Source: Candidatus Saccharimonadota bacterium | GTDB taxonomy: Bacteria > Patescibacteriota > Saccharimonadia > Saccharimonadales > HK-STAS-PATE-42 | NCBI GenBank assembly: GCA_036826375.1 | Contig: DAISWL010000002.1 | Location: 37,157-101,156 of the forward strand | Direction of reading: 5' to 3' | DNA: 64,000 nucleotides | Shown here: positions 1 to 64,000 of the stretch, piece after piece | How positions within the stretch are numbered: the first letter of the stretch is position 1 | Layout of the letters: each line of letters opens with the position of its first letter | The notes under the pieces: generated by a model | Database searches by the model: none | What the model was told of the DNA's origin: nothing | What the model saw: only the letters and a program-made list of their open reading frames with translations | Made by a program: the position numbers and the translations under genes

Positions 1-227
1 AGCTTCAATGTTTTTAGCAGATATGTTTAGTTTTTGTTCAATTAAGCTTAAGAAGTTGGCTAGTGAATTGGAGAAATCCGATTCAGAAATTTTCTGGATA
101 GGCTGGCTATTGATGGTTAATCCAAAATTGCCAGTACCGCCAGTTTCATAATAAGCATTTAGTAAGTTTTTTTTGCCAGAAAAAAGAGAGTATTCATAAC
201 TACTACTGCCAGGGTTGATTGCTAACG

Positions 228-2582
228 TTAAAAATTCCATCGCCAATTTTCAATCTCCGGCATATCAATTCCATTTTGCTCGATGTAGTTTTTATGTTCA
301 AGAAGTCTCTTTTGCATATCAACTTTTAGCACCTGGCCAGCATCGCCTAATTCTAAACGGTCAACAACATCTATAACAAGATTAAAACGATCCATCTTAT
401 TCATAACGGTCATATCAAAAGCAGTAGTAATAGTTCCCTCTTCTATATAGCCTCTAACGTGAAGCTTTTTATTGGCCCTTTTATAGGTTAAGCGATGTAT
501 CAACCAAGGGTAACCATGGAAGGCGAAAACTACAAGTTTATCTTTTGTGAACAATTCATCAAACTCTAAACTACTTAAACCGTGCGGATGATCGGCTCCA
601 TCTTCTAGCATCATTAAATCTACTACATTAACGTAGCGAATCTTAAGTTTAGGCAAACGATCACGCAAAATGGAAACAGCAGCTAAAGTTTCTAGGGTTG
701 GTACATCGCCAGCACTTGCAATAACTACATCTGGGTCGCCGTCGTCATCGTTGGATGCCCACTCCCAACGGCTGATTCCTCTTGAACAATGTTCAATGGC
801 CTGCTCCATAGTCAGCCACTGCCTACTATCGTGTTTATCGCAGATAACTAGATTAATGTAATTTCGTGACTGCAGAATATGATCCATAACTGAGAGCAAA
901 GTGTTGGCATCGGGCGGTAAATATATTCTGGTTGTTTCAGCTTTTTTATTAATTAAGTGATCGATAAACCCGGGATCTTGATGAGTGAAACCGTTATGAT
1001 CTTGTCGCCATACGTGCGAAGTTAATAGATAGTTAAGCGATGCAATTGGATCTCGCCAACTAATCTCAGAAGACATTTTGATCCATTTAGCATGTTGATT
1101 TAACATTGAATCAACAATTCGGATAAACGCCTCGTAACTATGAAATAAACCGTGCCTTCCAGTTAGTAGATATCCTTCCAACCAGCCTTGGCACTGATGC
1201 TCACTCAGCATTGAATCGTGTACCATCCCTTGTGGAGCTAGAAACTCATCAGTTTTTTCTGTATCGGCATCCCATTGACGGTTAGTTGCTTCAAAAACGG
1301 CATCCAGTTTATTGGATACAGTTTCATCAGGCCCGAAAATTCTGAAATTAGATTGCTCATGATTAAGCTTAATAATATCTCGCAAGAAAGTTCCGGTTAC
1401 GGCAGTGTTGCTGGCCATTACACCACCGGGGGAGGATAATTTTAGTTCGTAATCACGAAAATCTGGCATGTGCAGTTCTCGGAGTAAGCTCCCGCCGTTA
1501 GCGTGCTTATTTGCTCCCATGCGTTTGTTGCCGTTCGGCGACATCTCTTGTAATTCGGGGATTAGTTGCCCATTTTTATCAAACAATTCATTAGGCCGAT
1601 AACTTTTGAGCCACTTTTCTAACTTGGCTACATTTTCAGGATGAGATTCATCTACCGGCAAAGGAACTTGATGCGAGCGGAAGTTGCCCTCTATTTTATG
1701 CCCGTCAACAACTTTGGGGCCCGTCCAGCCCTTAGGAGTTCTTAAGATGATCATCGGCCACTTAGGTCTGGTTGTATCGTTTTTAGATCGAGCATATTGT
1801 TGAATTTTGGCAATCTTATCCATGGCGTAATCTAATTTTTTAGACATTAAACGATGCATAGTCATTGGATCATCACCTTCAACAAAGATTGGCTCATAGC
1901 CATATCCTTCGAAAAGTTTTTGTAACTCATCGTGATCAATTCGAGCCAGAATTGTAGGGTTGCTAATTTTATATCCATTAAGATGTAAAATCGGCAAAAC
2001 TACTCCGTCGGTTATGGGATTAAGCATTTTATTAGAATGCCAAGCCGTAGCTAGTGGCCCAGTTTCCGCTTCGCCATCGCCAACAACACAGGCAACTATT
2101 AAATCGGGGTTATCAAAAACCGCACCAAAAGCATGTGAAAGCGAATAGCCTAGTTCACCGCCTTCATGTATAGATCCTGGAATATGCGGAGAAACATGGC
2201 TAGGTAGCCCGCCCGGGAAAGAAAAAGTTTTAAACAGCTTACCCATGCCTATTTCATCATAAGTAATTTTAGGGTAATGATCTGTAAAAGTACCCTCTAA
2301 ATATGTATTACCAACTAACGCCGGACCTCCGTGACCAGGGCCAGAAATATAAAGTACGTCTACATCTCGCTCTATGATAACCCTGTTTAAATGCGCATAA
2401 ATAAAGTTCTGCCCCGGAGTTGTTCCCCAGTGACCAAGTAAATTATTTTTTATATCACTAAGCTTAAGCGGACGTCGAAGCAAAGGATTATCTCGCAAAT
2501 ATATTTGCCCTACTGATAGATAATTTGCCGCTCTCCAGTAAGCATTAAGTTTAGCTAGATATTCATCGCTAGTTGTATTCAT
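228..2582 (-). CDS. xfp: xylulose-5-phosphate/fructose-6-phosphate phosphoketolase
   Basis: 784-aa ORF; full-length similarity to phosphoketolases recalled from memory (TPP-binding GDGE region, conserved N-terminus [22 protein letters not shown]). TAA stop at 228-230. Confidence 0.88.
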
Positions 2583-2900
2583 ATTACTCCCCTTTATGTC
2601 TATATATTAGCATAACCGCTACTTAAACTTAATGAAAGAAACGATAGCTACGGAAAATTGGAAGGCGGGAAAAATAATCCCAAACTTAAAAATATATTAG
2701 GATACCAAAAACAATTACTTTAAGATAAAGTAATGAATACAGCTTTAAATACCACAAATATAAATTCATGATTAAACGTTTATGTGTTTTTGTTTTAGGC
2801 GGTCAGTCACGATTACCTGTTAACTTAAGCTTAGCACAGAATAAGCGGTTTGAATAGTCTTGAAAATTATGCTATTATATCTTTTTAAGATTGAATTTTT

Positions 2901-3386
2901 ATGGAATTATCTGATTTAAAAAACCATGATCTGAGGTCTAGCCTTTATTGGGCTTTAGCTGGCGGTAAGTTAAGGCAAGCTCTAGGATGCCTACCCACCG
3001 AAGGAGTAAATAAAAGATATCCCGTTTCTGATAGTGGGCAAGGTTCAGTTGCTAACACTCTTATTATCGGAGCCATTAGCCCTGAAAACATAACACCAGA
3101 GAAAGGCGAATTGAGCTTAACTACACTAACCTCTGGTATTTCTGTTGTACGATTATCATTCGCCCAACCGGTTAATAAAATTGAATTACGAGATTTAACC
3201 ATATCGGGGAGGCCTAAAACCTACACGCCAGAAAGCCCTATTACAGGCTTAGCTTTTGGTTATACCAATTGGCGAACAGGCTTGTTTGGTATTGATCCGG
3301 AAAATAATATATCTGAAGCTTTTGATAGAACCCTAACTGGGGCTTTTGCCTCGCTGGCGTTATCTAGGGCTATGGGGCTCAGATAG
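2901..3386 (+). CDS. hypothetical protein (161 aa), uncertain
   Basis: 161-codon stop-free ORF in an AT-rich region, improbable by chance. Extended -10-like TGcTATTAT at 2861-2869 upstream. No recognisable domain, and an 85-aa ORF overlaps on the other strand, so it could be non-coding. Confidence 0.3.
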   Translation: MELSDLKNHDLRSSLYWALAGGKLRQALGCLPTEGVNKRYPVSDSGQGSVANTLIIGAISPENITPEKGELSLTTLTSGISVVRLSFAQPVNKIELRDLTISGRPKTYTPESPITGLAFGYTNWRTGLFGIDPENNISEAFDRTLTGAFASLALSRAMGLR

Positions 3387-3518
3387 ATAGTAAACTTAAG
3401 CCTCGATAGTAGCTTCTGTTACACGCCTATTATTTAATGGGGCGTACCCGAGCATAAACCCTGATTCTTGAACTATAATTTCACAGTTTAAATTCGCCTT
3501 AAGCTTAGCAGATGCTAC

Positions 3519-3555
3519 ATCTTCAAAACCGGCGGGGAATTGAAGATGTAGTATC
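3519..3555. terminator. perfect 12-bp inverted repeat hairpin (CTACATCTTCAA...TTGAAGATGTAG) between the hypothetical ORF and the fusA 3' end
   Basis: Seen directly in the sequence. No clear U-tract on either side, so role as a terminator is tentative. Confidence 0.3.
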
Positions 3556-3573
3556 ATGAACAACTGGACCTCT

Positions 3574-5646
3574 TTAGCCTTTTTTGCTAGCAACGGCCTC
3601 AGCAACGTGAGCAGGAGTTTCTTCGTAGTGGCTAAGTTCCATGGTTGAACTAGCTCGGCCCTGGCTCATGCTTCTAAGATCGGTAGTGTAGCCAAACATT
3701 TCTGCTAGTGGTACGTAGCCGATAATTACTTTTACGCCAGGTCTATCTTCCATTTCGTCAATTCTACCACGACGAGAGTTTAAATCACCGATGACGTCGC
3801 CCATGAAATCTTCAGGAGTAACCACTTCTACTTTCATGATAGGTTCTAGTAGGATCGGCTGAGCTTTTTTAGCTCCATCTCTGAATGCCATGCTTCCAGC
3901 AATTTTAAAGGCCATTTCATTTGAATCCACATCATGGTAACTTCCATCGTAAAGTTCTGCTTTGACGTCTACAACTGGGAATCCGGCTACAACACCGTTG
4001 TTCATAGCTTCTTCGACACCATGTTTCACAGCTGGGATGTATTCACTTGGTACGACACCACCTTTAATTGAGTTTACAAACTCGAAACCGGATCCAGCTT
4101 CAAGAGCTGAAAGTCGTAGCCAAACATCTCCATATTGACCACGTCCACCTGATTGCTTAATGTATTTACCTTGGATCTCAGTACTACCCTTGATAGTTTC
4201 GCGGTAAGCAACTTGGGGTTGGCCAACGTTAGCCTCAACGCTAAATTCGCGTTTCATTCTATCTACGATGATGTCTAGATGTAGCTCTCCCATTCCGGAG
4301 ATGATTGTTTGACCGGTTTCATGATCTACTCTTACCCTGAATGTAGGATCTTCTTCTGCTAGGCGCTGCAAAGCAATAGACATTTTCTCTTGATCTTGCT
4401 TAGTTTTAGGTTCAATAGCGATTGAAACTGGAGGGTCTGGGAAATCTATACTTTCCAAGATGATCGGATTAGCCTGATCACAAAGAGTATTACCAGTTGT
4501 AGTATTCTTTAAACCAACCATTGCAGCAATGTCTCCAGCACTAACCTCTTGTACTTCTTCGCGTGAGTTTGCGTGCATCCTTAAGATGCGACCAACTCTT
4601 TCTTTATCTCCAGTAGAACTGTTGTAGATGTAGCTACCAGCCGTAACCTTACCGCTATAAACGCGGAAAAATGCCAGCTTACCAACAAAAGGATCGGTTG
4701 CTATTTTAAAGGCGAGTGCGGAAAATGGCTCGCTTTCACTAGGCTTTCTTTCGACTTCATCATCAGTTTTTGGATGAGTACCCCAGTTAGAGCCTCTATC
4801 GATTGGCGAAGGTAAGTAGGCAACCATTAAATCTAATAATTTTTCTACAATCACGCCACGGCCATCTCCACCGGAAACTAAGAAGAAATCACCTTTTAGA
4901 ACTTGCGCTCTGAGGCCTGCTATTAACTCTTCATTACTAATGGCTTCTTCGCCTTTTTCTAAGAACTTCTCAAGCAACTCATCGCTACTCTCAACTGCGG
5001 CCTCAACTAATAGAGAGCGGTATCGAGTAGCCTTCTCTTGCATATCTTCCGGGATATTTCCCTCTATCAACTCTTTGTCGGTGAAATCTTTATAGCTATA
5101 TGCTTTCATTGTTATAAGATCAATAACACCGTTGATGCTTTGTTCGAATCCGATTGGCAAGTGAACCGGGAAAGCTCTCTTGGTTAAACGCTTATGAATG
5201 CTTTCTAGAGATTTGTAGAAATCACCACCGGTTTGGTTAATTTTATTAATAAAGCAAATACGTGGAACTTTATATTTATCAGCTTGACGCCAAACGGTTT
5301 CACTCTGAGATTCCACGCCCATTTTTCCATCGAAAACAGTAACGGCACCATCAAGCACACGAAGTGAGCGCTCAACCTCAACGGTAAAATCAATATGTCC
5401 AGGAGTATCAATAATGTTAATTTGATGACCACCCCAAAAACAAGTAGTGGCGGCTGAGGTAATCGTGATGCCACGCTCTCTTTCTTGAGCCATCCAATCC
5501 ATAGTGGCTTCGCCATCATGAACGGCTCCAATTTTATGTTTAACACCGGTGCGGTATAAAATACCTTCTGTTGTGGTAGTTTTACCAGCGTCAATATGAG
5601 CAATGATTCCAACATTGCGTAGTTTAGTTAAATCTGCGTTCGCCAC
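3574..5646 (-). CDS. fusA: translation elongation factor G
   Basis: 690 aa; N-terminal G domain [20 protein letters not shown]; EF-G-like throughout. Confidence 0.95.
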
Positions 5647-5799
5647 TACTGTTTCCTCCTGTTTTGATTAATTTATTTCAATTTTTATAGATTATTATAG
5701 TTTCGTTTGATCTTAAATCTATTGATTGAGTATGTATAGGCGCTTCTACGTTGCTTAAGCTTAATCTCGAGATAGTTTACTGAATAATATGCGATGCGC

Positions 5800-6279
5800 T
5801 TAGCTTCTAGCGAAATGAGCGAAAGCTCGGTTGGCTTCTGCCATTTTATGAACGTCTTCCTTCTTTTTCACAGCTGCTCCCGAATTATTATAAGCGTCTA
5901 CAATTTCGGTGCTTAATCTTCTAGAAAAAGGCATACCTTTTTTACTTCTAACCGCAGCGATAAACCACATTAAGCCTAAGTGAGTTCTTCTGTGGCCCTG
6001 TACGGGAAAAGGAACTTGGTAATTAGCTCCTCCTACGCGACGGCCCTTAACTTCAAACTCTGGCCATACGTTCTTTAAAGCGCCTTCAAGTGCCTCTAAT
6101 GGATTTTCAAGCTCTAGCTTTTTAGCGGCTTCTTCCATCGCTTGGTAGATTCTTTTTTCGGCAGCAGTTTTCTTGCCATCGAGCATAGATTTATTTATTA
6201 ATCTTTGCACTAAAACGGAGTTGTAAACTCTATCGGGATTAGGAATTCTTTGTAGGGATTTAGTTTTTTTCCTCGGCAT
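5800..6279 (-). CDS. rpsG: 30S ribosomal protein S7
   Basis: 159 aa, begins [16 protein letters not shown], typical S7; stop TAA at 5800-5802. Confidence 0.95.
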   Translation of the reverse strand: MPRKKTKSLQRIPNPDRVYNSVLVQRLINKSMLDGKKTAAEKRIYQAMEEAAKKLELENPLEALEGALKNVWPEFEVKGRRVGGANYQVPFPVQGHRRTHLGLMWFIAAVRSKKGMPFSRRLSTEIVDAYNNSGAAVKKKEDVHKMAEANRAFAHFARS

Positions 6280-6692
6280 TACTTGCTCTCCTTTTTAACA
6301 CCATATTTAGAACGGCTAGTTTTTCTGTCTTTAACACCCTGAAGATCTAGATTTCCACGAACAATATGGTATTTTACACCAGGAAGATCGGGGACTCTAC
6401 CACCACGAACTAAAACCGCGGCATGCTCTTGTAGATTATGACCTTCCCCGGGGATGTAAGCCCATATCTCATGGCCATTAGTTAGGCGAACACGAGCAAC
6501 TTTACGCAAGGCTGAGTTAGGTTTTTTAGGGGTTTTAGTTGTAACCTTAACGCACACACCTCTTTTAAAAGGCGAAGGTTTAATGTAAGATTTATTCTTC
6601 AAAGAATCTACCACTAAGCGTAAAGCTTGGGATTTGTATTTTTTAGCCGCAGTTTTTCTGGGCTTTCTGACCAACTGGTTAATTGTCGGCAT
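6279..6692 (-). CDS. rpsL: 30S ribosomal protein S12
   Basis: 137 aa, begins [13 protein letters not shown]; TAA stop overlaps the rpsG ATG (TAATG). Confidence 0.95.
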
Positions 6693-6864
6693 TAACTATT
6701 TCTCCTTATATTTTAGATATCCATTAAGTTTAAAACAGCTGTTTCTTTTCAAGATTTAAGCCGTTCTAATCGAAACAGTTTAGATAGTAACTCAGCAATT
6801 TCACTAAAGCCAAACTGTTTCAACATTTAATTCACGAAACTCTTTGATCTTAATATTAACCTAT

Positions 6865-9432
6865 TTAGACAATTACTTCAAGTTCTTCCTGACTGGGGCT
6901 CTTTTTCTCATTCTCTACACCGGTTCCTACTGGTATCTTTCTACCTATAATCACGTTTTCTTTTAGACCGTAGAGTTTATCTACCCTGCCACTTGTCGCA
7001 GCCCCAATGAGTACTCTATTGGTATCCTGGAAGCTGGCAGCAGAAAGGAAGCTATCACTAGCAGTAGAAACTTTAGCGATACCTAGAAGCAATTGAGTAT
7101 ATTGAATTGGTTTTTTACCTTCAGATATAAGCCTTATATTTTCCTCGATAACTGTAGCTTTAGATACGATGTCACCCGTAACTAGCAGGCTGTCGCCGCT
7201 TTCATCTATTTGAACTCTACTGAACATTTGGCGAACTATTATTTCTACGTGCTTATCGGCAATATCTACACCTTGAGCCGCATACATAGCTAACATCTCG
7301 TTAATAATATAGCGTTGCGTAGCCTCGACCCCCTTAAATTTCATTAAATCATGCAAATTCAGAGAACCAGAGGTTAATCTATCTCCGGAGGCTATTTTAT
7401 CACCTTCGTTAACTACTAGTTGCTTAAACTTAGGGACCTTATATTTCAAAGATGTACTATGCATAGATGTCAAAATCAGCTTTTTAGATTCTGTATTTAT
7501 ACTCAACTTAGCGGCGAATGGAGCTACAATCGGGTTTGTTCCATCTTTCTTGGCCGCAATAGTATCTCCAGATATAACGTCACTTCCTTCGGTGATGTAA
7601 ATAATCCTATCTTCTATATTAAATTCTTCAACTCTTGCCCCATCAGGAGTTACGGTTACGGTAAACTCGCCTTCACCCTCTAATACAGAGACTATGCCGC
7701 CAACTTCAGTAACAATAGCTTGGCCCTTAGGGTTTCTAGCTTCAAGAAGCTCCTCGATACGTGGCAAACCTTGAGTCACATCATCTTCGATAGCCGAGCC
7801 CGCCTTATGCTTAGTATTTAATGTAAGTTGGGTACCGTATTCACCTATGGATTGAGCAGCTATAACCCCTACTGGCTGATTTGGCTTAACAAGCTGACCT
7901 GTGGCTAGATCCACACCATAAGATTTAGTGGAAACTCCCCTTAGATTAGAGCAAGTTAGAACGCTCATGATTCTGGCTTCACTAAGATCACTAGATTCAA
8001 TAGCCGCTGCCGCCTCTTTAGAGATTAGGCTATTCTTACTAACTAGAACTTCATTATTAACTATAATATCTTGAGCGGAATATCTACCTTGCAAGCGCTC
8101 ACCAAAACCACGATTTATAGATTCTGACTCTTCTCTAGTTATAATGTAGCCATGATCTTCCGTGTCTCTATCCACAGTGAAAATATCTTGAGCCACGTCA
8201 ACCATTTTCCTAGTCAAGTAGCCCGCATCAGCTGTCTTAAGCGCGGTATCAATAAGACCCTTACGAGATGCTCTAGTATCTATGTAATACTCAATTGGGG
8301 ATAATCCCTTTTTATAATTACTTCTTATTGGTAGTTCGATTTCCCTACCCAGAGCATCCACCACGACTCCCTTCATACCACTAACATTTTTAAACTGACC
8401 GACGCTACCTCTTGCTCCGGAGACCACAGCGATAGCCATGCTGGAATCTGTTTGGTTAAATTGTTCTTTAAATCTGTCTAGAACTTCCGTGTCTACATCT
8501 CTCCAGGCATTTATGGTTAGCCGTCTGCGCTCGCTATCAGTGATTAGACCATCTTCATAATCAGAGGTTATGGTCTCTACTTGAGATTCACCCTGCGCCA
8601 GCATCTCTGAAAGGCCATTAACGTCAGCGAAATCATCTATCCCAGCAGAAAGACCAGCTATGGTTGCATATTTGAAGCCAAGATCCTTAAGCTTATCAGC
8701 AACTTCAGCGGTTGTGTCGACTCCATACTTATCGAATATTTTAGACATAACTTTGCTAAGCAATTTGTTGGTCATAGGTTCGTTTTGATAGAGAAAATCT
8801 TCAGGTAGAACTTCATTAAAAAGTAATCTTCCGTATGTGGTAACAACTCTATTACCCTTAATATTAAGATCTATGTTTGACTGAAGTTTAATCAGACCAT
8901 TCTCGTAGGCATACTCTACCTCGTTAGCGCTACTAAATCTAATAGATTTATCATTTTCGGTGCCGTGTTTTTGATAAGTTAAGTAGTAGCACCCTAAAAC
9001 TATATCTTGAGTAATGTGTAAAATTGGGGATCCATCAGCAGGTTTTAACAAGTTCTTATTGGCAGCCATAATTGTTCTTGCCTCATGTTGAGATTCTTCG
9101 GAAAGAGGTAAATGAACGGCCATCTGGTCGCCATCGAAATCCGCATTAAAGCCTTGGCACACCAAAGGATGTAGCATTATAGCCTTGCCGCTAACTAATA
9201 CTGGCTTGAAAGCCTGGACAGATAGGCGGTGGAGAGTTGGAGCACGATTTAAAAGCACGTATTTTTCCTGAATAGAATCTTCCAAGGCGTCCCATATAAC
9301 GTCTTCACCGGATTCAATCATTCTAGATGCAGTTCTGATGTTATGTGCATAGTCACGTTGGATCAACCACCCCATGACGTAAGGTTTAAATAGCTCCATA
9401 GCCATAGTTTTTGGTATGCCACACTGATCCAT
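6865..9432 (-). CDS. rpoC: DNA-directed RNA polymerase beta-prime subunit, C-terminal segment (from the residue equivalent to E. coli ~L352 to the end)
   Basis: 855 aa, begins MDQCGIPKTMAMELFKPYV and contains the catalytic NADFDGDQMAVH. Colinear with E. coli beta-prime [18 protein letters not shown] onward. Confidence 0.9.
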   Translation of the reverse strand: MDQCGIPKTMAMELFKPYVMGWLIQRDYAHNIRTASRMIESGEDVIWDALEDSIQEKYVLLNRAPTLHRLSVQAFKPVLVSGKAIMLHPLVCQGFNADFDGDQMAVHLPLSEESQHEARTIMAANKNLLKPADGSPILHITQDIVLGCYYLTYQKHGTENDKSIRFSSANEVEYAYENGLIKLQSNIDLNIKGNRVVTTYGRLLFNEVLPEDFLYQNEPMTNKLLSKVMSKIFDKYGVDTTAEVADKLKDLGFKYATIAGLSAGIDDFADVNGLSEMLAQGESQVETITSDYEDGLITDSERRRLTINAWRDVDTEVLDRFKEQFNQTDSSMAIAVVSGARGSVGQFKNVSGMKGVVVDALGREIELPIRSNYKKGLSPIEYYIDTRASRKGLIDTALKTADAGYLTRKMVDVAQDIFTVDRDTEDHGYIITREESESINRGFGERLQGRYSAQDIIVNNEVLVSKNSLISKEAAAAIESSDLSEARIMSVLTCSNLRGVSTKSYGVDLATGQLVKPNQPVGVIAAQSIGEYGTQLTLNTKHKAGSAIEDDVTQGLPRIEELLEARNPKGQAIVTEVGGIVSVLEGEGEFTVTVTPDGARVEEFNIEDRIIYITEGSDVISGDTIAAKKDGTNPIVAPFAAKLSINTESKKLILTSMHSTSLKYKVPKFKQLVVNEGDKIASGDRLTSGSLNLHDLMKFKGVEATQRYIINEMLAMYAAQGVDIADKHVEIIVRQMFSRVQIDESGDSLLVTGDIVSKATVIEENIRLISEGKKPIQYTQLLLGIAKVSTASDSFLSAASFQDTNRVLIGAATSGRVDKLYGLKENVIIGRKIPVGTGVENEKKSPSQEELEVIV

Positions 9433-9438
9433 ACTTAG

Positions 9439-10701
9439 TTAGGGCCCGGATACAATTACGGATCGTCCCGAGTAATCTACACGCTTACCTAGAAGATTCT
9501 GGCGGAAACGACCCTGCTTGCCCTTTAAACTATCACTCAATGATTTAAGTTTACGTCTACCACCGGTTGAAGTTACTGGGCGACCATTTCTAGCTGCAGA
9601 ATTATCAATCAAAGCATCTACTGCCTCTTGGAGCATTCTGCGCTCATTCCTTTGGATTACCTCTGGAGCATTCAGATTAATAAGCTTCTTCAAACGGTTA
9701 TTGCGATTAATGACTCTCCTGTAGAGATCGTTAATATCACTAGTGGCGAACCTGCCGCCAGTTAGTTGAACCATTGGCCTTAGATCGGGAGGAATTACGG
9801 GTAGAGCTGTTGTACACATTGAAGATGGTTCTATCCCTGCCTGATACATACCTTCTAGTACCTTCAAACGCTTCATTATTTTTTTACGCCTTGCACCTTT
9901 GGCATCTTCAACTTCTTTATTTAGCTCAGCTGTAATATCCCTTAAATCGGTTTGGTCTAGTATAGTTTTCAAAGCCTCGCCGCCCATGCCAACGGTAATA
10001 ATATCAGCATAAGCATCAGTTAGATCACGATAGTCGGTCTCAGAGATCAAAGCGTACTTATTTAGGGATTCTAGCTTAGCCTTATTCATTAAGTAATCTT
10101 CCGTGAGCCCGTCTAACTCTTTACTACGCTCAGAAGCAAGCGCCTTAACGTCTACACCCTCTTCAGCCATTAGCTCTTCATACTTGTGATTAAGTTTAGC
10201 TTTATCCGCCTCAATAGTATTTTCTAATTCATCTAGCAAACTCTGCTTAGCCTCCTCGTCTACGTTCAATATTACATAGGAAGCAAAGTAAACAATTTTT
10301 TCTAGAGATTTTACAGTCATACCGGTAATCAAGCTTATGGCGCTAGGAAGCCCCTTTAAAAACCATATATGCGCAACTGGGGCCGCTAATAGAATATGAC
10401 CCATTCTTTCACGTCTAACTATAGAGCGAGTTACGAGTTCTCCGTTCTTATCTACTGCCATTTCTCTAGAGCGTATGCCCTTGAATTTAGCATCATTAGG
10501 ATTTATGTCTTTGACTGGTCCGAAGATTCTTTCACAAAATAGGCCGTCTTTCTCTGGTTTTTGCGTTCTATAGTTGATCGTCTCTGCTTTGGTGACTTCG
10601 CCGTGAGACCAGTTAAGTACATCCTCCATGGATGCTACCAAAAGCCTAATAGCTTCAAAATCTAAGTTTTTTTCATGGGCATTTCTAATATTAAAACTCA
10701 T
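9439..10701 (-). CDS. rpoC: DNA-directed RNA polymerase beta-prime subunit, N-terminal segment (ends ...GRSVIVSGP then TAA)
   Basis: 420 aa; ends [20 protein letters not shown], matching E. coli ...[14 protein letters not shown](Y). Same reading frame as the downstream segment, separated only by TAA-CTA-AGT before ATG. Confidence 0.9.
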
Positions 10702-10703
10702 AA

Positions 10704-13700
10704 TTATACCTCCTCTCCTTCGTTGCTCAAGCTTAAATCATCAGAACCTTGTTCGCTCTCTTCGTAAGATAATGGCTCTTCATCGTCAACATCATCACTG
10801 GATACAGTAGCTCCAGATAGCTGAGCGTTATCGCTAGGAACAGCTACCAGCATTTCTTCGGGCATATGCTCTGCTTCATCCTCTATATTATCCTCTAAGG
10901 ATCCCTCTGCGTCGGCTTCGCCACCACTACTGATTAAGTCTACCCTCAATCCTAAACCTTGCAATTCTTTTACTAGTACGTTGAAAGATTCTGGCACTTT
11001 GGGGCCTACTATCTTCTCACCTTTAATTATAGATTCGTAGGCCTTACTTCTACCGTAAACATCATCAGATTTAATGGTTAGCATTTCTTGTAGAGTGCTC
11101 GCGGCGCCATATGCCTCAAGAGCCCACACTTCCATTTCTCCAAACCTCTGCCCTCCATTTTGAGCCTTACCGCCAAGAGGCTGCTGAGTTACCATTGCAT
11201 ATGGACCTATTGAACGAGAATGGATTTTATCGTTAACCATATGATGAAGCTTCATCATATGCATAACACCCACTGCTATACGCTCTTTAAACTTGTCCCC
11301 GGTGCGACCATCATATAATTCGGCCTTCCCATCCCTATCAAAACCGGCTTTTTCCAATTCATCTTTAACGGATTCTATCGATACCCCATCGAAAGCGGGA
11401 GTAGCCACTTTATATCCCAATGCTCTAGCAGCCATACCTAAATGAAGCTCAAATAGCTGACCAATATTCATACGGCTAGGGACTCCAAGTGGGTTCAAAA
11501 CCATATCAACAGGAGTACCATCCTCCATGAAGGGCATATCCTCTTCTGGTAATATTTTGGCTACCACGCCTTTATTACCATAACGACCAGCCATTTTGTC
11601 ACCAGGCTGAATCTTACGCATCTGAGCAACAAAAACCTGAACCTGCATCAGTACTCCAGATTTAAGATCGGCCCCATTCTCACGTGTGAATACTTTTACT
11701 CCAACTACTTTGCCGCGCTTACCGTTGGGCATTCTTTCGCTGGTATCTCTAACATCTTTCGCCTTTTCACCGAATATAGCCCTCAGTAACTTCTCTTCAG
11801 AACTAAGTTCTTGTTCACCCTTGGGGGTAATTTTACCGACTAGGATATCTCCAGGCTCAACTTCGGCGCCGACTCTAACTATGCCACTTTCATCTAGGTT
11901 GGCCAGAACTTCTTCGCTAACATTTGGGATATCCCTAGTTACAACCTCGGGGCCCAATTTAGTTTCACGTATTTCAGTAATAAAGTCTGATATATAAACT
12001 GAGGTTAATTCGTCGTCTTTCACTAAACGTTGGGATATGATGATTGAATCTTCAAAATTATACCCGCCCCAAGGCATGAAGGCCACCAGCATATCTTTTC
12101 CTAAAGCTAACTCGCCATCCTTGATACTCATGCCTTCTGCCAAAATATCGCCTTTTTTGACCTTATCGCCTGATTTAACTACTACTTTTTGGTTGATAGA
12201 ACTGTTCGAGTTGGTTCTCACAAAATGCTCTAAAATATATATCTTAGTACCATCTTTATACTTAACATGAACCTCGTTAGCGTCGGCCTTCTTAATTTCA
12301 CCATCGGCATCCGCCGTGATAACTTGGCCCGTGTTATTAGCTATAAGCTCTTCCATGCCGGTGCCAATTATGGCCGGTTCAGGCTTAATTAAAGGAACAG
12401 CTTGCTTCTGCATGTTTGCGCCCATTAAACAGCGGTTGACTAGGTTCTTCTCTATGAAAGGGATTAGGGCTGCAGTAGATCCTACGATCTGTGATTGAGC
12501 GGCATCCATATAGTCAATTTCGTCAGCGTCTACTTCTGCCGGATGAGCAAACTTTCTAGCAGTCACTCTCTCACCGGTGAATGCGCCACTATCGTTAAGT
12601 TTATTACCAGCGCTGGCGATAATAAACTCTTTTTCTTGATCCGCATTAAGATAAACTACTTCATCGGTAACTTTACCTTTTTTGACTTTAAAATAAGGGG
12701 TTTCAATAAAGCCGTATTCATTAATCTTGGCATACGTTGCTAAGTTTAATACTAAACCAATATTCGGACCTTCTGGAGTTTCTGTCATACATATTCTACC
12801 GTAGTGAGTAGGATGCACATCGCGAACCTCGAAGCCGGCTCTTTCGCGAGTTAGGCCTCCTGGTCCCATAGAGTTCAAACGACGCTTATGGGCAAGCTCA
12901 CTCAAAGGGTTAGTCTGCTCCATAAACTGAGAAAGCTGAGATGTAGTAAAGAATTCACGCACACTAGCCACTATTGGCCTAGCGTTAACTAGTTGAGCGG
13001 CTGTTACGGTTTGGATGTCCGAAAGGCTCATTCTATCTTTGATATTTCGCTCAATTCTAAGCATACCGATTCTGAACTGACGCTGAACCAACTCTCCAAC
13101 TAATTTAACCCTTCTTGATGAGAGTGAATCTATGTCGTCACCGGGTTCCTGCGTATTATTAAGTCTAATTACTTCCTTGATAATTTCAACGAGATCTTCA
13201 ACTTTTAAGATTCTGTTTTCAACTGTATTAGTAATATCTAAGTTTAAGCGGCTGTTGATCTTATATCTACCAACACGAGAGAGATCGAACCTTTTAAAAT
13301 TAAAGAAGGTAGATTCTATTAAGCTTCTAGCATTATCGACTGTTGCCAAATCGCCAGGTCTTAATTTTCTATAAACTTCTATTAAAGCCTCACTAACCCC
13401 TCCGGCTGGGTCTTTTTCAAGTGTTGTATCTATGAATTTTATGCCTCCGTCGTCAATTTCTTTAAAAGCTTTTTTAATATCGCTTTTATTCATGCCGAAT
13501 GATTGCAAAAGAGTTGTTACTGGCAGTTTACGACGTCTATCTATCTTAACACTTAAAACCCCGTTCTCTGCAGTTTCTATTTCTATCCAAGCACCTCTGG
13601 CTGGTGCTAGTTTAGCGGAATAAACGAACTTAGATCCAGCAAGTTCACGACCAAAAGTTACGCCAGGGCTCCTAATCAATTGACTAACCACTACTCGCTC

Positions 13701-14078
13701 GGCTCCGTTGATTACAAAAGTTCCTCTTTCGGTCATCCATGGGTAATTGCCCATGAACAATTCTTGCTCTTTAACTTCTCCAGTTACCTTATTGATTAGC
13801 TCGACATTCGCGTAAAGAGGGGCGTCGAAAGTAGTGTTATTTTCCCTAGCCTCTTTTTCGCTAATTTTTGGTTCGCCAAAATAATAAGATTTAAAAGATA
13901 TATCAAGCTTTGCACCGGTATAATCTGAAATAGGGTTAACTTCGGCGAATATCTCAGAAAGACCTTCTCCGACAAATTCACGCCAACTCCGCAGCTGGTG
14001 CTCGATTAAATCTGGAACCTCTATATCATTAACCGATGTGAAGTATTTTCTTTGTGTAGAAATTTTAGCTTTAGCCAT
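10704..14078 (-). CDS. rpoB: DNA-directed RNA polymerase beta subunit
   Basis: 1124 aa with typical RpoB blocks (GNKGVV, NMQRQAVP-like regions) and an acidic C-terminal tail. Confidence 0.95.
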
Positions 14079-14599
14079 TGATTCTAAACTAGCCCCTTTC
14101 CTTTTTAAAGCAATTTACTCAAAAAATGTTAGCCAACAGGTCAAACTTTAGCGACTAACCTGTTTATTACACTTTGCATATATTAAGTTAATTACTATAT
14201 GTTACCTAAAATACAATCAGCTGTTTTGTATTTTAGTGAACTTATTATTATTTAATTGAAATCAACTAAGCTTTAAAAGTTGAATCATCAGGGCTTCTTT
14301 CCCAACTATCAAACTTAACCCTTGAGCTTATTTTGAGCTCTAATCTTAAGCTTAATTTAGAGAACCACGCGCTTGAATTGAACCTGCTTACACGATTTAA
14401 ATTCATTATGACCGAATACGATCCATAATGTCAACACCTAAAAGCTTAAACTCGTTTATTATACTGGTTGGTTGTTTAGAATTAATCAATATTCAAGATT
14501 ATCTTTGCTCAATCACTATTTACTTAACCCCCATGTTAATCACCACTCTTATAGTTTAAAACGGGTAGCTGATCTACATGCCTTAGAATAAACTAAGAG

Positions 14600-17500
14600 C
14601 TACTTTATTACTATGTTCACTTCTCCAACAACTAAACTTAAGGCCTTGGATAAACTATCATCAGCTTCTACTCTTTGGGGCAAGAGAATAGCTGTTTGAT
14701 CTGGCTTTTCGCCAAACACTAAAATCACCTGCGATTTAGTTTGCTTAGGTGGGTTAGCCAACACTAAACGATGAATCTCACGCAAAACCTGCTCGTCACT
14801 AGCCTTAAGTTTAAGGTAATATTTAGTGATTTTAGCTGTTTTAGATTCTTCTTTAGATTCTTCACTCATCTCGGGTTTGGCATCTTTATTTTTTGGTTCT
14901 GATTTAGAATCTTCATCTGATTGAACATTAGCGTGAGGTTTATTATCCAGTTTCACCGGCTGACTTTTGAGCCAATCTTCATTAATGTGTTTGATTTCAT
15001 CAGCCATAATTTTTACTTCTTCTAGGCCGTTGCCTTCTCTATCCTTGGTAGATATCTTACCCTTAATCATCACTATGGCATCTTGAACTATTAAGTTTGA
15101 GAATGCTTCGTATGTCTTAGGGAAGATAATGGCTTCCATTTGTTTGATTTTATCTTCAATTTTCACAAAAGCCATTTTAGAACCGTTTTTAGTAGTGATT
15201 ATGCGAGCTCCCGCCACAATACCCACAACTTTTGCTTCCTTGCCATCCATATCTTTTGTAATTTGATAGATTGGCGTTGCTATTGAAGATATGTGGGCCA
15301 GAACACTATCCAGGGGATGGGAAGAGAGGTATATTCCCAGAAGTTCACGCTCCCATCTTAATTTTTCTTTTTGATTAGCCTCAACCGGAGCTTTAGTTAA
15401 GCTTAAATCAGTAGGCGTGGTGGAGTTGGCATCCCCGCCAAACAATAGAGATTGGCTGGAGTTTGATTCTTTATTAATGCGTGAGCATAAAGCCAGAATT
15501 GTATCTAAATTATGCAAAATATCTTCTCTGGGGGCAAAATGATCAAATGCTCCAGATTTGATTAAAGCCTCCCAAACCTTTTTATTTAGGTTTTTAAGAT
15601 GTGCTGTCCGCTCAATAAAATCATTTAAAGATTCAAAACTTCCATCTTCGGTGCGAACTTTAACAATTTCCTCGGCGATTCCATGCCCAACATTTTTAAT
15701 AGCCATTAGCCCAAAACGGATTTTATCTTCACCCGGAACTATGGCAAACTCGGAAAAAGATTCATTAATATCCGGTGGAGCTACCTCTATGTTAATAGAT
15801 CTACAATCGCTAATATCTCCAGCTAATCTTTCATTATCGTCATAGTTACTTGTCATTAAGGCGGCCATGAAAGCATCTGGATAATGTGCCTTAAGATACG
15901 CTGTCCAGTAGGCAATCAAACCGTAGCATGCCGCGTGAGCTTTATTGAAACAGTAATCAGCGAAGGGAACAAGTTTGTTTTCCCAGAAATCTTCAGCAAA
16001 TTTAGGCTTAACTCCGCTAACCTTAACCATGCCATCTACAAATTCAGGCTGGATTTTATCCATTAAATCACGCTTTTTTTTACCGACAGCTTTTCTGAGA
16101 GTATCGGCCTGACCACCAGTAAATCCGCACATATCTTTACTAATTTGCATAAATTGCTCTTGATAGATCATCACCCCGTAAGTTTGCTCTAGCGAATTTT
16201 TGAATCCGGGATGATCGTAAGTGATTTCTTTTTTACCGTGTTTTCTGGCGATGAAATCATCTATAAATTGCATCGGACCGGGGCGATAAAGAGCCACCAT
16301 GGCCACGATGTCATCTAGAACTGTTGGTTTAAGCTCTTTTAAATAACGGCGCATCCCGGCAGATTCCAATTGAAATACCCCAGTAGTTTCACCACGCTGC
16401 AACAAACCGAAAGCTTCTGAGTCATCGTCCTTAAGCTTAGATAAATCTATGTTTTCACCGTAAACTTTTTTAATAATACGCATAGCGTTGTTTATGATAG
16501 TCAAGTTAGCCAGGCCCAAGAAATCCATTTTTAAAAGACCCAATTCTTCAATAGGCCCCATCGGATATTGAGTTGCCACGCTACCTTTAGGCGATATCTC
16601 GAGTGGAGCGAACTTAACTAAATCATCTGGGGCAATAACTACCCCCGCAGCGTGCATGCCATGGCTGCGGATTGTTCCCTCAAGCTTAATTGCTAAATCA
16701 ATAATTTTTTTAGATTGCTGATTGTTTTTGTACTCATTAGAAAAATCGACATCTTCAACAATACTTTTACTGAGTGGAATGTGCCTGCCCTGAATTGGCG
16801 GCGGAATCATCTTCGCTAACTTATCGGCTTCAGCATAAGGCACATCCAAGGCTCTAGCTACATCGCGTACTGCAGCACGAGCCGCCATGGTCCCGAACGT
16901 TGCAATATTGGCTACTCTCTCTTTGCCATATTTTCTAACACAATATTGAATAACTTCGTCACGGCGAGAATCTTGAATGTCTATATCAATATCGGGCATA
17001 CTGATTCTATCTGGATTTAAAAATCTTTCAAATAAGAGATCGAATTTTAGAGGATCAATCTCTGTAATATTCAAGCTATAGGCAATTATTGAACCAGCCG
17101 CGCTTCCCCTGCCCGGCCCAAATATAATTCCTTGATTTTTACCCCACGCTATAAAATCCCAAATGATTAAAAAATAACCGTTGAATCCCATACTGTCGAT
17201 AACACTCAGCTCATATTCTGCTCTTTTAACGATGTCCTCACTAAGCTTAAGCTTGGCTTGATCGGGTGTTAAGGCCTCAACTTCTTGCTCGCTGATAGAT
17301 AAACCTGAATATCTTTTAACTAAACCCTGATAAGTTAAGCGAACTAGCATACTTCGCTCAGTTTCGCCTTCTGGAACCGGGAATTCGGGGATGAGAATCC
17401 CGCCAAGTTCTATTGATACATCGCAACGTTCGGCTATTTTTTTAGTATTAGCCAAAGCTTCTGGCAATTCAGATTGCCACCGCTCGAAGATATCTTCAGG

Positions 17501-18310
17501 CTCAGCTAAACTTAAATCGAAATCTTGCAAACTGAAGCGTTTTTCATCGGTTACTTTAGAAAGAGTTTGAACGCATAAAAGAATTTCATGGGCTTCAGCA
17601 TCCTCACTGTTGAGATAGTGGCTATCAGATGTAAGCACCAAAGGGATGTCAACATCTTTACTAAGCTTAATCAACTGCTTATTAAGCTTAATCTGCTCAT
17701 CCCACGCTTTATGATGATTGGGATGACCATGATCTTGAACTTCTAAATAATATCTATCGCCAAAAACTGATTTATACCACAAAGCTACATCTTTGGCTTT
17801 TTTGTATTGATCTTGGCGCAGCAGATCTCCAACCTCGCCACCGATACAGCCTGAAAGAATTATTAGGCCTTCATTATACTTTTGTAATAAATCGTGATCT
17901 ATCCTGGGTTTGTAATAATAACCATCAATGTTGGCGATAGAGCTCAGGCGCATTAAGTTTAAGTAGCCAGTATTGTTCATCGCCAGAATAATTAAGTGGT
18001 AACGGCCTCTATCCAATTGAGGATCTTTATCGGTATGTTTACGATTGGCCACGTAAGCTTCCATCCCGATAATAGGTTTGATGCCAGCCTCTTTGGCTTT
18101 TTTGTAAAATTCTATTGAACCACTCAGAGTTCCATGATCAGTAACAGCTACAGCGCTCATTCCCCTAAGCTTAACCTTTTCAACCACTTGCGGAACTTTC
18201 TGTAAGCCATCTAATAAACTATGGTGAGTATGCACATGAAGATGCACAAAATCACTAGGCTTAAGGCTCAAATCTGGAGCATTTTTAGTTTTATTTTTTG
18301 CCTCACTCAT
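14600..18310 (-). CDS. dnaE: DNA polymerase III alpha subunit
   Basis: 1236 aa; N-terminal PHP domain (HLHVHTHHSLLDG), polymerase core, OB fold and a lysine/glutamate-rich C-terminal tail. Confidence 0.93.
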   Translation of the reverse strand: MSEAKNKTKNAPDLSLKPSDFVHLHVHTHHSLLDGLQKVPQVVEKVKLRGMSAVAVTDHGTLSGSIEFYKKAKEAGIKPIIGMEAYVANRKHTDKDPQLDRGRYHLIILAMNNTGYLNLMRLSSIANIDGYYYKPRIDHDLLQKYNEGLIILSGCIGGEVGDLLRQDQYKKAKDVALWYKSVFGDRYYLEVQDHGHPNHHKAWDEQIKLNKQLIKLSKDVDIPLVLTSDSHYLNSEDAEAHEILLCVQTLSKVTDEKRFSLQDFDLSLAEPEDIFERWQSELPEALANTKKIAERCDVSIELGGILIPEFPVPEGETERSMLVRLTYQGLVKRYSGLSISEQEVEALTPDQAKLKLSEDIVKRAEYELSVIDSMGFNGYFLIIWDFIAWGKNQGIIFGPGRGSAAGSIIAYSLNITEIDPLKFDLLFERFLNPDRISMPDIDIDIQDSRRDEVIQYCVRKYGKERVANIATFGTMAARAAVRDVARALDVPYAEADKLAKMIPPPIQGRHIPLSKSIVEDVDFSNEYKNNQQSKKIIDLAIKLEGTIRSHGMHAAGVVIAPDDLVKFAPLEISPKGSVATQYPMGPIEELGLLKMDFLGLANLTIINNAMRIIKKVYGENIDLSKLKDDDSEAFGLLQRGETTGVFQLESAGMRRYLKELKPTVLDDIVAMVALYRPGPMQFIDDFIARKHGKKEITYDHPGFKNSLEQTYGVMIYQEQFMQISKDMCGFTGGQADTLRKAVGKKKRDLMDKIQPEFVDGMVKVSGVKPKFAEDFWENKLVPFADYCFNKAHAACYGLIAYWTAYLKAHYPDAFMAALMTSNYDDNERLAGDISDCRSINIEVAPPDINESFSEFAIVPGEDKIRFGLMAIKNVGHGIAEEIVKVRTEDGSFESLNDFIERTAHLKNLNKKVWEALIKSGAFDHFAPREDILHNLDTILALCSRINKESNSSQSLLFGGDANSTTPTDLSLTKAPVEANQKEKLRWERELLGIYLSSHPLDSVLAHISSIATPIYQITKDMDGKEAKVVGIVAGARIITTKNGSKMAFVKIEDKIKQMEAIIFPKTYEAFSNLIVQDAIVMIKGKISTKDREGNGLEEVKIMADEIKHINEDWLKSQPVKLDNKPHANVQSDEDSKSEPKNKDAKPEMSEESKEESKTAKITKYYLKLKASDEQVLREIHRLVLANPPKQTKSQVILVFGEKPDQTAILLPQRVEADDSLSKALSLVVGEVNIVIK

Positions 18311-18411
18311 TAATACTTAGTATAAATGATCGAGATGATGCTGTCATCTTGATATTCTACTTTAACAGTTAAGAAAATAATACTTATATTAAAACTGCCT
18401 CAAAACTTAAA

Positions 18412-19152
18412 TTATCCTACTTGCCCGTATCTAATTATATTATCCGGAAAAGTTCTTACGGATATCTGATCTATTAAAATATTTTCTGGTTGATTAATAA
18501 CTTCGATCACAATTTCAGCAACATCATTTTTGTTCATCATCCAAGGAGCCTTACCGTAATCATGCCCGGCTCTGTTAAACAAATCTGTATCCATTCCTCC
18601 GGGATGTACCAGGCTAACCTTAATATTGTCATCAACCACTTCTGGTTGCAGAGTTTTAGCAAAGCCCGTTAAGCCGAATTTACTTGCGGAATAGAAGCTG
18701 TTCCCCGGATTGAAATCTAGGCCGGCGACAGAATTTATAAAAACTATGTGTCCTTTTTTATTTAACTTAAGCTTAGGCAAAATTGCAGAAACTAGTTGCA
18801 TATGCCCAGTGAGGTTTGTTCTGATGACATCTTCTATTTTTTTAAAATCTTCTTGTTCGGTATCGCCTTCAAGCCATATTCCAGCATTAGAAATTAATAC
18901 TATATCTTGATCGTTAAGTTTAATAATCTCAGACGAAAACTGTTCTATAGATTCGTTATCAGTTAAATCTAGTTGGCGTATTTCAACCTTTGCGCCGAGT
19001 TGATCTCTGAGGCTTTGGAGTTTAGTTAAATCACGACCAGTTAATATCAGTTTGCTGGCACGATCATTAAGCTTAACGGCCATGGCTTCACCGAGCCCGC
19101 TAGTTGCCCCAATAATTATCACTGTTTTGTTTTTTAGAAAATCTTGTTGCAT
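18412..19152 (-). CDS. short-chain dehydrogenase/reductase (SDR) family oxidoreductase
   Basis: 246 aa; N-terminal TGxxxGxG-like Rossmann motif (IIGATSGLGEA); YxxxK catalytic pair in the form YSASK. Confidence 0.8.
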   Translation of the reverse strand: MQQDFLKNKTVIIIGATSGLGEAMAVKLNDRASKLILTGRDLTKLQSLRDQLGAKVEIRQLDLTDNESIEQFSSEIIKLNDQDIVLISNAGIWLEGDTEQEDFKKIEDVIRTNLTGHMQLVSAILPKLKLNKKGHIVFINSVAGLDFNPGNSFYSASKFGLTGFAKTLQPEVVDDNIKVSLVHPGGMDTDLFNRAGHDYGKAPWMMNKNDVAEIVIEVINQPENILIDQISVRTFPDNIIRYGQVG

Positions 19153-19163
19153 GTTGCCTCCCT

Positions 19164-20186
19164 TTAAAACTGCCTTAAAAACTTAAGTTTAGCGCTGAAG
19201 AAGTGGCGGATATCTTCAATGCCGTACTTCATCATAATTAGGCGTTCGATGCCACATCCGAAGGCGAAGCCTTGGTAGGTTTTAGAATCTATCCCTGCCA
19301 TCTCTAGAACATTCGGATGGATCATCCCACAACCGAGAAGTTCAATCCAGCCAGATTGCGAACAAACGCTGCAGCCTTTTTTATCACAAAAGGGGCAACT
19401 GAGCGCAAACTCAAAGCTGGGTTCGGTGAACGGGAAGTAGAACGGGTTAACCCTAGTTTCAACCTCTTTTCCGTAATAACTGCTGAGAAAAGTTTTTAGG
19501 GTAGCAATTAAGTTTCCAACATTGATGTTTTTATCTACATAAATTCCTTCAATTTGGTGGAAGGTGTGTTCGTGGCGGGCATCTAAATCCTCATTCCTAA
19601 AAACTCTATCCGGGACAACTGCGGCGATCGGTCGGCCTTCTTCTAAATCATTTTTTCTTAAACTTAAGATGCGGCTCTGCATGGTGCTGGTATGCGCCGG
19701 AGCAATCAGACCCTCTTCGGTAATAAAAGTGTCGTAATCATCACGAGCGGGGTGATCTTCGGGAAAATTAAGGCTAGTGAACATGTGCCATCCGTCATCT
19801 ATTTGACGTGATTCAAATGCTTCAAAACCCATTCCATAAAAGATGTTGATCAGCTTATCAATTTCTTGATTGATTGGGTGGATGGATCCTCCCGTTGCCG
19901 GGAATAGCTCTGGAGCCTTGGCATTAACTCCGAAAGGCGCGCTAACATCAAAAGGCTTTTCCAAATTCTTCTGATCGGTTGGAGATTCAGCGATTAGCTC
20001 CTCAAGTTCTAACTTAAGCTTATTCACTTCGGCGCCAAAAGATGCTCGCTCTTCGGCCGCAAGCTTAGGTATCTGCGCGTAGAGCGCTTTCATCTCATTA
20101 GATTTCAAAATCGAAGCCTTCTCGGAGGTAGGCAAAGAATTAAGTTTAGCAATTAAGCTTTCTTTAGTTTGGTTTACTAAATCCAT
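19164..20186 (-). CDS. pheS: phenylalanine--tRNA ligase alpha subunit
   Basis: 340 aa; class II aaRS motifs; C-terminal GFAFGCGIERLIMMKYGIEDIR typical of PheS. Confidence 0.9.
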   Translation of the reverse strand: MDLVNQTKESLIAKLNSLPTSEKASILKSNEMKALYAQIPKLAAEERASFGAEVNKLKLELEELIAESPTDQKNLEKPFDVSAPFGVNAKAPELFPATGGSIHPINQEIDKLINIFYGMGFEAFESRQIDDGWHMFTSLNFPEDHPARDDYDTFITEEGLIAPAHTSTMQSRILSLRKNDLEEGRPIAAVVPDRVFRNEDLDARHEHTFHQIEGIYVDKNINVGNLIATLKTFLSSYYGKEVETRVNPFYFPFTEPSFEFALSCPFCDKKGCSVCSQSGWIELLGCGMIHPNVLEMAGIDSKTYQGFAFGCGIERLIMMKYGIEDIRHFFSAKLKFLRQF

Positions 20187-20206
20187 ACATTTATATTATA
20201 AGCGAT

Positions 20207-20938
20207 TTAGCTAAAAAATTCTTCGATTTTTTTAGTGTATAAGTTCAGAGCTAAAACCTGGGCTTGATGCCCCGGAAGGTTAGTATATTCAAATTGAACA
20301 TCGGCACCAGTTAAATCTGTTAAGCCAAACCATTCCTGGGTATGTTTTTTTTGAATTAACTTATCGTTATTGCTATTAACAATTTTTAAAGATTTCCCAC
20401 TAAGCTTAATATTTGGCAAAGTTTTAGCCTCCAAATTTGACCACGTTTCTACGGCGTTCTCAACTTGTTGCTTGGTGAAATCTTTTATTTTCATTAGTTT
20501 TTGAAAGTCAGTATCCTCATAAACGTGAGTTATTAGGCCTCCCGTTGCGCTGAAAAAGTACTTATCTACATATTCAAAATTTGGGATGTTGAAATATGAA
20601 AAGTAACTGCCTAAACTGGTTCCTACTACGAAATTTTTATTCTTCAGCCTGCCAAACTTGGCTTTAATATAGCTTATTAAGCCTTTTGGTTTTATCTGAT
20701 TAAGCTTAATGTATTGCCCAACTTGTTTGATTCCTTCTTCAAGATTTTCCGGAGCACCGTAACTCAAGCATTCATCTTTTGGCTGGATGTAATGAACTCT
20801 GTATTCTTGAGAAAGTTTTTTGAGTATCGGCTTAAAAAACATTTCTTTGCCAGTAAATGGGCCAACAAAAAAGATGTTCCCCCGCGCGTGGTTATTAGCA
20901 GGCTCAATTACTTTTACTGTGTATAATTTTTGATCCAT
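20207..20938 (-). CDS. hypothetical protein, possible alpha/beta-hydrolase fold (GTSLG nucleophile-elbow-like)
   Basis: 243-aa ORF; the GxSxG-like pentapeptide VVGTSLGS is the only recognisable motif. Confidence 0.4.
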   Translation of the reverse strand: MDQKLYTVKVIEPANNHARGNIFFVGPFTGKEMFFKPILKKLSQEYRVHYIQPKDECLSYGAPENLEEGIKQVGQYIKLNQIKPKGLISYIKAKFGRLKNKNFVVGTSLGSYFSYFNIPNFEYVDKYFFSATGGLITHVYEDTDFQKLMKIKDFTKQQVENAVETWSNLEAKTLPNIKLSGKSLKIVNSNNDKLIQKKHTQEWFGLTDLTGADVQFEYTNLPGHQAQVLALNLYTKKIEEFFS

Positions 20939-20968
20939 TAGCAGTATCTAGTTTAACACGAAAAGAAA

Positions 20969-21133
20969 TTAAGCCGAACTTAAATGCCACCACTCACAAT
21001 CTTTACAAAAATAAACCTTAAGTTTAACACCGTGCCGATGCTCGGCATAAACTTTGGCGCCCTCGGCCTCAACCCGATTTTTAAACTTAAGCTTATCATC
21101 ACACTTCTTAGGTTTATCGGTTTCTGGTTCCAT
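20969..21133 (-). CDS. small hypothetical protein with CxxC-like cysteines (~54 aa from ATG at 21131-21133)
   Basis: The ORF track gives a TTG-extended 60-aa version. The ATG-initiated form MEPETDKPKKCDD...FCKDCEWWHLSSA has two Cys pairs. No SD seen. Confidence 0.25.
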   Translation of the reverse strand: MEPETDKPKKCDDKLKFKNRVEAEGAKVYAEHRHGVKLKVYFCKDCEWWHLSSA

Positions 21134-21170
21134 ACTATATACAATATACAAAATACTATATACTATTGAT

Positions 21171-21665
21171 ATGCCTAATTTTAGTTTCGATTGCGTAAGC
21201 GATTACGATAAAAGTGAAATAATTAATGTTTTCGATCAAGCCAAAAGGGAGATTGCATCTCGTTACGATTTTAAAGGCTCTAGCGCCAATATTGAATGGC
21301 TGGGTGATAAGGATGGAATTAAAATCACTGGCGATAACAACTTTCATATAGATTCAATTTTAGATATTTTAAGGAAGAAGCTAGCTGTTAGAGGGCAATC
21401 TCAAAAAATTTTAGATTGCAGCCAAGATGAAATAACTAGCAATATGAAAGTTACAAAAGATGTTAAGTTTAAGAAGGGCATTTCTAGTGAAGAGGCTAAA
21501 AAACTCAGCAAGTTAATTCGTGATAATATGCCTAAACTTAAACCCCAAATTCAAGGAGATGAACTCCGTGTAACTGGAGCCAAAAAAGATGAACTCCAAG
21601 CTGCAATAGAGTTGCTGAAATCTCAGGAATTAGATTACGACTTACAGTTTATTAATTTTCGATAA
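21171..21665 (+). CDS. yajQ: YajQ family (UPF0234) nucleotide-binding protein
   Basis: The track ORF 21054-21665 begins upstream, but the conserved YajQ N-terminus MPNFSFDCVSDYDKSEIINVFDQAKREIASRYDFKGS starts at ATG 21171. Expected length ~164 aa. Confidence 0.75.
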   Translation: MPNFSFDCVSDYDKSEIINVFDQAKREIASRYDFKGSSANIEWLGDKDGIKITGDNNFHIDSILDILRKKLAVRGQSQKILDCSQDEITSNMKVTKDVKFKKGISSEEAKKLSKLIRDNMPKLKPQIQGDELRVTGAKKDELQAAIELLKSQELDYDLQFINFR

Positions 21666-21705
21666 GCTTAAGGTTTTAAACTGAAATCTCCGTTATAATG
21701 TAATT

Positions 21706-23748
21706 ATGTTAAGTCTAGGTTCCGATATTACCGAAGTAAGTGGCGTTGGAGCGGGCATCCAGCTTAAGCTTAATCGTTTAGGCATATTTAAAGTTAGGGA
21801 TCTAATCAACCATTTGCCTTTTCGTTTTGAAGATTACAGTAAGCTAACAAAAATCGGGGAGCTGGGATCTGGCCAACAAACTATAAAAGCGAAAATTAAA
21901 ACTGTTTCTGCTCGTCGTGCTAAAACTAGAGGTACCCACATCACAGAAGTTGTTGTTGAAGATGCCACCGGATCGGTTAAAATAGTTTGGTTCAACCAGC
22001 CTTGGCGCGTAAAAAGTTTAAAATCTGGGCCAGAATATTTTTTTAGTGGTGATTTCGGGTTCCACTACAGTTATCCATCGATGATGAATCCTAGCGTTGA
22101 GTTGGTCAGTGATTTCAATACTAATACTGCTAGAATCTTACCGATATACCGACAAACCAAGGGTTTAAATTCAAAAATGATCAGAAAATTTCATGGCGAG
22201 ATTAAGCATCTTTATGCTGAAATTGAAGACGATTTGCCCCTAGAAGTGATTAAGCTTAATAACTTATTAAACTTAAGCCAAGCTATTGAAAAATTGCACT
22301 GGCCACAAAGTTCTGAAGATATTAAAATCGCCGAGCTAAGATTCAGTTTTGAAGAGTTGTTCGAGTTGATGATGGCATCTTATTTAAATAAACAAGAAAA
22401 TTTGAAGCTAAAAGCGCCTAAACTTAAGTTTGATTTAGAGCTCACTAAAAAGATGCTCGCCGAGCTACCTTTTGAATTAACAGATGATCAGAAAAAAGCT
22501 AGTTGGGCGGTGATGCAAAATCAGCAACAAACTGAACCGATGAACCGCCTAGTTCAAGGTGATGTAGGTAGCGGTAAAACTATCGTGGCGCTACTTTCCG
22601 CACTACAATGTTTGAATAGTGGCTATCAGTGCGCGGTGATTGCCCCAACCGAAATTTTAGCATCTCAGCATTTTAAGTTTTTTGAATCGGAGCTAGAAAA
22701 ATTTAAATTTAAAGCCTTAAGCTTAACATCTTCAACCCAAAAAGCTGAGCGTGAACAAATATCTAAAATTATTGAATCAGACCAGCCGGTTTGTATAGTG
22801 GGAACTCATGCTCTGATCCAGAAAAATGTTAAGTTTAGCAAATTAGGTTTAATTGTTATTGATGAGCAACATCGATTTGGAGTTCGCCAACGTCAAGCTA
22901 TGCAAAAAAATCATCAAGCGGATTTCTCCCCGCACGTACTAAGCTTAAGTGCTACACCGATTCCGAGAAGTATGATGTTAACCGTTTACGGGGAACTAGA
23001 TGTTTCTATAATCGAACAAATGCCACTAGGGCGAAAACCAGTTAAAACCGAGATTTTACCATCTAGTGGCAGAATTGAACTTTATAAAAAATTGGAGCCT
23101 GAAATCAAAGCTGGCAATCAAATGTTTGTTATTTGCCCTAGAATTGAAGCGGATGATGAAGCCGACGATGAACCGAGGAGCGTTGAAACGCAGATGGAAA
23201 ATCTACAGAAGAGTAGTTTAGCTAAATTCAGAATTGAAGCCGTTCACGGTAAAATGAAACCGGCAGAAAAAGAGGAAATCATCCTTAAGTTTAGTCGCGG
23301 AGAAATAGACATTCTAGTAGCCACTACGGTGGTTGAAGTTGGAGTCGACATCTCAAATGCAAACTTGATGATTATTGAATCTGCTGAAAATTTTGGGTTA
23401 GCTCAGCTACATCAACTAAGAGGTCGCATTGGGCGAAATCAAGATCAAGCCTACTGCTACGGTATATCCTCCACCGATGGCGCAATGCCAACTCGACTCC
23501 GCTATTTCGCTAGAGAAAACAGTGGATTCAAACTTGCAGAATACGATCTTAAACTTAGAGGCCCGGGCAGGATGTTCAGCGAAATGCAAAGTGGCAATTT
23601 CAGCTTTAAGTTTACTGACCCATCTGATTTGAAAACTATCAATAAGGTCAGAGATTCTATCAAACTAATAGAATCTGAAAAAATTAAACTTAATCAAAAA
23701 CTGCTGGCTAAGATTAATGATTTACGTCGAGTGAGCATCTTGAATTAA
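21706..23748 (+). CDS. recG: ATP-dependent DNA helicase RecG
   Basis: 680 aa; wedge/OB N-terminus, helicase motifs GDVGSGKT and DEQHRFGV, and a TRG-like region. Confidence 0.9.
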   Translation: MLSLGSDITEVSGVGAGIQLKLNRLGIFKVRDLINHLPFRFEDYSKLTKIGELGSGQQTIKAKIKTVSARRAKTRGTHITEVVVEDATGSVKIVWFNQPWRVKSLKSGPEYFFSGDFGFHYSYPSMMNPSVELVSDFNTNTARILPIYRQTKGLNSKMIRKFHGEIKHLYAEIEDDLPLEVIKLNNLLNLSQAIEKLHWPQSSEDIKIAELRFSFEELFELMMASYLNKQENLKLKAPKLKFDLELTKKMLAELPFELTDDQKKASWAVMQNQQQTEPMNRLVQGDVGSGKTIVALLSALQCLNSGYQCAVIAPTEILASQHFKFFESELEKFKFKALSLTSSTQKAEREQISKIIESDQPVCIVGTHALIQKNVKFSKLGLIVIDEQHRFGVRQRQAMQKNHQADFSPHVLSLSATPIPRSMMLTVYGELDVSIIEQMPLGRKPVKTEILPSSGRIELYKKLEPEIKAGNQMFVICPRIEADDEADDEPRSVETQMENLQKSSLAKFRIEAVHGKMKPAEKEEIILKFSRGEIDILVATTVVEVGVDISNANLMIIESAENFGLAQLHQLRGRIGRNQDQAYCYGISSTDGAMPTRLRYFARENSGFKLAEYDLKLRGPGRMFSEMQSGNFSFKFTDPSDLKTINKVRDSIKLIESEKIKLNQKLLAKINDLRRVSILN

Positions 23749-23774
23749 AATATTGTATAATGATTAACAGGTGT

Positions 23775-23864
23775 GCGGTGGTGGCGGAATTGGTAGACGC
23801 GCTAGCTTGAGGGGCTAGTGTCCGATTTTAGGACGTGGAGGTTCAAGTCCTCTTCACCGCACCA
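23775..23864 (+). tRNA. tRNA-Leu (anticodon GAG), class II with long variable arm, CCA encoded
   Basis: Near-identical architecture to E. coli tRNA-Leu. 7-bp acceptor GCGGTGG/TCACCGC, anticodon arm CTAGC-TTGAGGG-GCTAG, T-arm GGAGGTTCAAGTCCTCT. Confidence 0.9.
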
Positions 23865-23877
23865 AAAGAACTTAGAT

Positions 23878-24396
23878 ATGTTTACGATGATAACTAAGCA
23901 CCATAATTACGACACTGGCTATATTAGCCTTGTGAATTTAGAGTTGGGGGATCTCCCAAAGACAATTAAGTTTAAAGGTAATAATTTGTTATTAAAGAAT
24001 GAGTTTCATATTTCGATAATGGCTATAAAAAATCTAGCTCCAATGCTAAATTCTAATAACTTAGAGCTTGCTAGCGAACAACTCAAACAAGATTTTATTA
24101 ACTTTGCAGCATCTCATGATTTAATAAACTTCAGACCTACTGGTCATTTTAGAATCGTAACCCGTGATGACCGAATCTCAATTATCGCTATGGTGCAATT
24201 ACGAAATATTGATAAGTTATACAGCTATCTAAGAGCAAAATACGATGTAGATTTTCCTACCCAGCCTACCCACATAACTATGTATACTCTTCAGCCTGAA
24301 GCTGGAATAGGGATTTTATCTGAGGAAGAGCTTGAAAGAGACAGTATCAATGCGGATATACCGGAACTTAATGGGCTAAGGATTGTGAGTAGTTAA
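23878..24396 (+). CDS. 2H phosphoesterase superfamily protein (LigT/ThpR-like 2',3'-cyclic phosphodiesterase)
   Basis: Track ORF trimmed because its start lies inside the tRNA. 172 aa from ATG 23878; two H-x-S/T-x motifs in hydrophobic context (FHISIM at His44, THITMY at His132), spaced ~88 aa as in LigT. Confidence 0.5.
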   Translation: MFTMITKHHNYDTGYISLVNLELGDLPKTIKFKGNNLLLKNEFHISIMAIKNLAPMLNSNNLELASEQLKQDFINFAASHDLINFRPTGHFRIVTRDDRISIIAMVQLRNIDKLYSYLRAKYDVDFPTQPTHITMYTLQPEAGIGILSEEELERDSINADIPELNGLRIVSS

Positions 24397-24397
24397 T

Positions 24398-25015
24398 ATG
24401 GCTAAAGAAATTGAAGTAAAATTTTTAAATATTGATCACGAAGAGATGCGTGCTAAGCTTAAGGCACTGGGCGCTAAGCTTAAATCTCCAAAAACACTTT
24501 ATAAAAGAATTAATCTAGATTTTAAAGATAATTCACTCCATAAACTGGGTAGCTGGGTTAGGTTGAGAGATGAGGGAGATAAAATCACCCTTACACATAA
24601 AATTCACAGTAAAGATCAAAAAGATCAATTAAAAATTGAAGAATTTGAAATCACCGTTAATAGCTTCGATCATGCAGTTAGTTTTTTGGAATCTATCAAT
24701 ATGAAAGTTAAAACCTACCAAGAAAATTACAGAGAAAACTGGAGCCTAAAAACCCAATCTGGTTTGGTAGAAGTGGCGCTAGATCAATGGCCTCACGTTA
24801 GGCCTCATATTGAAATAGAGTTGGAATCTGGGGATGAAAAATCTCTGGAAGAAGCCTGCCAAATGTTAAACTTAAATTTCACTCAAGCCATTAATGATGA
24901 CATCTGCCCGGTATACATGGCTGAGTATGACATATCTGAAAGATCTCAACTGTACGATTTAGAAGGTGGCTTCAGGTTCAATTCGCCGATTAAGCTTAAC
25001 AGGAAATTAACCTAA
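24398..25015 (+). CDS. CYTH-domain protein (triphosphate tunnel metalloenzyme; CyaB/ThTPase-like)
   Basis: 205 aa; N-terminal EIEVKF (ExExK) and C-terminal HIEIELESGDE (ExExE) signature motifs. Starts 2 nt after the upstream gene. Confidence 0.65.
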   Translation: MAKEIEVKFLNIDHEEMRAKLKALGAKLKSPKTLYKRINLDFKDNSLHKLGSWVRLRDEGDKITLTHKIHSKDQKDQLKIEEFEITVNSFDHAVSFLESINMKVKTYQENYRENWSLKTQSGLVEVALDQWPHVRPHIEIELESGDEKSLEEACQMLNLNFTQAINDDICPVYMAEYDISERSQLYDLEGGFRFNSPIKLNRKLT

Positions 25016-25165
25016 ATGACGACAAAAGCTCAAAATATTTATCGCTCAGATGATACAATTCATAATTATCGAAGTTACTACAAAAAGGCTAAGCCATCTG
25101 AAAATTACGGGAAACAGCTTCTCTTATGATTTTTGGGATATGAAAAAAGTTCAAAAGCATTTGGT
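25016..25165 (+). pseudogene. 5' remnant of a second copy of the HIT-family gene found intact at 29391-29822 (internal ~70-nt deletion, premature stop)
   Basis: Direct sequence comparison. 25016-25060 and 25128-25164 are near-identical to 29391-29435 and 29572-29607. Translation MTTKAQNIYRSDDTIHNYRSYYKKAKPSENYGKQLLL* versus MITKAQNIYRSDDNISNYQNYRKKVKPSEN... Confidence 0.55.
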
Positions 25166-25217
25166 ATTGGAAGTTAGAAATTGCTTATAGTTCTCTTAAT
25201 AATGCTATAATCAAAAA

Positions 25218-25308
25218 GTCTAAACAAGCAGCTAAAACTAGCATAAAGAGCCCTTTTAGGGCACTCACTAAGGTTTTAGTTCTTTAACTAGGGCTGTTTG
25301 TTTAGACG
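25218..25308. repeat. nested inverted-repeat element (outer 15-bp arms GTCTAAACAAGCAGC / GCTGTTTGTTTAGAC; inner CTAAAAC...GTTTTAG and GCCC-TTTTA-GGGC hairpins)
   Basis: Seen directly. Sits between the HIT-gene remnant and the first cargo gene of the insertion. Confidence 0.4.
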
Positions 25309-25384
25309 CAAATAAGTGGGTGTCCTTTTTAGTTACAGATACCTACTAAACACTAAACAATTAAACAAATGGAGGTATCTATTT

Positions 25385-26080
25385 ATGGATGCAAACTCAA
25401 ATAAAGCCCCTCAGCAAGGCAATAACACATTAGCAATACTATCTTTAGTATTTAGCTTTCTATTTGCCCCAATGGGCTTAATTTTAGGAATTATTGCCCT
25501 AGCAAAGAAACAAAGTAAAGGCTTGGCAATATCAGGTATAGTAATATCATCACTGGGCTTACTATTCTTCATATCAATTATAGGCGCTGGATCCAAGGCA
25601 GTTAACGACGTTAGCAAGGAGATTAATGATGGCGCTAGTAGTTCTTCTTCAAAGTCATCAAGTAAAAACCAAGCCCCTGCTGGTAAGGTTGGTGAACCGG
25701 TTAGGGACGGTAAGTTCGAGTTTACAGTTTTATCCCAAGAATGTGGCATAACCAAAGTAGGTAATGAATACCTTAACAAAACAGCCCAGGGTCAATACTG
25801 TAAAGTTAATATCAAAGTTAAGAACATAGGGGACAAACCTCAATCCTTATTTTCAAGCAGCCAAAAGCTATTTAGCTCAGACAACAAAGAATTCTCAACC
25901 GACGATTCAGCTATGATTTACGATAGCTCAAACAGCCAGAGTGTTTGGCTAAATGAAATTAATCCAGGTAATGAAGTTACGGGAAACCTAATATTCGATA
26001 TACCAAATGGAGTAACTCCTTCTTCAGTAAAACTTTTTGACTCTGCATTTAGCGGAGGCGTGAGTGTTGGGTTGAACTAG
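25385..26080 (+). CDS. membrane-anchored DUF4190/DUF4352-like protein
   Basis: Start moved to ATG 25385 (GGAGG 10 nt upstream). Hydrophobic DUF4190-like N-terminus (LAILSLVFSFLFAPMGLILGIIALAKK), Ser-rich linker, then a DUF4352-like beta domain (GKFEFTV...YCKVNIKVKNIG...FDIPNGV). Confidence 0.55.
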   Translation: MDANSNKAPQQGNNTLAILSLVFSFLFAPMGLILGIIALAKKQSKGLAISGIVISSLGLLFFISIIGAGSKAVNDVSKEINDGASSSSSKSSSKNQAPAGKVGEPVRDGKFEFTVLSQECGITKVGNEYLNKTAQGQYCKVNIKVKNIGDKPQSLFSSSQKLFSSDNKEFSTDDSAMIYDSSNSQSVWLNEINPGNEVTGNLIFDIPNGVTPSSVKLFDSAFSGGVSVGLN

Positions 26081-26215
26081 GAAAATATATTTTCAGATTT
26101 GCCCTTATAAACACTGGGGGGTTAATGTGCCTCGACTTATAATATAGACGGCTTAGTATTGAGTTCAAGTTGAATAGCTATCTGATAATAAATGTTGTAA
26201 AAAGTAATATTAATG

Positions 26216-26248
26216 TTGACTTTTTATATTTTTAAGTTATGATAATAT
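26216..26248 (+). promoter_or_regulatory. candidate sigma70-type promoter (TTGACT, ~17-19 bp spacer, TGATAATAT)
   Basis: Seen directly, upstream of the high-GC ORF and the methyltransferase gene. The exact -10 placement is ambiguous. Confidence 0.3.
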
Positions 26249-26291
26249 AAGTACACCTCACTTCAGGGGTGTCGTACCGAAAGGAACAGAA

Positions 26292-26507
26292 ATGAGAGTT
26301 GAATCAGACGGAAGCGTGACACTCTGCCATGTCGACCAGAACTGCTGCTGGACGTTGGGCTACAAAGACGGCGTCGTCAGGGTTTCCGACGAACACGGGA
26401 ACACCATCCTGGGGACCCCAGCTGAGTTCGGCTCCTTCCTCGCGGAAGCGGCAGGGGCAGCCAACCATCTCGGGATCCCCGAGATGGCAACTGCCGCCTC
26501 CTCCTGA
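26292..26507 (+). CDS. small high-GC ORF, DUF397-like (actinobacterial-type)
   Basis: 71 aa. Residues ~30-65 (VVRVSDEHGNTILGTPAEFGSFLAEAAGA) resemble the DUF397 core (V.VRDSK.P.GP.L.FT..EW.AFLAG) recalled from Streptomyces proteins. Codons are GC3-rich, unlike all neighbours. Confidence 0.35.
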   Translation: MRVESDGSVTLCHVDQNCCWTLGYKDGVVRVSDEHGNTILGTPAEFGSFLAEAAGAANHLGIPEMATAASS

Positions 26508-26679
26508 GTCGGCGCGGGTTCGTTGGGGGTGGTGTAGCTAGTCTGCACCGCCCCTAACGGCGAATTTTATACTTTCTGTACTGAGAGAAATGAGTTGTAG
26601 CTTGATAGGCTCCTTATTTCTCTCAATCGTTTTGAATTTATTAAATCTTATTAATTAAAGAGATGAGATCTATCGGATT

Positions 26680-27282
26680 ATGCATTTGCATGAAGTAGCC
26701 AGGGCAAGCGATGCTGTAGAGCTAAATACAGCTTTGGCCACCCCAGATACAGATTCTGACTTAGGGCTATACCTCAGACTATTAGGTGTAGATGCTGGTG
26801 AATTAGGGAGCCCAATACTAGATTTAGGCTCAAGTAAAACCCTTACATTTGCTACTGAAATGGCTAAATTGGGTAAGAGGGTTATATCACTAAGCCCAAA
26901 ATATATAATAGATAGTGAAAGACCCAGATTACCCCTAACACACAAGGGATTAACTGAACCTCTCGGGTTCTGCTTAGCGGCCTTGGCTCAAGAGTTACCG
27001 TTCAGGGATGGCTGTTTTGAAACAGTTGTGGCTGTGGGCTCTATACCTATGTACCTGCCCCGCAAAGCATATAAGGGCACACTAGAAGAAGTTATTAGAG
27101 TCACAAAACCACGAGGCAGCGCTTTCATTGGACCTATTTATGAGTTCTCGGAATCTAACTTTTCAGAAAGACTGTTTTTTGAAGCAATTAAAGGCGTTAA
27201 AGGCGCTGATATATCAATAGTAGATATGAAATCTCAAGGAGGAACTTCCTACAAGATCTTGAGGGTGAATAAATTCCAATAA
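26680..27282 (+). CDS. class I SAM-dependent methyltransferase
   Basis: 200 aa; motif I ILDLGSS, motif II-like KRVISLSP, post-I acidic loop, RVTKPRGSAFIG resembling the RVLKPGG block of Methyltransf_11/25-type enzymes. Confidence 0.6.
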   Translation: MHLHEVARASDAVELNTALATPDTDSDLGLYLRLLGVDAGELGSPILDLGSSKTLTFATEMAKLGKRVISLSPKYIIDSERPRLPLTHKGLTEPLGFCLAALAQELPFRDGCFETVVAVGSIPMYLPRKAYKGTLEEVIRVTKPRGSAFIGPIYEFSESNFSERLFFEAIKGVKGADISIVDMKSQGGTSYKILRVNKFQ

Positions 27283-27318
27283 TCAGCAGAAGATTAAACT
27301 CTTGCTACACTAAGAACT

Positions 27319-28983
27319 CTAGAGTTGGATAGTTTTGTTGGCGCCAAAAGCTTCTACAAAATCTCTATCGTGACTAATTAGTATAACAGCTCCTTTATAT
27401 CCTTTTAGAGCTTCTTGTAGGCCATCTATAGCCTGTATATCTAAATTATTAGTAGGTTCATCTAAGACTAGCAAATTAGCCTTATTAGCAACGGCCGCTG
27501 CTAATAAAATTCTCATTCTCTCGCCGCCACTAAGTGAACTAACTGGCTGACCCTTGATCTCATTAGGACTTAGCCCGAATCTAGCCATTAAACTATTAGC
27601 CTCTTGGGTGTCTACATCTGGAGCAATATTAATCAGGTTACGCATAGCGTCTTCAGACGGACTAGGCAATGATTGCTGCTGATCTATATAAACAACTCTC
27701 GCACTAGCAGATAGTCTTACATCACCAGACACGGCCAAGCCTTCAGGAATAGTTGTAAGGGGTAGCATTCCTTTTAGTAAGCTGGTTTTGCCAGAGCCGT
27801 TGGAGCCAGCTATTAACATTCTATCGCCTGGAGCTAGGTGAAAACCAAATGGTCCTATATCTAGACTGCTTTCCATTGTGGACGCAGCAGCTCTTCTGAC
27901 CTTAAGCTCGTTAGCTTCTAAAATGCTAGTTCCTAATTCTGCGCTGGGAATATCGAAGTCTAGCTTGGGCAGCTCCGCCAATGTCAGTCTTGGTTTGCGC
28001 GCTCTCATCTGTTCCAATCTGGAATCTAGAGCCCTTATCTTGGCTGATGAGCTGGTACCTGCTCTCTCTGCTTTAAAGTTGTGAGCAGATTTGTCGTTAT
28101 CACGTGGGCCTCTCCTCGATCTAGCTGCCGAACTAGATTGACGACTTCTCAACTGTCTGGTAGATTTCTCTAGCCTAGAGATTTTCCTTTCATGTTCCAC
28201 CAATTCATCTTCCTCCAATCTTAAATCTCTATCCCTTAAACTCAGGTATTCTTCATAGCTAGTATTGTAGTGCCTAATACCTCCTGAGTTAGCAGATACC
28301 TCCAGAATACTGGTTGCTACATTTCTCAGAAATCTTCTATCATGGGTAGCGACCAAGAAAGCCTTACTACCACTGGATGCAGCAGACCTAACATAATCCT
28401 CTAGAAGTTCAGCTCCTACTGAATCTAAATTATTTGTAGGCTCATCCAACAATACAATGTCGTATACATTTGCAAATATTGTAGATAGTACGATTCTCGA
28501 TACCTGCCCCCCAGATAGTCGTCTCATTGGCCTATCGATAGTTATATCAGACATGCCCATATCAGATAAAAACCTTAAAACATTTGCCTGCATGACTGCG
28601 GAATCGAACCTAGCTAACCTTTCTGCCGTGTCACATAGTGCTTGAAGATTCTCAGCAGTTTGAAATCTGGTATATGCATCACTGGCTCTATCGTATTCTA
28701 ATTCAGCCAGTTCAACTCCACTGACCCTATTGATATATTCCCCCACGGTAAGGGTGGTACTGACGTTCTGAGGGACGTTACCAATATCAACATGCCCTGT
28801 AGTAGATACTCTACCTGATGAGGGCTCCAGCGAACCTCCTATTAAATTAAGCAAAGTCGTCTTACCTGAGCCGTTTGGGCCTACAAGCCCCGCAACATCA
28901 CCTCTGTTTATGGAAAAACTAACGTCTTCAAGGACGAGTCGACCACGGTCAGTTTCATAACTTATATCATCAACTTTCAACAT
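27319..28983 (-). CDS. ABC-F family ATPase with two ABC domains, no TMD and a long Arg/Lys-rich inter-domain linker (ARE-type/ribosome-associated)
   Basis: 554 aa; Walker A GPNGSGKTT and GSNGSGKTS, signatures LSGGQVSR and LSGGERMR, and a ~100-aa linker rich in R/K/S. Confidence 0.85.
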   Translation of the reverse strand: MLKVDDISYETDRGRLVLEDVSFSINRGDVAGLVGPNGSGKTTLLNLIGGSLEPSSGRVSTTGHVDIGNVPQNVSTTLTVGEYINRVSGVELAELEYDRASDAYTRFQTAENLQALCDTAERLARFDSAVMQANVLRFLSDMGMSDITIDRPMRRLSGGQVSRIVLSTIFANVYDIVLLDEPTNNLDSVGAELLEDYVRSAASSGSKAFLVATHDRRFLRNVATSILEVSANSGGIRHYNTSYEEYLSLRDRDLRLEEDELVEHERKISRLEKSTRQLRSRQSSSAARSRRGPRDNDKSAHNFKAERAGTSSSAKIRALDSRLEQMRARKPRLTLAELPKLDFDIPSAELGTSILEANELKVRRAAASTMESSLDIGPFGFHLAPGDRMLIAGSNGSGKTSLLKGMLPLTTIPEGLAVSGDVRLSASARVVYIDQQQSLPSPSEDAMRNLINIAPDVDTQEANSLMARFGLSPNEIKGQPVSSLSGGERMRILLAAAVANKANLLVLDEPTNNLDIQAIDGLQEALKGYKGAVILISHDRDFVEAFGANKTIQL

Positions 28984-29110
28984 ACTTTATAATAATAGTA
29001 ACATATTCTCCGATTTGTTCAAGTCGAACGTATTAACTCGCAACCTTTGCATCATAAATCTTAGTTTAGAATCTTAATTTCTAGAGAACACCTCGTCTTA
29101 GACAAAACCG

Positions 29111-29230
29111 CTAGGTTCTAAGGCTAGCGGTGTAAGCCGCTGGACTCATACGTAATGCATTGTGAATACGCTGGTTGCAGTAGTAATAAATATCCTTAGC
29201 AATTGTTTCGTGGGTTAGCTCGCTGCTGTG
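29111..29230 (-). pseudogene. C-terminal remnant (~40 aa) of a DDE transposase (rve integrase-type, IS3-family-like tail)
   Basis: Minus-strand translation ...ETIAKDIYYYCNQRIHNALRMSPAAYTASLRT* matches the conserved IS3/rve C-terminal pattern Y.FYN..R.HS.LGY.SP..Y recalled from memory. No upstream catalytic part is present. Confidence 0.45.
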
Positions 29231-29376
29231 GCGCAGCCCGAAATCTACAATTAAAAGCATCGAGCATCTTCATTTTCACTTGATAAAAACCGAGGATGCT
29301 AAACTTAATATTCTGGTAGAATATTCAGATTAGAACCAACCTCTGGCCTCTAACCTGCTATAATTAAGCTTAATAG
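29229..29376 (+). pseudogene. 3' remnant of the HIT-family gene plus ~45 nt of its downstream region, duplicated immediately upstream of the intact copy
   Basis: ~93% identical to 29719-29866, including ...IEHLHFHLIKTEDAKLNILVEYSD and the downstream TATAAT-containing spacer. It abuts the transposase remnant. Confidence 0.55.
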
Positions 29377-29390
29377 GAGGCCAACTTAGA

Positions 29391-29822
29391 ATGATAACAA
29401 AAGCTCAAAATATTTATCGCTCAGATGATAACATTAGTAATTATCAGAATTATCGTAAAAAAGTTAAGCCATCTGAAAATTGTGTTTTTTGTTCTGATGA
29501 AAAGCCGAGTTTTAATCCTCGAAGCTTAAACTTAAGGCATCTTAGAATTATAGAAAATAGCTTTCCGTACGATTTTTGGGATATGAAAAAAGTTCAAAAG
29601 CATTTGATGATCATCCCACTCAACCACATAGATTGCGTATCCAAACTTAATTCTAACGAGCAAAAAGAGCTAAACTTAGTTATGGCCCATTTTTCTGATG
29701 CTGGCTATGATATTTTTGTTCGCAGCCCGCAATCTACAATTAAAAGTATCGAGCATCTTCATTTTCACTTGATAAAAACCGAGGATGCTAAACTTAATAT
29801 TCTGGTAGAATATTCAGATTAA
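29391..29822 (+). CDS. HIT (histidine triad) family hydrolase
   Basis: 143 aa; C-terminal HLHFHLI matches the H-phi-H-phi-H-phi-phi triad; N-terminal CVFC; AGGAGG 7 nt upstream of the ATG. Confidence 0.6.
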   Translation: MITKAQNIYRSDDNISNYQNYRKKVKPSENCVFCSDEKPSFNPRSLNLRHLRIIENSFPYDFWDMKKVQKHLMIIPLNHIDCVSKLNSNEQKELNLVMAHFSDAGYDIFVRSPQSTIKSIEHLHFHLIKTEDAKLNILVEYSD

Positions 29823-29855
29823 AACCAATCTCCAACCTGGTATAATTAAGTTTAG

Positions 29856-30467
29856 ATGAAGATTGATTTCAAAAAACAGTTAACTTGCTATAAGGCTTCC
29901 CGAAAACTAGAGATCATCGAGGTGCCAAAATTACAATATTTAATGATAGATGGGTTTGGTGATCCTAACGCATCTAAAATGTATCAAGATGCACTCCATA
30001 CTCTGTACCCGGTTGCTTATAAACTTAAGTTTATTTCAAAAAATTTAAATAAAGATTTTGTAGTGATGCCGCTGGAAGGTCTGTGGTGGGCGGATCAGAT
30101 GGATAGTTTTACATCGGCCAGAGATAAAAGCCAGTGGCACTGGACGATGATGATTATGCAACCGAGCCATATAACTCCGGAAATGTTAAAAGATGCTAAG
30201 CTTAAGTTGGCTCAGCAAAAAGATGCTCCGCCGCTACTGGATGATATAAGGCTTGAATATCTGAATGAAGCTACGTCGGTTCAAGTTTTGCACGTTGGTT
30301 CTTATGATGATGAAGCAGATATTTTAGCCAAGATGCATCATGAATTTATCCCAGAAAATAAGCTTAAGATGGTTGGTAAACATCACGAAATCTATTTGAG
30401 CGATCCCAGAAAAATCAGCCCCGAAAAATTAAAAACAATTTTGCGCCAGCCGGTAGAGAATCTATAA
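29856..30467 (+). CDS. GyrI-like small-molecule-binding domain protein
   Basis: 203 aa; the C-terminal HHEIYLSDPRKISPEKLKTILRQP block resembles the GyrI-like/effector-binding domain family, from memory. Confidence 0.4.
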   Translation: MKIDFKKQLTCYKASRKLEIIEVPKLQYLMIDGFGDPNASKMYQDALHTLYPVAYKLKFISKNLNKDFVVMPLEGLWWADQMDSFTSARDKSQWHWTMMIMQPSHITPEMLKDAKLKLAQQKDAPPLLDDIRLEYLNEATSVQVLHVGSYDDEADILAKMHHEFIPENKLKMVGKHHEIYLSDPRKISPEKLKTILRQPVENL

Positions 30468-30527
30468 AGTTCTAGACATCTTCACTAAATTTAATTTATT
30501 TGCTACAATTAAGTTTAGTGGTTTAAT

Positions 30528-30604
30528 GGGTGGCTAGCTCAGTTGGCTAGAGCATCTCGTTTACACCGAGAGGGTCGGGGGTTCGAGTCCCTCGCCACCC
30601 ACCA
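30528..30604 (+). tRNA. tRNA-Val (anticodon TAC), CCA encoded
   Basis: Cloverleaf: acceptor GGGTGGC/GCCACCC, D-arm TAGCTCAGTTGGCTAGAGC, anticodon loop TTTACAC, T-arm GGGGGTTCGAGTCCCTC. Confidence 0.9.
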
Positions 30605-30636
30605 TTAACACTTATATTTTTTAAAAAATCATGAGC

Positions 30637-30712
30637 GGCTCTTTAGCTCAGTTGGTAGAGCAGAGGCCTGAAGAGCCTTGTGTCCCCAGTTCGAGTCTGG
30701 GAGGAGCCACCA
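30637..30712 (+). tRNA. tRNA-Phe (anticodon GAA), CCA encoded
   Basis: Acceptor GGCTCTT/AGGAGCC (one G-U pair), D-arm TAGCTCAGTTGGTAGAGC, anticodon loop CTGAAGA, T-arm CCCAGTTCGAGTCTGGG. Confidence 0.9.
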
Positions 30713-31013
30713 CAAAACGTTATTTTATACTTAAGCTTAGTGAATATCCGCTAAGCTTTTTTGTTTATAAAAGATTTCCCATTGGCGAGAACTGGATTAG
30801 CGAGCCGATAGAGCGAGCGCAGTCGGCGGAATGAATAAGCGCGCAGCAACCGGAACGAAGTGAAGATTGCGAGCACTTATGGATGGAGGAGGCGAAGCCG
30901 ATGTCTGGGAGGAGCCACCACGAAACGTTATTTTATACTTAAGCTTAGTGAATATCCGCTAAGCTTTTTTGTTTATAAAAGATTTTCCATTGGCGAGAAC
31001 TGGATTAGCGAGC
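30695..31013 (+). repeat. tandem direct duplication (~111-nt unit, ~98% identical, period 208 nt) of the tRNA-Phe 3' end (19 nt) plus the downstream terminator region, with a 97-nt GC-richer unique spacer
   Basis: Copy 1 at 30695-30805 and copy 2 at 30903-31013 differ at 2 positions. Spacer 30806-30902 is ~55% GC. Track ORFs 30631-30834 and 30860-31132 are artefacts of this repeat. Confidence 0.7.
30733..30764 (+). terminator. rho-independent terminator after tRNA-Phe (stem AAGCTTAG/CTAAGCTT, 10-nt loop, TTTTTT)
   Basis: Seen directly. The stem is built from the iterated AAGCTT palindrome. A second copy lies at ~30941-30972 inside the duplicated unit. Confidence 0.6.
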
Positions 31014-31059
31014 GAGTGCTTTTTACAAAGCTCAAGGTAGTATCTACTAGAATTAATAC

Positions 31060-31593
31060 TCAGGCTACTATTATATTACCTGCAGCCAGGCGAGGTCCTC
31101 CACTATGGCCTTTTTCCTCGCTCGGGGTATAAGGATCTTCTTTTAAATGGACCATTATTGAAGTGCCCTCTGGTGAATTTAACAATGATGCCGGACCTGG
31201 GCTAAGACTAAATCTATTGGTAATTGCTTCCATCTGACCATTTCCTTCTTCATCTACAATAATATTAGGCAAATCCCCAGCGTGATAACTATGATTAACA
31301 TCTGGGTTAGTGTTACCATTTGGGCCGGGATCAAAGTGCCCACCAGTACACATAAAGGTATCGGAGGCTTCATCTTCACATGTCATTGCTTTTTCATGGA
31401 TGTGACATGCATGCTTTCCCGGGGCTAGCACAGATGTATCGCCGCTAAGCTTAACACTAACTTTAACGTATTTGTAGCCTTCAATATCGTATTCTATGAA
31501 TTCTGCTCGGCCAGATATCCCCCTTCCTGATATCTCAGCTGCAGCTTGAGCTGTAACTTTACTTTGGTTGGATATTAAATCTACTTGTGCCAT
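31060..31593 (-). CDS. sodC: Cu/Zn superoxide dismutase
   Basis: 177 aa; copper/zinc-ligand blocks HACHIHE, GGHFDP, HAGDLPN; N-terminal region compatible with secretion. Confidence 0.85.
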   Translation of the reverse strand: MAQVDLISNQSKVTAQAAAEISGRGISGRAEFIEYDIEGYKYVKVSVKLSGDTSVLAPGKHACHIHEKAMTCEDEASDTFMCTGGHFDPGPNGNTNPDVNHSYHAGDLPNIIVDEEGNGQMEAITNRFSLSPGPASLLNSPEGTSIMVHLKEDPYTPSEEKGHSGGPRLAAGNIIVA

Positions 31594-31644
31594 TGTTTGG
31601 ACTCTCCCTTAAGTTTAATCTTACTTTAAATAAACACTATAAGC

Positions 31645-33459
31645 CTAGTCATCCTTCTTAATGAGAACTGTGAAGGCCTCGCTGGGTATCTCTACTTTAC
31701 CAAATTTTTTCATTCTGGCCTTACCTGCTTTTTGTTTAGCCCAAAGCTTTTTTTTACGGCTAACGTCTCCTCCGTAAAGATGAGCCGTGACATTTTTCTT
31801 TAGCGCGGAGACATCTTCACGAGCAATAAACTTACCGTTAATAGCCGCCTGTAAGCTGACTTTAAACAGTTGTTTAGGAATTATATCTTTTAATTTCTCA
31901 ACGATTCTACGCCCGATCGCTGGGGCCTCGGTTCTGTGTACTACTAAACTTAAAGCATCTACCATTTCTCCTGCAACGTAAAAATCTAATCTTACTAAAT
32001 TTTCTTCTCGATAGTCTGTTATCTGATAATTGAAACTTCCGTAACCGCTAGTAACAGATTTCAAGCTATCGTAAAAATCTGTTAGCATGTTAGCTAATGG
32101 AGCTTCAAAGCTTATTATTGCCAAGCCCCCTTCGGTATAGCTAAGGCCCTTCTGCAAGCCTCTAGAGGTGGCGATTAAACTTAATGTACCACCGAGATAC
32201 TCTTTAGGAGCAACTATCTCTCCGTTGATCCAGGGTTCTTTAATAGCTACAACCTGATCTGCTGATGGCATGTCGCTAGCAGATTTTATACTAACCTCGG
32301 AACCATCACTAAGTTTAATAATATAATCTGTGCTAGGGTTTGTGACAATAATTTCTAAATTATACTCACGCTCTAGCCTTTCTTTGACTATTTCAAGATG
32401 CAATAAGCCCAAGAATCCGATCCTAAACCCGAATCCTAGCACTGGTGAATTCTCTTGAGAGAATTTAAGCGCACTATCGCTTAAGCTTAACTTCTCTATA
32501 GCATCTTTTAAGTCTTCGTAGTCTTCATTGCTGGCCGGGAAAAACCCAGCGTATACAAATGGTGTAACATCTTTATATCCCCGGAGGGCTTGCCTGGCTG
32601 GTTTAGATTTTAAAGTAACCGTATCCCCGACCTTAGCTTCTGAAGTCGAATGCAGATTGGTTACTATATAGCCGATCTCACCAGAGTTCAAGGAAGGATC
32701 TTTAATCATACCAGGAGAAAGATGCCCAACTTCTAGGGCTACACCGTGCGTAGATTCAGCCATCATTGTTATCTCATCGCTATTCTTAATTTGGCCGTTG
32801 AAGAGGCGGACATAAACTACCACGCCCCTGTAGTCATCATAGTAGCTATCGAAAATTAATGCTGCAGTAGGCTCGTGAATAGAGTTAAGTTCGCCACTTG
32901 GTGGTGGTATCTGACTAACTATTGCGTCGAGCACTGAATCTACCCCCTGACCAGTTTTAGCACTAACCTTAATGATATCCTCTTGTTTGCAGCCAAGTAG
33001 ATCTATAATTTCTGAGCTAACTTTTTCTACGTCTGCAGCGGGCAAATCTATTTTATTCAAAACTGGGATAAGCTTTAAATTCTGCTCAAAAGCTAAATAA
33101 AGATTGGCCAGGGTTTGTGCCTGAACGCCCTGGGTGGCATCAACCACAAGGATAGCCCCCTCACAAGCCTGTAAAGAACGTGAAACTTCGTAGCTAAAAT
33201 CTACATGACCAGGAGTATCTATCAAGTTTAATTGATAGGTGATGTCATTTTTCTGATAAGCCATCCTAACTGGCGCAAGCTTAATAGTAATACCCTTCTC
33301 GCGCTCTAAATCCATCTTATCTAACAATTGTGATTTCATATCGCGCTTATTAACAGTACCTGTTAATTCTAGAAGTCTATCCGCAAGAGTAGACTTACCA
33401 TGGTCTATATGAGCAATTATTGAAAAATTTCTGATTAAGCCTAAATCTGAATTAGCCAC
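31645..33459 (-). CDS. lepA: elongation factor 4 (LepA)
   Basis: 604 aa; begins NFSIIAHIDHGKSTLADRLL; LepA-specific C-terminal domain. Confidence 0.93.
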   Translation of the reverse strand: MANSDLGLIRNFSIIAHIDHGKSTLADRLLELTGTVNKRDMKSQLLDKMDLEREKGITIKLAPVRMAYQKNDITYQLNLIDTPGHVDFSYEVSRSLQACEGAILVVDATQGVQAQTLANLYLAFEQNLKLIPVLNKIDLPAADVEKVSSEIIDLLGCKQEDIIKVSAKTGQGVDSVLDAIVSQIPPPSGELNSIHEPTAALIFDSYYDDYRGVVVYVRLFNGQIKNSDEITMMAESTHGVALEVGHLSPGMIKDPSLNSGEIGYIVTNLHSTSEAKVGDTVTLKSKPARQALRGYKDVTPFVYAGFFPASNEDYEDLKDAIEKLSLSDSALKFSQENSPVLGFGFRIGFLGLLHLEIVKERLEREYNLEIIVTNPSTDYIIKLSDGSEVSIKSASDMPSADQVVAIKEPWINGEIVAPKEYLGGTLSLIATSRGLQKGLSYTEGGLAIISFEAPLANMLTDFYDSLKSVTSGYGSFNYQITDYREENLVRLDFYVAGEMVDALSLVVHRTEAPAIGRRIVEKLKDIIPKQLFKVSLQAAINGKFIAREDVSALKKNVTAHLYGGDVSRKKKLWAKQKAGKARMKKFGKVEIPSEAFTVLIKKDD

Positions 33460-33464
33460 GATAA

Positions 33465-35039
33465 CTACTTTTGACCCACAAATTTAACGAACTTCTCTAC
33501 TACAGGTTTGGCTTCTTTTAAGCCAATTAAATAACTAACGATGATATAGGCTATTATAGATATACTAACGGTAATAATGAACTTGGGCACAATCACCATG
33601 AATCCAGCATCCCCAGATCGTAGGGGCAATATTTTAATCATAAACCAGGTTATGAAAGAGGTAGCGAGCCCAGCTAATAGCATTTTTAAAATCTGGGATA
33701 TCACTTCCTTATCAAATAGCTGGTCGACATGTTTTTTCAAGAACTTCATTAATATCAGAACCTCTACTACACTAGATGATGTTTGAGCTATAGCCAAGCC
33801 TCTTACCCCTAAAGCTGAAGACCGGCCGAGAGTTATAGCCAGCACTATGTTCAAGGCAACAGCAAAGAAAGAAATGTAGAGAGGGGTCATAGTATCCTGC
33901 TTGGCGTAATATATCCTTGTTAGAATCTGGAAAAGAACCTTTGCGCCGATTAAGCCAACTAGTAGCGCCAATATGGAGGCTATCACCGCGTTGCCTTTTG
34001 CGAATAGCAGCCTAACTAAATAACCACGGCCAAAGTATGTAATTATCATTGTCGGGATGATCAACCATATTATAATCTTCACGATATTCTGAACTTCCTT
34101 CTTGAATAAATCTGGACGATTCTGGTTTAAACGTTCGGTCATCCTGGGGAATGCAGCAGTGGATATTGCGGCACCGACTAAATTAACCGGAACTGTCTGC
34201 AGAGTAAAAGCTGTCTGGTAGGCCGTGATCATACCAGGTCCTAATCTTGAAGCCATGTTAGTTTCGACCAATACGTTAAGATAATCTATGCTTTGGTCTA
34301 ATGAGCGTGTGGGAAGAATTTTGAGCACCTTATGGAAAGCTTTGTTTTTAGTATATATCCACGGTGAATAGTTAAACTTAAGACCTATCAGGCCAATAAT
34401 GCTTGTTATCAGTTGAAGAAAAGATCCGATTACCACACCGTAAGCAACCCCCATTATGCCAAATTTTGGAGATAGAAAGATAACTCCGGATATAATACCC
34501 AAACTATAAACCGATGGAGCCATGGCGTAAAAGAAGAACTTACCATGAGCTTGCTGGATGCTCGTAAGAACGCTACTCACCGAAAATAGTATCGGGTTGA
34601 TAGCAATTATACGCATCATACTAACAGCCAAAAAGGTGGCGTGTTCATCTAAGCCCGGAGCCACTATTTTAGATACTAGCGTTTCTGCAAATATAATTAT
34701 AAGTATGCTGGCTACAGTAGTAGATATTGCTAGTATATTGACTAAGCTACTACTTAGCTCCCACGCTGAGTGCCTATTCCCTTTAGCTATTCTTTCGTTG
34801 AAAACTGGTATAAAGCTAACACTAAGAGAACCAGAAACCAGAATGAAGAACATAAAATCCGGGATAGTAAAAGCTGTGCGATAGGCATCTATTTCTGGAC
34901 CTAAACCAAAATTGGCCAAAATAAGCCTTTCCCTGAGTAATCCAAGCATGCTAGAGAAAATGCCTGATGCCGCCAGCATGGCCGCCGCATAACCCACACT
35001 CATGTTCTTATTGAATCTTAAAACTAATTTTTTGATCAT
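33465..35039 (-). CDS. murJ: lipid II flippase MurJ (MviN)
   Basis: 524 aa polytopic; N-terminal LGLLRERLILANFG...DAYRTAFTIPDFMF typical of the MurJ/MOP family. Confidence 0.8.
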   Translation of the reverse strand: MIKKLVLRFNKNMSVGYAAAMLAASGIFSSMLGLLRERLILANFGLGPEIDAYRTAFTIPDFMFFILVSGSLSVSFIPVFNERIAKGNRHSAWELSSSLVNILAISTTVASILIIIFAETLVSKIVAPGLDEHATFLAVSMMRIIAINPILFSVSSVLTSIQQAHGKFFFYAMAPSVYSLGIISGVIFLSPKFGIMGVAYGVVIGSFLQLITSIIGLIGLKFNYSPWIYTKNKAFHKVLKILPTRSLDQSIDYLNVLVETNMASRLGPGMITAYQTAFTLQTVPVNLVGAAISTAAFPRMTERLNQNRPDLFKKEVQNIVKIIIWLIIPTMIITYFGRGYLVRLLFAKGNAVIASILALLVGLIGAKVLFQILTRIYYAKQDTMTPLYISFFAVALNIVLAITLGRSSALGVRGLAIAQTSSSVVEVLILMKFLKKHVDQLFDKEVISQILKMLLAGLATSFITWFMIKILPLRSGDAGFMVIVPKFIITVSISIIAYIIVSYLIGLKEAKPVVEKFVKFVGQK

Positions 35040-35132
35040 TAAGCTTAATTATAACCTATATTCAAGATTTTATGTTAAACTATTAGCCAGTAAGTAGAGA
35101 AATTTAAAAGGGTAATATAAGAAGGATTATTT

Positions 35133-36224
35133 ATGCCATCAGAAAAAAGAGAAATTGTAGATATATCTAATAAATCTATTTTTAGATTATTTTCAGCAGT
35201 ATTAATTTTCATCTTTGGTATCTACTTTTTATATAGTATAAAAAACGTTTTGGTTATGTTAATAATCTCTGGGTTTCTTGCTCTTTCTATATACAGACCA
35301 GTTAAGTTTTTAGCGACTAAGCTCAGGGTGTCTACAACTATCGGGACCATCATAGCTTATAGTCTAGTCGTGGGAATATTAGGGTATTTAATATACGCCA
35401 CTTTCCCATCGCTTATCAAACAACTCTATAGTTTAGTAATCAACGCCCCTAATACAATAGAAACCGCTAGAAATACTAATAGCTTTGCGGCTTTTGCCAT
35501 AAACGCCTTTGATCTGGAACAGAAATCAAATCAGCTTAGTCAATACGCCTCCACCCACTGGCAAGATATCGTGCACGGATTTGCTGGGCAATTTCAAAGT
35601 TTTGTAAGTTTTATATATTCTCTAATAACTATACTTATCATCACCCTTTTGATAGTGGCTGAGGGACCAGAGATGATAGACCGTCTGTGGGATATAGTAG
35701 AAGATGGCAATAATAAAAAGAAATATCAAAAACTATTATATAAAATGTATGGCGTTATAACTGGATACACTAATGGCCAAGTGATACTTACCACGTTAAA
35801 TGCAACTTTCGCATTAATATTTATGATGATAGCCTCTAAAATTGTGGGAGTTAACATCCAATACCCATTAGCCATTTGGGCGCTAGTTTGGATGGCCGGA
35901 TTAATACCATTTGTAGGAGCAACCCTGGGAGCTGCCATCTCAATATTCTTTACCATCTTCTTGAGCTGGAAATTAAGTCTAGCCATAGCCATATATTATG
36001 CAGTTTATCAGCAAATAGAAAATAGTACCCTGCAGCCATGGATACAATCAAAATCCATCAACGCAAGTGCCCTAACGATATTTGTGGCAGCGCTTATAGG
36101 CGCTAGCTTTGGCGGAATAGTGGGTGCTTTTGTTGCTATACCAGTAGCTGGGTGTATGAAAGTAGGTATTGATTTCTACCTCAGAGAAAACTCAAAATCA
36201 ATTAGAATTAAGAAGAATAAATAA
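35133..36224 (+). CDS. AI-2E family (PerM/UPF0118) transporter
   Basis: 363 aa with ~8 predicted TM helices; topology and size fit AI-2E permeases. The family call is from memory of its general pattern. Confidence 0.5.
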   Translation: MPSEKREIVDISNKSIFRLFSAVLIFIFGIYFLYSIKNVLVMLIISGFLALSIYRPVKFLATKLRVSTTIGTIIAYSLVVGILGYLIYATFPSLIKQLYSLVINAPNTIETARNTNSFAAFAINAFDLEQKSNQLSQYASTHWQDIVHGFAGQFQSFVSFIYSLITILIITLLIVAEGPEMIDRLWDIVEDGNNKKKYQKLLYKMYGVITGYTNGQVILTTLNATFALIFMMIASKIVGVNIQYPLAIWALVWMAGLIPFVGATLGAAISIFFTIFLSWKLSLAIAIYYAVYQQIENSTLQPWIQSKSINASALTIFVAALIGASFGGIVGAFVAIPVAGCMKVGIDFYLRENSKSIRIKKNK

Positions 36225-36412
36225 TAAATATAGAGAGCACATTTTAGCTTGCTCCAGATTCTGGCGAGATAGATCCGCGATACAAATAGTTTTATTATAA
36301 GAAGCTATATCCTTAGCTTTAGCTATAGAAATAGGGGCAAGAAACTGTTTAGTTATTAGGATAGCTAGGGCGATAATTAAGCAAGTAATAATTTTCAGCC
36401 TATACCCCTACC

Positions 36413-38083
36413 TTAAATCCCCACCACTTCGCCACCAATTTTGTTGCAGAAAAACTGATCATGGCTAATGTAGAGGATAGCACCGCTAAACTTAATCAGC
36501 TCACTTTCAAGCTCCTCAATACTTGGTAGATCTAGGTGGTTGGTGGGCTCATCTAATATTAAAAGATTAGGTTGATTAGCTAGCATTTCAATAATTTGCA
36601 GCCGGGCTTTTTGACCTCCGCTAAGCTTAATTACTGGTTTATCGTAATCGGAAGTTGGCTCAAACAAATAACGTTTTAAAATAGATTTCACCTGAGGCTC
36701 AGTCAGCGGCTTGCCTAATTGATGATAGATATTTTCTACCGCCTGCCCTAGCTTAAGCTTAAGTACGCTAAGGTCAATCTCTTGTTGGTAATAACCAATC
36801 TTAAGATTAGGGTTAAGTTCTATCAAGCCAGAATAGATGCGGGGGAGGGCATCTTTTTGCCCACTGGAGGCAGATTTGCTTAAACTTAATATCGTTTTGA
36901 TTAAAGTAGATTTCCCCGCTCCGTTTTTACCTTTAATCTGCAGCTTCTCACCAATATTCAGCCTGAAAGAAAGTTCGCTAAATAAAATTTTTTCGCCCCA
37001 ACCTAAGCTTAAATCTAGCACATCTATCAGCGGAGCATTACCTTTAATATCGCTTCCGGCCATATTAAGTTTAATGTTGGTAGCTTTGAATTTCTCGTAA
37101 GCCGGCAACTGAGATTTTTTAAGTAGGGCATCTTTGCTTTCGTTATCTATCCATAGATTTGGTTTTTCTATAGCTTCAAGCTCCTTAAGTTTAAGCCGAG
37201 ATTTCGCCTCCAAGCCTTTGAAACGCTGAATTGTACTTGGGTGACGAGATTTTTCTTTCATCCTTTGATAGCGAATAATGTCATCTTTTGTATTGATGAT
37301 TTGCTTTTGAGTGATTTCAAATTCGCTGGCGGCTCCGGCAGTTTTAAAAGCATTTTGGCGGAGGTAATCTTGATAATTACCTGGGTAGATGAAAGTTTTT
37401 TGATCTTTAATTTCTATAATTTTATTGACCAAACTAAGAACATCCCTATCGTGAGTTACAATGATAATTGTGGCCTTTTCTTGAGCTAGCCAATCGTTGA
37501 ACCAAACTTTACTGGCGTAATCCATATGGTTGGTGGGCTCATCCATTAAGATGATATGAGCCTTGCTGTGCATAATTTTCACAACCTCGACCATCCGTTT
37601 TTGACCGCCACTTAAGTTTAATAGCTTATCTGCACTCATGCTTTCGGTGATGCCGAGGCGTTTTAAATCTTCTATGATTTTGCCTTCCAGTTCATAAAAG
37701 CCTAAGTCTCCAAACTGCTCTAAAGCCTCAGAGTATTGGTGAATTTGGTGATTAGTTGGGTTCTGAAGATGCTCAAACTGCTCAATCTGATTCTTAAGTT
37801 TAGTGTAGCGGGGGATATCCCCCAGTATATAAGTTATGACGATTTTATCCGCCTGATCGCTGTGTTCTTGACGGGTGCTTGCTATGGTGATGTTTTTGGC
37901 TAAGCTTAAATCTCCATCGTAATCTTTATCGCTACCGTTAATAATGTTTAAAAGTGTAGATTTCCCACAGCCGTTACGGCCGATTAAACCTATTTTTTCG
38001 CCTTTATTTAAACTTAAGCTAAGCCCGCCATAAAGTAATTTGGAGCCGAAAGATTTTGAATGGATATCAATGTTAACTAGCAT
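36413..38083 (-). CDS. ABC-F family ATPase (two ABC domains, no TMD; EttA/Uup-like)
   Basis: Walker A GRNGCGKST and GKNGAGKST, signatures LSGGQKRM and LSGGQKARL. Start placed at the internal Met (MLVNIDIH) to avoid overlap with the upstream MFS gene. Confidence 0.85.
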   Translation of the reverse strand: MLVNIDIHSKSFGSKLLYGGLSLSLNKGEKIGLIGRNGCGKSTLLNIINGSDKDYDGDLSLAKNITIASTRQEHSDQADKIVITYILGDIPRYTKLKNQIEQFEHLQNPTNHQIHQYSEALEQFGDLGFYELEGKIIEDLKRLGITESMSADKLLNLSGGQKRMVEVVKIMHSKAHIILMDEPTNHMDYASKVWFNDWLAQEKATIIIVTHDRDVLSLVNKIIEIKDQKTFIYPGNYQDYLRQNAFKTAGAASEFEITQKQIINTKDDIIRYQRMKEKSRHPSTIQRFKGLEAKSRLKLKELEAIEKPNLWIDNESKDALLKKSQLPAYEKFKATNIKLNMAGSDIKGNAPLIDVLDLSLGWGEKILFSELSFRLNIGEKLQIKGKNGAGKSTLIKTILSLSKSASSGQKDALPRIYSGLIELNPNLKIGYYQQEIDLSVLKLKLGQAVENIYHQLGKPLTEPQVKSILKRYLFEPTSDYDKPVIKLSGGQKARLQIIEMLANQPNLLILDEPTNHLDLPSIEELESELIKFSGAILYISHDQFFCNKIGGEVVGI

Positions 38084-39290
38084 GACTGTGCCTTTCTTTT
38101 GCATAGATGTACAAACTTAATATTACCACTGTAATCCCTACAAAAGCAGATACTAGCAAGTAGCCGCTATCACCTAACCTATTCATACTTAAGTTTAGTA
38201 GCGGGTAGGATAGAGCCGCCATAATTCCTCCAACTAATCCAGATAAACTAGCTACCGAAGCTCTTTCCGAGCTGGGTGCTAGATCGTGAAGCTTGGCATC
38301 GTTGATATCATTAGCGTAGCTTTGAGAAAGTAATAATATAAACATAGATACCAGCAGTAAGAACCAATTTGTAGCTATAAAGGCAGCGATAGCAAAACCA
38401 GTAGATGTAATCATCAATACCGGCTGCCACCAGCTAGCCTTAAATTTATCTACTAACCCACCCAAAATGAAATAACCAAGGGTACCGGCTATAGCGGTCA
38501 ACAGACCGATCCATTTTTGATCAATCCCAATTTTAAGGTAAGATAGTGGAGAAAATTCATAAACATAATTAGCATAAACTGAAACCACTAGAGCTGAGAT
38601 TATTATTCTCAAGCCCAGGCTCTTATTCACAATGGTTGATTTAATAGTTTTTAACACATGTTTGTAAGCAGTTAGTTCTTGATCTTTTTTATGGAAAGTA
38701 GGTTCTTTAACTAGAAGAATGACCGCTGTACCCAGAATAGCGGTTGGAACTTCTAGAAAGTAAATTGATCTCGGATTAAGCAAATCTAGTAAATATCCAC
38801 CCAAAGATATAGATATGAATAGGCTTAATCCAAAAAGCCTTTGCAAGAATACATTAACCTTAAGATATTTTCCCTCTTGTTTTATGCTCTTTAAGCTATC
38901 ATAAACCAAGGCCTGCGATGTACCACTATGAAAACTAGAAGCTGCTCCCCATACTACTACGGAAATCAGATAGCTAAAATAACTGTGGCTTAATCCCCCC
39001 AGTAGGCTGGAAATAAGTAAACATCCCGTACTTAGGGCTAAGGTTTTGGTTCTGCTCCATCTATCACTTAAAATACTGCTAGGGAATTCTAGGATTAGAG
39101 TGGTGATCATATATATTAACGGAAAACTGGTAATTTGAGTGGTAGTTAAGTTTAATGTATTTTTTAAGAATATTTTTTCTATTCCATACCACAGTACAAA
39201 GCTTGAACAGAGGGTATAGATGGCAATTGCTCTCAATCTAGGGTCTGAGAGAATTAAGCTTATTTCTTTGTGTTGTTTTAGGTATTTCAT
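38073..39290 (-). CDS. MFS transporter
   Basis: 405 aa, ~12 TM; loop motif SDRWSRTK (G-x-L-a-D-R-x-G-R-K/R-like) between TM2 and TM3. Confidence 0.7.
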   Translation of the reverse strand: MKYLKQHKEISLILSDPRLRAIAIYTLCSSFVLWYGIEKIFLKNTLNLTTTQITSFPLIYMITTLILEFPSSILSDRWSRTKTLALSTGCLLISSLLGGLSHSYFSYLISVVVWGAASSFHSGTSQALVYDSLKSIKQEGKYLKVNVFLQRLFGLSLFISISLGGYLLDLLNPRSIYFLEVPTAILGTAVILLVKEPTFHKKDQELTAYKHVLKTIKSTIVNKSLGLRIIISALVVSVYANYVYEFSPLSYLKIGIDQKWIGLLTAIAGTLGYFILGGLVDKFKASWWQPVLMITSTGFAIAAFIATNWFLLLVSMFILLLSQSYANDINDAKLHDLAPSSERASVASLSGLVGGIMAALSYPLLNLSMNRLGDSGYLLVSAFVGITVVILSLYIYAKERHSHAS

Positions 39291-39315
39291 AATATGTATT
39301 TAATGCTGACTTGGT

Positions 39316-39576
39316 TTATTTATAAAGTTCAGAATGCGTTCCGATCATTTCAAAAATATAGATAGTCTCATTATCTATACGGTAGATAGCTCTGTAATCG
39401 CCGGTTACGCTAAAACTGCTATAATCTTTTAACTCACCGCTTAGCTTATGAGCTCTTAGGAGTGGAGCTCTAGGATTGCTGATAAAAAGCTCCAACCTTA
39501 GCTCAAAAGCACTTTTAACTTTACTTGGAAATTTAGTGAATTGTTTTTTGAACTTTTTACTAAACTTAATCTTCAT
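39316..39576 (-). CDS. relE: type II toxin, RelE/ParE family
   Basis: 86 aa; the pattern LSGELKDYSSFSVTGDYRAIYRIDNETIYIFEMIGTHSELY is characteristic of RelE/ParE toxins. Overlaps the upstream antitoxin gene by 11 nt. Confidence 0.7.
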   Translation of the reverse strand: MKIKFSKKFKKQFTKFPSKVKSAFELRLELFISNPRAPLLRAHKLSGELKDYSSFSVTGDYRAIYRIDNETIYIFEMIGTHSELYK

Positions 39577-39874
39577 TACTATTCAACCAGGCTAATGCAT
39601 CTTCAGTGTTATTAAAAGCTGGAGAATAGTTTTTTTTGTTCTCAGTTTCGTTTAAGGCAGAGAGTAATTCTGTGGCTACGGCAGGATTCAACTCCTCCTC
39701 TGCTCTATCTGGGTTATCCTTAGGCTTAAAGACGATTTTGTTTTCAGCTAATATCTTTTCAAAGGCTTTAGTTGCAACCGTACTAACTGGTAAACCTAGG
39801 CTTTTAGCAAAGGCCTGGAGTTCATCTTTAAGATCTTTATCTATTTTAGTGTTTAAAACTGTTACGTTACTCAT
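39566..39874 (-). CDS. relB: type II antitoxin, RelB/DinJ family (ribbon-helix-helix)
   Basis: 102 aa; N-terminal NTKIDKDLKDELQAFAKSLGLPVSTVATKAFEKIL resembles DinJ/RelB. Immediately precedes and overlaps the toxin gene. Confidence 0.65.
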   Translation of the reverse strand: MSNVTVLNTKIDKDLKDELQAFAKSLGLPVSTVATKAFEKILAENKIVFKPKDNPDRAEEELNPAVATELLSALNETENKKNYSPAFNNTEDALAWLNSNED

Positions 39875-39944
39875 AATAACTATATTATATACAATGGTTA
39901 GATTATTTGCAATAAGTGAACTGTTAGAGTTGTAATAAAAACAT

Positions 39945-41711
39945 CTATATCAACCCATCCTTCTGCTGATTCCATAACTCAGCGAACTTACCGTTAAGCT
40001 TAAGTAATTCTTTTTTAGTGCCGACTTCTACAATTTTACCGCCATCAACAACTACAATTCTATCAACGTTATTAAGGGTTGAAAGTCGGTGGGCCACTGC
40101 AATTACAGTTTTATTGCTCCATAACTTTTCTAAAGATTCTTGGATTTTAGCCTCAGTTCTAGAATCTAGTGCAGAGGTGGCTTCATCTAAAATTAATATA
40201 TCTTTGTTCTGCAAAAAGGCGCGGGCGATGGCAATGCGTTGACGCTGTCCAAGGCTAAGCTTAATCCCACGTTCACCCACTAGAGTACTGTAGCCTTTCT
40301 TAAGCTTAATAATAAATTCGTGGGCATGAGCTTTTTTCGCGGCATCCTCAATCTCACTATTAGACACAAAACCATTAACCGCATAAGCAATATTATATTT
40401 TATAGTTTGCTGAAATAATGATGTATCTTGAGGCACGTAAGAATTTATTAAACTTAATTGATCTTTTTTGACTGGTTTACCATCTATTAGTACTTGCTCA
40501 GGGTCGTAATCATAAAAACCGAGCAACAACTTAACGAGTGTAGATTTCCCTCCGCCGCTTTTGCCAACAATACCAATTTTTTCATTCTTCTTGATTTCAA
40601 GATTTAGGTTTTCAAGAACTAGTTCTTCTGGCCTATCTGGATAAGCGAAGTTGAGATTGTTAAGCTTAAGAGAACTTTGCATTTTAGGTTGCCGGATGGC
40701 ATCATCTTTTTGAAAGTCACTGGCATGCTTGAAGATATTATCTTCTTTAGCCAAGTAATCATACCCATTTTGTAGCTTTGAAAAATTCTTTTTAGCGTTC
40801 GCCATTCTATCAACCAAACCCCAAATAAAATCTGTCAAAGTAATTAGAACTGTGATTGAAAGCACCACTTGGGTAGCATCTATTTGATTGGTTTTAAATA
40901 GCCAATAGCTACTAAATAAAATTGCCGGCCAAGTTATAAACCTAATAACTTTAGAAGCGCTGAACCAATAGCGCATATAAGCATACCATGCTCGCTTAAA
41001 CTTAACTTCAGATTTTAACCTCAACTTCTTATAGGCTTGAGATTCTTTATTTTCGGCTTTAAAAGATTTAATATTAACAAAGTTAGTAACGGCATCTATG
41101 ACGGCTGAGTTGAGATTGTTATCTTGGGTATAGCTAGAATCTATTTTTTCGTCAAGCTTAATGGATTTTAAATATAGTAAAATCATCAGCCAGATCACTG
41201 AAACAACATAAATTAGAGCTTGGATCCAACTAACTTTAAGTGATATTAAAATTACCGCCGGAGTTTGCATGGCGAAACCGATATATCCCCAATGAATACT
41301 GATCCAGATTTGGTTTATATTATCTCTAAATTCATTAATATACTGAGCTATCTTAGATGGTGAGTTAGCTATAAAGTGCGGATATTCTTTCGCTAGAATA
41401 TATTTAAATACGTCTTCTCCTGTAGTATAAAATAAGGGGAACGTATATTTTACCCAGTACATGTCAGCAAGATGCCATAAAATACCATGGGTTACGCCTA
41501 GTAAAAAGAACGCTACAAAATCTATAGCCAAGCCGTCGGTATTTCCACTGAATACACTAGCTGCAATTCTGGCGGGTATTAACGTCATAATAGTTACAGG
41601 CAACATTGCAGCAATTACAAGTATTATTTCTGGTACAAATACTTTTTTGTTGTTTTTAAATAGGTACCATAACGCTTGTTTAGATGCATTAAGTTTAAAT
41701 AGTTTTTTCAT
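39945..41711 (-). CDS. ABC transporter, fused permease/ATPase half-transporter (type I exporter)
   Basis: 588 aa; 6-TM N-terminal domain; Walker A GKSGGGKST; signature LSLGQRQR; Walker B ILILDEATSALD. Confidence 0.85.
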   Translation of the reverse strand: MKKLFKLNASKQALWYLFKNNKKVFVPEIILVIAAMLPVTIMTLIPARIAASVFSGNTDGLAIDFVAFFLLGVTHGILWHLADMYWVKYTFPLFYTTGEDVFKYILAKEYPHFIANSPSKIAQYINEFRDNINQIWISIHWGYIGFAMQTPAVILISLKVSWIQALIYVVSVIWLMILLYLKSIKLDEKIDSSYTQDNNLNSAVIDAVTNFVNIKSFKAENKESQAYKKLRLKSEVKFKRAWYAYMRYWFSASKVIRFITWPAILFSSYWLFKTNQIDATQVVLSITVLITLTDFIWGLVDRMANAKKNFSKLQNGYDYLAKEDNIFKHASDFQKDDAIRQPKMQSSLKLNNLNFAYPDRPEELVLENLNLEIKKNEKIGIVGKSGGGKSTLVKLLLGFYDYDPEQVLIDGKPVKKDQLSLINSYVPQDTSLFQQTIKYNIAYAVNGFVSNSEIEDAAKKAHAHEFIIKLKKGYSTLVGERGIKLSLGQRQRIAIARAFLQNKDILILDEATSALDSRTEAKIQESLEKLWSNKTVIAVAHRLSTLNNVDRIVVVDGGKIVEVGTKKELLKLNGKFAELWNQQKDGLI

Positions 41712-42868
41712 TATACATATCTCTTTCCATTAAGTTTAAATATCAAGAACATTGTAGCGGTTACGCCGAAGCAGGCCATCATTCCAAATTGAACTCCAAA
41801 GTTGCCAACGTAGTTGACTAGTAAACCTAGCGAGGCGCTGAATACGCGGTAAAGCATATCGAAAACACTTAAGGCTGTAGCTTGAATATCTTCAGCCACC
41901 TCTTCTTGAATGTAGGGTTTAACTGTAGCCTGGTTGATTCCCCGGGCAAAACTCGTCATCAAAAAAATTAAGATAGTAAACATACTAATATTTAAACTTA
42001 ATGTCACGTAGGCTAATCCCGCAAACAGAAATGGAGTAGTTTTTTTAAGCTTAGGATTTTTAATTATAAATTGGCCACCAAAAACCGCAGCTACAGAAAT
42101 GAGAGCGAACATTACTCCGTGCCAACCAATGGGAACCCCAGCCTTCAAAAAACTAGGGGTTAAAAGCCAAACTATCACCCAGGTACTAGTAAGCAAGGAT
42201 GCCCCCAAAAGCATCCTCCAAGCTAGTTTTTTATGACCGTGCAAACAATACTTAGTGATTGCGTAAGCATCTTTAATTGGGTGTATTTTAGTAACCCGTT
42301 TTTTGCCGATATTTTTGATGAATAGTGAAAAACTAGCTGCAATAATAAAGATTATCGCTTGAGCTAAAAATGGCCAGCGAATATTATGCGCCCCCATCAA
42401 ACCGCCCACAATGGCTCCCAAGCCCTGAGCTATAAAGGCATACTGAGATAGGCGAGCGTTGATTTTCTTGTAATCTTTACCCAAATTTTCAGCGTGTCCT
42501 TTAATAAGTGCTGAGTCTGCTCCGTTGGTTAAACTTAAGCCTAGGCCAAATAGAATTTCCGCAATTACTGCATGCCAAAAATTACCAGCAAAGAAATATA
42601 TTAAAACTGCTACGCCTAGGAATATATCACCACTAAAGTTACTAGCTTTACGGCTAAATTTATCAGCCATATAGCCAGTAGGAACTTGGGTTAATAACAT
42701 AGTAATTGCAAATACAAACTGAATGAGCCCGATTTGAAATTGGCTCAAACCAATATCGCTAAATAATAGATAGGCCACCGGCATAAAAATTATAAAGCTT
42801 GTTAGCGTAGCTTCAATTGTCAGGAGCCTTAAACTTAAGGCGCTTTCTTTTTTAGTTATCTTCTTCAT
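41711..42868 (-). CDS. MFS transporter
   Basis: 385 aa polytopic; loop motif GYMADKFSRK. Confidence 0.7.
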   Translation of the reverse strand: MKKITKKESALSLRLLTIEATLTSFIIFMPVAYLLFSDIGLSQFQIGLIQFVFAITMLLTQVPTGYMADKFSRKASNFSGDIFLGVAVLIYFFAGNFWHAVIAEILFGLGLSLTNGADSALIKGHAENLGKDYKKINARLSQYAFIAQGLGAIVGGLMGAHNIRWPFLAQAIIFIIAASFSLFIKNIGKKRVTKIHPIKDAYAITKYCLHGHKKLAWRMLLGASLLTSTWVIVWLLTPSFLKAGVPIGWHGVMFALISVAAVFGGQFIIKNPKLKKTTPFLFAGLAYVTLSLNISMFTILIFLMTSFARGINQATVKPYIQEEVAEDIQATALSVFDMLYRVFSASLGLLVNYVGNFGVQFGMMACFGVTATMFLIFKLNGKRYV

Positions 42869-42889
42869 AATTCATCTTCCTTTTAATTC

Positions 42890-44668
42890 TTATACAAACC
42901 CGCCACTCTGATGCTGCCACAAATTAGCGTAACTTCCCTTAAGCTTAATTAACTCGGTGTGAGATCCTTGTTCTTTAATTTTTCCATTTTCTATTACTAT
43001 AATTCTATCCATATGTTTAATTGTTGAAAGCCTGTGGGCTACCACAATAGCGGTTTTATTTTTCATTAATTCCCACAAAGCCTCTTGAATCTTCTTTTCG
43101 CTTTCACTATCTAGCGCGCTAGTGGCCTCATCTAAAATTAAGATGGGAGCGGGCTTTAGCATCGCTCTGGCAATTGCCACACGTTGGCGTTGACCTCCAC
43201 TAAGTTTGGTACCACGCTCACCAACCAGGGTGTTGTAGCCAGATTTAAGCGGAGTTATAAACTCGTGCGCCCTAGCTTTTTTAGCCACCTCTATTATTTC
43301 GGCTTCTGTGGCGCCTGGCTTACCGTAGGCAATATTTTCTTTTAGCGAACGGTGGAATAAAAGTGGTTCTTGTGGTACGTAAGTAATATTTTTTCTTAAA
43401 TCATTTTGGGTGATATTGGCTATATTTTGGCCGTCAATTAAAATCTCTCCGCCATCTACATCCATAAAACGTAGAATAAGCTTAGTAATTGTAGTTTTCC
43501 CTCCGCCGCTTGGGCCCACTAACCCAATTTTTTCTCCAGGCTTAATATCTAAATTAAAGTTGCTGAAAAGCTTTTTAGTGCCGGATGCAGCGTCTCCATA
43601 ACTAAACTTAAGTTTATTAAAGCTGATTCCGCCAGTAGATATATTAGATTTTTCAGGGTGGGGGGGATCTTTTATCTCGGGTTCTAGTTTTATTATTTCG
43701 TACATTGGGGCGATCTCATCTAGGCCATTTTCTACATTCCTAATTATGTTTCCCATTTTCTCTATTAAACTAGTGGTCTGAAGGCCGTAAGATATGACAA
43801 ATACAAAGATGGCAGAACTAACTCGACCACTCTTAACTGCTTGAAAAGATGCTACTGTGGCAAAAGATATAAAAATAGAATTTAGCAGAAACTGTAGGCC
43901 ACCAAACCATATGCCTTGATGCCAGCTTTCAAAAGCCAGTTTATATTTATGTGATACATCCTTCTGGTTAAGCTTAACTTCTATATTATTTGTTGATTCA
44001 GTTTTTACGGTAAAGATATTGGTTATAATATCAGCAACCCTACCGGTGTATTCCGAGCGAGCCATTCTGTATGCAGATCTTTTTCTTCTTCTTTTTGTTG
44101 ATAAAAATAAAGCGAAAATTACAAATATAAATAGATATGATCCTATTAACAACCCTAAGACCCTATCATACAGTATGGAAATTACCAAGATGGATACAAA
44201 CTGAAATAAGAACATTGGCAGCTGTTCAATTAGCATATTCCAAAGATTTTCCAATCCCCCATGAAGGGAAGTGTAGTTACTAGTAATGGATCCGCCAAAT
44301 CTATTTTGAAAGAAAGAATTAGAATGGCTAATTAATCTGCTTATCCAATATTCATTAAACTTAACCAATCTAACAGTAAAATACTTTGAACTTAAATCTA
44401 TGGCAGTAGTTGCTGTGATATTGGTTGCTATGCTCAGTACTATAAATACTACAATTAAATTCATGGCATAGTCGTAACTTTGATTATTAAAATTATCCAT
44501 AACCTTAACGATAATGTAGGGCTGCAAGGCCAGAAATATTGGTTTAGCGACCCCTAGAATAGTGAAAAACCAAACGTAAGGATTTTTGATATTGGCAAAT
44601 TTAGCAAAGTAAGGCCAGAAGCCCCTCATATCATACTTCTTTTTGGTTTGCTGTTTTATAGTACTCAT
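42890..44668 (-). CDS. ABC transporter, fused permease/ATPase half-transporter (type I exporter)
   Basis: 592 aa; Walker A GPSGGGKTT; signature LSGGQRQRVAIARA; Walker B ILILDEATSALD. Confidence 0.85.
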   Translation of the reverse strand: MSTIKQQTKKKYDMRGFWPYFAKFANIKNPYVWFFTILGVAKPIFLALQPYIIVKVMDNFNNQSYDYAMNLIVVFIVLSIATNITATTAIDLSSKYFTVRLVKFNEYWISRLISHSNSFFQNRFGGSITSNYTSLHGGLENLWNMLIEQLPMFLFQFVSILVISILYDRVLGLLIGSYLFIFVIFALFLSTKRRRKRSAYRMARSEYTGRVADIITNIFTVKTESTNNIEVKLNQKDVSHKYKLAFESWHQGIWFGGLQFLLNSIFISFATVASFQAVKSGRVSSAIFVFVISYGLQTTSLIEKMGNIIRNVENGLDEIAPMYEIIKLEPEIKDPPHPEKSNISTGGISFNKLKFSYGDAASGTKKLFSNFNLDIKPGEKIGLVGPSGGGKTTITKLILRFMDVDGGEILIDGQNIANITQNDLRKNITYVPQEPLLFHRSLKENIAYGKPGATEAEIIEVAKKARAHEFITPLKSGYNTLVGERGTKLSGGQRQRVAIARAMLKPAPILILDEATSALDSESEKKIQEALWELMKNKTAIVVAHRLSTIKHMDRIIVIENGKIKEQGSHTELIKLKGSYANLWQHQSGGFV

Positions 44669-44807
44669 AATTTATCTTTCAATTATAACTTAAGCTTAAG
44701 GGCTTTTTAGTTAAGTTAACAACAAAATAATCAGAAGTTCTGTTATGAAACCTCTGATTATCGATTGCTTAAGTTTAGTTATTTAAATTTTTATTAAATC
44801 TTAAAAT

Positions 44808-45134
44808 CTACATTTTTATTTCGGCATCACAGCCGGCAGGTAGGTTTAAGTTCATTAAACTATCAATAGTTTTTGGAGTTGGATTTAAAATATCGATGAT
44901 GCGTTTATGCACTCTCATTTCAAATTGTTCCATTCCTTTTTTGTAAACGTGCGGTGATTTTACTACAGTGTAAGTTGTTTTTCGGGTTGGTAGCGGGATT
45001 GGCCCGTTAACCTGTGCTCCCGAGCGAGTTGCGGTTTCTACAATCTGCTTTGCGCTTAAATCTATAACTTTGTGATCATAAGCCTTAAGCCTAATTCTGA
45101 TTTTTTGTACTGGTTGATTTTTATCGGTTGCCAT
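44808..45134 (-). CDS. rpsJ: 30S ribosomal protein S10
   Basis: 108 aa; [25 protein letters not shown]...GPIPLPT typical of S10. Confidence 0.9.
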
Positions 45135-45261
45135 TCTATCTTCTCCTATCTTTGATTAAGAAGAGCGGTGTAACATCTCTTAGGCTTAAGCCAAAGCGAC
45201 TTTTAGTCACCACATCTAAATTTATTAACTGATTAGATTTTAACAGATTACGCTATCAAAT

Positions 45262-45313
45262 GTCAAAAATAATCCCCGAGTGCATTTTATTAAACACAAT
45301 AACGGGGATTATT
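45262..45313 (-). terminator. candidate rho-independent terminator downstream of tuf (11-bp stem AATAATCCCCG/CGGGGATTATT, long loop, U-run)
   Basis: Seen directly; on the minus-strand transcript the hairpin is followed by UUUUUG. The 24-nt loop is long, so confidence is moderate. Confidence 0.4.
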
Positions 45314-45363
45314 CTTAAGCTAAGTTATTACTTATGTTGAATGTTTAGGAGTAGTATCCTGCT

Positions 45364-46545
45364 TTAGGCAACAATTTTAGTAACAACACCGGCGCCTACG
45401 GTTCTACCGCCTTCACGGATGGCAAAACGCAAGCCTTGATCCATAGCGATAGGTGCTAGCAACTTCACTTTGAAAGTGATAGTATCACCAGGCATAACCA
45501 TTTCTTTATCAGCTGGAAGTTCAACTTCACCGGTTACATCTGTAGTTCTGAAGTAGAACTGAGGTTTGTAGCCCTTGAAGAATGGAGTGTGACGTCCGCC
45601 TTCTTCTTTAGTTAAGATATACACTTCTGCATCAAATTCTGTATGAGGAGTAATTGTTCCTGGTTTTGCTAGAACTTGACCGCGTTCAATTTGCTCTCTT
45701 TCAATACCGCGGAGTAGGATTCCCGCGTTATCACCAGCTTGACCCTTATCAAGAGATTTCTTGAAAGCTTCAATTCCGGTAACAACTGATTTCTGAGTAG
45801 CTCTAACACCAACGATTTCAACTTCATCATTTAAGTTTAGTGTACCTTGTTCGATTCTACCGGTAGCAACCGTTCCACGACCTTTGATTGAAAAGACATC
45901 TTCAATAGGCATTAAGAAAGGCTTATCTAAATCGCGGGTTGGCTCTGGGATGTAATCATCCATAGCTTTAACAAGTTCCATGATTGCATCTTCGTTAGCT
46001 GCATCACCTTCAATAGCTTTAAGAGCTGAACCTTTAATAACGGGGGCTTCTCTATCGAATTCATATTTAGCAAGTAGATCACGAACATCTTCTTCAACTA
46101 GTTCAACTAGTTCAGGATCAGCCATGTCCATCTTGTTTAAGAATACTACTATTTTTGGTACGCCAACTTGCTTAGCAAGTAGAACGTGCTCACGAGTTTG
46201 AGGCATAGGGCCATCAGCAGCTGAAACTACAAGAATAGCTCCATCAACTTGAGCGGCACCGGTGATCATATTCTTAACATAATCAGCGTGTCCTGGCATA
46301 TCTACGTGTGCGTAGTGACGCTTTTCACTTTCATACTCTTGGTGGCTTGTTGCAATAGTAATACCACGAGCTTTTTCTTCTGGTGCATTATCAATCTGAT
46401 CATAGGCGATAGCCTTATTAACGTCTGACGGTAATCTTTTAGCAAGAACCATGGTGATGGCTGCTGTAAGAGTAGTTTTACCGTGGTCAACGTGACCCAT
46501 TGTACCTACATTAACGTGGGGTTTTGTTCGGTCAAAATTTGCCAT
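45364..46545 (-). CDS. tuf: translation elongation factor Tu
   Basis: 393 aa; [28 protein letters not shown]. Confidence 0.95.
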
Positions 46546-46713
46546 TTAAATTTTTCTCCTTTTCACTATCTTTTAAATAGTTAGTTTATTATTTTGACTT
46601 GTTAGCATAAGAACTTCGTACTAATCCATACCAAAATTAATAGTATTTAGCGAATACAGTTCACACACTATGCTAACATTAATTTTAAATGATTTTAAGG
46701 TTAGAGTAAAGTG

Positions 46714-48042
46714 TTATTTTTCTGTAGCCAAGCTAACTAATCTATCAATGGCTTTTTCGGTGGCAATACGCGATATTAATTCCCTCTTCATTCTAGGATC
46801 ATCAAGCTGTGCCAATGCCTCTTGATTACCAATATACTGCTGGCGCATTAAACTTAACCTACTATTAACATCTGAATCGGAAACTTTTATTTGCTCTTTT
46901 TTAGCAACTTCAGATATGATGATGCCGATTCTAACTCGTTTTTCAGCTTCTGGAATAACGTGATTTTTGATCCATTCATCCTTAGTAGTATCCTCTTGCT
47001 CGAGAGATTCTTCTAAAGTGACCCCGCGATACTTTAAGTTTTGCTCACTATCATAAATTATCATTTCTTGCTGATCTTTTACTAAGATTTCAGGCAGATC
47101 AAATTCAGTTTTAGCGATTATCTCTTCTACTATCTCATCTTGTAGATTTTTCTTAAGCTTAATATCTTTTTCAATTTGCATTTGAGATGCTATATCTTTT
47201 TTGAAATCATCAATAGTTTTTATATCCGGGCTAAACTGTTTGAAAAATTCTTCATTAAGCTCGGGCTTAACAGTTTCCTCAACTTTATTAACCTTAACTT
47301 TGAATTTTACTTTTTTGCCGGCTAAGCTTTTTTCGTGATAACTTTTCGGGAAAGTTAAGCTTAGTTCAGTTTCATCGCCAGCTTTAGAGCCAAGCAGACC
47401 CTCTTCGAAACCCGGGATGAATGTATTGCTACCTAAAGATAATGGGTAGTTATCTCCCTTGCCTCCTTTGAATGGTTTGCCCTTGGCATCGAAACCTTCA
47501 AAATCTATCCAAATTCTATCTCCGTTTTCAGATTTTCTCTCCACCGATTTATAACTTGCTGAACGCTGAAGTAAATTATCTATAACGTCTTTAATTTCCT
47601 CATCGGTAACCGGCTCGGGTTTTATGCTCTTCTTAATTTTAGTGTAGTCGTGGAGCTTAATCTCTGGCATGACATCTACACTAGCCTTAAACTTAAGCCC
47701 TGTTTTAAGATCAAAACTTTCAACTTCTATTTTAGGTTGATCTAGAACCTCTATTTTCTTTTCTTTAATAGCTTGCGAGTAGGCATCGGTAATAGCTTGA
47801 TTGAGAACCTCCTGGGCGAGGTTATCTTCGCCAATATTTTTCTTGGCTACTGATTCTGGCACATGGCCTTTTCTGAAGCCTTGAACTTTAAGATTTTTAC
47901 CCAAAGCCTTTATAGCTTTTGCTTCAATCGCTTTGATCTCATCGGGATCTAGACTTAAGCTTAAGGTCAGGTTTGTGGTTGAATTGTTTTTTAATGATAT
48001 TTCCATACTCTTGATTATAGCAGAAAATGGGCTCCCTGACAT
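46714..48042 (-). CDS. tig: trigger factor
   Basis: 442 aa; central FKBP-type PPIase block (DFEGFDAKGKPFKGGKGDNYPLSLGSNTFIPGFEEGLLGSKAGDE) and C-terminal arm domain. The start may instead be the internal Met at ~48003. Confidence 0.85.
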   Translation of the reverse strand: MSGSPFSAIIKSMEISLKNNSTTNLTLSLSLDPDEIKAIEAKAIKALGKNLKVQGFRKGHVPESVAKKNIGEDNLAQEVLNQAITDAYSQAIKEKKIEVLDQPKIEVESFDLKTGLKFKASVDVMPEIKLHDYTKIKKSIKPEPVTDEEIKDVIDNLLQRSASYKSVERKSENGDRIWIDFEGFDAKGKPFKGGKGDNYPLSLGSNTFIPGFEEGLLGSKAGDETELSLTFPKSYHEKSLAGKKVKFKVKVNKVEETVKPELNEEFFKQFSPDIKTIDDFKKDIASQMQIEKDIKLKKNLQDEIVEEIIAKTEFDLPEILVKDQQEMIIYDSEQNLKYRGVTLEESLEQEDTTKDEWIKNHVIPEAEKRVRIGIIISEVAKKEQIKVSDSDVNSRLSLMRQQYIGNQEALAQLDDPRMKRELISRIATEKAIDRLVSLATEK

Positions 48043-48387
48043 CGGCTACTATGAATCAACGTAGAGTAGACATTATAGCTTGCCCAGATTCAAAGTGATA
48101 AAGATTCGGATTATTGATAAACCCGTAAAGAAACTGCTGCCCATTCCGCAAACATAGATTCTGATTGGCTTGAACTTAAGTTTAATATGCTCAGCCAACT
48201 CCACGCCAACACTAAATTGGTTTTGAAAGTTTAAAATATCGTTTCTAAATTTTTGGTTGATCATGCAGCCTCTGTTTAAGCTTAAGTTTAATATTTTCTA
48301 GTATAGCAGATAAAACATAATAAAATGCTTGACAAATCCAGAAAGAGAGAGTATACTTGAAAAAGTAATTTTAAGGAACGGTATAGT

Positions 48388-48981
48388 ATGCATATTCGTA
48401 ATTATGAGCGTCCTGATGGTTGGAGAGTTGGGAGTCCTGAAGTTTTGGTTGCCCCAAATGTCGTGGATCGGTTAGGTGTGCCTATCGTAGATTACGACGG
48501 CTTGCATCAATTTATGACAGATGATTTAGGGGTCCCCTATGGGGATAGTACCACAATTAAACTATTTGGTAGAGTAGAAGACTCTGGTTTTCTTGGGTTT
48601 CACTTACTCTATACTCGCACTGTGCATATCAATGCGCCGGCTTCAGAAAAAAGATTTTGCACATCTGGAGGTGTGATGAGAGTATTAGCCCATGAAGGCA
48701 GGCATCGTTCAGACTCTACTAATAGAAAATTAGTTACAGCCGCAGAGATGGCCGGGGGGTTGGCTTCATACAAACTTGGTTATGATTTCGCAGAGGCTAT
48801 ACCACTTTTATCTCCAGTAGCTATTCTTGTAGGCTTGAAGTCGGGAGGAACATACTATAGGCATATAGCGCCAGAAGAAAAAAGAGCGCGCATACAGGAG
48901 ATGCACCCGTCCACTATGGAACATAGGAATGATATCACCTTTCCGCTCTCACCAAGAACTGGGTTAGATAATATTACATAA
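48388..48981 (+). CDS. hypothetical protein with HExxH motif (possible zincin-like metallopeptidase)
   Basis: 197-aa ORF with slightly elevated GC; LAHEGRHR contains HExxH. No further assignment possible by eye. Confidence 0.4.
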   Translation: MHIRNYERPDGWRVGSPEVLVAPNVVDRLGVPIVDYDGLHQFMTDDLGVPYGDSTTIKLFGRVEDSGFLGFHLLYTRTVHINAPASEKRFCTSGGVMRVLAHEGRHRSDSTNRKLVTAAEMAGGLASYKLGYDFAEAIPLLSPVAILVGLKSGGTYYRHIAPEEKRARIQEMHPSTMEHRNDITFPLSPRTGLDNIT

Positions 48982-48993
48982 TCTTTACAATAG

Positions 48994-49368
48994 TTAGGGA
49001 AGTTTCTTAAACCCTAAACTTAAGGAATTAATACAGTATCTTTGACCAGTTGTTTCTTTGGGGCCATCCGGGAAAACGTGGCCGAGGTGGCCTCCGCAGT
49101 TAGTGCAGATGACCTCTTCACGCACCATTCCGTAAGATTCATCTGTAACTATTTTGGTGGAATCTTTAATTGCCCTATCAAAACTGGGCCAGCCACAGTG
49201 GGAATTAAACTTAGTATCAGAACTAAAAATAGGATTTTTACAATTCGCGCAAACATAGATTCCATCTTCTTGGTAATCTAAATATTTGCCACTGAATGGA
49301 GCTTCTGTAGCTTTGTTAAACAGAACATCTTTTTGTTCTGGGGTAAGGTTTGGGTTTTCTTTTTTCAC
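48994..49368 (-). CDS. msrB: peptide-methionine (R)-S-oxide reductase MsrB
   Basis: 124 aa; two CxxC pairs (CANCKN, CTNCGGHLGHVF) and SelR-domain conservation. Confidence 0.9.
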   Translation of the reverse strand: MKKENPNLTPEQKDVLFNKATEAPFSGKYLDYQEDGIYVCANCKNPIFSSDTKFNSHCGWPSFDRAIKDSTKIVTDESYGMVREEVICTNCGGHLGHVFPDGPKETTGQRYCINSLSLGFKKLP

Positions 49369-49449
49369 AGCTAGCCTCCATTGGGGATTTAAACTTAATG
49401 CTATTATTATAACAGTAAGCTTAACCCTTAAAATGAAAGGACGCCGGTC

Positions 49450-49941
49450 ATGATCAAAAAAGCATATCTAGCAGGAGGCTGTTTCTGGGGGATGGAAGAG
49501 TTGTTTCGTAATCAACCCGGCGTAACTGAAACTGAAGCCGGCTACACTGGTGGCAAAAATGAGAATCCAACTTATCAGAATCACCCTGGGCATGCCGAAG
49601 CCTTAGAGATTAGTTATGACGATAGCAAAACTGATTTTTCGCATCTGCTGGATTTCTTCTTCCGGATTCACGACCCCACCAAGCTTAATCGTCAAGGAAA
49701 TGATGTAGGCGAAGCTTATCGCTCAACCATCTTTTATCAAAATGAAGCTGAACTTAATGAATCTAAAAAGATGATTGAGCTTGTTAATGATTCAGATTTA
49801 TGGGATTCACCAGCTGTGACAACGCTAGAACCGTTCACTAAATTTTGGCCAGCGGAAGGTTATCATCAAGATTATTTACAGAATAACCCAGGCGGCTACA
49901 CTTGCCATTTTGCGAGAAGAAGAGAGAGTTTTTTAAGCTAA
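49450..49941 (+). CDS. msrA: peptide-methionine (S)-S-oxide reductase MsrA
   Basis: 163 aa; active-site GCFWG near the N-terminus. Confidence 0.9.
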   Translation: MIKKAYLAGGCFWGMEELFRNQPGVTETEAGYTGGKNENPTYQNHPGHAEALEISYDDSKTDFSHLLDFFFRIHDPTKLNRQGNDVGEAYRSTIFYQNEAELNESKKMIELVNDSDLWDSPAVTTLEPFTKFWPAEGYHQDYLQNNPGGYTCHFARRRESFLS

Positions 49942-50056
49942 GAGCTAAATTAAATTCACATTTATTGCGTTCCCGGGTGCATCTTTTATGTTATACTAAA
50001 CTTAATATTAAGATGCTTAAGCTTAAGTTATAAAGAGAGCATGGCGATAAATAAAA

Positions 50057-51310
50057 ATGTATAAATCAAATTTAATTAGAGATCTACTAGAGGCAAAAGA
50101 GCCTTATTTCAGCCTTTCGGTGAGAGAGCTCGAACATGTCACGGGCAATCAGTTTGCTTTTAAGGAGCTTAGTGTTTATATCCGACGAGAGTTTGAATCT
50201 AAACTTAAGGAGTTGATGCTTGATGCTAGCGCTACTGATGATGAGATATACCTATCGTTATTGAAGAGAGTTAAAAATGATAACACTCGCCTTGCTAAAA
50301 TATTAGGTATTAATAATCCTAACTCTCCGCTGGAGGTAGAAGATAACGTCCTGCACATAGTTAATAATCTTACCATTAATAAAGAAGCGTGGGTTATTAA
50401 TGAAAATACAGCTAGAAACATGTTACTGGCCATGCCGCCCCAGAAAGCTGCCAACCTTTTAAAATATAAAACGGCCAAAGAGATGGTAGAAAATCATGAT
50501 ATATATGAACTATTCGGCTTAATAAGGTTTTCTGAAGGACCGGAGTGGCTTAACAGATTTAATGCTCAATATTCTAAGTTAGAATTTACAGATTTTGAAC
50601 GACGACAGATCCAGTTCAAACAGTTACCACAAATATTAGCTCCAGCGGCTAAAGATTTTGTCTTAAAAAAGAAGCATAACCTAACCCACTCAAAAGAGAT
50701 GGGCGTAGTTTATTTTTTGCCAGTTGAAGATAATATTCCGGGAGCGTTGCTCAGAATAATGCCCCTCAGCTTTCATTATATTAACGAGATTAGAATGTAT
50801 AGCTCCTACTTTAAACTTAATAAAAAGAAACCGGATTTCGGCAAACGCGTAGTACTAGCGCTCACAGCGGAACCAGAGATACTTAAGCTTAGTGATTTAG
50901 GCCTTAAATGGGGGGTCATCCAACGTTATTTCGGTAAACTTAAGAATGAAGAACACCCCGAAGAATTTCTACCTCATTTACAGCCCGAAGATCTACACTG
51001 GCGCAAGGCTGAAGAAATAATCTACCAATTAGATCCCGAATTCAAATTCTGGCAGGATATGGATTGGATAGCTAGATTAAGCCACGATAATAATCCTCTC
51101 ACTATGAACTTCATGGATGTATCTCTAAGCTTTAGCAATAAACTTAAGTTTAAGGATAGATTATTTTATCATTTTAGAGAAAGTTTATGGGATCAGCTCA
51201 TGATCGGTTTCGTGGGAGAACCTGAAGTTGAAAACTTAATAATAGCTCATCTAGATAATAGCTCGATAAATATATCGAGCCAAAATTTAATAAATAAAAA
51301 GGAGGAATAA
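50057..51310 (+). CDS. hypothetical protein (417 aa), no recognisable domain
   Basis: Long intact ORF, first gene of a tightly spaced same-strand cluster (4-nt gap to the next gene). No motif recognised. Confidence 0.5.
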   Translation: MYKSNLIRDLLEAKEPYFSLSVRELEHVTGNQFAFKELSVYIRREFESKLKELMLDASATDDEIYLSLLKRVKNDNTRLAKILGINNPNSPLEVEDNVLHIVNNLTINKEAWVINENTARNMLLAMPPQKAANLLKYKTAKEMVENHDIYELFGLIRFSEGPEWLNRFNAQYSKLEFTDFERRQIQFKQLPQILAPAAKDFVLKKKHNLTHSKEMGVVYFLPVEDNIPGALLRIMPLSFHYINEIRMYSSYFKLNKKKPDFGKRVVLALTAEPEILKLSDLGLKWGVIQRYFGKLKNEEHPEEFLPHLQPEDLHWRKAEEIIYQLDPEFKFWQDMDWIARLSHDNNPLTMNFMDVSLSFSNKLKFKDRLFYHFRESLWDQLMIGFVGEPEVENLIIAHLDNSSINISSQNLINKKEE

Positions 51311-51314
51311 ATTC

Positions 51315-51896
51315 ATGCAAAAGGGATATACAATTTGCGTCAGTGGAGCTGCCAAGGGGTCTACTATAGATAAAGATTATTTAATAGCTTTTGATATAGG
51401 CAAGAAGATTGCCCAGAAAGGTCACACTATGATCAGTGGGGCGACTTCGGGTCTACCAGATTGGGCCGCGCAAGGAGCTAAAAGCTCAGGGGGCATGAGC
51501 ATAGGAATTAGCCCGGCTGCCAGCCGATTAGAACATATCGAAAAATATCGCCTGCCCACAGAATCGTACGACTTCATTATGTTTAGCGGTATGCACTATA
51601 TGGGCAGGGATACTCTATTGATCCAAAGCTCTGACGCCGTGATATCCATCGGCGGACGTATGGGAACAATTCATGAGTTTGCAACCGCCTTTGAAGCCCA
51701 TAAGCCCGTTGGAGTGGTTATGGAGGGTGGTGGTACCGGAGAGCAGATTGAATCTTTAATGAAGGCGGCCGGAGTCTGCCATAACGGAACCTGCAACGGA
51801 GCACACGACGTCATCTTTGGCTCAGATATCGATAAGTTGATTGATGATCTGGTAAAAATTTTAGATGAGAAATATAAAAATAACCAACCGTCCTAA
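51315..51896 (+). CDS. LOG family / TIGR00725-like Rossmann-fold nucleotide-binding protein (putative nucleotide 5'-monophosphate nucleosidase)
   Basis: 193 aa; GGRMGTIHE matches the LOG PGGxGTxxE motif; N-terminal glycine-rich VSGAAKG/ISGATSG; AGGAGG RBS upstream. Confidence 0.6.
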   Translation: MQKGYTICVSGAAKGSTIDKDYLIAFDIGKKIAQKGHTMISGATSGLPDWAAQGAKSSGGMSIGISPAASRLEHIEKYRLPTESYDFIMFSGMHYMGRDTLLIQSSDAVISIGGRMGTIHEFATAFEAHKPVGVVMEGGGTGEQIESLMKAAGVCHNGTCNGAHDVIFGSDIDKLIDDLVKILDEKYKNNQPS

Positions 51897-51915
51897 GCCC
51901 TAAAGGAGAATAATA

Positions 51916-52908
51916 ATGGCCATAGTAAAACCACGACGTCAAACATCGTTCACCATAATAGGCACGGCCACGCTTGATAGTTTTTTGTTTAGCGAGGCTT
52001 TCAAGCCCAAATGCGATGAGAAGGCTTGTTACGAACATTTAATTTTAGGGAAAAAATATGATCTTGATGAGATGATTCAAGTTACCGGTGGTAACTGCAC
52101 TAATGTTGCCATAACACTGAGTAGATTCGGAATCAACAATGTAGATATCGTATGCGCTCTTGGTGACGATCCCGCCGGCAGAGCGGTGGCATCAGAACTT
52201 ATATCTGAAGGGATTGACGTTAGCCACATAATACGAAATCAGAATTTCACCACTAGCCAGTCCACTATACTGGTGGCCCCGGGAGGAGAACGAACAATAT
52301 TGAATTATCGTGGAACCGACATTAAAACCCTCCAGAATGAACTAGATATAAATAGAATCAACTCTGACTGGATTTATTTAAGTGGCGTTAACAGCCCTAA
52401 AATTATATTAAGCTTAATGTTGCATACTCGTGATAATAATATTAAGCTGGCATTCAACCCTAGCAGTTGGGAAACCGCCAATACTCCACAAATAAAGAGA
52501 TTTCTTGGCAATATCGAAATGCTGTTTTTAAATAAAGAAGAGGCTATGGAGTTTTTCGATACTCATGAAAACAATATTACAAAGCTATTAAGAATCGGAG
52601 CCAAAAAAGGAATTAAGTATTTCATCATCACCGATGGGCCGAATGGGAGTGCTTTAATACACGATAACAAAATTTATCAATGCGGCCTGTATGAAGATGT
52701 AGAAGTTATTGAACGCACCGGTGCTGGAGATGCCTTCGCTAGCGGCTTTTTAAGTGTAGTGGCAACTGGCGGAACAATTGAAGAGGCACTCACTTACGGC
52801 TCAGCTAATTCCACAAACGTGGTTCAATATGTTGGCGGCAAACAAGGGATTTTAAAATCACCAATTAAGCTTAATGAAATGCCGATAAAAATAGAACTGG
52901 TTTCTTGA
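51916..52908 (+). CDS. PfkB-family carbohydrate/nucleoside kinase (ribokinase-like)
   Basis: 330 aa; N-terminal GG motif (TGGNCTNVA), NxxE (LNKEEA) and C-terminal TGAGDAF anion-hole motif. Confidence 0.8.
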   Translation: MAIVKPRRQTSFTIIGTATLDSFLFSEAFKPKCDEKACYEHLILGKKYDLDEMIQVTGGNCTNVAITLSRFGINNVDIVCALGDDPAGRAVASELISEGIDVSHIIRNQNFTTSQSTILVAPGGERTILNYRGTDIKTLQNELDINRINSDWIYLSGVNSPKIILSLMLHTRDNNIKLAFNPSSWETANTPQIKRFLGNIEMLFLNKEEAMEFFDTHENNITKLLRIGAKKGIKYFIITDGPNGSALIHDNKIYQCGLYEDVEVIERTGAGDAFASGFLSVVATGGTIEEALTYGSANSTNVVQYVGGKQGILKSPIKLNEMPIKIELVS

Positions 52909-52939
52909 AAATCTGAGAAAAGGCTATAATGGCTATTAA

Positions 52940-54127
52940 ATGATGGAAGATAATTTAAAAGCCAAAGCTGAGCTAAACTTAAAGCTGTTGATGTGGATAA
53001 AAATCTTAGTTAATACTATATTCTGGCTAGGGCTATGGGTTCTTTACTATTTAAAGTTTACGGACTATGCAGGCATAGGTTTGATTGAAAGCACAGGCTT
53101 TATCTTAGGGCTTATGCTAGAAGTACCAGCAGGTGCATTATCAGATAGGTTTGGTCATAAAAATAACTTGGCTATATTCACGGTTCTAAATTTGGTAGGG
53201 CTGGTCTGCTTTTCTATTGCTAGTAGTGTGCTATCTTTACTATTATCAGTAATAATTTGGCGCGGGGCATATTCTTTTTATTCAGGTAGTTTTGAGGCAC
53301 TTCTTCACGAAAGCCTTATTAAGTTAGAAAAAGGCTCACAATATCAAAAGTTTGTATCCAGAATTCACGGTTTAGCCTTAACCACAATGGCATTTAGTGC
53401 ACTAATCGGTGGGTTGCTTTGGAAATATAATTTTAGATTGATCTTTTGGACGGCTATCCCTTTCGCTATTATAGCGGTTGTGCTTTCCTTTAAACTTACT
53501 AACTTTCAAGAAGAAAATACTAAGGGCGAAAGCCTGATTGCATCTTTAAAAGATGGTTCAAAATACATATTTAAGCCAAACTTAAGAGTAGTACTAATTT
53601 CCCTTTTTGGAGTAATCATTTTGCGAGATCTTTTTGAGCAAATATTCGACGCCTCTTTAAGAGTTTCTGCCGGCATGAGTACTATTCAATTAAGCTTAGT
53701 CAGCTTCACCTCAGTTTTACTGCCGGCTTTAGCAGCGCTTCAATATTCAAAAATGAAGAATACCCATAAAAACGTAGATAGAAACATAAAGGTGTTAAGC
53801 TTAAGTTCGCTGGCTCTTTCTTTACCAGCATTTTTTGTTAATAAAATTATGACCGCCTCATCTGTTACCCTGAGAGCTGTTCCAGGGTTATTGCTCAACA
53901 ACACTAATATTGAAAAAATTAACAAAGAGGTGCCATCCAGGCACCGTTCCACGGCTATATCTAGTTACGCTTTTATTACGGCCCTGCCTTATGCGATTTT
54001 AGCTCTGCCAATTGGTAAGGGTATAGATAAATTCGGAGCCAATAAAGTTGCTTTTGGCTTAACCCTGGTTTCAATAGCAGTTTACTTAAGCTTAACAGTG
54101 GTTTTTAGATTTAAAAGAAAGGGTTAG
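52940..54127 (+). CDS. MFS transporter
   Basis: 395 aa polytopic; loop motif GALSDRFGHKN. Confidence 0.7.
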   Translation: MMEDNLKAKAELNLKLLMWIKILVNTIFWLGLWVLYYLKFTDYAGIGLIESTGFILGLMLEVPAGALSDRFGHKNNLAIFTVLNLVGLVCFSIASSVLSLLLSVIIWRGAYSFYSGSFEALLHESLIKLEKGSQYQKFVSRIHGLALTTMAFSALIGGLLWKYNFRLIFWTAIPFAIIAVVLSFKLTNFQEENTKGESLIASLKDGSKYIFKPNLRVVLISLFGVIILRDLFEQIFDASLRVSAGMSTIQLSLVSFTSVLLPALAALQYSKMKNTHKNVDRNIKVLSLSSLALSLPAFFVNKIMTASSVTLRAVPGLLLNNTNIEKINKEVPSRHRSTAISSYAFITALPYAILALPIGKGIDKFGANKVAFGLTLVSIAVYLSLTVVFRFKRKG

Positions 54128-54206
54128 GCTGGCTGAAAAATCCCAAGGTAATAGTTATTATTCTAATTACAAGATTTTATTGGCTATTGGTTCTGCCTCG
54201 GCAGAG

Positions 54207-55409
54207 TTACTCAGTAACCCTTAGATGAACATCCTTCTTTCTGGTTGATAGATAAAGCAAAATAGAACCAAAAACTAATAGTGCCCAGGCTATAAAAAAG
54301 TACTCCATCTTATTATTAGCGCTGAGGTAACCGATAATTGGAGCTAAAAAAACATACGGAAGCGCCTTAAAAAATGAAGCAACCGATAGCACTGTCGCCC
54401 TCTGTTCCGCCGGTGCCTGATTATTCAGTACTTCGCTTAGAAACGGCTGTAGTGTATGTTCGCCTGCATGTAGAAAAAGAATAACTATATATCCCCACCA
54501 CCCTATGTTTGCAAGTGAAAGCAATAAGCTAGAACCGGCAAGTAGGCCTATTATAGTTAGTACCTTCTTTTCACTTAAGCTATCAGCGTTCTTGTGCATA
54601 TAGCCCAAAAAGCCGGCAGTTATTAAGCTACTCGTCGCTATTACAATAGAACCCGATAATGGACTAAAGTGAAATCTATCTAGCAAAATTAGCCTTAGCA
54701 GCCCATAGCCTGTTGCGTAAAAAAGCCCTTGAACCGTCAATATAAACGGTAGATATAGCCAGAGTTTTGGTAGGCGAAACTGAGCAAAGCCAGTTCTTAT
54801 ATCAAGCAAATAATCTCTAATTTCCGGCATAAAGCCTTTACGTGCTTTCTGAGGCCTGTCATCTTTGACCGTCCAAATCAAAGAGGCGGAAGCTATAAAA
54901 GCAAGGCCATTTAATATCCAAGGAAGCCTGGGTTCAATATTATGTAAAAATCCGCCAGATACTGTCGCTAAGAATGACCCAATAAGTCCGATCTGTGAAG
55001 CGCGAGTTACTAACTTGCGCCAATTAGTAGATTTTTTATCAAATTTTAATCTCTCAAAAAATAAGGCCTCGTCGGCTCCGGATACAAATGATAATCCTAT
55101 CGTCAGTATCGCCTGCCCTATAAAGAATTGAGCGAAACTACTTCCAAAAGCTTGTATTAGTAACCCACATCCGGCTAGTATTTGACCAATTCGAACAATC
55201 TTATCTCGACCAAACTTATCTGCTAAGGCCCCGGAAGGCACTTCTGCTACTAGCCCTATCGCAAACGCCATGCCATCAAGAAATCCTACCTGCTGATCTG
55301 TAATAAATATACGATAAAAGTACAACCAGATAGCACCAACAAACCACATACTTGTGAGTGTCCTATAAATTACATATCGCCTAGAAAGCCTACTCTGTTC
55401 TTTTGTCAT
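54207..55409 (-). CDS. MFS transporter
   Basis: 400 aa polytopic; loop motif GALADKFGRDK. Confidence 0.7.
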   Translation of the reverse strand: MTKEQSRLSRRYVIYRTLTSMWFVGAIWLYFYRIFITDQQVGFLDGMAFAIGLVAEVPSGALADKFGRDKIVRIGQILAGCGLLIQAFGSSFAQFFIGQAILTIGLSFVSGADEALFFERLKFDKKSTNWRKLVTRASQIGLIGSFLATVSGGFLHNIEPRLPWILNGLAFIASASLIWTVKDDRPQKARKGFMPEIRDYLLDIRTGFAQFRLPKLWLYLPFILTVQGLFYATGYGLLRLILLDRFHFSPLSGSIVIATSSLITAGFLGYMHKNADSLSEKKVLTIIGLLAGSSLLLSLANIGWWGYIVILFLHAGEHTLQPFLSEVLNNQAPAEQRATVLSVASFFKALPYVFLAPIIGYLSANNKMEYFFIAWALLVFGSILLYLSTRKKDVHLRVTE

Positions 55410-55576
55410 ATCTAAAGTAATTATACTCTACTTACCCACAATAATATTTTGATTCTTGTATGTTCCATCTCGATTAGTGAAAATAAAGATATGTTTAAAA
55501 GAGCTTAGACCGAGTAGTCGTAAAAATAAAGAAAATCTTTCTAGATCCTATTGCTGAGCTTAATCTAATTTTAGTG

Positions 55577-55605
55577 TTTACAAAACTTAATTTTTCAGTT
55601 AAACT
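55577..55605 (+). promoter_or_regulatory. candidate sigma70 promoter for the infA-rpmJ-rpsM... operon (TTTACA, 17-bp spacer, TAAACT)
   Basis: Seen directly, ~20 nt upstream of infA. Confidence 0.35.
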
Positions 55606-55623
55606 AGTTAGTTAGTAGTATAT

Positions 55624-55842
55624 ATGCCAAAAGTTAAGGATGTAATCCAGTTGAATGGAGTTGTTATTGAGTCGCTTCCAGGCACTCAATTTAAACTTGA
55701 ACTGGAAAATGGTCACTCCATCCAAGCACACATGGCAGGAAAAATGAGAAAAAACTATATCAAGCTTGTACCTGGGGATAAGGTAGTTGTCGAACTTACA
55801 CCTTATGATCTCAGTAAGGGCAGAATAGTTTTTAGAAAATAG
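55624..55842 (+). CDS. infA: translation initiation factor IF-1
   Basis: 72 aa; S1-like fold sequence [58 protein letters not shown]. Confidence 0.9.
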
Positions 55843-55853
55843 GGAGAAGCAGC

Positions 55854-55967
55854 ATGAAGGTAAGGCCAAGTATCAAAAAAATATGCGATAAATGCAAAAT
55901 TATCCGTCGTAAAAAGAGAGCGGCAGTTATTTGCGATAAACCAAAGCACAAACAAAGACAAGGTTAA
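55854..55967 (+). CDS. rpmJ: 50S ribosomal protein L36
   Basis: Below the ORF-track cutoff. Translated by hand: [37 protein letters not shown] (37 aa; C-x2-C...C-x4-H-type zinc ribbon). Confidence 0.85.
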
Positions 55968-56009
55968 TATTTAAATAAAGTTTAATTTAGGAGATCCCGA
56001 GGTAAATTT

Positions 56010-56396
56010 ATGGCAAGAATTTCAGGTGTTAGCATCCCAGAGGACAAACAAGTTCAAGTAAGCTTAACTTATGTTTATGGTATTGGAGGTAAAACTGCTT
56101 TAGATGTTCTCTCTAAGGCGGGAGTAGAGCCTACAGCTAGGGTTAAAGACCTAACTGAGTCTCAACTAACTAAGATTCGTGAGATCGTTGACGGTCAATA
56201 CATAGTTGAAGGCGATCTGCACAGAGTTGTGGCCAATAATATAAAAAGGCTGAAGGACATTGGCAGCTATCGTGGCTTGAGGCATAAAAATAACCTACCC
56301 TCCAGAGGTCAAAGAACTCGAACGAATGCTAGAACCAAACGGGGCAGAAAAGTAGCAGTCGGAGGAACCCAGAAGAAGGCAGCAAGTAAAACTTAA
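56010..56396 (+). CDS. rpsM: 30S ribosomal protein S13
   Basis: 128 aa; MARISGVSIPEDKQVQVSLTYVYGIG. Confidence 0.95.
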   Translation: MARISGVSIPEDKQVQVSLTYVYGIGGKTALDVLSKAGVEPTARVKDLTESQLTKIREIVDGQYIVEGDLHRVVANNIKRLKDIGSYRGLRHKNNLPSRGQRTRTNARTKRGRKVAVGGTQKKAASKT

Positions 56397-56450
56397 AAAA
56401 TAGATTATTAACTTATTATTCTAGAGTAATTTAAAATTAGAGGAGAATAA

Positions 56451-56846
56451 ATGGCAGCAACAACATCAACAAAAAAGAAGAAGAAGGCAAAGCGAAGTGT
56501 TAGCACTGGTCGCATGTGTATTAAAGCAACTTTCAACAATACCATCGTTACCATAACTGATATCACAGGGAACGTGCTAGCAGCATCAAGCTCTGGAGCA
56601 TGTGGCTTTAGGGGGTCAAAGAAAGGTACAGCTTACGCCGCTCAGGTTGCTGCGGAAAAAGCCTTAAACTTAGCTAAAACTGGATATGGGTTAAACGCTG
56701 TTGACGTGTTTGTGAATGGTGTTGGGCAAGGTAGAGATACAGCCATCAGATCTGCTGCCACATCCGACATTCAAGTTAGTTCGATAAATGATACCACTGC
56801 TATCCCCTTTGGCGGATGCAGACCTAAGAAAGCAAAGAAAGGTTAA
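56451..56846 (+). CDS. rpsK: 30S ribosomal protein S11
   Basis: 131 aa; SGACGFRGSKKGTAYAAQVAAE. Confidence 0.95.
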   Translation: MAATTSTKKKKKAKRSVSTGRMCIKATFNNTIVTITDITGNVLAASSSGACGFRGSKKGTAYAAQVAAEKALNLAKTGYGLNAVDVFVNGVGQGRDTAIRSAATSDIQVSSINDTTAIPFGGCRPKKAKKG

Positions 56847-56851
56847 GTTTA

Positions 56852-57469
56852 ATGGCAAGAGATAGAGCACCAATAGGTAAACAAAGTAGAAGAGAAGGAT
56901 ATGCGCTCCACCCTAAGGCGCATAAGATTTTGGCAAAAAGGCCAAATATACCCGGCCAACATGGGCCAAAGAGAAGATCAAAGCCAAGCCAATATTCGAT
57001 TCAGCTTAGAGAAAAACAGAAAATACGTCGTCTTTATGGCCTACTAGAAAAACAGTTCTCTAATCTAGTTAGGGAAGCCGACAGAACTGTCGGCCAAACA
57101 GGAAATACTGTTTTAGAGTATCTTGAAAGAAGAATTGATAATGTAGTCTATCGCTCAGGATTTGCAGCTAGTAGAAGAGCCGCTCGTCAGCTTGTTAGCC
57201 ACGGCCATTTCATACTAAATGGTAGACGGGTTGATATACCTTCTATCAGACTTAAAGCTGGTGATGAAATTACTGTAAGACCCAAGAGTGCTAACAATGC
57301 CTATATGAATAACTTAGAGGATTTAACCGGAGGATTGGGAAAGTCTAATTACAGTTGGTTCAGTGTCGACAGCAAAAAGCAAACCATCAAAATAAATGCC
57401 CTTCCAACCAGAGAAGACGCGGAGCAAGACCTCAACGAACAGTTGGTAGTTGAATACTATTCAAGATAG
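56852..57469 (+). CDS. rpsD: 30S ribosomal protein S4
   Basis: 205 aa; S4 N-terminus and S4 RNA-binding domain (RRIDNVVYRSGFA). Confidence 0.95.
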   Translation: MARDRAPIGKQSRREGYALHPKAHKILAKRPNIPGQHGPKRRSKPSQYSIQLREKQKIRRLYGLLEKQFSNLVREADRTVGQTGNTVLEYLERRIDNVVYRSGFAASRRAARQLVSHGHFILNGRRVDIPSIRLKAGDEITVRPKSANNAYMNNLEDLTGGLGKSNYSWFSVDSKKQTIKINALPTREDAEQDLNEQLVVEYYSR

Positions 57470-57528
57470 TTCGAATAAATAGATTTTTAGAGAAATAAAA
57501 TTCACTTATTAAGAAGGAGAATCGAAAT

Positions 57529-58470
57529 ATGAGCAGTAACAAGGTAATTAATAATCCAACCCTATCATCAGTAATGGATAACTCTAAAAATAGTGCTACC
57601 TTTATCGTAGAGCCGCTTAGAGGCGGGTACGGTATGACACTCGGGAATAGTTTAAGGAGAGTTTTATTATCATCGATCCAGGGTGCCGCCATTGTAGCCT
57701 TTAGAGTTGATGGTGTTGGCCACGAGTTCACTACTATACAAGGAGTAAGGGAAGATGTTGTAGATATAAGCCTTAATGTTAAGCAAATTAGGCTTAAAAC
57801 ATTTACAGAGAAGCCCCAAACCCTAAGATTAAGCAAAAAGGGCGGCGGAGTAGTTACTGCGGGAGACATCGCCAAGAATGCAGATGTCGAGGTTGTCAAT
57901 CCAGAACAAATTGTTGCAATAATCGATGACGCTAAGGCCAGTATAGATATGGAGCTTTTAGTAGAGCCTGGGATTGGTTATCAAACCACCGATGATCGCG
58001 ATAATTCAGATCTACCCGCTGGCTTCATAGCAGTTGATAGTTTGTATAGCCCTGTCACTAGGGTTAGGTACAAGGTTGAATCTACTCGTGTAGGTAGGGA
58101 TACTGATTACGATAAATTAAGTTTAACTATTGATACCGATGGGTCTATTTCTCCACGCGATGCGTTTGAGCAGGCTGCAGCAATTTTAACTAATCAATAC
58201 AAGGCTCTATCAGGGTCAACCGAGGTAGTAACCGTTGATATAACCGCCTCTTCTTCAGCTTCTGATAGCTCGGGCGAAGAAGATGCCCTCTCTCGCCCTA
58301 TCGAAGAATTAGGGTTAACAGCTAGAACTACTAACGCTCTAGTAAATAATGACATTATCACAATTAGTGATTTAGTATCCCTGAGCGAATCCGATTTGAG
58401 AGACCTCAAAGGCTTTGGATCAAAGGCTCTTGATGAAGTTGTAGAAAAATTATCAGAGATGGAGTTTTAA
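57529..58470 (+). CDS. rpoA: DNA-directed RNA polymerase alpha subunit
   Basis: 313 aa; N-terminal dimerisation domain (EPLRGGYGMTLGNSLRRVLLSS) and C-terminal alpha-CTD (LGLTARTTNALVNNDIITISDL). Confidence 0.95.
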   Translation: MSSNKVINNPTLSSVMDNSKNSATFIVEPLRGGYGMTLGNSLRRVLLSSIQGAAIVAFRVDGVGHEFTTIQGVREDVVDISLNVKQIRLKTFTEKPQTLRLSKKGGGVVTAGDIAKNADVEVVNPEQIVAIIDDAKASIDMELLVEPGIGYQTTDDRDNSDLPAGFIAVDSLYSPVTRVRYKVESTRVGRDTDYDKLSLTIDTDGSISPRDAFEQAAAILTNQYKALSGSTEVVTVDITASSSASDSSGEEDALSRPIEELGLTARTTNALVNNDIITISDLVSLSESDLRDLKGFGSKALDEVVEKLSEMEF

Positions 58471-58473
58471 GTT

Positions 58474-58932
58474 ATGCATAGACATGGATACAAGGGAAGA
58501 AAATTAGGGAGAGAAAGAGACCAACGTAGAGCTCTTATAAAAACTCTATCGTCTCAACTTATTGAACATTATTCAATTCGCACAACACTACCGAAGGCTA
58601 AAGAGCTCAGGCCTTATCTAGAGAAACTAATCACTAAGGCAAGGAATGGCAGTTTGGCGAATCGTAGATTAGTTATATCTAAAATATCTACTAAATCTTC
58701 GGCCAACCATCTATTCGATTTTATAGCCCCTAAACTTAAACGTGAGAGCGGTTATTTAAGAATAGAAAAAGATGGATTTAGGCGTGGCGATAATGCTCCA
58801 ATGGCTGTCATAGAATTTGTAGACAAAGAAGAATTCAAAGTAGAGCATAAGGATGCTGATTCTTCAGATACTAAAAAAACTGTAGCTAAAAAGCCAGCTT
58901 CAAAAAAAGATTCCAACAAGGAGGCTAAGTAA
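58474..58932 (+). CDS. rplQ: 50S ribosomal protein L17
   Basis: 152 aa; MHRHGYKGRKLGRERDQRRAL, with a Lys-rich C-terminal extension. Confidence 0.9.
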   Translation: MHRHGYKGRKLGRERDQRRALIKTLSSQLIEHYSIRTTLPKAKELRPYLEKLITKARNGSLANRRLVISKISTKSSANHLFDFIAPKLKRESGYLRIEKDGFRRGDNAPMAVIEFVDKEEFKVEHKDADSSDTKKTVAKKPASKKDSNKEAK

Positions 58933-59369
58933 TGAATAAAACTTATTCCGCTAAACCAACAGATGTCGCCCGCGAGTGGTTGATATTCGATGCAACAGAC
59001 GTGCCTATTGGGCGATTAGCGACAGAAGTGGCTAAAAGCTTAACCGGCAAAAATAAGCCAATGTTTACGGCTCATATTGATTGTGGCGATAATGTTATCA
59101 TTATTAACGCTGAAAAGATTGCCGCAACAGGTAACAAACTAGATGGCAAGAAGTACTACCATTACTCAGGTTTTCCTGGAGGCATAAAAGAGGCTAGCCT
59201 TAAGGATAAGATGGAAAAAGATCCAACCTTCGCAATTTCAAATGCTGTCAAAGGAATGTTGCCTAAGAATAAACTACAGAATGAAAGAATGAAGCGTTTA
59301 AGGGTTTTTGTTGGTGAAAATCATGACCATAGCGCTCAAAAACCAAGAAAGGTAGAGGTTAAAAGATAA
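58932..59369 (+). CDS. rplM: 50S ribosomal protein L13
   Basis: 145 aa; WLIFDATDVPIGRLATEVAKSLTGKNKPMFTAHIDCGDNVIIINAEKI. Confidence 0.9.
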   Translation: MNKTYSAKPTDVAREWLIFDATDVPIGRLATEVAKSLTGKNKPMFTAHIDCGDNVIIINAEKIAATGNKLDGKKYYHYSGFPGGIKEASLKDKMEKDPTFAISNAVKGMLPKNKLQNERMKRLRVFVGENHDHSAQKPRKVEVKR

Positions 59370-59773
59370 TGGCTAAATCAACTGAATATTTCTACGGCTT
59401 AGGTAGAAGGAAATCCGCCACAGCAACTGCTAGAATTTATAATGGCGGCAAAGGCGTTATTACTATTAATAAGAAGCCAGCTGCCGATTATCTTTGCGCT
59501 TCACCTAGCTTAATAAAAGAGATCACTCAGCCTTTTGAGGTTGTCAGCAAAGATGGTCAATTTGACGTTACCATTCTAGTGAAAGGCGGTGGATTAAGCG
59601 GGCAAGTAGATGCAATCAAGCTTGCTATTTCAAAAGCTCTTTCTGAATTAAGTGGTGATTATCGCTCTACTCTTAAAAAAGCAGGCCTTATGAAACGTGA
59701 TCCTCGTGAGAAGGAGCGCCAAAAGCCTGGTCTTAAACGAGCTCGCCGAGCCGAACAGTTTAGTAAGCGTTAG
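59369..59773 (+). CDS. rpsI: 30S ribosomal protein S9
   Basis: 134 aa; C-terminus KKAGLMKRDPREKERQKPGLKRARRAEQFSKR. Confidence 0.9.
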   Translation: MAKSTEYFYGLGRRKSATATARIYNGGKGVITINKKPAADYLCASPSLIKEITQPFEVVSKDGQFDVTILVKGGGLSGQVDAIKLAISKALSELSGDYRSTLKKAGLMKRDPREKERQKPGLKRARRAEQFSKR

Positions 59774-59829
59774 GAAAATAGCTATATAAATCGGGAAGAA
59801 GCAGAAGGAGTGCTGCTGGCCTATTAAGC

Positions 59830-60753
59830 TTAAGGGTTCAGAACATTCTGAGGCTTTCCTTTTATGAAAGCCTCTACGTTATCCATCATCATGTCGTTAC
59901 CGTTCTTTATGCTAGACTGAGCATTGTAAGCAATATGCGGTGTACATAGAATATTATCAATTTTTAGGCATTTTAGATAATCTGCATTACCAGTATCTCC
60001 AACCAATATGTCAGCAAAATCTAAGGCCGCTTTGTAGGTATGGCGAGATTGAACACTTTTTATTAAAGCGTTAAGGTTTAATGTTTGGTTTCTAGAAATT
60101 GATATGAAGGAAGAACCTTTCTTTGTTGAACTAAAAAACTCTTCATTCAGCAAACCTTTAGTATCGGGGTTCTCTGGCAAGGTATTTATTATAAAATCGA
60201 CATCTCCACTTAAGCTTAGTAAGTTATCACCACGCCTAAATACATTAACGCGCATTCCGAGCGCCTCAGAAACTTCAGCAATTCGGCCGCCTATATGTCC
60301 ACCGCCAAGTACTAGAAGATTCTTACCGAGTAGCCCCATATTAACGGGGGGTAAGGCTCCGTCTTTTCTAAATTCTTCTTTGGAATTAAGGAATCTTGTA
60401 AAATCTCTTGATATCTCTAGTAACATCCATATGATCCATTCCGTGACAGATTCTTTGTTTATTCCAGGAGCATTGGAAACGGTAACATTATTATTTTTCA
60501 TTAAATCTAAATCTAGAAATGCTACACTCACAAAGTTTACGGTAACGTAACAATTTTTTAATTCTGGATATGCAACATCCAGCCCTGCGGTGCCGGAACA
60601 AATAATATCCGCCCCTTTAATTATCTCCAGGTAGTCACTTTTAGATTTTGGAAGAGGGTTAAAGAACTTAACATCCCCAAGGGATTCTAGCCTTTCAATC
60701 TGAGCAACTGAAAGATCTTGGCTATTTGTTACAACTATTTTGAACTTTCTCAT
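59830..60753 (-). CDS. D-isomer-specific 2-hydroxyacid dehydrogenase family protein (NAD-binding)
   Basis: 307 aa; NAD-binding GxGxxG in the form VLGGGHIGGRIA; catalytic-domain blocks (TPHIA). Confidence 0.75.
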   Translation of the reverse strand: MRKFKIVVTNSQDLSVAQIERLESLGDVKFFNPLPKSKSDYLEIIKGADIICSGTAGLDVAYPELKNCYVTVNFVSVAFLDLDLMKNNNVTVSNAPGINKESVTEWIIWMLLEISRDFTRFLNSKEEFRKDGALPPVNMGLLGKNLLVLGGGHIGGRIAEVSEALGMRVNVFRRGDNLLSLSGDVDFIINTLPENPDTKGLLNEEFFSSTKKGSSFISISRNQTLNLNALIKSVQSRHTYKAALDFADILVGDTGNADYLKCLKIDNILCTPHIAYNAQSSIKNGNDMMMDNVEAFIKGKPQNVLNP

Positions 60754-60775
60754 TGGTGTATTAATTATAGCAGGG

Positions 60776-61645
60776 CTACTTCAAATCTTTAAGATCTAAT
60801 ACAAAGGTGGCCATCTGAGGTTTATCATTAATATTAAGCTCTACGAATAGCTTATAGATGCCCTCTTTAGGGAATAAGATATTAAACTTAATGTCGCCAG
60901 TATCCTTATCTTTTACAATTTGTTCACTATTTATAAAAGCAAGATCCATACCTCCCTGCCTGAAGGCATAAACTCTAGCAGCCATATCGTTAAGAGACTT
61001 GGCATCTTTGAAAGCCGTCCCTCCTTTATTAAAGCTTAACACTACTGAACGATTTAAACCCTTGCCTTCACGCCAGCCATCAAGATTAATCGTGACCCCA
61101 TCTAAAATTTCGCTTGCTCTCACGTCGCCAAAAGCCTCAACCTTGTAAAGAGCCTTGTTGCCTACTGTAATATCAGTTTTAATTGTTATTTCGTGTTGCT
61201 CAAATAAAGTATTACGCATTTGTTGAGCCTTAAAATTTACAAACATACGATAGTTAGCATCAGCTCCAAAGTTATAGTTTTTAACTATAAATTCACCGGT
61301 AGCGGCATTATACTCGGGCTCTAGAATAGTAAGCTTATTAATATCAGTTCTGAGCAAGAATATATATGCCATCTTGGTATCTTTTTGAACAAATTGTTTT
61401 TGAACCTCACCGGTTTGATTTAAAATACTAAACTTAATATCTTGTGCTACGTTCGGCTCGAAATGATTCGAGCTGAGCTTAAGAGTATACTTTATAGCGT
61501 CTTCAGACTTCGAGGAATTAGATTCGGCCCCGTTGCTTGTAATGGTATTTTTACTGCCCCTGAACAATAGTACCGCTGCCACAGCTAGTAAAATCAAGAT
61601 AAACAATAAGGCAACAAATACCGCAGTTTTCATTCCTTTACTCAT
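60776..61645 (-). CDS. hypothetical membrane-anchored/secreted protein
   Basis: 289 aa with an N-terminal TM/signal anchor (AVFVALLFILILLAVAAVLLF); no recognisable domain. Confidence 0.45.
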   Translation of the reverse strand: MSKGMKTAVFVALLFILILLAVAAVLLFRGSKNTITSNGAESNSSKSEDAIKYTLKLSSNHFEPNVAQDIKFSILNQTGEVQKQFVQKDTKMAYIFLLRTDINKLTILEPEYNAATGEFIVKNYNFGADANYRMFVNFKAQQMRNTLFEQHEITIKTDITVGNKALYKVEAFGDVRASEILDGVTINLDGWREGKGLNRSVVLSFNKGGTAFKDAKSLNDMAARVYAFRQGGMDLAFINSEQIVKDKDTGDIKFNILFPKEGIYKLFVELNINDKPQMATFVLDLKDLK

Positions 61646-61923
61646 ATAACCAACCCCATTGGTAAGAAGTAACTAACAAAAGTTGCCACCACCAGTATTA
61701 AATACTCCATTTTTCTATCAATTTGAAAATGTTCATGTTGGGCAATTATTACTCCTATTAAAAACCCTACCGGCAAACTAACGTGATTTAAGAAGCCGAT
61801 ACTAACCTCAACTAGCCTAATCCAAAAAGTTCCTAAAATGAAGAATAGCAGTATTTTTACTAAATACGTAGTATCCTGTTCGGATGCAGAAGATCTAGTC
61901 TTTTTTGTTTTAGATTTTACCAT
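61642..61923 (-). CDS. small hypothetical membrane protein
   Basis: 93 aa with 2-3 predicted TM segments; overlaps the downstream gene by 4 nt. Confidence 0.35.
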   Translation of the reverse strand: MVKSKTKKTRSSASEQDTTYLVKILLFFILGTFWIRLVEVSIGFLNHVSLPVGFLIGVIIAQHEHFQIDRKMEYLILVVATFVSYFLPMGLVI

Positions 61924-62004
61924 ATCATAAGCAGTATAGCTTAAGTTTAATTAACTGGCAATAGAGATAAATTTATGCTAGAATTAGTTTCAGTATAATA
62001 ATTT

Positions 62005-62079
62005 GGTCCCATCGTCTAGTGGTTAGGACACCAGGTTTTCATCCTGGCAACGGGAGTTCGATTCTCCCTGGGATCACCA
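62005..62079 (+). tRNA. tRNA-Glu (anticodon TTC), CCA encoded
   Basis: Acceptor GGTCCCA/TGGGATC, D-arm TCGTCTAGTGGTTAGGACA, anticodon arm CCAGG-TTTTCAT-CCTGG, T-arm GGGAGTTCGATTCTCCC. Confidence 0.9.
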
Positions 62080-62081
62080 GT

Positions 62082-62106
62082 ATTCTAGCAATAGCTAGAA
62101 TTTTTA
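62082..62106 (+). terminator. rho-independent terminator after tRNA-Glu (stem ATTCTAGC/GCTAGAAT, loop AATA, TTTTT)
   Basis: Seen directly, 2 nt after the tRNA 3' end. Confidence 0.55.
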
Positions 62107-62299
62107 GTTTAAGTGATAGCGATAAAACTAAAAGAGAATCGAACGAAGAGAGTTCGGGCGAAGCTTTCCGCAAGCCAAGCGTCAGAGAGCTTATCTCTCA
62201 TTAATATTATTAAAATTAGAGTAGCACCATATTCCGTGAAGTCTTTTATCTAGCCCCTCGTTTATTATTGATCTTAAATTAATTATAGAATTAAATCGT

Positions 62300-63301
62300 T
62301 TAAGCTTTACTTCGTCCCCTGAGTAATTGTTTAGCTTTAATGACTATGTTGGTAGAATTAAGGCCGTAGCTAAGCTTAAGCTCTTCGTAGGTACCACTTT
62401 GACCGAATTTATCCTCAATACCAATTCTGTGAACAAGAGTAGGCAGATTCTCGGACAAAATCTCACCGACTAAAGACCCCAAGCCTCCGCTAACCTGGTG
62501 TTCCTCTACTGTTATAACTAGCCCAGTTTTAGCGGCGCTCTCTATAATAGTATCCTTATTTATTGGTTTCAAGCTGGGAGCGTGAAGAAGATCAGCTTTG
62601 ATGTTATCCTTTCTTAAACGAATCACTGCTTCTATAGCTTCTACAGTGATAACTCCTGTAGATATTATCGTGATGTCGCTACCTTCGCTAAGCTTAAGTA
62701 CATCTCCTATGACAAATTGTTTATTCTTGGGAGTAAATCCTTCTGTGGCCTCACGGGAAAGTCGTATGTACCCTGGCCGAGGATCTGCTGCCAGGGCTAA
62801 AGCAGCCATCTCTGCTTCGTTTGCATCGCCAGGTGAAAGAACAACCATGTTAGGCAAAGATCTCATCAAGGCTATATCTTCCAGAATTTGATGAGTGGCT
62901 CCATCTGGGCCAACAGATAAGCCGGCATGTGAACCAACTATTTTAACTGGCTGATCATTTAAGCAAATAGTCGTTCTTATTTGTTCCCAGCACCGCCCGG
63001 GGGCAAAGGCTGCGTAGCTACTAACAAAAGGGACCTTGCCCATCGAGGCCATTCCACTACCAACAGTAACCAGATTTTGCTCGGCAACTCCAACTTCTAT
63101 AAACCTCGATGGGAATGCATCTCTAAAAAGATGCATTTGTGTGCTTTCTGTTAGATCCGCGCTTAAGCCTACTACTTTAGTATTTATTTGACCGGCTTTC
63201 AATAAACCCAGACCAAAACCAACTCTGCTCGCTACTTTATCGCTGCTTAGATTTAGTTCAAATAGGGGGTTAGATGGTTTGAAAGATTTAAATTTGATCA
63301 T
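62300..63301 (-). CDS. transketolase, C-terminal (pyrimidine-binding/C-terminal domain) subunit
   Basis: 333 aa; matches the second half of transketolase (FIEVGVAEQNLV..., pyrimidine-binding and C-terminal domains). 4-nt overlap with the upstream subunit gene. Confidence 0.85.
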   Translation of the reverse strand: MIKFKSFKPSNPLFELNLSSDKVASRVGFGLGLLKAGQINTKVVGLSADLTESTQMHLFRDAFPSRFIEVGVAEQNLVTVGSGMASMGKVPFVSSYAAFAPGRCWEQIRTTICLNDQPVKIVGSHAGLSVGPDGATHQILEDIALMRSLPNMVVLSPGDANEAEMAALALAADPRPGYIRLSREATEGFTPKNKQFVIGDVLKLSEGSDITIISTGVITVEAIEAVIRLRKDNIKADLLHAPSLKPINKDTIIESAAKTGLVITVEEHQVSGGLGSLVGEILSENLPTLVHRIGIEDKFGQSGTYEELKLSYGLNSTNIVIKAKQLLRGRSKA

Positions 63302-64000
63302 AAGTGGCCTCCTTCAATTGCTCCATCAAGAGTGCGCAATCGTTTAATAGCATTCTTTTCCTGCTCCTTATTAGGTGCTTTACCGTGCCAAGCGGGATCA
63401 TACTCCATGAAATCTACACCTTTGCCTGGTATAGTGTGAGCTATTATTAAATTAGGTTTAGCAGTCTGACTCCTTGCTAATCTCAAGGCGCCGATAACAG
63501 ATTCTATATTATTGCCATCTGTCTCCTGAACGTACCAGCCGAAAGATTCCCACTTTTCTCGTAGATCCTCCAAGGGCATAACATCTTCGGTGTAGCCGTC
63601 TATTTGGATATTATTTCTATCCACTATACCAACTAAGTTGCCTAACTTATATTTAGAAGCGAACATCGCAGCCTCCCAAATATTACCCTCGTTTAGCTCC
63701 CCGTCTCCCATAGTGCAGTAGATTCTTCGGGTTTTATTGCCGTCAATGAGTAAGCTTAAAGCCATTCCTGCTGCCTGACTTAAGCCTGATCCTAATGGCC
63801 CAGAAGTACTTTCTAGCGCCGGGATTCTCAATCGCTCAGGATGTCCTTGCAGGCTAGACCCAAACTTCCTTAAGCTTAAAAGTAGATGTCTAGGGAAATA
63901 GCCGGCTCTAGCCATTACAGCATAGCGCGCCGGTACGGTGTGCCCGTTAGATTGAACCAGGATGTCCCTCTCTGCCCAAGATGAATCATTAGGATCATGC
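63298..64000 (-). CDS. transketolase, N-terminal (thiamine-diphosphate-binding) subunit, 5' end beyond window
   Basis: GHPE, the TPP-binding GDGELNEGNIWEAAMFA block and GWYV. The reading frame stays open upstream of the track's first Met (...HTVPARYAVMARAGYFP matches the KGHA.PALYA region), so the true start lies past position 64000. Confidence 0.85.
   Translation of the reverse strand, partial: HDPNDSSWAERDILVQSNGHTVPARYAVMARAGYFPRHLLLSLRKFGSSLQGHPERLRIPALESTSGPLGSGLSQAAGMALSLLIDGNKTRRIYCTMGDGELNEGNIWEAAMFASKYKLGNLVGIVDRNNIQIDGYTEDVMPLEDLREKWESFGWYVQETDGNNIESVIGALRLARSQTAKPNLIIAHTIPGKGVDFMEYDPAWHGKAPNKEQEKNAIKRLRTLDGAIEGGHL

Follow-up and report, generated by a model that had tools for sequence, protein, structure and literature searches.

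In a small clade of Saccharibacteria, which are ultrasmall bacteria, we find the core DNA saturated with a duplex motif, 5'-(V)YTAARCTTAA(K)-3', that is independent of orientation and reaches approximately 2-3.4 sites per kb. The enriched unit is an asymmetric 10-mer, YTAARCTTAA, in which one exact CTTAA half is joined to a transition-tolerant YTAAR half, and not a palindrome around AAGCTT as the initial annotation of this DNA had proposed. The comparative data are best accommodated, tentatively and at slightly less than an even chance, by a DNA-uptake or transformation-enhancing 'self' sequence similar to the Neisseria DUS, the Pasteurellaceae USS and the role proposed for HIP1.

Sequence data and expected counts

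The window, i.e. the whole stretch of 64,000 nucleotides that was analysed (GC content 39.2%), originates from a Saccharibacteria (TM7, Patescibacteria) genome, a MAG. Expected counts were calculated from base composition and from Markov models of order 3, 4 or 5 as stated, while the synonymous-codon shuffle preserved each protein and its codon usage. The clade-wide tally was made on 154 kb of DNA pooled over four lineages, covering <10% of any single clade genome. A GTDB genome scan with DnaE as query gave a top match that was 58% identical and did not recover the clade itself.

Over-representation of the motif

In the window AAGCTT occurs 115 times, compared to 20.9 expected from composition, 55.7 from an order-3 and 90 from an order-4 Markov model; the earlier tally by eye of 90-100 had captured the excess and the compositional expectation (approximately 20) but not the exact figure. 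Among the palindromic hexamers it is the most over-represented by a large margin, and this excess upholds the earlier view that we are dealing with the reverse of restriction avoidance. The commonest of all 8-mers is TAAGCTTA (n = 70; 1.9 expected from composition, 5.8 at order 3 and 29.7 at order 5), the only strongly enriched Hamming-1 neighbours of which are TAAACTTA (n = 49) and TAAGTTTA (n = 41), both 15-fold enriched, and TTAAGCTTAA is present 32 times (0.18 expected from composition and 1.0 at order 3). This massive excess extends across the genome and is specific to the lineage, with counts above the order-3 Markov expectation, and is stronger than first stated. Nor is it confined to the window, since the flank and four lineages carry the motif; the approximately 9.7 kb upstream of the window start contain 19 copies of TAAGCTTA (0.3 expected).

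The genome is AT-rich with Lys and Leu common, and an order-5 Markov model already gives 30 of the 70 TAAGCTTA copies, as would be expected if the motif simply followed from base composition, codon usage or proteins rich in Lys, Leu and Ser. However, 104 YTAARCTTAA sites are present in CDS compared to 9.0 +/- 2.9 after the synonymous-codon shuffle (z = 32), the non-coding density is 2.5-fold higher (4.5 per kb in intergenic and 1.8 per kb in coding DNA), and AT-rich relatives of equal GC content lack the motif, as does an island within the same genome. A local repeat, a miniature mobile element or an assembly artefact fares no better: the flanks show no conservation past +/-2 bp of the 10-mer and independent assemblies (ENA, Logan, JGI) show identical sequence. 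The controls run have already refuted this whole group of explanations, and we give it next to no weight. A REP- or MITE-type repeat was likewise rejected, with no information past approximately 12 bp and 80% of the sites within genes.

Table 1. Location of selected YTAARCTTAA features in the window
Feature	Position	Strand
Field of 130 YTAARCTTAA sites, 2.0 per kb, with 115 AAGCTT cores	1..64000	
rpoB, 10-mer count 0 over 3.4 kb	10704..14078	-
True tandem AAGCTTAAGCTT in dnaE, two motif copies overlapping at 6-bp offset	17243..17254	
TAAGCTTA pair 21 bp apart in dnaE, kept at orthologous position in L097 and L099	17662..17690	
Copy pair 21 bp apart in CYTH-domain gene; orthologous pairs in L097 and L099 have the TAAACTTA form	24454..24482	
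Terminator-like hairpin directly past tRNA-Phe; two AAGCTT cores form a 10-bp stem followed by a T-run	30733..30758	+
ABC-F ATPase gene, densest, 11 sites, 6.5 per kb	36413..38104	-
Spacer between divergent genes, three sites (48176, 48276 and 48282)	48043..48387	

One exact and one tolerant half

The 154 kb of clade DNA contain 387 YTAARCTTAA sites, divided between TTAAGCTTAA (105 sites), CTAAGCTTAA (75), TTAAACTTAA (108) and CTAAACTTAA (99), and each of these four versions is 80-240-fold over expectation. We show that the palindrome TTAAGCTTAA fits the motif when read from either strand, and its enrichment is approximately twice that of the others. When both halves are imperfect the counts are near background, even for two further perfect palindromes, CTAAGCTTAG with 1 and TTAAATTTAA with 5 sites, and it is this, together with the abundance of the asymmetric versions, that speaks against the palindrome as the enriched unit. 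Moreover, double transitions within the same half account for 99 sites and those split between the halves for 17, at equal Hamming distance in the same 154 kb; hence, neither simple decay of a palindrome nor a homodimer model with additive, symmetric half-sites can hold. The one-exact-half asymmetry was seen in all four lineages.

Conservation and distribution among relatives

Comparison of the window with L097 (74-79% nucleotide identity) revealed that third codon positions are 86.7% identical within sites and 48.6% outside (Fisher p = 1e-13), and that 20 of 38 sites are identical in place compared to 13.6% for control 8-mers. The near-copies had been taken for decayed versions, but they match the perfect form in frequency, 10 of 20 at orthologous positions are identical (again 13.6% for control 8-mers), and half of them cost an amino-acid change. 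This in-place conservation, the non-synonymous half and the difference between same-half and split-half variants led us to reject the model in which near-copies are relics of the palindrome.

The initial annotation had suggested a comparison with relatives, and four related lineages (RecG identity 100, 78, 72 and 57%) indeed carry the motif at similar density. It is absent from 80 other Saccharibacteria loci, AT-rich relatives of the same GC content included, and YTAARCTTAA was found in none of the 80 metagenomic loci among the RecG matches listed (34-45% identity), one of which was a cyanobacterial-type HIP1 control. Recently acquired DNA is without the motif: a 5.9-kb island in L182, for which approximately 17 sites are expected, has none, and a serine-recombinase element in L093 has 0 AAGCTT and a single 8-mer variant. 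Viral scans with the island recombinase and the double-motif pattern gave only chance matches and a hexamer tandem array, or nothing. We also noted a mosaic between motif-sharing lineages, with 100% identity over approximately 7 kb adjoining 72-80%, which could be an assembly chimera.

The motif inside genes

The motif is kept as DNA sequence and runs counter to protein-coding interests. Copies are present inside xfp, rpoC, dnaE, recG and tig, all as originally listed, and codon-phase analysis gave the frames AAG-CTT (37) and xTA-AGC-TTA (19) but never the TAA frame. Lys-Leu dipeptides are encoded by the pair AAG-CTT in 53 cases where 13 are expected. DnaE residues beneath the motif are less conserved (0.69 vs 0.83, p = 7e-5), and at several of them a residue shared by 40 relatives without the motif has been replaced (H>S, V>L, E>S and P>K). 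The most constrained protein sequences exclude the motif, i.e. rpoB (Table 1) and fusA with 0 sites, and rpoC and tuf with 1 each.

Orientation, spacing and placement

The 130 window sites consist of 32 palindromic TTAAGCTTAA and 98 asymmetric sites, of which 54 are on the top and 44 on the bottom strand; with respect to genes, 38 sites are on the coding and 42 on the template strand. Orientation skew is lacking overall and in every 8-kb block. Because there is no strand bias, RNA or peptide roles as well as Chi/KOPS-type motifs are excluded; an RNA duplex/wobble role was in addition rejected since pairing-competent palindromes are not enriched.

Divergent spacers constitute the densest class, with 7 sites per kb (1.8 per kb in coding DNA). 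The commonest short spacing is the 6-bp offset (14 pairs in 138 kb), pairs at 8-20 bp are nearly missing (2 vs approximately 15 expected), and the spacing as a whole is over-dispersed (CV 1.27) and not regular. Of two tandems claimed earlier, the first is real, though located four positions upstream of the 17247-17258 given for it, while '24465-24500' turned out to be two copies 21 bp apart (Table 1). The hairpin past tRNA-Phe, described as a terminator built on the motif, was borne out with a 10-bp stem and a U-run (-13.9 kcal/mol, z -3.4), and is duplicated at 30941-30966 inside a 111-nt direct repeat.

These data bear on the possibility that the sites bind an abundant sequence-specific protein, involved in nucleoid organisation, segregation, replication or global transcription, and are kept by selection on chromosome function and not by transfer-linked drive. 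The strong conservation at orthologous positions, the quasi-palindromic scaffold, the exclusion of neighbours at 8-20 bp, the recurrence and conservation of 21-bp (two helical turns) pairs and the high density in divergent promoter regions would all fit, and the periodicity of HIP1 has been interpreted likewise (PMC5861425). We nevertheless regard such binding sites as unlikely: thousands of 17-bit sites match no known nucleoid or segregation protein, approximately 2 sites per kb in essential genes, with amino-acid replacements, are hard to justify by per-site selection, the spacing is over-dispersed, and the additive two-half-site model fails. Absence from islands, finally, is expected only if the function needs no sites there.

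Methyltransferase and competence genes

No DNA methyltransferase, nuclease or competence protein was detected among the unannotated ORFs of the window (Pfam, NCBIfam). The search for a HindIII-like methyltransferase that had been called for gave none, either in the window or in the Pfam listings of the flanks and relatives (approximately 154 kb from four lineages, <10% of any genome); the single DNA methyltransferase encountered in clade DNA is of type I (HsdM/S) and lies on the motif-free island. In the same approximately 154 kb (<10% of any one genome) no comEC, dprA or receptor gene of the clade was found, the sole competence-type gene being that of a PilB-type T2SSE ATPase (L101, 5722-7356).

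The tolerated changes are all transitions, with C>T as the central one, and the motif has at its core a palindrome of the classic type II kind. AAGCTT (or AGCT) might be the target of a resident, probably orphan, methyltransferase, with methylation-coupled mismatch or very-short-patch repair bias making and keeping the sites, and with TAAGTTTA and TAAACTTA as products of 5mC deamination. Such a repair-bias account of HIP1 is reportedly Elhai's model. That the most enriched single 10-mer is palindromic is in keeping with it, as are the cognate methyltransferases that accompany cyanobacterial HIPs (PMC4390886) and the HIP1-like density and positional conservation (PMC5861425). On the other hand, three of the four enriched members are without AAGCTT or without symmetry, and the remaining palindromic variants show no enrichment. 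Nor is the central position hypermutable: change from the perfect form to a variant is approximately 8% per position compared to 51% at neutral third positions, and strain-level SNPs, although the data are thin, show 0-1 differences in motif columns where approximately 1 is expected; neither kind of substitution supports a hypermutable 5mC. In addition, the double variant TAAATTTA is absent, AGCT overall is not depleted, a bias in repair of the central pair cannot account for TAARYTTA in its entirety being in 13-fold excess, and no DNA methyltransferase was found in the window, the type I enzyme of the motif-free island being the only one in the approximately 154 kb of clade DNA (<10% of any genome). 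Taken together, we consider methylation-coupled repair improbable.

A proposed uptake-sequence-like self tag

For an uptake sequence the scheme would be as follows. Natural competence in Saccharibacteria relies on type IV pili and ComEC, and a component of this machinery, or of the recombination step after import, would prefer DNA with YTAARCTTAA. Motif-bearing fragments from conspecifics would then displace alleles without the motif more often than the opposite happens, and molecular drive would fill each tolerant position of the shared genome until halted by protein constraint, while islands arriving by site-specific recombination would remain motif-free. Natural competence in the phylum has been shown experimentally (PMC10633639).

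Observations on the side of this scheme are the asymmetry, the strand balance, the DNA-level constraint, the imposition on proteins, the intergenic excess, the clade limits and the absence from acquired DNA. To these can be added a density and number like those of DUS/USS (approximately 2,000 sites per 0.9 Mb, extrapolated from the sampled density), the competence of the phylum, the PilB-type ATPase in L101, the mosaic identity and the links between HIP1 and transformation.

Observations on the other side also exist. Among them is the lack of comEC, dprA and receptor genes from the approximately 154 kb of clade DNA (<10% of any one genome). Known uptake sequences have no palindromic scaffold, while the TAA..TTA here hints at a dimeric reader; the site density is approximately twice that of DUS/USS and peaks in divergent promoter spacers, not at terminators. 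The 8-20 bp pair deficit suits the footprint of a bound protein at least equally well, site conservation is equally compatible with selection for another DNA-level function, and the mosaic is possibly an assembly chimera.

With a shade more reserve than for the uptake role itself, we suggest that this may be the first uptake or transformation-enhancing sequence in Patescibacteria (CPR), a kin tag read by the type IV pilus/Com machinery. Such a tag would favour relatives in gene exchange so strongly that, in a genome of 0.9 Mb, even conserved residues of essential proteins are rewritten. To our knowledge, DNA uptake sequences are not known from this phylum, and genome-saturating ones are firmly known from two proteobacterial families only, with cyanobacterial HIP1 as a debated third. 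A true uptake sequence here would be a new and unrelated example, suggesting that the phenomenon is general and now extends to the candidate phyla radiation. The members of that radiation are tiny obligate epibionts lately shown to be naturally transformable. The motif offers a testable handle on their DNA exchange, and donor DNA supplied with it could transform relatives more efficiently. It is also a sharp marker for clade binning and for detecting foreign DNA. Even with another mechanism, i.e. a methylation-linked or protein-binding tag, the asymmetric rule on a palindromic scaffold and its cost in amino acids are unusual, and neither was found described in the searchable literature. As the initial annotation had supposed, we found no description of the motif for any lineage in the searchable literature, and no literature on uptake sequences in Saccharibacteria/CPR.

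Comparison with known systems

Chi and KOPS/AIMS, octamers read by FtsK or RecBCD/AddAB, are likewise over-represented asymmetric oligomers that are read in the duplex by a recombination or translocation machine and mark 'self'. They are, however, strongly replication-skewed and 5-10 times rarer, whereas YTAARCTTAA is unskewed in every 8-kb block.

The likeness to HIP1 or to uptake sequences pointed out at the start is apt. HIP1 (GCGATCGC) and the alternative HIPs of cyanobacteria are hyper-abundant 8-10-mers, the top form of which is a palindrome with a type II-like site, present at approximately 1 per kb, conserved at orthologous positions and lineage-restricted. That density with positional conservation is found here as well; a perfect-palindrome unit is not, the palindrome being only one of four members and other palindromic variants not being enriched. 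Here the deviations affect a single half, at its positions 1 and 5, and in HIP1 the outer positions of both halves (PMC4390886); the motif is AT-rich and not GC-rich, with no cognate methyltransferase found in approximately 154 kb (<10% of any genome). The function of HIP1, long obscure, has now been linked experimentally to transformation (bioRxiv 10.1101/2024.09.10.611283; 10.64898/2026.06.24.733823).

The Neisseriaceae DUS (ATGCCGTCTGAA and its dialects) and the Pasteurellaceae USS (AAGTGCGGT / ACAAGCGGT) are short asymmetric motifs (9-12 bp) that recur roughly once per kb, with approximately 2,000 copies in a genome; they occur in either orientation with no strand bias, and lie within genes but are enriched between them. 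They are imposed on codons and weakly constrained residues, common to related species with one-off variants enriched too, and scarce in acquired islands; copies can pair as terminator hairpins. YTAARCTTAA is similarly short, asymmetric and hyper-abundant in both orientations, acts at the DNA level, and is shared, conserved in place and scarce in acquired DNA, and its host phylum too is naturally competent, via type IV pili and ComEC. It differs in being AT-rich with a palindromic scaffold, two transition-degenerate positions and approximately twice the density, and in its hosts, Patescibacteria epibionts with 0.9-Mb genomes. Set against the published consensus sequences, it is unrelated to the GCCGTCTGAA-type DUS and to the AAGTGCGGT/ACAAGCGGT USS, and, if an uptake sequence, it would constitute a new family.

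Word counts and the asymmetric unit

The initial annotation described a palindrome with the core AAGCTT as highly iterated across the window, and exact counts bear this out: they lie above the order-3 Markov expectation in the 64 kb (G+C 39.2%), and the motif continues outside the window and in relatives. The octamer TAAGCTTA is the most frequent 8-mer of all kinds in the window, where the only palindromic hexamers far above expectation are AAGCTT and the overlapping CTTAAG. At Hamming distance 1 from the octamer, strong enrichment was seen for the central transition only (TAAACTTA, 49; TAAGTTTA, 41; 15-fold), and background level was found for the double variant TAAATTTA (7 vs 4.6 expected). 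Most octamers (56 of 70) lie within ORFs, where the phases are AAG-CTT (37) and xTA-AGC-TTA (19) and the TAA frame never occurs; the non-coding 9.6% of the window holds the remaining 14. No flanking sequence is conserved past approximately 2 bp on either side, and hence the motif is a short word and not a longer repeat.

Counts of words (window) and of half-site combinations (154 kb of pooled clade DNA)
Word	Sites	Expected or enrichment
AAGCTT	115	20.9 base composition; 55.7 order-3 Markov; 90 order 4
TAAGCTTA	70	1.9 base composition; 5.8 order-3 Markov; 29.7 order 5
TTAAGCTTAA	32	0.18 base composition; 1.0 order-3 Markov
TTAAG/CTTAA	105	242-fold
CTAAG/CTTAA	75	134-fold
TTAAA/CTTAA	108	80-fold
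CTAAA/CTTAA	99	114-fold
CTAAGCTTAG (both halves imperfect)	1	near background
TTAAATTTAA (both halves imperfect)	5	near background
CTAAATTTAG (both halves imperfect)	0	
CTAAG/TTTAA (both halves imperfect)	17	20-fold

Half-site combinations were counted for every 10-mer split in two, using the non-redundant clade DNA (approximately 154 kb examined in all). A pair of transitions is tolerated when both fall in one half (99 sites) and not when each half has one (17 sites), at equal Hamming distance from the palindrome, and no other perfect palindrome is enriched in this DNA. The motif thus reads 5'-YTAARCTTAA-3', flanked by a weak context (V before, G/T after), and holds approximately 17 bits in total. 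The palindromic version is the member that fits both strands, its enrichment being close to the sum of two single-strand enrichments, and the asymmetric rule was found separately in each of four lineages at 2.1-3.4 sites per kb. Consequently, the palindrome can no longer be taken as the enriched unit, given the strong enrichment of asymmetric members, and the near-copies were wrongly read as decayed palindromes: a "decaying palindrome" model fails on the half-site counts, as does an additive symmetric half-site (homodimer) model.

Constraint at the DNA level

The motif is a DNA-level feature. Lys-Leu dipeptides are encoded by AAG-CTT 53 times vs 13 expected by codon usage, AGC-TTA and CTT-AAG show the same codon-pair behaviour, and shuffling of synonymous codons within each gene leaves 9.0 +/- 2.9 sites vs 104 observed. 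In a comparison with the related locus L097 (nucleotide identity 74-79%), the same octamer stands at the orthologous position for 20 of 38 sites vs 13.6% for control 8-mers, and third codon positions are identical in 86.7% of cases inside sites and 48.6% outside (p=1e-13). Perfect and variant forms interconvert between the two; of 20 variant sites, 10 stay variant. Variants with an amino-acid change (Lys-Phe 19, Asn-Leu 14) reach about the frequency of synonymous ones (28, 14). In DnaE, conservation is lower at residues under the motif (0.69 vs 0.83; 40 motif-free relatives, p=7e-5), and several of these displace residues near-invariant in those relatives (H>S, V>L, E>S, P>K). The number of sites is zero in rpoB and in fusA and one each in rpoC and tuf; density reaches 6.5 per kb in less constrained genes. 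Orientation is random (coding strand 38:42; top vs bottom 54:44), which excludes RNA and peptide functions and also the polarity that characterizes Chi and KOPS. Composition, codon usage, mobile elements and assembly artefacts were excluded as causes.

Intergenic DNA as a whole holds 4.5 sites per kb, and divergent spacers hold 7; spacing is over-dispersed (CV 1.27). Overlapping copies offset by 6 bp are common (14 pairs); tandem copies had been noted initially, at coordinates that proved slightly off, and the reported hairpin after tRNA-Phe is real. Pairs 8-20 bp apart are close to absent (2 vs approximately 15 expected; pooled clade DNA) and an exact 21-bp spacing recurs, the pairs in dnaE and in a CYTH gene being conserved across three lineages. 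These two features may reflect a footprint, a same-face arrangement or selection against short hairpins. The exclusion zone, together with the palindromic scaffold and the excess in promoter regions, would suit a binding site of an abundant DNA-binding protein, an explanation that we nevertheless consider unlikely.

Host and distribution among relatives

The ORFs of the window are typical of Saccharibacteria (xfp-ackA, fusA, rpsLG, rpoBC, dnaE, pheS, recG, lepA, murJ, tuf, tig and the rpoA cluster; the first pair constitutes a phosphoketolase module). Its RecG has the same protein sequence as NCBI HMS31889.1 ("MAG TPA: Candidatus Saccharibacteria bacterium"), and independent assemblies of the stretch exist from many ENA and Logan samples. 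Outside the window, 9.7 kb adjoining its start hold 19 copies of the octamer vs 0.3 expected, and relatives at 78%, 72% and 57% RecG identity (L097 with L182, both on an 899-kb JGI contig; L099 with L100; and L101, on a 540-kb contig without synteny to the window) carry 1.2-1.6 perfect octamers per kb. The motif is lacking from all 80 other Saccharibacteria genomes checked (DnaE identity 51-58%; G+C equal in several) and, among the matches listed, from 80 metagenomic loci whose RecG is distantly related (34-45% identity); one of these loci carries HIP1 (GCGATCGC) at a cyanobacteria-like 0.58 per kb and so acted as positive control for the scan. A DnaE scan of GTDB species representatives gave nothing above 58% identity and so did not pick up this clade, which may be absent from that collection; the metagenome matches listed included no closer relative either.

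Identity of L099 and L100 to the window changes from 99.8% at the rpoB end to 80% across dnaE and 72-80% over pheS-recG, then to 100% over approximately 7 kb and 95% thereafter, with graded transitions; RecG is identical between the two and the rest differs. Either lineages that share the motif have recently exchanged DNA by homologous recombination, or the assembly is chimeric. The dnaE gene of L099 is broken by indels into five ORFs, and such indel-disrupted genes point to a long-read assembly.

Coordinates of features
Feature	Locus	Position	Remark
rpoC, ORF pair	window	6865-10701	minus strand
In-frame TAA in rpoC	window	9439-9441	…SGP*LSMDQCG…
Region compared with L099 and L100	window	13251-37171	
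dnaE	window	14600-18310	1236-aa ORF; PHP, DNA_pol3_alpha domains
21-bp-spaced pairs	window	17662-17690, 24454-24482, 49997-50025	
Strain-variable insertion point	window	23775-23864	tRNA-Leu-GAG
Same	L093	12149-13711	
Segment 100% identical	window	29613-36100	L099, L100
111-nt direct repeat	window	30695-30805, 30903-31013	98% identical, 208 bp apart
Toxin-antitoxin pair	window	39316-39874	YafQ/ParE-type, RelB-like
Toxin-antitoxin pair	L081	19411-19952	YafQ/ParE-type, RelB-like
Split transketolase	window	62300-63301	plus a further ORF that runs past the window end
Motif-free island	L182	5918-11802	JGI Ga0558720_00018
Viral hexamer array	L291	459-542	IMG/VR UViG_3300028800_000357

Four independent assemblies (L081-L084) read GAA (Glu) at the rpoC stop, the sole mismatch in 12,582 aligned bases; the TAA probably stems from an error in sequencing or consensus calling, or is a rare SNP in this assembly, and rpoC is probably not truly split. 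The 111-nt repeat duplicates the last 18 nt of tRNA-Phe plus the motif-stemmed terminator hairpin and resembles an att-type scar or a tandem duplication of local origin. Two toxin-antitoxin pairs are present in a genome of approximately 0.9 Mb.

Acquired DNA lacks the motif

The L182 island (5.9 kb) has no sites; its flanks carry approximately 3 per kb, so that approximately 17 would be expected. Its G+C is 43-45% vs 38-40% in the flanks. It encodes a serine recombinase, an HsdM of 623 aa (N6_Mtase) and an HsdS of half the usual size; no HsdR was seen there. Similarly, a serine-recombinase element by tRNA-Leu in another strain of the window's species (L093) has no AAGCTT and one octamer variant in 1.8 kb; its recombinase family recurs at 85-90% identity in many unrelated contigs, so that a broad-host mobile element is probable. 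In this strain (contig ERZ27290355 k141_94070) the recombinase, a large one, directly follows recG/tRNA-Leu; at that place the window carries a hypothetical ORF and the CYTH gene. The motif thus marks resident DNA. Among 120 viral matches listed none has clade-like motif density; the array in L291 (TTAAGC/TTAAAC hexamers in 6-bp steps) is a tandem repeat and not a genome-wide enrichment.

Maintenance by a methylation- or repair-linked mechanism of the HIP kind appears quite improbable: the motif is asymmetric, some of its members lack AAGCTT, no cognate methyltransferase was found in the approximately 154 kb of clade DNA inspected, and hypermutability was not seen, the strain-level SNPs being too few to reveal it or drive.

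Comparison with known iterated sequences

Asymmetry, lack of strand bias, a copy number that the density in the sampled DNA extrapolates to approximately 2,000 per genome, imposition on proteins, clade specificity and absence from islands lead us, tentatively, to read YTAARCTTAA as a possible transformation-linked "self" tag. Taken jointly, these properties, with the length of 10-12 bases, the occurrence in coding and non-coding DNA alike and the conservation among related species, are the signature of DNA uptake sequences (DUS in Neisseriaceae, USS in Pasteurellaceae). Uptake bias with homologous replacement is a sufficient drive for DUS/USS (PMC1939737; see also PMC3458573). Saccharibacteria have comEC-dependent natural competence and carry type IV pili (PMC10633639), and we found a PilB-type ATPase in L101. 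A "self" tag would involve a receptor, an uptake bias toward motif-bearing DNA and a resulting drive. For HIP1, the other comparator, a rise in transformation efficiency has recently been reported and a role as an uptake sequence proposed (bioRxiv 10.1101/2024.09.10.611283; 10.64898/2026.06.24.733823). Our literature search returned no mention of the motif as an iterated element and no uptake sequence in Saccharibacteria or CPR. YTAARCTTAA lies outside the DUS, USS and HIP1 sequence families. It is a short DNA tag of the known genome-saturating kind in a phylum new for such tags, and its architecture, asymmetric on a palindromic scaffold, is unusual.

Follow-up and report, generated by a model that had tools for sequence, protein, structure and literature searches.

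Organization of the rpoC locus

The window, by which we mean the whole 64,000-nucleotide stretch (64 kb) analyzed here, encodes RNA polymerase beta-prime in the gene order rpoB-rpoC-rpsL-rpsG-fusA, the expected context of an rpoC operon. The rpoC frame is uninterrupted in every sibling and relative, whereas in the window it is broken by a TAA at codon 421 and reads as two consecutive ORFs:

6865..10701, minus strand: rpoC (RNA polymerase beta-prime), 1278 codons plus terminator
9439..10701, minus strand: N-terminal fragment ORF, 420 aa, HMS31881.1; Rpb1_1 and the first 16 residues of Rpb1_2
6865..9432, minus strand: C-terminal fragment ORF, 855 aa, HMS31880.1; starts at Met424 and holds the catalytic NADFDGD, Rpb1_3, and Rpb1_5
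9439..9441, minus strand: in-frame TAA at codon 421 (GAA/Glu in all relatives), from the window sequence and the relatives' codon
9441, plus strand: discrepant base, A in the window and C in 13 of 13 near-identical sibling loci (11 sample accessions)

Joined, the 420-aa and 855-aa ORFs make up 1278 codons, the length of the intact relatives, and beta-prime motifs, including NADFDGDQMAVH, are found in the translation. The 855-aa ORF contains the catalytic NADFDGDQM motif (...GFNADFDGDQMAVHLPL...) and aligns with solved beta-prime chains (E ~1e-100); the 420-aa ORF was deposited under the name 'hypothetical protein'. With the stop mended, Pfam assigns Rpb1_1, Rpb1_2, Rpb1_3, and Rpb1_5. The intact sibling protein P0127 carries PF04997 (14-403), PF00623 (405-546), PF04983 (550-690), and PF04998 (799-1171), and the same Rpb1 domains 1, 2, 3, and 5 are shared out, in order, between the two window ORFs. 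HMS31880.1 and HMS31881.1 (locus tags PKA29_01220/01225) are on record from one contig only, that of the metagenome-assembled genome (MAG) itself (Candidatus Saccharibacteria). Apart from these two, the window has one pair of real ORFs that share a frame, rpoA and the gene after it, which are ordinary neighbors.

On the minus strand the region reads ...TCC GGG CCC TAA CTA AGT ATG GAT CAG TGT GGC..., that is, ...S G P stop L S M D Q C G.... An earlier note, made from the sequence alone, had described an in-frame TAA between the two ORFs, an ATG 6 nt past it, and an indel-free alignment to E. coli beta-prime. All three are borne out, with the TAA (9439-9441) opposite E. coli Tyr360 and the ATG at the position of E. 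coli Leu363. The same note took the stop to have replaced a conserved Tyr by a TAY to TAA transversion, but neither part of that claim survives comparison. The 107 Saccharibacteria-type homologues have E (69), K (29), S (3), T (2), D (2), Q (1), or H (1) at this position, solved beta-prime structures have E or Q, and Trp is found in 67 GTDB species. Because all eight close relatives have a Glu encoded by GAA, the codon has changed from GAA to TAA by a G to T substitution of the coding strand, which on the plus strand is C to A at 9441.

Codon 421 in relatives and same-strain assemblies

The relatives compared are the eight other members of the 90%-identity cluster that holds both window fragments. 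All eight are uninterrupted proteins of 1278 aa with Glu421 (92.8-99.9% protein identity). P0127, which is encoded on 19 contigs, equals the window beta-prime at all 1277 other residues, and residue 421 is the sole difference. A comparison of the codon itself at nine loci (eight same-strain contigs and L003, from a 99.2%-identical strain) gives GAA in each. Thus the check proposed in the earlier note, of the same codon in close relatives, returns GAA and an intact gene throughout.

Same-strain loci from 11 sample accessions (ERZ27290345/351/344/323/320; SRR9261025/0996/1017/1005/1031/1015) likewise have GAA, and all 3836 other rpoC bases are those of the window; these accessions amount to 6 to 11 independent read sets, since some ERZ assemblies may re-assemble the same SRR runs. 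The match between the window and same-strain contigs extends up to 13.4 kb, and the DNA flanking the stop is base-identical to that of intact siblings. Sibling contigs with 99.9% identity or more cover 46,389 positions of the window, and only at 9441 does the window depart from all of them. The TAA allele is therefore private to one assembly of at least 12; every other assembly of this strain and of the species has an intact gene. Apart from this base, the contig shows no flaw in the parts that are comparable.

Origin of the stop

The TAA is a private one-base substitution in the consensus of a single MAG, C to A at 9441 (GAA to TAA on the coding strand), and most likely a sequencing or assembly error. 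We consider it probable that the locus holds such an error and involves no split polymerase, recoding, or programmed event. That the base is unique to this assembly is observed directly; that it arose as an error, and not in a living cell, is what we infer. G to T (C to A) substitutions are a classic artefact class, produced by oxidative damage or by G/T channel cross-talk, and Illumina motif-specific error after GGGCCC/GGCCC was considered as a source. Consensus and local assembly errors, including sporadic nonsense and frameshift breaks, are documented in uncurated MAGs (Chen et al., 2020, Genome Res, PMC7111523). The window resembles these cases in that a single MAG has a defective copy of one essential gene that is intact in other assemblies of its population, on a contig that is otherwise identical; the same type of break is found at loci L038 and L048 and in 5 of 67 control loci. 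Unlike them, the window defect is one clean substitution, with no unsupported stretch or indel. Two observations run against an error: short-read consensus substitutions are rare per base, in a contig that is otherwise flawless where compared, and another lineage has a nonsense codon at this same position in two separate assemblies, L051 and L113. This recurrence may mean that some such nonsense alleles are read-supported.

An error or a dead-end variant is indicated because the stop is unique to one MAG and the gene is intact in 11 other sample accessions. As a dead-end variant, the stop would be real DNA: a spontaneous G to T nonsense mutation present in some sampled cells or molecules and taken up by the assembler, for example through low coverage or a wrong bubble choice, with neither a functional beta-prime nor a transmitted lineage. 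Such a variant would show, as an error would, a private base and no co-adaptation. Unrepaired 8-oxoG in vivo also leaves a G to T signature, which the substitution fits, and the L051/L113 lineage, with nonsense in both assemblies and CAA in the sibling L114, is a parallel. At L113 (JGI 3300010338, Ga0116245_10003844) the stop is a TAA at position 5992, and GCA_035381945.1 has CAA. A lethal allele is, however, expected to remain near the mutation frequency and almost never to become consensus, and the A allele is present in no other sample; we regard this origin as unlikely. Of the origins proposed in the earlier note, only an error and a recent nonsense mutation remain, and an error is much the more likely.

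It is highly unlikely that the nonsense mutation is recent and viable, with polypeptides 1-420 and 424-1278, of about 47 and 95 kDa, made by reinitiation at the AUG 6 nt on, and/or a little full-length product by UAA readthrough, and the pieces forming an active polymerase. The TAA-N6-ATG geometry is there, a Met three codons past the stop also occurs at L048, L051/L113, and L110, and large RNA polymerase subunits tolerate some natural or engineered splits, as in cyanobacteria and jumbo phages (PMC7598289). It is only because RNA polymerase can assemble from fragments that reinitiation retains any probability at all. Against viability, the break lies inside Rpb1_2 and the double-psi barrel, 16 residues in, which is no known split site; the allele is missing from all other assemblies of the strain; and UAA is the dominant terminator here. 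There is no Shine-Dalgarno sequence in the 20 nt upstream of ATG424 (tatccgggccctaactaagt), whereas GGAG/AGGAG-type sites precede many other genes in the window. Seven of the eight intact close relatives already have Met424, which, being ancestral in the clade, needs no explaining, although Met at +3 occurs in only 12 of 101 Saccharibacteria-type matches. The suggestion that TAA-N6-ATG is an evolved coupling consequently fails, and the sequence around the stop shows no apparent adaptation to a split polymerase.

Cyanobacteria and plastids divide beta-prime (rpoC1/rpoC2, gamma/beta-prime) downstream of the catalytic double-psi beta-barrel domain (PMC7598289). This split is shared with the beta-prime-like subunits of jumbo phages and is fixed across the lineage. 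The window resembles it in that two consecutive ORFs encode beta-prime, but its break falls within Rpb1_2, before NADFDGD, and is unconserved even within the strain; the alignment of the cyanobacterial gamma subunit (8syi_D, 624 aa) runs on across the break point. The archaeal A'/A'' split, in which a beta-prime homologue is likewise encoded by two genes, falls well downstream, within the C-terminal third; it is an ancient, fixed split with proper translation signals. Its position also differs from that of the cyanobacterial split (PMC7598289). The window break, by comparison with engineered splits, lies within conserved region C and the double-psi barrel, at residue 360. In the 1990s Severinov and colleagues reportedly engineered splits into E. 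coli beta and beta-prime, and RNA polymerase is said to assemble from the fragments; the sites of the functional splits are said to be spacers of low conservation, at the boundaries that occur naturally in archaea and chloroplasts.

A fixed fission of rpoC in the lineage, yielding a genuinely split beta-prime as the earlier note had offered among its options, is refuted: it would draw only on the window sequence, whereas the gene runs without interruption in the eight cluster relatives and in every same-strain locus (11 sample accessions). The break is not conserved among relatives, residue 421 lies inside PF00623 and not at a domain boundary or known split, and the downstream part lacks an initiation signal of its own; a fission therefore has a negligible chance of being correct. 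Equally far-fetched is TAA read as a sense codon, through stop-codon reassignment or a suppressor tRNA, for which the in-frame TAA in rpoC is the sole pointer. TAA is a real stop in this genome, as had been stated from the end of rpsL, where it overlaps the rpsG ATG as TAATG; it ends 37 of the 52 window ORFs, more than any other terminator, and rpoC alone has an internal stop within the 64 kb. This terminator use and the confinement of the interruption to rpoC effectively refute recoding; neither the many in-frame TAAs nor the disuse of TAA as terminator expected of reassignment is seen. The siblings have GAA at codon 421. The window encodes four tRNAs, all ordinary (Leu-GAG, Val-TAC, Phe-GAA, and Glu-TTC), and none of the four is a suppressor with anticodon UUA.

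Stops at the same codon in other genomes and implications

Sporadic stops occur at this codon elsewhere. Among GTDB species representatives (185,579 species) there are two true stops, one code-25 TGA, and 67 Trp codons, and JGI metagenomes yield two clean stops and one frameshift. L038 has a stop at the same codon that is a private nonsense relative to its intact sibling, from which it further differs by a second G to T change at a distance of 36 nt and by a ~31-nt deletion near the 3' end of rpoB. Met at +3 is found in 4 of 6 sporadic stops. Stop rates of ~1e-5 per genome would be expected from consensus errors in MAGs at ~1e-5 to 1e-6 per base and hence give no evidence of a hot spot. The protein search lists mainly truncated proteins of about query length, with none full-length among the best 120 matches, and this bias inflates the chance of finding fragments that end at the same residue. 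In an unselected control set of 67 GTDB species representatives, rpoC was frameshifted in five, and there was no clean nonsense in the ~73,000 codons of these 67 control loci. Public MAGs often carry a broken rpoC frame, and the sporadic stops at this codon look like background noise.

One reading would give the recurrence a biological basis. Where the beta-prime double-psi barrel begins (E. coli 360), the codon that follows the invariant Gly-Pro might be a permissive break point, with reinitiation three codons on giving a two-piece beta-prime and the window allele representing a living split polymerase. This would account for the clean stops that several unrelated MAGs share at this codon (the window, L038, L048, L051/L113, L110, and L112); we hold it to be very improbable. 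If true, the core transcription enzyme would have a new architecture, with beta-prime divided within the catalytic double-psi barrel.

We conclude instead that the substitution at 9441 is a consensus error of one base, private to this MAG, or at most a nonsense allele that has not been fixed. The stop almost certainly represents an error or a dead-end variant, and not a new type of split polymerase, and its practical worth is as a data-quality flag. Broken rpoC in public MAGs, GTDB species representatives included, should not be taken for biology unless there is read support. HMS31880.1 and HMS31881.1 are to be merged, with Glu421, as halves of one ordinary rpoC, and the actual gene of this organism would be an ordinary, uninterrupted frame of 1278 codons with Glu at residue 421.

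An in-frame stop in rpoC

The window's rpoC lies in the order rpoB-rpoC-rpsL-rpsG-fusA and, as the earlier note had reported, is interrupted by an in-frame TAA with an ATG 6 nt on; the minus strand reads GTA TCC GGG CCC TAA CTA AGT ATG GAT CAG TGT GGC (V S G P stop L S M D Q C G).

9439-9441, minus strand: in-frame TAA between the 420-aa and 855-aa ORFs of rpoC
9439..10701, minus strand: 420-aa ORF, N-terminal part of rpoC (HMS31881.1)
6865..9432, minus strand: 855-aa ORF, C-terminal part of rpoC (HMS31880.1)

Joined in translation, the two ORFs yield beta-prime in full, NADFDGDQM and the other customary motifs included. Both are public entries named 'hypothetical proteins', each recorded from one contig only, the 181,477-bp contig of a third-party-annotated Candidatus Saccharibacteria MAG.

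TAA is a true stop in the window, where it is the main terminator (37 of 52 ORFs) and where the end of rpsL overlaps the start of rpsG as TAATG. In a six-frame scan of the 64 kb, rpoC was the only gene interrupted by a stop (the one further pair of genuine ORFs sharing a frame consists of rpoA and the adjacent next gene), and the four window tRNAs are all ordinary. Recoding of TAA is effectively refuted.

The indel-free alignment to E. coli beta-prime described in the earlier note is correct, with the stop at Tyr360 and the ATG at Leu363, but Tyr is not conserved there: Saccharibacteria-type homologues (n = 107) mostly carry E or K (E 69, K 29, S 3, T 2, D 2, Q 1, H 1), solved structures have E or Q, and 67 GTDB species (within loci L040-L109) have Trp (TGG). 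The species with Trp include Solirubrobacterales/Conexibacter, Fructilactobacillus, Chitinophaga, Phycisphaerae, and some Patescibacteria.

Same-strain contigs and relatives

Close relatives are intact at this position. The 90%-identity cluster that holds both fragments has eight other members, all of 1278 aa (92.8-99.9% identical), with Glu421 in every one. P0127, the intact beta-prime of the sibling contigs, has its coding sequence on 19 contigs and differs from the window's beta-prime solely at residue 421. Loci from 11 sample accessions match the window's rpoC at all other 3836 bases and have GAA at the codon, as does a 99.2%-identical strain; these amount to between 6 and 11 independent read sets, plus the divergent strain, given that some ENA (ERZ) assemblies may share runs with Logan (SRR) contigs. 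Several sibling contigs (L001, L024, and others) show exactly one mismatch to the window across 9.8-13.4 kb. In a comparison with contigs of ≥99.9% identity (46,389 positions covered out of 64,000, mean depth 4), 9441 is the only covered position at which the window stands against all siblings (A in the window, C in 13/13 loci), each of the other four mismatches being confined to one sibling. Since the siblings all have C at 9441 and GAA at the codon, the change is, as judged from these alignments, GAA to TAA, a G-to-T substitution on the coding strand that is private to this assembly, rather than the TAY to TAA first proposed.

A fixed rpoC gene fission, one of the options raised in the earlier note, is ruled out, as relatives and same-strain contigs are all intact. 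The accompanying remark that the break is unlike the cyanobacterial split does hold: the 624-aa cyanobacterial gamma subunit aligns without a break across the stop site, and the cyanobacterial split is located after the double-psi barrel (PMC7598289), so that identity of the two is rejected.

Further observations concern a tRNA gene and two direct repeats in the window.

23775-23864: tRNA-Leu GAG; sibling contig L029 matches the window at 100% identity as far as the tRNA 3' end and is divergent beyond
29232-29343 and 29721-29832: 112-nt direct repeat (96% identity), flanking a 143-aa ORF
30695-30805 and 30903-31013: 111-nt direct repeat (98% identity, spacing 208 nt)

At the divergence point, L029 encodes a 520-aa large serine recombinase (12149-13711; Resolvase, Recombinase, and Zn_ribbon_recom domains), and this region is probably an integrative element at tRNA-Leu that is missing in the window. 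The 143-aa ORF (29391..29822) has no Pfam match; in sibling strains (L011, L014, L015), gene content switches exactly at the 112-nt repeat, with NUDIX and a 218-aa ORF instead. The first copy of the 111-nt repeat begins within the 3' end of tRNA-Phe (30637-30712), and the sibling L012 (GCA_049290995.1) appears to have one copy.

Stops at the same codon in other assemblies

Among the hits of the initial protein search was P0106, 418 aa long and terminating exactly at ...VVGP; the search lists mostly truncated proteins near the query length, and fragments ending at the same residue are therefore favoured. The contig that encodes P0106 (L038; ENA ERZ28655603, scaffold_6391), a Saccharibacteria sequence only ~64% identical to the window, reads TAG at this rpoC codon (5455-5457). 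It has another G to T lying 36 nt upstream (5419), by which the invariant RVDYSG becomes RVYYSG, and a ~31-nt deletion near the rpoB 3' end. No such break is present in the near-identical sibling L039 or in the cluster mates, all of which have Glu at the codon; L038 looks like poor-quality sequence.

A degenerate-pattern scan of 185,579 GTDB species representatives gave, besides the 67 Trp, one TGA (L092, an Absconditabacterales MAG, consistent with genetic code 25) and two true stops: TAG in L048, a Proteiniclasticum soil MAG with at least 12 intact 1182-aa cluster mates, and TAA in L051 (MAG JPMR_maxbin.121, unclassified bacterium, 35% GC). A scan of JGI metagenomes gave one frameshift (L111) and two contigs with a clean in-frame TAG (L110, L112). 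As in the window, the stop is followed three codons later by Met in L048 and L110. The TAA-N6-ATG of L051 recurs in a separate assembly (L113; JGI 3300010338, Ga0116245_10003844; 5992-5994), with 1 internal mismatch over 7.3 kb and 3 at a contig end; no full-length protein is present in their 90% clusters. A third assembly (L114; GCA_035381945.1, DAOSZF010000956.1) matches throughout 1094 nt apart from the codon itself, which is CAA (Gln). On this comparison the L051/L113 stop is a one-base polymorphism with an intact allele, the nonsense allele itself being putative.

The stop rate at the codon is about 1e-5 per genome, as would be expected if consensus errors arise at 1e-5 to 1e-6 per base. 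Among the 67 control loci, chosen solely by Trp at the site with gene integrity disregarded, five GTDB species representatives (L043, L074, L090, L099, L103; all isolates labelled MFD) have a frameshifted rpoC, apparently through indel errors, although the gene is essential. No hot spot at the codon is demonstrated, on a weak control, the scans being of this codon alone. Five Saccharibacteria beta-prime entries (P0009, P0020, P0051, P0056, P0088; contigs of 12.6 kb to 1.2 Mb) have out-of-frame tails and appear to be frameshifted rpoC of deposited genomes; such entries would account for the many 'short' beta-prime proteins in the database.

Origin of the stop

A sequencing or assembly consensus error in the window's MAG would put the TAA into rpoC, and we regard this, the first option of the earlier note, as the probable explanation; G-to-T changes are a well-known type of artefact. 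The main rival, a real but dead-end nonsense molecule picked up by the assembler, is rather unlikely. The other option, a recent nonsense mutation tolerated through reinitiation or readthrough, would give a viable two-piece beta-prime and is very improbable: the stop lies within Pfam Rpb1_2 (405-546), 16 residues from the start of that domain and before the catalytic aspartates, and is thus intradomain, not interdomain; a ribosome-binding site is lacking, with no Shine-Dalgarno motif in the 20 nt upstream of ATG424, the start of the 855-aa ORF (tatccgggccctaactaagt); and the allele is missing from every other assembly of the strain. GGAG/AGGAG precedes many other window genes, including rpoC's own start (gaaggagaggagg). 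Because seven of the eight intact relatives already have Met424 (the remaining one has Ile), the TAA-N6-ATG geometry is, on the aligned proteins, a coincidence of ancestry.

The deposited sequence does contain the A at 9441, but a 'split rpoC' is no real biological feature of the organism. HMS31880.1 and HMS31881.1 should be joined as one rpoC with Glu421, and caution is due before broken essential genes in MAGs are taken for biology.

Follow-up and report, generated by a model that had tools for sequence, protein, structure and literature searches.

The locus lies in a 64,000-nt stretch of a Candidatus Saccharimonadota genome (GCA_036826375.1, DAISWL010000002.1:37157-101156; hereafter the window) and comprises, in this order, tRNA-Leu(GAG), a gene that we call ORF1, a CYTH enzyme gene, a foreign island, a HIT hydrolase gene and a GyrI-like gene, each where the original prediction had placed it (Table 1). 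The tRNA-Leu(GAG) gene forms the left border of a strain-variable segment, and a tRNA-Val/tRNA-Phe pair marks its right side. The spacer between ORF1 and CYTH is a single nucleotide (TAA T ATG) rather than the predicted two, the CYTH stop codon is followed at 0 nt by a disrupted HIT copy, and no terminator-like sites were found between positions 23865 and 25163. Given these gaps of 1 and 0 nt and the absence of a terminator in between, the genes are probably co-transcribed. In three related contigs (L124, L122 and L034), a longer conserved hairpin, a TGcTAAAAT promoter-like element and a leader lie upstream of the module. Just the final part of this leader remains in the window copy, where the promoter-like element is missing, so that expression would have to come from transcription reading through from the tRNA gene. 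The joint between tRNA-Leu and ORF1 was observed in the window only. A promoter-like site is present ahead of the GyrI-like gene, at 29819-29846.

Table 1. Features of the strain-variable segment and its borders, with positions in the window.
Feature	Position	Strand	Basis or remark
tRNA-Leu, anticodon GAG	23775..23864	+	ARAGORN; Rfam 50.2 bits
Leader remnant	23865..23877	+	alignment; fused to tRNA-Leu 3' end at common CACCA
ORF1, putative divergent 2H-superfamily phosphoesterase	23878..24396	+	motifs, model, fold and family-wide profile matches; alternative start 23887 (MITKHH)
CYTH / triphosphate-tunnel metalloenzyme, predicted hydrolase type	24398..25015	+	Pfam CYTH 1.7e-13; signature residues
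Disrupted HIT copy, 5' piece (pseudogene)	25016..25163	+	direct repeats D3, D4; tblastn of HIT
Foreign island, about 4.07 kb	25164..29231	.	between two halves of decayed HIT copy; G+C
DUF4352/DUF4190 membrane protein (island)	25385-26080	+	
71-aa ORF in 52% G+C stretch (island)	26292-26507		
Terminator in 52% G+C stretch (island)	26520-26560		
SAM methyltransferase (island)	26680-27282	+	
ABC-F ATPase (island)	27319-28983	-	
Transposase-like C-terminal remnant (island)	29114-29231	-	
Disrupted HIT copy, 3' piece	29232..29333	+	direct repeat D2, 96% identity to 29721-29832
Duplicated junction: post-HIT spacer copy, then 28-nt CYTH 3'-end remnant	29344..29390	+	repeats D11, D19
Intact HIT hydrolase, Hint-type	29391..29822	+	Pfam HIT; invariant triad and CxxC; AF2/Foldseek
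GyrI-like small-molecule-binding protein	29856..30467	+	Pfam GyrI-like 6.1e-12
tRNA-Val(TAC) and tRNA-Phe(GAA)	30528..30712	+	ARAGORN, Rfam; right side of variable segment

ORF1 contains the two motifs on which its prediction as a 2H phosphoesterase had been based, H41-I-S43 and H129-I-T131, separated by about 88 residues. In 33 homologues H41, H129 and T131 never vary and S43 hardly does, and across 130 family members the first three are at least 90% conserved; both motifs are placed on beta strands in an AF2 model (pLDDT 94). The window protein itself has no match in Pfam, NCBIfam or PDB sequences, although curated 2H profiles do match members of its family. Among the 130 members, 2H-SAK (PF22547; 10 members, best 3.9e-6), 2_5_RNA_ligase2 (PF13563; 10 members) and LigT_PEase (PF02834; 9 members) are the three commonest Pfam families. 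Of the profile searches that the original prediction had proposed, those for CYTH, HIT and GyrI-like matched the window proteins themselves, and those for 2H matched some relatives of ORF1. The leading fold matches of the ORF1 model are likewise 2H enzymes, at TM-scores of only 0.3-0.4, and hhalign against E. coli ThpR returned nothing. The family-wide profile and fold matches, which are indirect evidence, suggest that the predicted assignment is right and that ORF1 belongs to the 2H superfamily: like LigT/ThpR and the three Pfam families it has two H-x-S/T motifs, but it falls under every Pfam and NCBIfam threshold and forms a separate family. This family comprises about 690 clusters, mainly from Patescibacteria, and is unannotated. 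By analogy with the superfamily, ORF1 would most likely open 2',3'-cyclic phosphate or 2'-5' phosphodiester bonds via its two His-x-Ser/Thr motifs.

The CYTH protein scores 51.3 bits in Pfam (cut-off 23.2), and E4xE6xK8, R55, R57 and E139xE141 are invariant in its family; the ExExK motif of the original prediction holds, while its 'ExExE' reduces to ExE since the third Glu is not conserved. The best match of the family profile to solved structures is SaTTM (Saci_0718, PDB 7ns8; 9.8e-14), and ExExK, RxR and ExE are common to the window protein and this group of single-domain CYTH triphosphatases. Source annotations name the protein 'class IV adenylate cyclase' or 'adenylate cyclase class 2', and a cyclase had also been among the predicted activities. 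Class IV adenylate cyclases are distinguished by an HF motif four residues ahead of ExExK, by a small residue in place of the first Arg of xRxR and by Ala in place of the second Glu of ExE (PMC8233210). In 36 of 36 family members, only 2-3 residues precede ExExK, leaving no room for an HF motif, and both Arg of xRxR (R55 included) and the second Glu of ExE (E141) are retained. With all three discriminators contrary and a weak, below cut-off match to TIGR00318 (24 bits against 58), assignment as a class IV adenylate cyclase (CyaB) was rejected. The residues of the family instead agree with the signature published for triphosphohydrolases. All 36 members have an aromatic residue (W, F or Y) just before RxR, where SaTTM has Ala; such a residue is a signature of thiamine triphosphatases (PMC8233210). 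The enzyme would take the terminal phosphate off a triphosphorylated substrate.

Downstream of the island, the HIT and GyrI-like proteins both exceed their Pfam cut-offs, in agreement with the prediction: HIT just does so (24.2 bits against 21.5), and the GyrI-like protein, a putative ligand binder, reaches 46.5 bits against 26 (PF06445, residues 18-196). Invariant residues of the HIT protein are H122xH124xH126 (HLHFHLI), H71 and C31xxC34. The protein is Hint-like: among the 50 PDB matches listed by Foldseek for its AF2 model (pLDDT 79; E from 8e-5, probability 1.0), almost all are Hint proteins or HIT-family hydrolases without a name. Human HINT1 and E. coli HinT have the same triad, upstream His and N-terminal CxxC, but the window protein is only 10-24% identical to the matched structures and belongs to a narrow family (10 homologues by word-seeded search). 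Its substrates would be NMP-X adducts or dinucleoside polyphosphates, cleaved by way of a His-NMP intermediate.

The HIT gene was tandemly duplicated, and the island broke one of the copies. The 5' piece of the broken copy, with 84-85% identity to the intact gene, has lost 68 nt internally, the 3' piece corresponds in tblastn to HIT residues 111-143 at 97%, and repeats D11 and D19 define a duplication unit of ~489 nt. The CYTH-HIT order is unbroken in L034. The island that had been predicted as an insertion is real, its edges being set by the two halves of the decayed HIT copy. G+C content reaches 0.52 inside it, compared to ~0.35 in ORF1 and CYTH. Its left junction is common to L122 (98.4% identity), and the island is missing from L034, L037 and L119.

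Comparison with related contigs shows how the segment varies. Over the 3867 nt that lead up to and include tRNA-Leu, L119 is 99.95% identical to the window; the identity lasts to window position 23867 and collapses beyond it. Its slot holds HIT alone (62% amino-acid identity) before tRNA-Val, without ORF1, CYTH or GyrI. L122 (98.4%) and L034 (89%) have the leader followed by CYTH without ORF1, and L124 carries a 100% identical ORF1-CYTH pair behind the full leader, in a different context. Contigs with and without ORF1 differ precisely in the interval from the leader to the start codon of CYTH, and recombination breakpoints sit at gene borders. In L037 the order is RecG, tRNA-Leu(GAG), a 79-aa ORF, CYTH, HIT, DUF218, GyrI, tRNA-Val, tRNA-Phe, SodC and LepA, so that the GyrI-like gene occupies the same slot; the tRNA-Val/tRNA-Phe pair also lies 3' of the cluster in L035 and L119. 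Three lineages (L034, L035 and L037) have CYTH next to HIT, and both orders occur. The inherited block is CYTH-HIT(-DUF218)-GyrI; synteny alone, between genomes that are related, may account for some of the conservation of CYTH-HIT. Like tRNA-associated islands, the segment is flanked by tRNA genes, differs between 99.95%-identical strains and contains an insert of foreign composition and a transposase-like remnant. This remnant, 38 residues long and without Pfam support, is the sole sign of a recombinase. Unlike such islands, the segment has no intact integrase, and a repeat search found no att-type repeat bracketing it. The variation looks like genes being replaced one at a time within a syntenic slot, and not like the arrival and departure of a single element.

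The original prediction had named absence of the 2H-CYTH pair from related genomes as an outcome that would count against it, and this is what was found: the pair occurs in 0 of ~29 other distinct ORF1 loci, the only exception being the identical contig L124, and ORF1 is near CYTH in 0 of 81 CYTH loci. A tblastn search with the window CYTH, HIT and GyrI proteins against 33 ORF1 loci gave nothing, and Pfam detected none of the three among the two neighbours on either side of ORF1 in 29 loci. 2H and CYTH were joined recently and locally, and the pair is no conserved system. ORF1 neighbourhoods are heterogeneous; the commonest neighbour is HAD (5 of the 29 loci), followed by DUF218 (3), NUDIX (3) and LigT-type 2H (2), and the closest ORF1 relatives show the order ORF1-HAD-(NUDIX)-DUF218. 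More distant CYTH relatives are found as rny-(HAD/NUDIX)-CYTH-ymdB in 22-30 of the 81 loci. Many independent loci have small phosphohydrolases (HAD, NUDIX, LigT-type 2H, YmdB and HIT) near ORF1 and near CYTH, a recurrence that in our judgement probably exceeds what unrelated genes would show. Elsewhere, ORF1 occurs in fusion proteins with NUDIX (twice), DHH and ASCH domains.

We consider it somewhat likely (about 55%) that the locus encodes co-transcribed enzymes, separable from one another, that clean up nucleotides and the products of RNA decay, at a recombination-prone site of a Saccharibacteria-like (Patescibacteria) genome. The region between tRNA-Leu(GAG) and tRNA-Val/tRNA-Phe differs between strains and would recombine readily, and in the window the whole module is joined to the tRNA-Leu 3' end. 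The 2H, CYTH and HIT enzymes would work in parallel, for clean-up or salvage, on the phosphorylated by-products that RNA decay and nucleotide metabolism leave behind, and not as an ordered pathway. The clean-up theme that links the neighbourhoods is a loose one, and unrelated housekeeping and accessory genes may simply have met in a hypervariable slot. The breakpoints at gene borders, the strain-dependent gene content and the heterogeneous surroundings of ORF1 are all compatible with such an accident, which nevertheless seems unlikely to us, as phosphohydrolases keep turning up near ORF1 as well as near CYTH, and ORF1 is fused to NUDIX and DHH.

The original prediction went further and proposed a dedicated module for RNA-end healing or for the turnover of a signalling nucleotide (2',3'-cNMP or Ap4A, for example). 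Read as a pathway, such a module would have 2H, CYTH and HIT working one after another, and the GyrI-like protein would be its sensor. What survives of the prediction is the grouping of nucleotide- and RNA-phosphate hydrolases, which recurs in relatives; a module built on the 2H-CYTH pair does not. Tight packing on one strand, the CYTH-HIT adjacency in three lineages, the position of the wider CYTH family between RNase Y and the phosphodiesterase YmdB and the ORF1 fusions would all suit a dedicated pathway. However, the pair recurs in no other divergent locus, near-identical relatives differ in having ORF1, L119 retains HIT alone, and HIT homologues occur in unrelated contexts (with dCTP deaminase and Tmk-ThyX in L120, with a metallo-beta-lactamase-fold protein in L121). 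Known RNA repair cassettes (RtcB/RtcA, Pnkp/Hen1 and 'Swiss army knife' proteins) encode the phosphoesterase with an RNA ligase and/or a polynucleotide kinase/cyclase, whereas no RNA ligase, kinase or cyclase domain was detected by Pfam or NCBIfam in the eight ORFs between the tRNAs. All in all, a dedicated RNA-end-healing or signalling-nucleotide system is unlikely.

Similarly unlikely is the idea that the Patescibacteria CYTH family takes part in mRNA decay by RNase Y. The rny and ymdB genes of B. subtilis are neighbours with polar effects (PMC3542257), and many Patescibacteria contigs place CYTH relatives between the two, abutting or overlapping; we found no literature linking CYTH with RNase Y or YmdB. 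CYTH would then be a candidate RNA 5'-triphosphatase, readying transcripts for a NUDIX enzyme and RNase Y, and cyclic-phosphate phosphodiesterases would clear the products: YmdB in most lineages, with a member of the new 2H family recruited instead in this strain. The window itself has neither rny nor ymdB, and its CYTH clade has shifted to a HIT-DUF218 context. If the idea is true, the 2H-CYTH join would be a non-orthologous replacement within a real, undescribed RNA-turnover guild.

Phage anti-CBASS nucleases of the Acb1 type are phage-encoded 2H enzymes that cleave cyclic oligonucleotide signals, and ORF1 could conceivably be such an enzyme, destroying immune signals as counter-defence cargo of an integrative element that also carries accessory hydrolases. 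The strain-variable, tRNA-flanked and mosaic locus would accommodate this, as would the large serine recombinases adjoining ORF1 homologues in L003 and L123 (with a tyrosine integrase nearby in L003), a weak HIT match to ThsC2 (E = 0.0015) and ORF1 fold matches to Acb1 and a poxvirus cGAMP phosphodiesterase. However, LigT, cyclic phosphodiesterases and 2H-SAK match the fold equally well, ORF1 has no match in PHROG, in PADLOC or by tblastn in 50,697 phage records, the segment lacks an intact integrase or phage gene, and the context of the CYTH family (rny-ymdB) is chromosomal, making such cargo improbable. Finally, a cAMP signalling pair, with CYTH as class IV adenylate cyclase and ORF1 as the matching phosphodiesterase, has in its favour the database names, the weak TIGR00318 match and a Crp-type regulator two genes away from an ORF1 homologue in L004 and L005, but is highly implausible given the contrary cyclase discriminators in all 36 CYTH members and the fact that SaTTM, the best solved relative, makes no cyclic nucleotide.

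Overall the case is an ordinary one, and it yielded a few new observations on the side. Related enzymes in what looks like a tidy operon may have been patched together recently, which calls for caution when the small, fast-evolving genomes of Patescibacteria are annotated through guilt by association. Three results can be reused: a sizeable unannotated family of putative 2H phosphoesterases with conserved catalytic motifs; a widespread Patescibacteria CYTH family, misnamed adenylate cyclase, whose sequences point to a hydrolase with a thiamine-triphosphatase-like aromatic signature; and an apparently undescribed rny-CYTH-ymdB gene order, which ties that family to RNA decay. These organisms rely on salvaged nucleotides, and through this dependence enzymes of this kind may matter for their physiology.

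The genes originally described between tRNA-Leu(GAG) and the tRNA-Val/tRNA-Phe pair are indeed present, and Pfam backs the CYTH, HIT and GyrI-like assignments. The gap between the stop of ORF1, the 2H-like gene after tRNA-Leu, and the CYTH start is a single base, not the 2 nt first reported. RecG and YajQ lie upstream of the cluster and SodC and LepA downstream, and a search of positions 23000-31500 against Rfam returned three tRNAs and nothing else. At the right border, a 111-nt direct repeat (98% identical; 30695-30805 and 30903-31013, 208 nt apart) is made up of the final 18 nt of tRNA-Phe and its terminator hairpin; the related contig L037 has one copy only. The repeat may be an integration scar at tRNA-Phe or a local duplication.

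Features of the segment between the tRNA borders, in window positions
Feature	Position	Strand	Remarks
tRNA-Leu(GAG)	23775-23864		left border
ORF1	23878/23887-24396	+	two possible starts
CYTH gene	24398-25015	+	Pfam CYTH 1.7e-13
Second HIT copy, 5' part	25016-25163		
Block of differing composition (island)	25164-29231		between CYTH and HIT genes
DUF4352/DUF4190 membrane protein	in island		phrog_806, 3e-29
71-aa ORF	in island		in high-G+C stretch, followed by 18-pair terminator
SAM methyltransferase	in island		
ABC-F ATPase	in island	opposite	NF000355, 341 bits, below cut-off 380
Short transposase-like C-terminal remnant	29114-29231	-	from reading of C-terminal motif
Second HIT copy, 3' part	29232-29333		
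HIT gene	29391-29822	+	Pfam HIT 24.2 bits, cut-off 21.5
GyrI-like gene	29856-30467	+	Pfam GyrI-like 6.1e-12
tRNA-Val(TAC)/tRNA-Phe(GAA)	30528-30712		right border

ORF1 cannot be placed in any curated family, and its own family is unannotated. Neither the single sequence nor the family profile matched Pfam, NCBIfam or the PDB, phmmer and profile searches of the PDB gave nothing linking ORF1 to 2H, and hhalign of the family against E. coli ThpR found no match (one of these alignments was marred by fusion proteins). None of 49 close homologues (163-175 residues) carries a Pfam domain. An exhaustive profile search yielded 692 representative clusters, and the 28 loci from a genome scan come nearly all from Saccharibacteria or other Patescibacteria. 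The LigT-like 2H call in the original prediction thus has no direct profile match for ORF1, but conserved motifs, family-wide Pfam matches and fold ranks speak for it. H41-x-S43 and H129-x-T131 are invariant or almost so across 33 sequences (across 130, conservation of H41, H129 and T131 is 90% or more), and in the AlphaFold model (pLDDT 94) both motifs lie on beta strands. Foldseek matches are none of them individually strong (best E = 0.15 in the PDB, 0.007 among viral models; TM 0.3-0.4), but the top-ranked ones are nearly all 2H enzymes, among them rotavirus VP3, Acb1, poxvirus cGAMP phosphodiesterase, MHV ns2, AKAP18, LigT, '2'-5' RNA ligase' and 'Swiss army knife 2H'. When 130 diverse family members were searched singly, the three Pfam families matched most often were all 2H: 2H-SAK (10 members, best 3.9e-6), 2_5_RNA_ligase2 (10) and LigT_PEase (9). 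On these sequence and model comparisons we accept ORF1 as a putative member of the 2H superfamily, the fold scores being weak yet consistent in kind.

Elsewhere in the family, the ORF1-type domain is fused to NUDIX (twice, at either end), DHH, ASCH, a 6-phosphogluconolactonase-type domain or SnoaL; proteins P0201, P0203, P0270 and P0264 carry NUDIX at one end or the other, a DHH phosphoesterase or ASCH. A canonical LigT-type 2H enzyme adjoins the ORF1 homologue in two loci. Large serine recombinases stand beside homologues of 63% and 59% identity (contigs L123:1-1545 and L003:1-1605, 10398-11318), and the L003 homologue is also near a tyrosine integrase, which suggests that in some lineages mobile elements carry the gene.

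The 2H-CYTH pair at the core of the original prediction is not conserved in the neighbourhoods compared, which extended 6-8 kb to either side of each homologue, many metagenome contigs being short. By tblastn, the window CYTH, HIT and GyrI proteins had no match in 33 loci with ORF1 homologues. Pfam matches among neighbours up to two genes away from ORF1, taken over 29 distinct loci, were HAD (5), DUF218 (3), NUDIX (3), EamA (3) and canonical LigT-type 2H (2), with no CYTH, HIT or GyrI; conversely, ORF1 is nearby in none of 81 CYTH loci. The closest ORF1 relatives (58-61% identity) are found in the order ORF1-HAD-(NUDIX)-DUF218. Among the closest CYTH relatives, the order is CYTH-HIT-DUF218 in L034 (89% identity), HIT-CYTH-DUF218 in L035 (51%) and CYTH-HIT-DUF218-GyrI in L037 (48%), the last being syntenic with the window from YajQ, RecG and tRNA-Leu(GAG) through to tRNA-Val, tRNA-Phe, SodC and LepA. 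From these gene orders and this synteny we infer that the inherited block is CYTH-HIT-DUF218-GyrI; relative to it, the window has lost DUF218 and has ORF1 as an extra gene.

Closely related contigs place this difference precisely. The match of L119 to the window (99.95% identity) covers 3867 nt and stops three bases beyond tRNA-Leu; next come a HIT gene alone (62% amino-acid identity), tRNA-Val and the beginning of tRNA-Phe. In L122, 98.4% identity to the window begins one base ahead of the CYTH start and continues through the broken HIT copy into the island; upstream of CYTH lie a GC-rich hairpin, a promoter-like TGcTAAAAT element and a leader, and ORF1 is absent. The leader in front of CYTH is common to L034, and L124 has the leader followed by an ORF1-CYTH stretch 100% identical to that of the window, in a different upstream context. 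The window retains just the last ~20 nt of the leader, fused to the 3' end of tRNA-Leu at a shared CACCA; the GC-rich hairpin of L122 and L124 is missing, and the tRNA-Leu|ORF1 joint is seen in the window's contig only. ORF1 is therefore a gene that some of these contigs have and others lack, the difference falling exactly at the border of leader and CYTH, and the whole inter-tRNA segment is accessory at strain level. The upstream unit of the CYTH module is conserved on three contigs (L122:120-250, L124:520-645 and L034:60-133) and consists of the hairpin (CTGCGGAGCAGTTCGGCG...CCCGCCGAA), the TGcTAAAAT element and a leader of ~45 nt. The hairpin region resembles a terminator with a promoter after it; an integron attC-like site was considered and rejected, because on visual inspection its core sites do not match.

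Further downstream, the HIT gene is present in a second, broken copy. Its 5' part begins right after the CYTH stop, matches the intact gene at 84-85% identity and lacks 68 nt internally; its 3' part is 96% identical. Ahead of the intact gene, 28 nt of the CYTH 3' end and the post-HIT spacer occur a second time (direct repeats D19 and D11). In the simplest history, a unit of ~489 nt (CYTH tail, HIT and spacer) would first have been duplicated in tandem, and 4.07 kb would then have been inserted into the first HIT copy with the loss of 114 nt. Setting this island aside when reading the cluster, as was done originally, was right. Its G+C reaches 0.52, compared with ~0.35 in ORF1 and CYTH; its DNA has no match among 72,556 plasmid records, and Pfam gives the transposase-like remnant no support. 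Positions 26250-26560, with ~52% G+C in a genome of ~36%, carry the 71-aa ORF and its strong terminator and look like DNA from a high-G+C donor. The ORF has no family match, Pfam included; we take it to resemble DUF397 of actinobacteria. The methyltransferase and the ABC-F ATPase, which comes close to the 'ribosomal protection-like ABC-F' cut-off of NCBIfam without reaching it, are convergent (26680-28983) and might together give an episymbiont antibiotic tolerance.

The intact HIT protein is Hint-like. Its family is narrow (10 homologues found), with C31xxC34, H71 and H122xH124xH126 invariant, and of the 50 PDB matches listed by Foldseek for the model (pLDDT 79), almost all are Hint proteins or unnamed HIT-family hydrolases (probability 1.0). 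On L120 (258-4815), a 41% identical homologue overlaps a 275-aa ORF of no known family and is followed by a dCTP deaminase and a thymidylate kinase-ThyX fusion, a pyrimidine-nucleotide context unlike that of the window.

Several sources call CYTH relatives 'class IV adenylate cyclase', and a cyclase was among the original options. True cyclases have an HF motif that precedes ExExK by four residues, have lost the first Arg of xRxR, and have Ala for the second Glu of ExE (Vogt et al., PMC8233210). All three of these published discriminators fail here: just 2-3 residues precede ExExK in 36/36 family members, and R55, R57, E139 and E141 are kept in every one, which contradicts the cyclase option. 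The best solved relative by profile (9.8e-14) is SaTTM, a triphosphatase that does not form cyclic nucleotides (PMC8233210). Judged by these signature residues, the window CYTH enzyme is predicted to be a hydrolase and not a cyclase. Position 53 is aromatic throughout (W 29, F 4, Y 3), so that the family has in common with thiamine triphosphatases, whose published signature is W/Y-x-R-x-R (PMC8233210), an aromatic W/F/Y-x-R-x-R in 36/36 members; this is a hint that the substrate may carry a ring system adjoining its triphosphate.

On many Patescibacteria contigs (L040-L110; e.g. L045:4430-7388 and L040:976-4527), RNase Y and YmdB genes flank a CYTH gene. Among more distant CYTH relatives (36-46% identity), RNase Y, recognised by its RNase_Y_N, KH and HD domains, is at most two genes upstream in 22 of 81 loci, YmdB is downstream in 22, and one or the other is present in 30. 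HAD (10 loci) or NUDIX (8 loci) genes are often close by, in several loci between rny and CYTH, and the genes of rny-CYTH-ymdB loci abut or overlap. The CYTH proteins of these loci (39-100% mutual identity, median 56%) fall outside the window's HIT/DUF218 clade in a distance tree, and the window has neither rny nor ymdB. In B. subtilis, rny and ymdB are adjacent (PMC3542257), and YmdB is a phosphodiesterase (PMC6123443); a literature search found no paper linking CYTH with RNase Y or YmdB. The data support an ancestral tie of the CYTH family to RNA decay.

A dedicated RNA-end-healing or signalling-nucleotide module, as proposed originally, is not supported, because the underlying 2H-CYTH pair is a recent join, dispensable on either side. 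The data do support that small phosphohydrolases (2H, HAD, NUDIX, CYTH, HIT and YmdB) recur together in these genomes in changing combinations. We regard a purely accidental grouping as unlikely, if still worth keeping in mind. A true pathway is improbable. Counter-defence cargo of a mobile element is slightly more doubtful again: some ORF1 homologues do have serine recombinases or an integrase next to them, but ORF1 has no match in PHROG or PADLOC, nor by tblastn in phage genomes, and a phage or defence origin is rejected on these searches. Signalling through cAMP is hardly tenable, as the CYTH signature contradicts a cyclase. The loose recurrence of phosphohydrolases and the CYTH tie to RNA decay lead us to favour, with a probability of about 0.55, a clean-up role, in which the window genes would be co-transcribed yet independent enzymes acting on putative substrates among the by-products of nucleotide and RNA breakdown.

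Follow-up and report, generated by a model that had tools for sequence, protein, structure and literature searches.

The window, a stretch of 64,000 nucleotides from an uncultivated Candidatus Saccharibacteria genome, carries a 4.4-kb two-part accessory islet within a dead copy of a HIT-hydrolase gene, with the intact copy adjoining. The window represents one allele of a recombination hotspot that varies among strains, the surrounding CYTH-HIT-GyrI interval between tRNA-Leu and tRNA-Val/Phe. The islet is best explained, with a probability of roughly 60%, as two modules (M1 and M2) moved by recombination in the HIT and CYTH flanks and lost or stacked via HIT repeats. Hotspots of this kind are ordinary; the detail of the allele series here is unusual.

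The left neighbour of HIT is a CYTH-domain gene (24398..25015, plus strand; Pfam CYTH 1.7e-13). It is followed by a degenerate HIT 5′ fragment (25016..25163, plus strand; HIT nt 1-216), located by repeat finding and BLAST, in which 25015-25106 and 25090-25163 align with 29390-29481 and 29533-29606 of the intact copy at 84-85%. A 68-nt deletion near 25103-25107 causes a frameshift and takes out the conserved PSENCVFC motif; read in the HIT frame, the fragment gives MTTKAQNIYRSDDTIHNYRSYYKKAKPSEN, resembling homologs P0001 and P0002. Its final 36 nt (25128..25163, plus strand; GATTTTTGGGATATGAAAAAAGTTCAAAAGCATTTG) are identical to 29571-29606 within the intact gene and encode the DFWDMKKV core, whose columns are invariant in the HIT homolog alignment. 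On the far side of the islet, repeat finding and alignment place the HIT 3′ fragment at 29232..29333 (plus strand; HIT nt 331-432, stop TAG at 29331-29333), with 29232-29343 matching 29721-29832 at 96% (BLAST) and the spacer beyond, 29348-29372, matching 29830-29854 at 88%. This fragment is a mosaic: two of its variants also occur in the P0002-type lineage, and a 7-nt patch (29310-29316) also occurs in the intact copy next to it. The intact gene (29391..29822, plus strand) encodes a protein of 143 aa (Pfam HIT 24.2 bits, cutoff 21.5) whose histidine triad reads HLHFHLI; its full-length homologs are 41-90% identical, one of them annotated as Candidatus Saccharibacteria. The preliminary description of two HIT fragments bracketing about 4 kb, with an intact HIT gene from 29391, is borne out, as both fragments align. 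They do not overlap in HIT coordinates, as expected if one copy was interrupted. Their divergence from the intact copy is unequal, with 23/148 mismatches in the 5′ fragment versus 4/112 in the 3′ fragment (Fisher p=0.0017).

Direct reading of the sequence, together with alignments, defines a duplication junction between the 3′ fragment and the intact gene (29334..29390, plus strand). Within it lie the post-HIT spacer, which carries an insertion of 7 nt (about 29346-29352), an extended -10 box TGCTATAAT (29356-29364), a 10-nt microhomology ATTAAGCTTA (29363-29372) and, after this, the CYTH 3′ end in a second copy, equivalent to the last ~28 nt of CYTH (24989-25015), with the ribosome-binding site AGGAGG (29375-29380). 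Since the compared contigs include no allele in which two intact HIT copies lie in tandem, the duplication at the microhomology that may have placed the split copy upstream of intact HIT is inferred from the junction sequence. With an extended -10 box and a ribosome-binding site of its own from this junction, the intact copy has probably kept HIT function in the window's lineage.

Module M1 (25164..26080, plus strand), delimited by Pfam, folding and contig comparison, consists of a TATAAT-like box, a structured leader and a DUF4190/DUF4352 membrane-protein gene (25385-26080, plus strand). The nested-hairpin element noticed earlier is real (25218-25307, fold z=-5.66) and is followed by the terminator-like GGGTGTCCTTTTT; the membrane protein also stands, with 95.9 bits to Pfam DUF4352 and a weak match to DUF4190. 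Its relatives are mostly from Actinomycetota, plus some from Saccharibacteria. M1 is found without M2 in the same HIT site in seven contigs (L037, L038, L041-44 and L046), at 99.7-99.9% identity. These M1-only alleles share the left junction GCATTTG/GTATTGG, continue after M1 with an 86-nt terminator and then with HIT from nt 175, and carry a HIT-core repeat of ~40 nt on both sides of the module. As a first step, M1 would have inserted a single time into an intact HIT gene, within its conserved core, leaving HIT nt 1-216 to its left and nt 175-432 to its right, with ~40 nt repeated.

Where these minimal alleles have the 86-nt M1 terminator and then HIT nt 175-330, the window has module M2 (26081..29231), departing from them directly past the DUF4352 stop codon. 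M2 is compositionally foreign. The tetranucleotide distance of M2 (0.276) exceeds all 114 background windows (maximum 0.231), and M1 has a profile typical of the genome. The first M2 gene is a 71-aa Cys-rich ORF of 61% GC (26292..26507, plus strand), preceded by a promoter-like site (26216-26243) and followed by a strong terminator hairpin (26520-26560). The earlier label 'DUF397-like' has no support for this ORF: no Pfam match was found, and P0135 is its sole real homolog among 1.84 billion representatives (54% identity, common CHVDQNCC motif). The SAM methyltransferase of the earlier description is confirmed as a 200-aa class-I enzyme (26680..27282, plus strand; Methyltransf_11 24.6 bits, cutoff 21.2); its best PDB matches are generic small-molecule methyltransferases only (E~0.01), and no rRNA-methyltransferase signature was found in it. 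The long-linker ABC-F ATPase, likewise confirmed, is a divergent protein of 554 aa (27319..28983, minus strand; Pfam ABC_tran 1.6e-45, weak ABC_tran_Xtn match) with two ABC domains, a basic linker of ~110 aa and no membrane domain. Its best NCBIfam model, 'ribosomal protection-like ABC-F', scores 341 bits, below the cutoff of 380, and in PDB comparisons antibiotic-resistance (ARE) proteins are no nearer than housekeeping ABC-Fs. With the native ABC-F at 36413-38104 it shares 24% identity. The trio recurs at another locus, L047, where a C-terminus homologous to the 71-aa ORF adjoins a 51%-identical methyltransferase, convergent with an ABC-F that is 45% identical to that of the islet and its nearest homolog.

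Comparison of contigs reveals a series of alleles at this site. The HIT gene is single and uninterrupted in the distant relative L015 (RecG-tRNALeu-CYTH-HIT-DUF218-GyrI-SodC-LepA) and in L024-26 (CYTH-HIT-ORF218-NUDIX), both of which keep the CYTH-HIT order. Presence, absence and M1-only alleles across the contigs show the islet to be accessory, as first proposed, and strain-variable. In another lineage (L028 and L031-33), M1 and M2 lie in a single-copy HIT, with 1 mismatch across 25441-29076 (3.6 kb), the L028-type contigs all stopping at 25441, so that the comparison covers sequence to the right of this position. These contigs have the same junction between the transposase-like remnant and HIT as the window, and then pass directly into ORF218-NUDIX. 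L037/L038 match the window at 99.8-100% over the 5′ fragment and M1 (the 5′ fragment itself at 100%), although their CYTH is only 72% and their RecG about 73% identical. The left breakpoints of high identity vary by lineage, falling at 24901/24902 inside CYTH in L037 and at 25098 in L041; such breakpoints outside the core argue for exchange through flanking homology.

Two 'empty' alleles, L006 (3268 nt) and L008 (1893 nt), equal the window without 25164-29606, base for base, and L007, L010 and L012 have the same deletion junction. Because the nearest 'empty' sites (L006, L008, L012 and others) have the 5′ fragment in its degenerate form and are the exact product of recombination at the 36-nt repeat, they are most simply read as secondary losses, generated by deletion across that repeat, and not as the ancestral state. 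A deleted allele could in principle also have been the recipient of the 4443-nt segment, since gain and loss yield the same sequences, and the order of events proposed here is correspondingly tentative. In one MAG (L039 and L002), an APH-family gene upstream of the islet is fused to the first 8 HIT codons, and past it come the spacer haplotype of the window, undeleted HIT nt 1-216, M1 and M2. This arrangement would result from unequal exchange at the 36-nt repeat. Overall, the cassettes would have spread among divergent Saccharibacteria through homologous exchange in the HIT/CYTH flanks, with natural transformation as the most plausible vehicle, and would be lost or stacked through recombination between repeated HIT pieces. 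Cultivated Saccharibacteria show ComEC-dependent natural transformation, with cassette insertion via ~1-kb homologous flanks (PMC10633639).

At the right edge of M2, the minus strand carries ~40 codons (29111..29231) that resemble the C-terminus of an IS3-family (rve) transposase and are cut off at the HIT 3′ fragment. The remnant abuts the junction as first described, but its similarity is sub-threshold: the sole Pfam match is rve_2 (E=0.12, profile positions 24-51 of 56), and there is agreement with 13/24 residues at the C-terminus of a fragment annotated as an IS3-family transposase. In L028 the remnant carries a frameshift, and a search for an intact relative found none. Like IS3-family/rve transposases, the remnant has a motif, IYYYCNQRIHNALRMSPAAY, that resembles their Y-N-x-x-R-x-H...P-x-x-Y end, here at the edge of foreign DNA; unlike complete IS3 elements, it lacks the DDE core, terminal inverted repeats and target-site duplication and falls below curated thresholds. 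An IS3-like identity is thus weakly supported. M2 would have arrived in a second step, replacing the M1 terminator and HIT nt 175-330, probably as foreign DNA carrying, or captured beside, an IS now reduced to these codons.

The preliminary description had instead pointed to insertion by an IS in place: tandem duplication of HIT, transposition of a cargo-bearing or mobilising IS into the upstream copy and decay of the IS. Split and intact HIT copies do meet at a microhomology junction, the remnant lies exactly at the right junction and M2 is foreign, yet many genomes have M1 alone, at this very site and with an identical left junction, which implies at least two events for the cargo, M2 being a nested second addition and not part of a single acquisition. 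Insertion into a duplicated gene in situ is also at odds with the identical M1+M2 junctions in a single-copy HIT elsewhere, with the varying flank breakpoints and with the unequal divergence of the fragments. The remnant corresponds to an internal part of an IS, and neither IS ends nor a second IS copy nor a target duplication was seen. This course of events is therefore unlikely.

An equally improbable alternative treats M1 (and, by extension, the 4443-nt segment as a whole) as a cassette of the site-specific or Campbell type, in which a circle with one ~36-40-nt HIT core recombines at an att-like HIT core and the 'empty' alleles are excision products or naive sites. The constant position in HIT, the direct repeat of the invariant core on both sides, the precise deletion alleles and the presence of M1 beside flanking genes with identities down to 72% would all fit. 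Against it, no integrase or recombinase lies in or beside the islet, no circular junction was observed, the left breakpoints lie outside the core at differing places, and the right repeat copies vary by 2-3 nt across lineages, tracking the local HIT allele. Flank-mediated exchange of the two modules remains the preferred reading. A chimera of co-occurring strains joined through HIT repeats is very improbable, even though several assemblies break inside M1 (contig ends at 25441-25454, contig start at 25330) and the sampled communities clearly contain variants of the locus, because a Logan contig from an independent run (L030/L040, SRR13208909) covers 25022-29426 and both junctions at 100%, ENA contigs match at 100% over 14398-25454 and 25330-39822, and the same right half is present in an NCBI MAG. 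All comparisons are with metagenome contigs, some mosaics among which could be assembly chimeras; the key junctions are seen again in independent assemblies.

M2 is tentatively viewed as a translation-directed module, with an ABC-F that would bind the ribosome and a co-conserved methyltransferase and small protein, and with a possible role in protection from ribosome-targeting antibiotics in a habitat rich in actinobacteria. This reading is weak, since the ABC-F falls below its cutoff and the methyltransferase has no assignable substrate. Antibiotic producers pair ARE ribosomal-protection genes of the ABC-F type with rRNA methyltransferases, as in Streptomyces tlrC/tlrB, carA/carB and lmrC/lmrB. 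The islet similarly places an ABC-F with a long inter-domain linker beside a SAM-dependent methyltransferase, a pairing kept at the L047 locus. It differs in an ABC-F that is no closer to ARE than to housekeeping proteins, in a small, generic class-I methyltransferase that is free of the rRNA-methyltransferase signature, and in a third conserved partner, the Cys-rich protein, which has no counterpart in those pairs.

The joins of the islet resemble homology-facilitated illegitimate recombination and microhomology-mediated tandem duplication, known from Acinetobacter, Pseudomonas stutzeri and Streptococcus pneumoniae: the spacer of the 3′ fragment meets the unit of CYTH 3′ end and 143-aa HIT gene in the 10-nt microhomology, and M2 is joined to HIT without homology at 29231/29232. 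The locus differs in that it presents only a scar, which fits both a duplication before the cargo and a junction made during import.

In competent bacteria such as Streptococcus, Neisseria and Acinetobacter, islets between core genes are swapped by flanking-homology recombination, as in the switching of capsule and accessory-gene cassettes. To our knowledge, hotspots of this kind are little described for ultrasmall epibiotic CPR bacteria. The present locus shares their alternative cargo between the same conserved neighbours, coexisting presence and absence alleles, near-identical cargo in divergent backgrounds, variable flank crossover points and a host phylum that shows natural competence (PMC10633639). 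Unlike those systems, it belongs to an ultrasmall epibiotic CPR bacterium, and its islet sits inside a gene whose fragments act as portable homology for loss and stacking.

The ~4-kb insertion between the CYTH gene (24398-25015) and the intact HIT gene is a real accessory islet with the anatomy given in the preliminary description, and it is strain-variable among related contigs. A more fitting account treats it as a single allele, with two nested cassettes, of a recombination hotspot. The intact gene (HIT143, 143 aa, 29391-29822) matches Pfam PF01230 at residues 67-130 (24.2 bits, cutoff 21.5), and its histidine triad, H-x-H-x-H-x-x, reads HLHFHLI at residues 122-128, with H122, H124 and H126 invariant in the HIT alignment (A2). 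The motifs PSENCVFC, FPYDFWDMKKV and HLHFHLIKT are common to the full-length homologs (139-169 aa, 41-90% identity), and the 143-aa form is therefore ancestral. Database annotation assigns these homologs, like the ABC-F cluster, to Candidatus Saccharibacteria.

A second HIT copy is split by the cargo. Repeat finding, alignment and BLAST place its 5′ fragment (25016-25163) on nt 1-216 of HIT143 at 84-85% identity, with a 68-nt gap in which the conserved PSENCVFC motif is lost and after which the frame is shifted. The 3′ fragment (29232-29343) corresponds to the last ~100 nt of HIT143 and the start of the spacer at 96% identity, followed by a copy of the downstream spacer (29348-29372, 88% identity to the spacer after HIT143). 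These alignments bear out the earlier claim of a HIT copy split by ~4 kb, with an intact copy at 29391. The gene coordinates of the two fragments do not overlap, and the end of the 5′ fragment, 25128-25163, recurs as an exact 36-nt direct repeat at 29571-29606. Mismatches to the intact copy amount to 23/148 in the 5′ fragment and 4/112 in the 3′ fragment (p=0.0017); with such unequal divergence, the fragments therefore have no single simple common history. The 3′ fragment is itself a mosaic, two sites being of the lineage of the homologous protein P0002 and a 7-nt patch equalling the adjoining intact copy.

The junction in front of HIT143 (29334-29390) is post-HIT spacer with a 7-nt insertion. 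It contains an extended -10 box (29356-29364, TGCTATAAT) and a 10-nt microhomology (ATTAAGCTTA) that recurs both downstream of HIT143 and at the 3′ end of CYTH; the final ~28 nt of CYTH, including the ribosome-binding site AGGAGG, are repeated at the right end of the junction. It appears to be a duplication or illegitimate-join scar supplying HIT143 with its own expression signals. An exact 25-nt pattern across it has no match in JGI metagenome contigs, where a HIT profile search returns only three distant loci, and a scan of GTDB species representatives with the HIT protein gives no confirmed relative. Neither the GTDB representatives nor the JGI metagenome contigs yielded an allele in which two tandem HIT copies are both intact.

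The uninterrupted HIT locus expected in relatives exists. In the distant locus L015 (899-kb contig, ~74% nt identity), the order RecG-tRNALeu-ORF-CYTH-HIT-DUF218-GyrI-SodC-LepA includes one intact HIT and no cargo, and the closer relatives L024-26 show CYTH-HIT-ORF218-NUDIX. The allele series collected by exact-protein look-ups also contains minimal alleles, with GyrI downstream in five loci (L037, L041, L043, L044, L046) and ORF218/NUDIX downstream in two (L038, L042). They hold only the first module (M1, 25164-26080), at 99.7-99.9% identity to the window. The left junction passes in all of them from GCATTTG to GTATTGG; an 86-nt terminator follows M1, and HIT then resumes at nt 175, M1 being thus bracketed by a ~40-nt direct repeat encoding the invariant DFWDMKKV core. 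In the window, the second module (M2, 26081-29231) begins directly after the stop codon of the M1 gene and occupies the place of the terminator and HIT nt 175-330 of the minimal alleles. The cargo, compared in this way, consists of two nested cassettes, M1 and M2.

The same M1 and M2, with 1 mismatch over 25441-29076 and the same junction of transposase remnant and HIT, are found in L028 and L031-33. Their HIT 3′ fragment has a P0002-type ending and runs straight into ORF218-NUDIX; the cargo therefore splits the only HIT copy there. L037 and L038 match the window at 99.8-100% in the 5′ fragment and M1, at 72% in CYTH and at ~73% in RecG. The high-identity block starts at 24902 in these two loci and at 25099 in L041, and in L037 identity to the window is 99% over the 8 kb right of the islet, against 73-80% to the left. 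Varied crossover points beside near-identical cargo read as the signature of flanking-homology exchange. Cultivated Saccharibacteria have been shown to undergo natural transformation that depends on ComEC and uses ~1-kb flanks (PMC10633639). The islet probably moves by homologous recombination through the HIT fragments, with spread, loss and stacking as the outcomes.

Loss is represented by L006 (3268 nt) and L008 (1893 nt), which equal the window minus 25164-29606 (4443 nt), base for base; L007, L010 and L012 share this deletion junction. Because the degenerate 5′ fragment is retained in them, the deleted alleles code for a product cut short at 109 aa. The simplest reading is a secondary loss by deletion between the copies of the 36-nt repeat; a gain through transformation, in the opposite direction, would yield identical sequences. 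Stacking is seen in one MAG (L039 and L002), which starts with CYTH, an APH-family gene fused behind HIT codons 1-8, and the spacer haplotype of 29334-29390, and continues with undeleted HIT nt 1-216, M1 and M2, the HIT 3′ fragment with spacer, and HIT143. This order would be expected if an APH allele and a window-type allele had undergone unequal exchange at the HIT core. The APH-family (phosphotransferase) gene (L039 8736-9506; GCA_049290995.1, JBATOO010000061.1) is in frame with the first 8 HIT codons (MVTKAQNI...), ends at the HIT stop position ahead of the spacer haplotype, and has no match in NCBIfam. It is a third cassette at this hotspot.

A single IS-mediated insertion had been proposed from a ~40-aa DDE/rve transposase remnant at the right junction. 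The minus-strand peptide at 29111-29231 has rve_2 as its sole Pfam match, at the C-terminal end of the profile (E=0.12, 13 bits, cutoff 22), and an NCBIfam search gives no match. It shares 13/24 residues with the C-terminus of an annotated IS3-family transposase, and the IS3-like remnant ends in ...IYYYCNQRIHNALRMSPAAYTASLRT. Its frame is cut by the HIT 3′ fragment after ~40 codons and is frameshifted in another allele. The peptide, a putative transposase remnant, abuts the HIT fragment. No DDE catalytic core, terminal inverted repeats or target-site duplication were found at the remnant, and neither the 64-kb window nor the fetched loci contain IS ends, matching inverted repeats, or a second or intact copy. 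A large protein search with the remnant gives no word-sharing candidates, and in local tblastn, run on the window together with every fetched locus, the remnant matches itself alone; it is unrelated to the IS30-like transposase of L038. No integrase or recombinase ORF lies within 25016-29390 or its immediate flanks, no similarity of islet DNA to plasmids and phages was found, and the islet's direct repeats are the 36-nt exact pair and the ~40-nt repeat around M1 in the minimal alleles. With M1 alone at the same site elsewhere, and no IS ends or second copy, a single insertion is improbable; an IS may at most have had a role in the original capture of M2. A composite transposon is rejected, one truncated remnant being present and no other copy in 64 kb. 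An assembly artefact is ruled out by a contig from an unrelated run (L030/L040) covering 25022-29426 at 100% identity, by ENA contigs holding both halves of the arrangement at 100%, and by an NCBI MAG holding the right half.

Within M1, a TATAAT-like box is followed by a 90-nt nested hairpin (25218-25307), a terminator-like GGGTGTCCTTTTT and the membrane-protein gene (25385-26080). The hairpin is real, as first described (fold z=-5.66), and together with GGGTGTCCTTTTT it could be a cis-regulatory attenuator. The leader belongs to no Rfam family: the only gathering-threshold matches of the window are tRNAs, and the sole sub-threshold match in the islet is rydB, at chance level (E=0.27). Searches upstream of further DUF4352 genes in Saccharibacteria did not recover the hairpin, except for a weak similarity in L115, a locus of another Saccharibacteria MAG, where window 25218-25347 matches 3415-3549 (nhmmer E=0.006), 5′ of a ~46%-identical DUF4352 homolog. 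The DUF4352 half of the protein's earlier label holds (95.9 bits, cutoff 25.9), and the DUF4190 half falls below threshold (26.4 bits against 35). In species-representative genomes the protein has 498 relatives, the great majority from Actinomycetota, with some from Saccharibacteria, at 39-59% identity. Within the start of this gene, at 25330-25454, at least five independent assemblies break, with contigs ending at 25441 or 25454 and one starting at 25330. The breaks imply a graph fork, that is, another context sharing this ~125-nt stretch; no second copy lies within the 64-kb window.

Foreign composition is seen in M2, whose tetranucleotide distance exceeds that of all 114 background windows, and not in M1, which is typical (30/197 background windows equally distant). 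M2 carries a trio of a 71-aa Cys-rich ORF (ORF71, 26292-26507), a methyltransferase (26680-27282) and an ABC-F ATPase (27319-28983). ORF71 has 61% GC (whole window, 39.2%), with the previously reported promoter-like site before it and a strong terminator after it. Its designation as DUF397-like is withdrawn: neither ORF71 nor its sole real homolog, P0135 (54% identity), has a Pfam match at E<=10, and phmmer against 1.84 billion representatives otherwise returns only self and repeat-protein noise. The ~61% GC is kept in a small ORF of two low-GC genomes (window 26292-26507, L047 2825-2908) with neighbours at 39-43%, and 26240-26680 folds unusually well (z=-5.0), under a constraint that may lie at the protein or the RNA level or at both. 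The methyltransferase, correctly recognized as SAM-dependent, matches Methyltransf_11 (24.6 bits, cutoff 21.2) as a generic class-I enzyme whose substrate class is not assignable; its single-sequence AlphaFold model (pLDDT 33.8) was left unused.

The ABC-F identification likewise stands, with two ABC_tran stretches (1.6e-45), a linker with ABC_tran_Xtn at residues 232-291, and no transmembrane domain. The best PDB matches are Uup, EttA, LsaA, VmlR/ExpZ, YheS and YbiT. The best model, 'ribosomal protection-like ABC-F' (NF000355), scores 341 bits, below its cutoff of 380, and the Msr, Vga, Lsa, Sal and OptrA resistance models are all far under cutoff. The nearest homolog is 45% identical and the genome's own ABC-F 24%; an actinobacterial origin is rejected, actinobacterial matches reaching only ~32% identity against 38-45% in Saccharibacteria. 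In L047, the 45%-identical ABC-F is convergent with a 51%-identical methyltransferase, beside a GC-rich small ORF with a homologous C-terminus. A 41%-identical ABC-F (P0014) has no methyltransferase or ORF71 neighbours; conservation of the trio as a unit is therefore limited to the closest relatives. The region ~36413-39576 (L001 11084-14247), a few kb right of the islet, holds the native ABC-F gene beside an MFS transporter and a ParE/YafQ-type toxin gene.

The neighbouring tRNA sites vary as well. A 208-nt tandem duplication (30695-30805/30903-31013) opens with the last 18 nt of tRNA-Phe (30637-30712), GTCTGGGAGGAGCCACCA, which recur at 30903-30920; L002 has one repeat copy, and L038 several, followed by an IS30-like (HTH_38) transposase gene. 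The duplication looks like an att-like scar. Six loci (L006, L007, L009, L010, L013, L041) match the window at 100% to the right of 23860, at the 3′ end of tRNA-Leu (23775-23864); to the left they have a tRNA-3′-like remnant, GGTTCTAGCG...CACCA, with different genes (adh_short, YdjC) before it, which suggests a further island integrated at tRNA-Leu in these strains. The near-identical strain L018 (99.97% to window 15890-23867) passes from tRNA-Leu directly to a HIT homolog 62% identical to HIT143 and then to a tRNA-Val-like region, without ORF192, CYTH, the islet and GyrI; the entire tRNA-Leu to tRNA-Val interval is therefore replaceable.

To our knowledge, there is little documentation of gene flow in CPR/Patescibacteria, and their known mobile elements are few. 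The locus holds no new principle; its main value is documented gene flow in Patescibacteria, as a concrete, sequence-resolved case with near-identical accessory genes in backgrounds whose neighbouring core genes differ by 20-28%. One hotspot with variable crossovers and loss over a 36-nt repeat fits the competence of cultivated Saccharibacteria, and the locus offers alleles that can be tested, along with a candidate site for neutral or tolerated insertion. We consider two linked readings improbable: the trio as an undescribed resistance or translation-protection cassette, and the invariant 36-40-nt HIT core as a recombinase-free docking site. The trio could then be circulating among Saccharibacteria, and cassettes could be inserted, stacked and excised via a circular intermediate. 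If true, the docking site would amount to simple cassette exchange in a phylum for which we know of almost no described mobile genetic elements.

Actinomycetota that produce antibiotics are the hosts or neighbours of Saccharibacteria. The first of these readings would agree with the stacking of an APH-family gene at the hotspot in another MAG, and the trio together with this gene of a sibling allele hints that drug-defence genes gather at the hotspot, a matter of interest for epibiont survival on antibiotic-producing hosts. From its genes, we infer for M2 a translation-directed, possibly drug-protective function. On the minus strand at 28984-29030, 0-2 nt separate the end of a promoter-like -10 box (TATAAAGT) from the start codon of the ABC-F gene, and a similar layout precedes the 45%-identical ABC-F of L047. 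This placement suggests that the ABC-F transcript may be leaderless, in which respect the islet gene would differ from resistance ABC-F genes, of which leader-peptide attenuators are typical.
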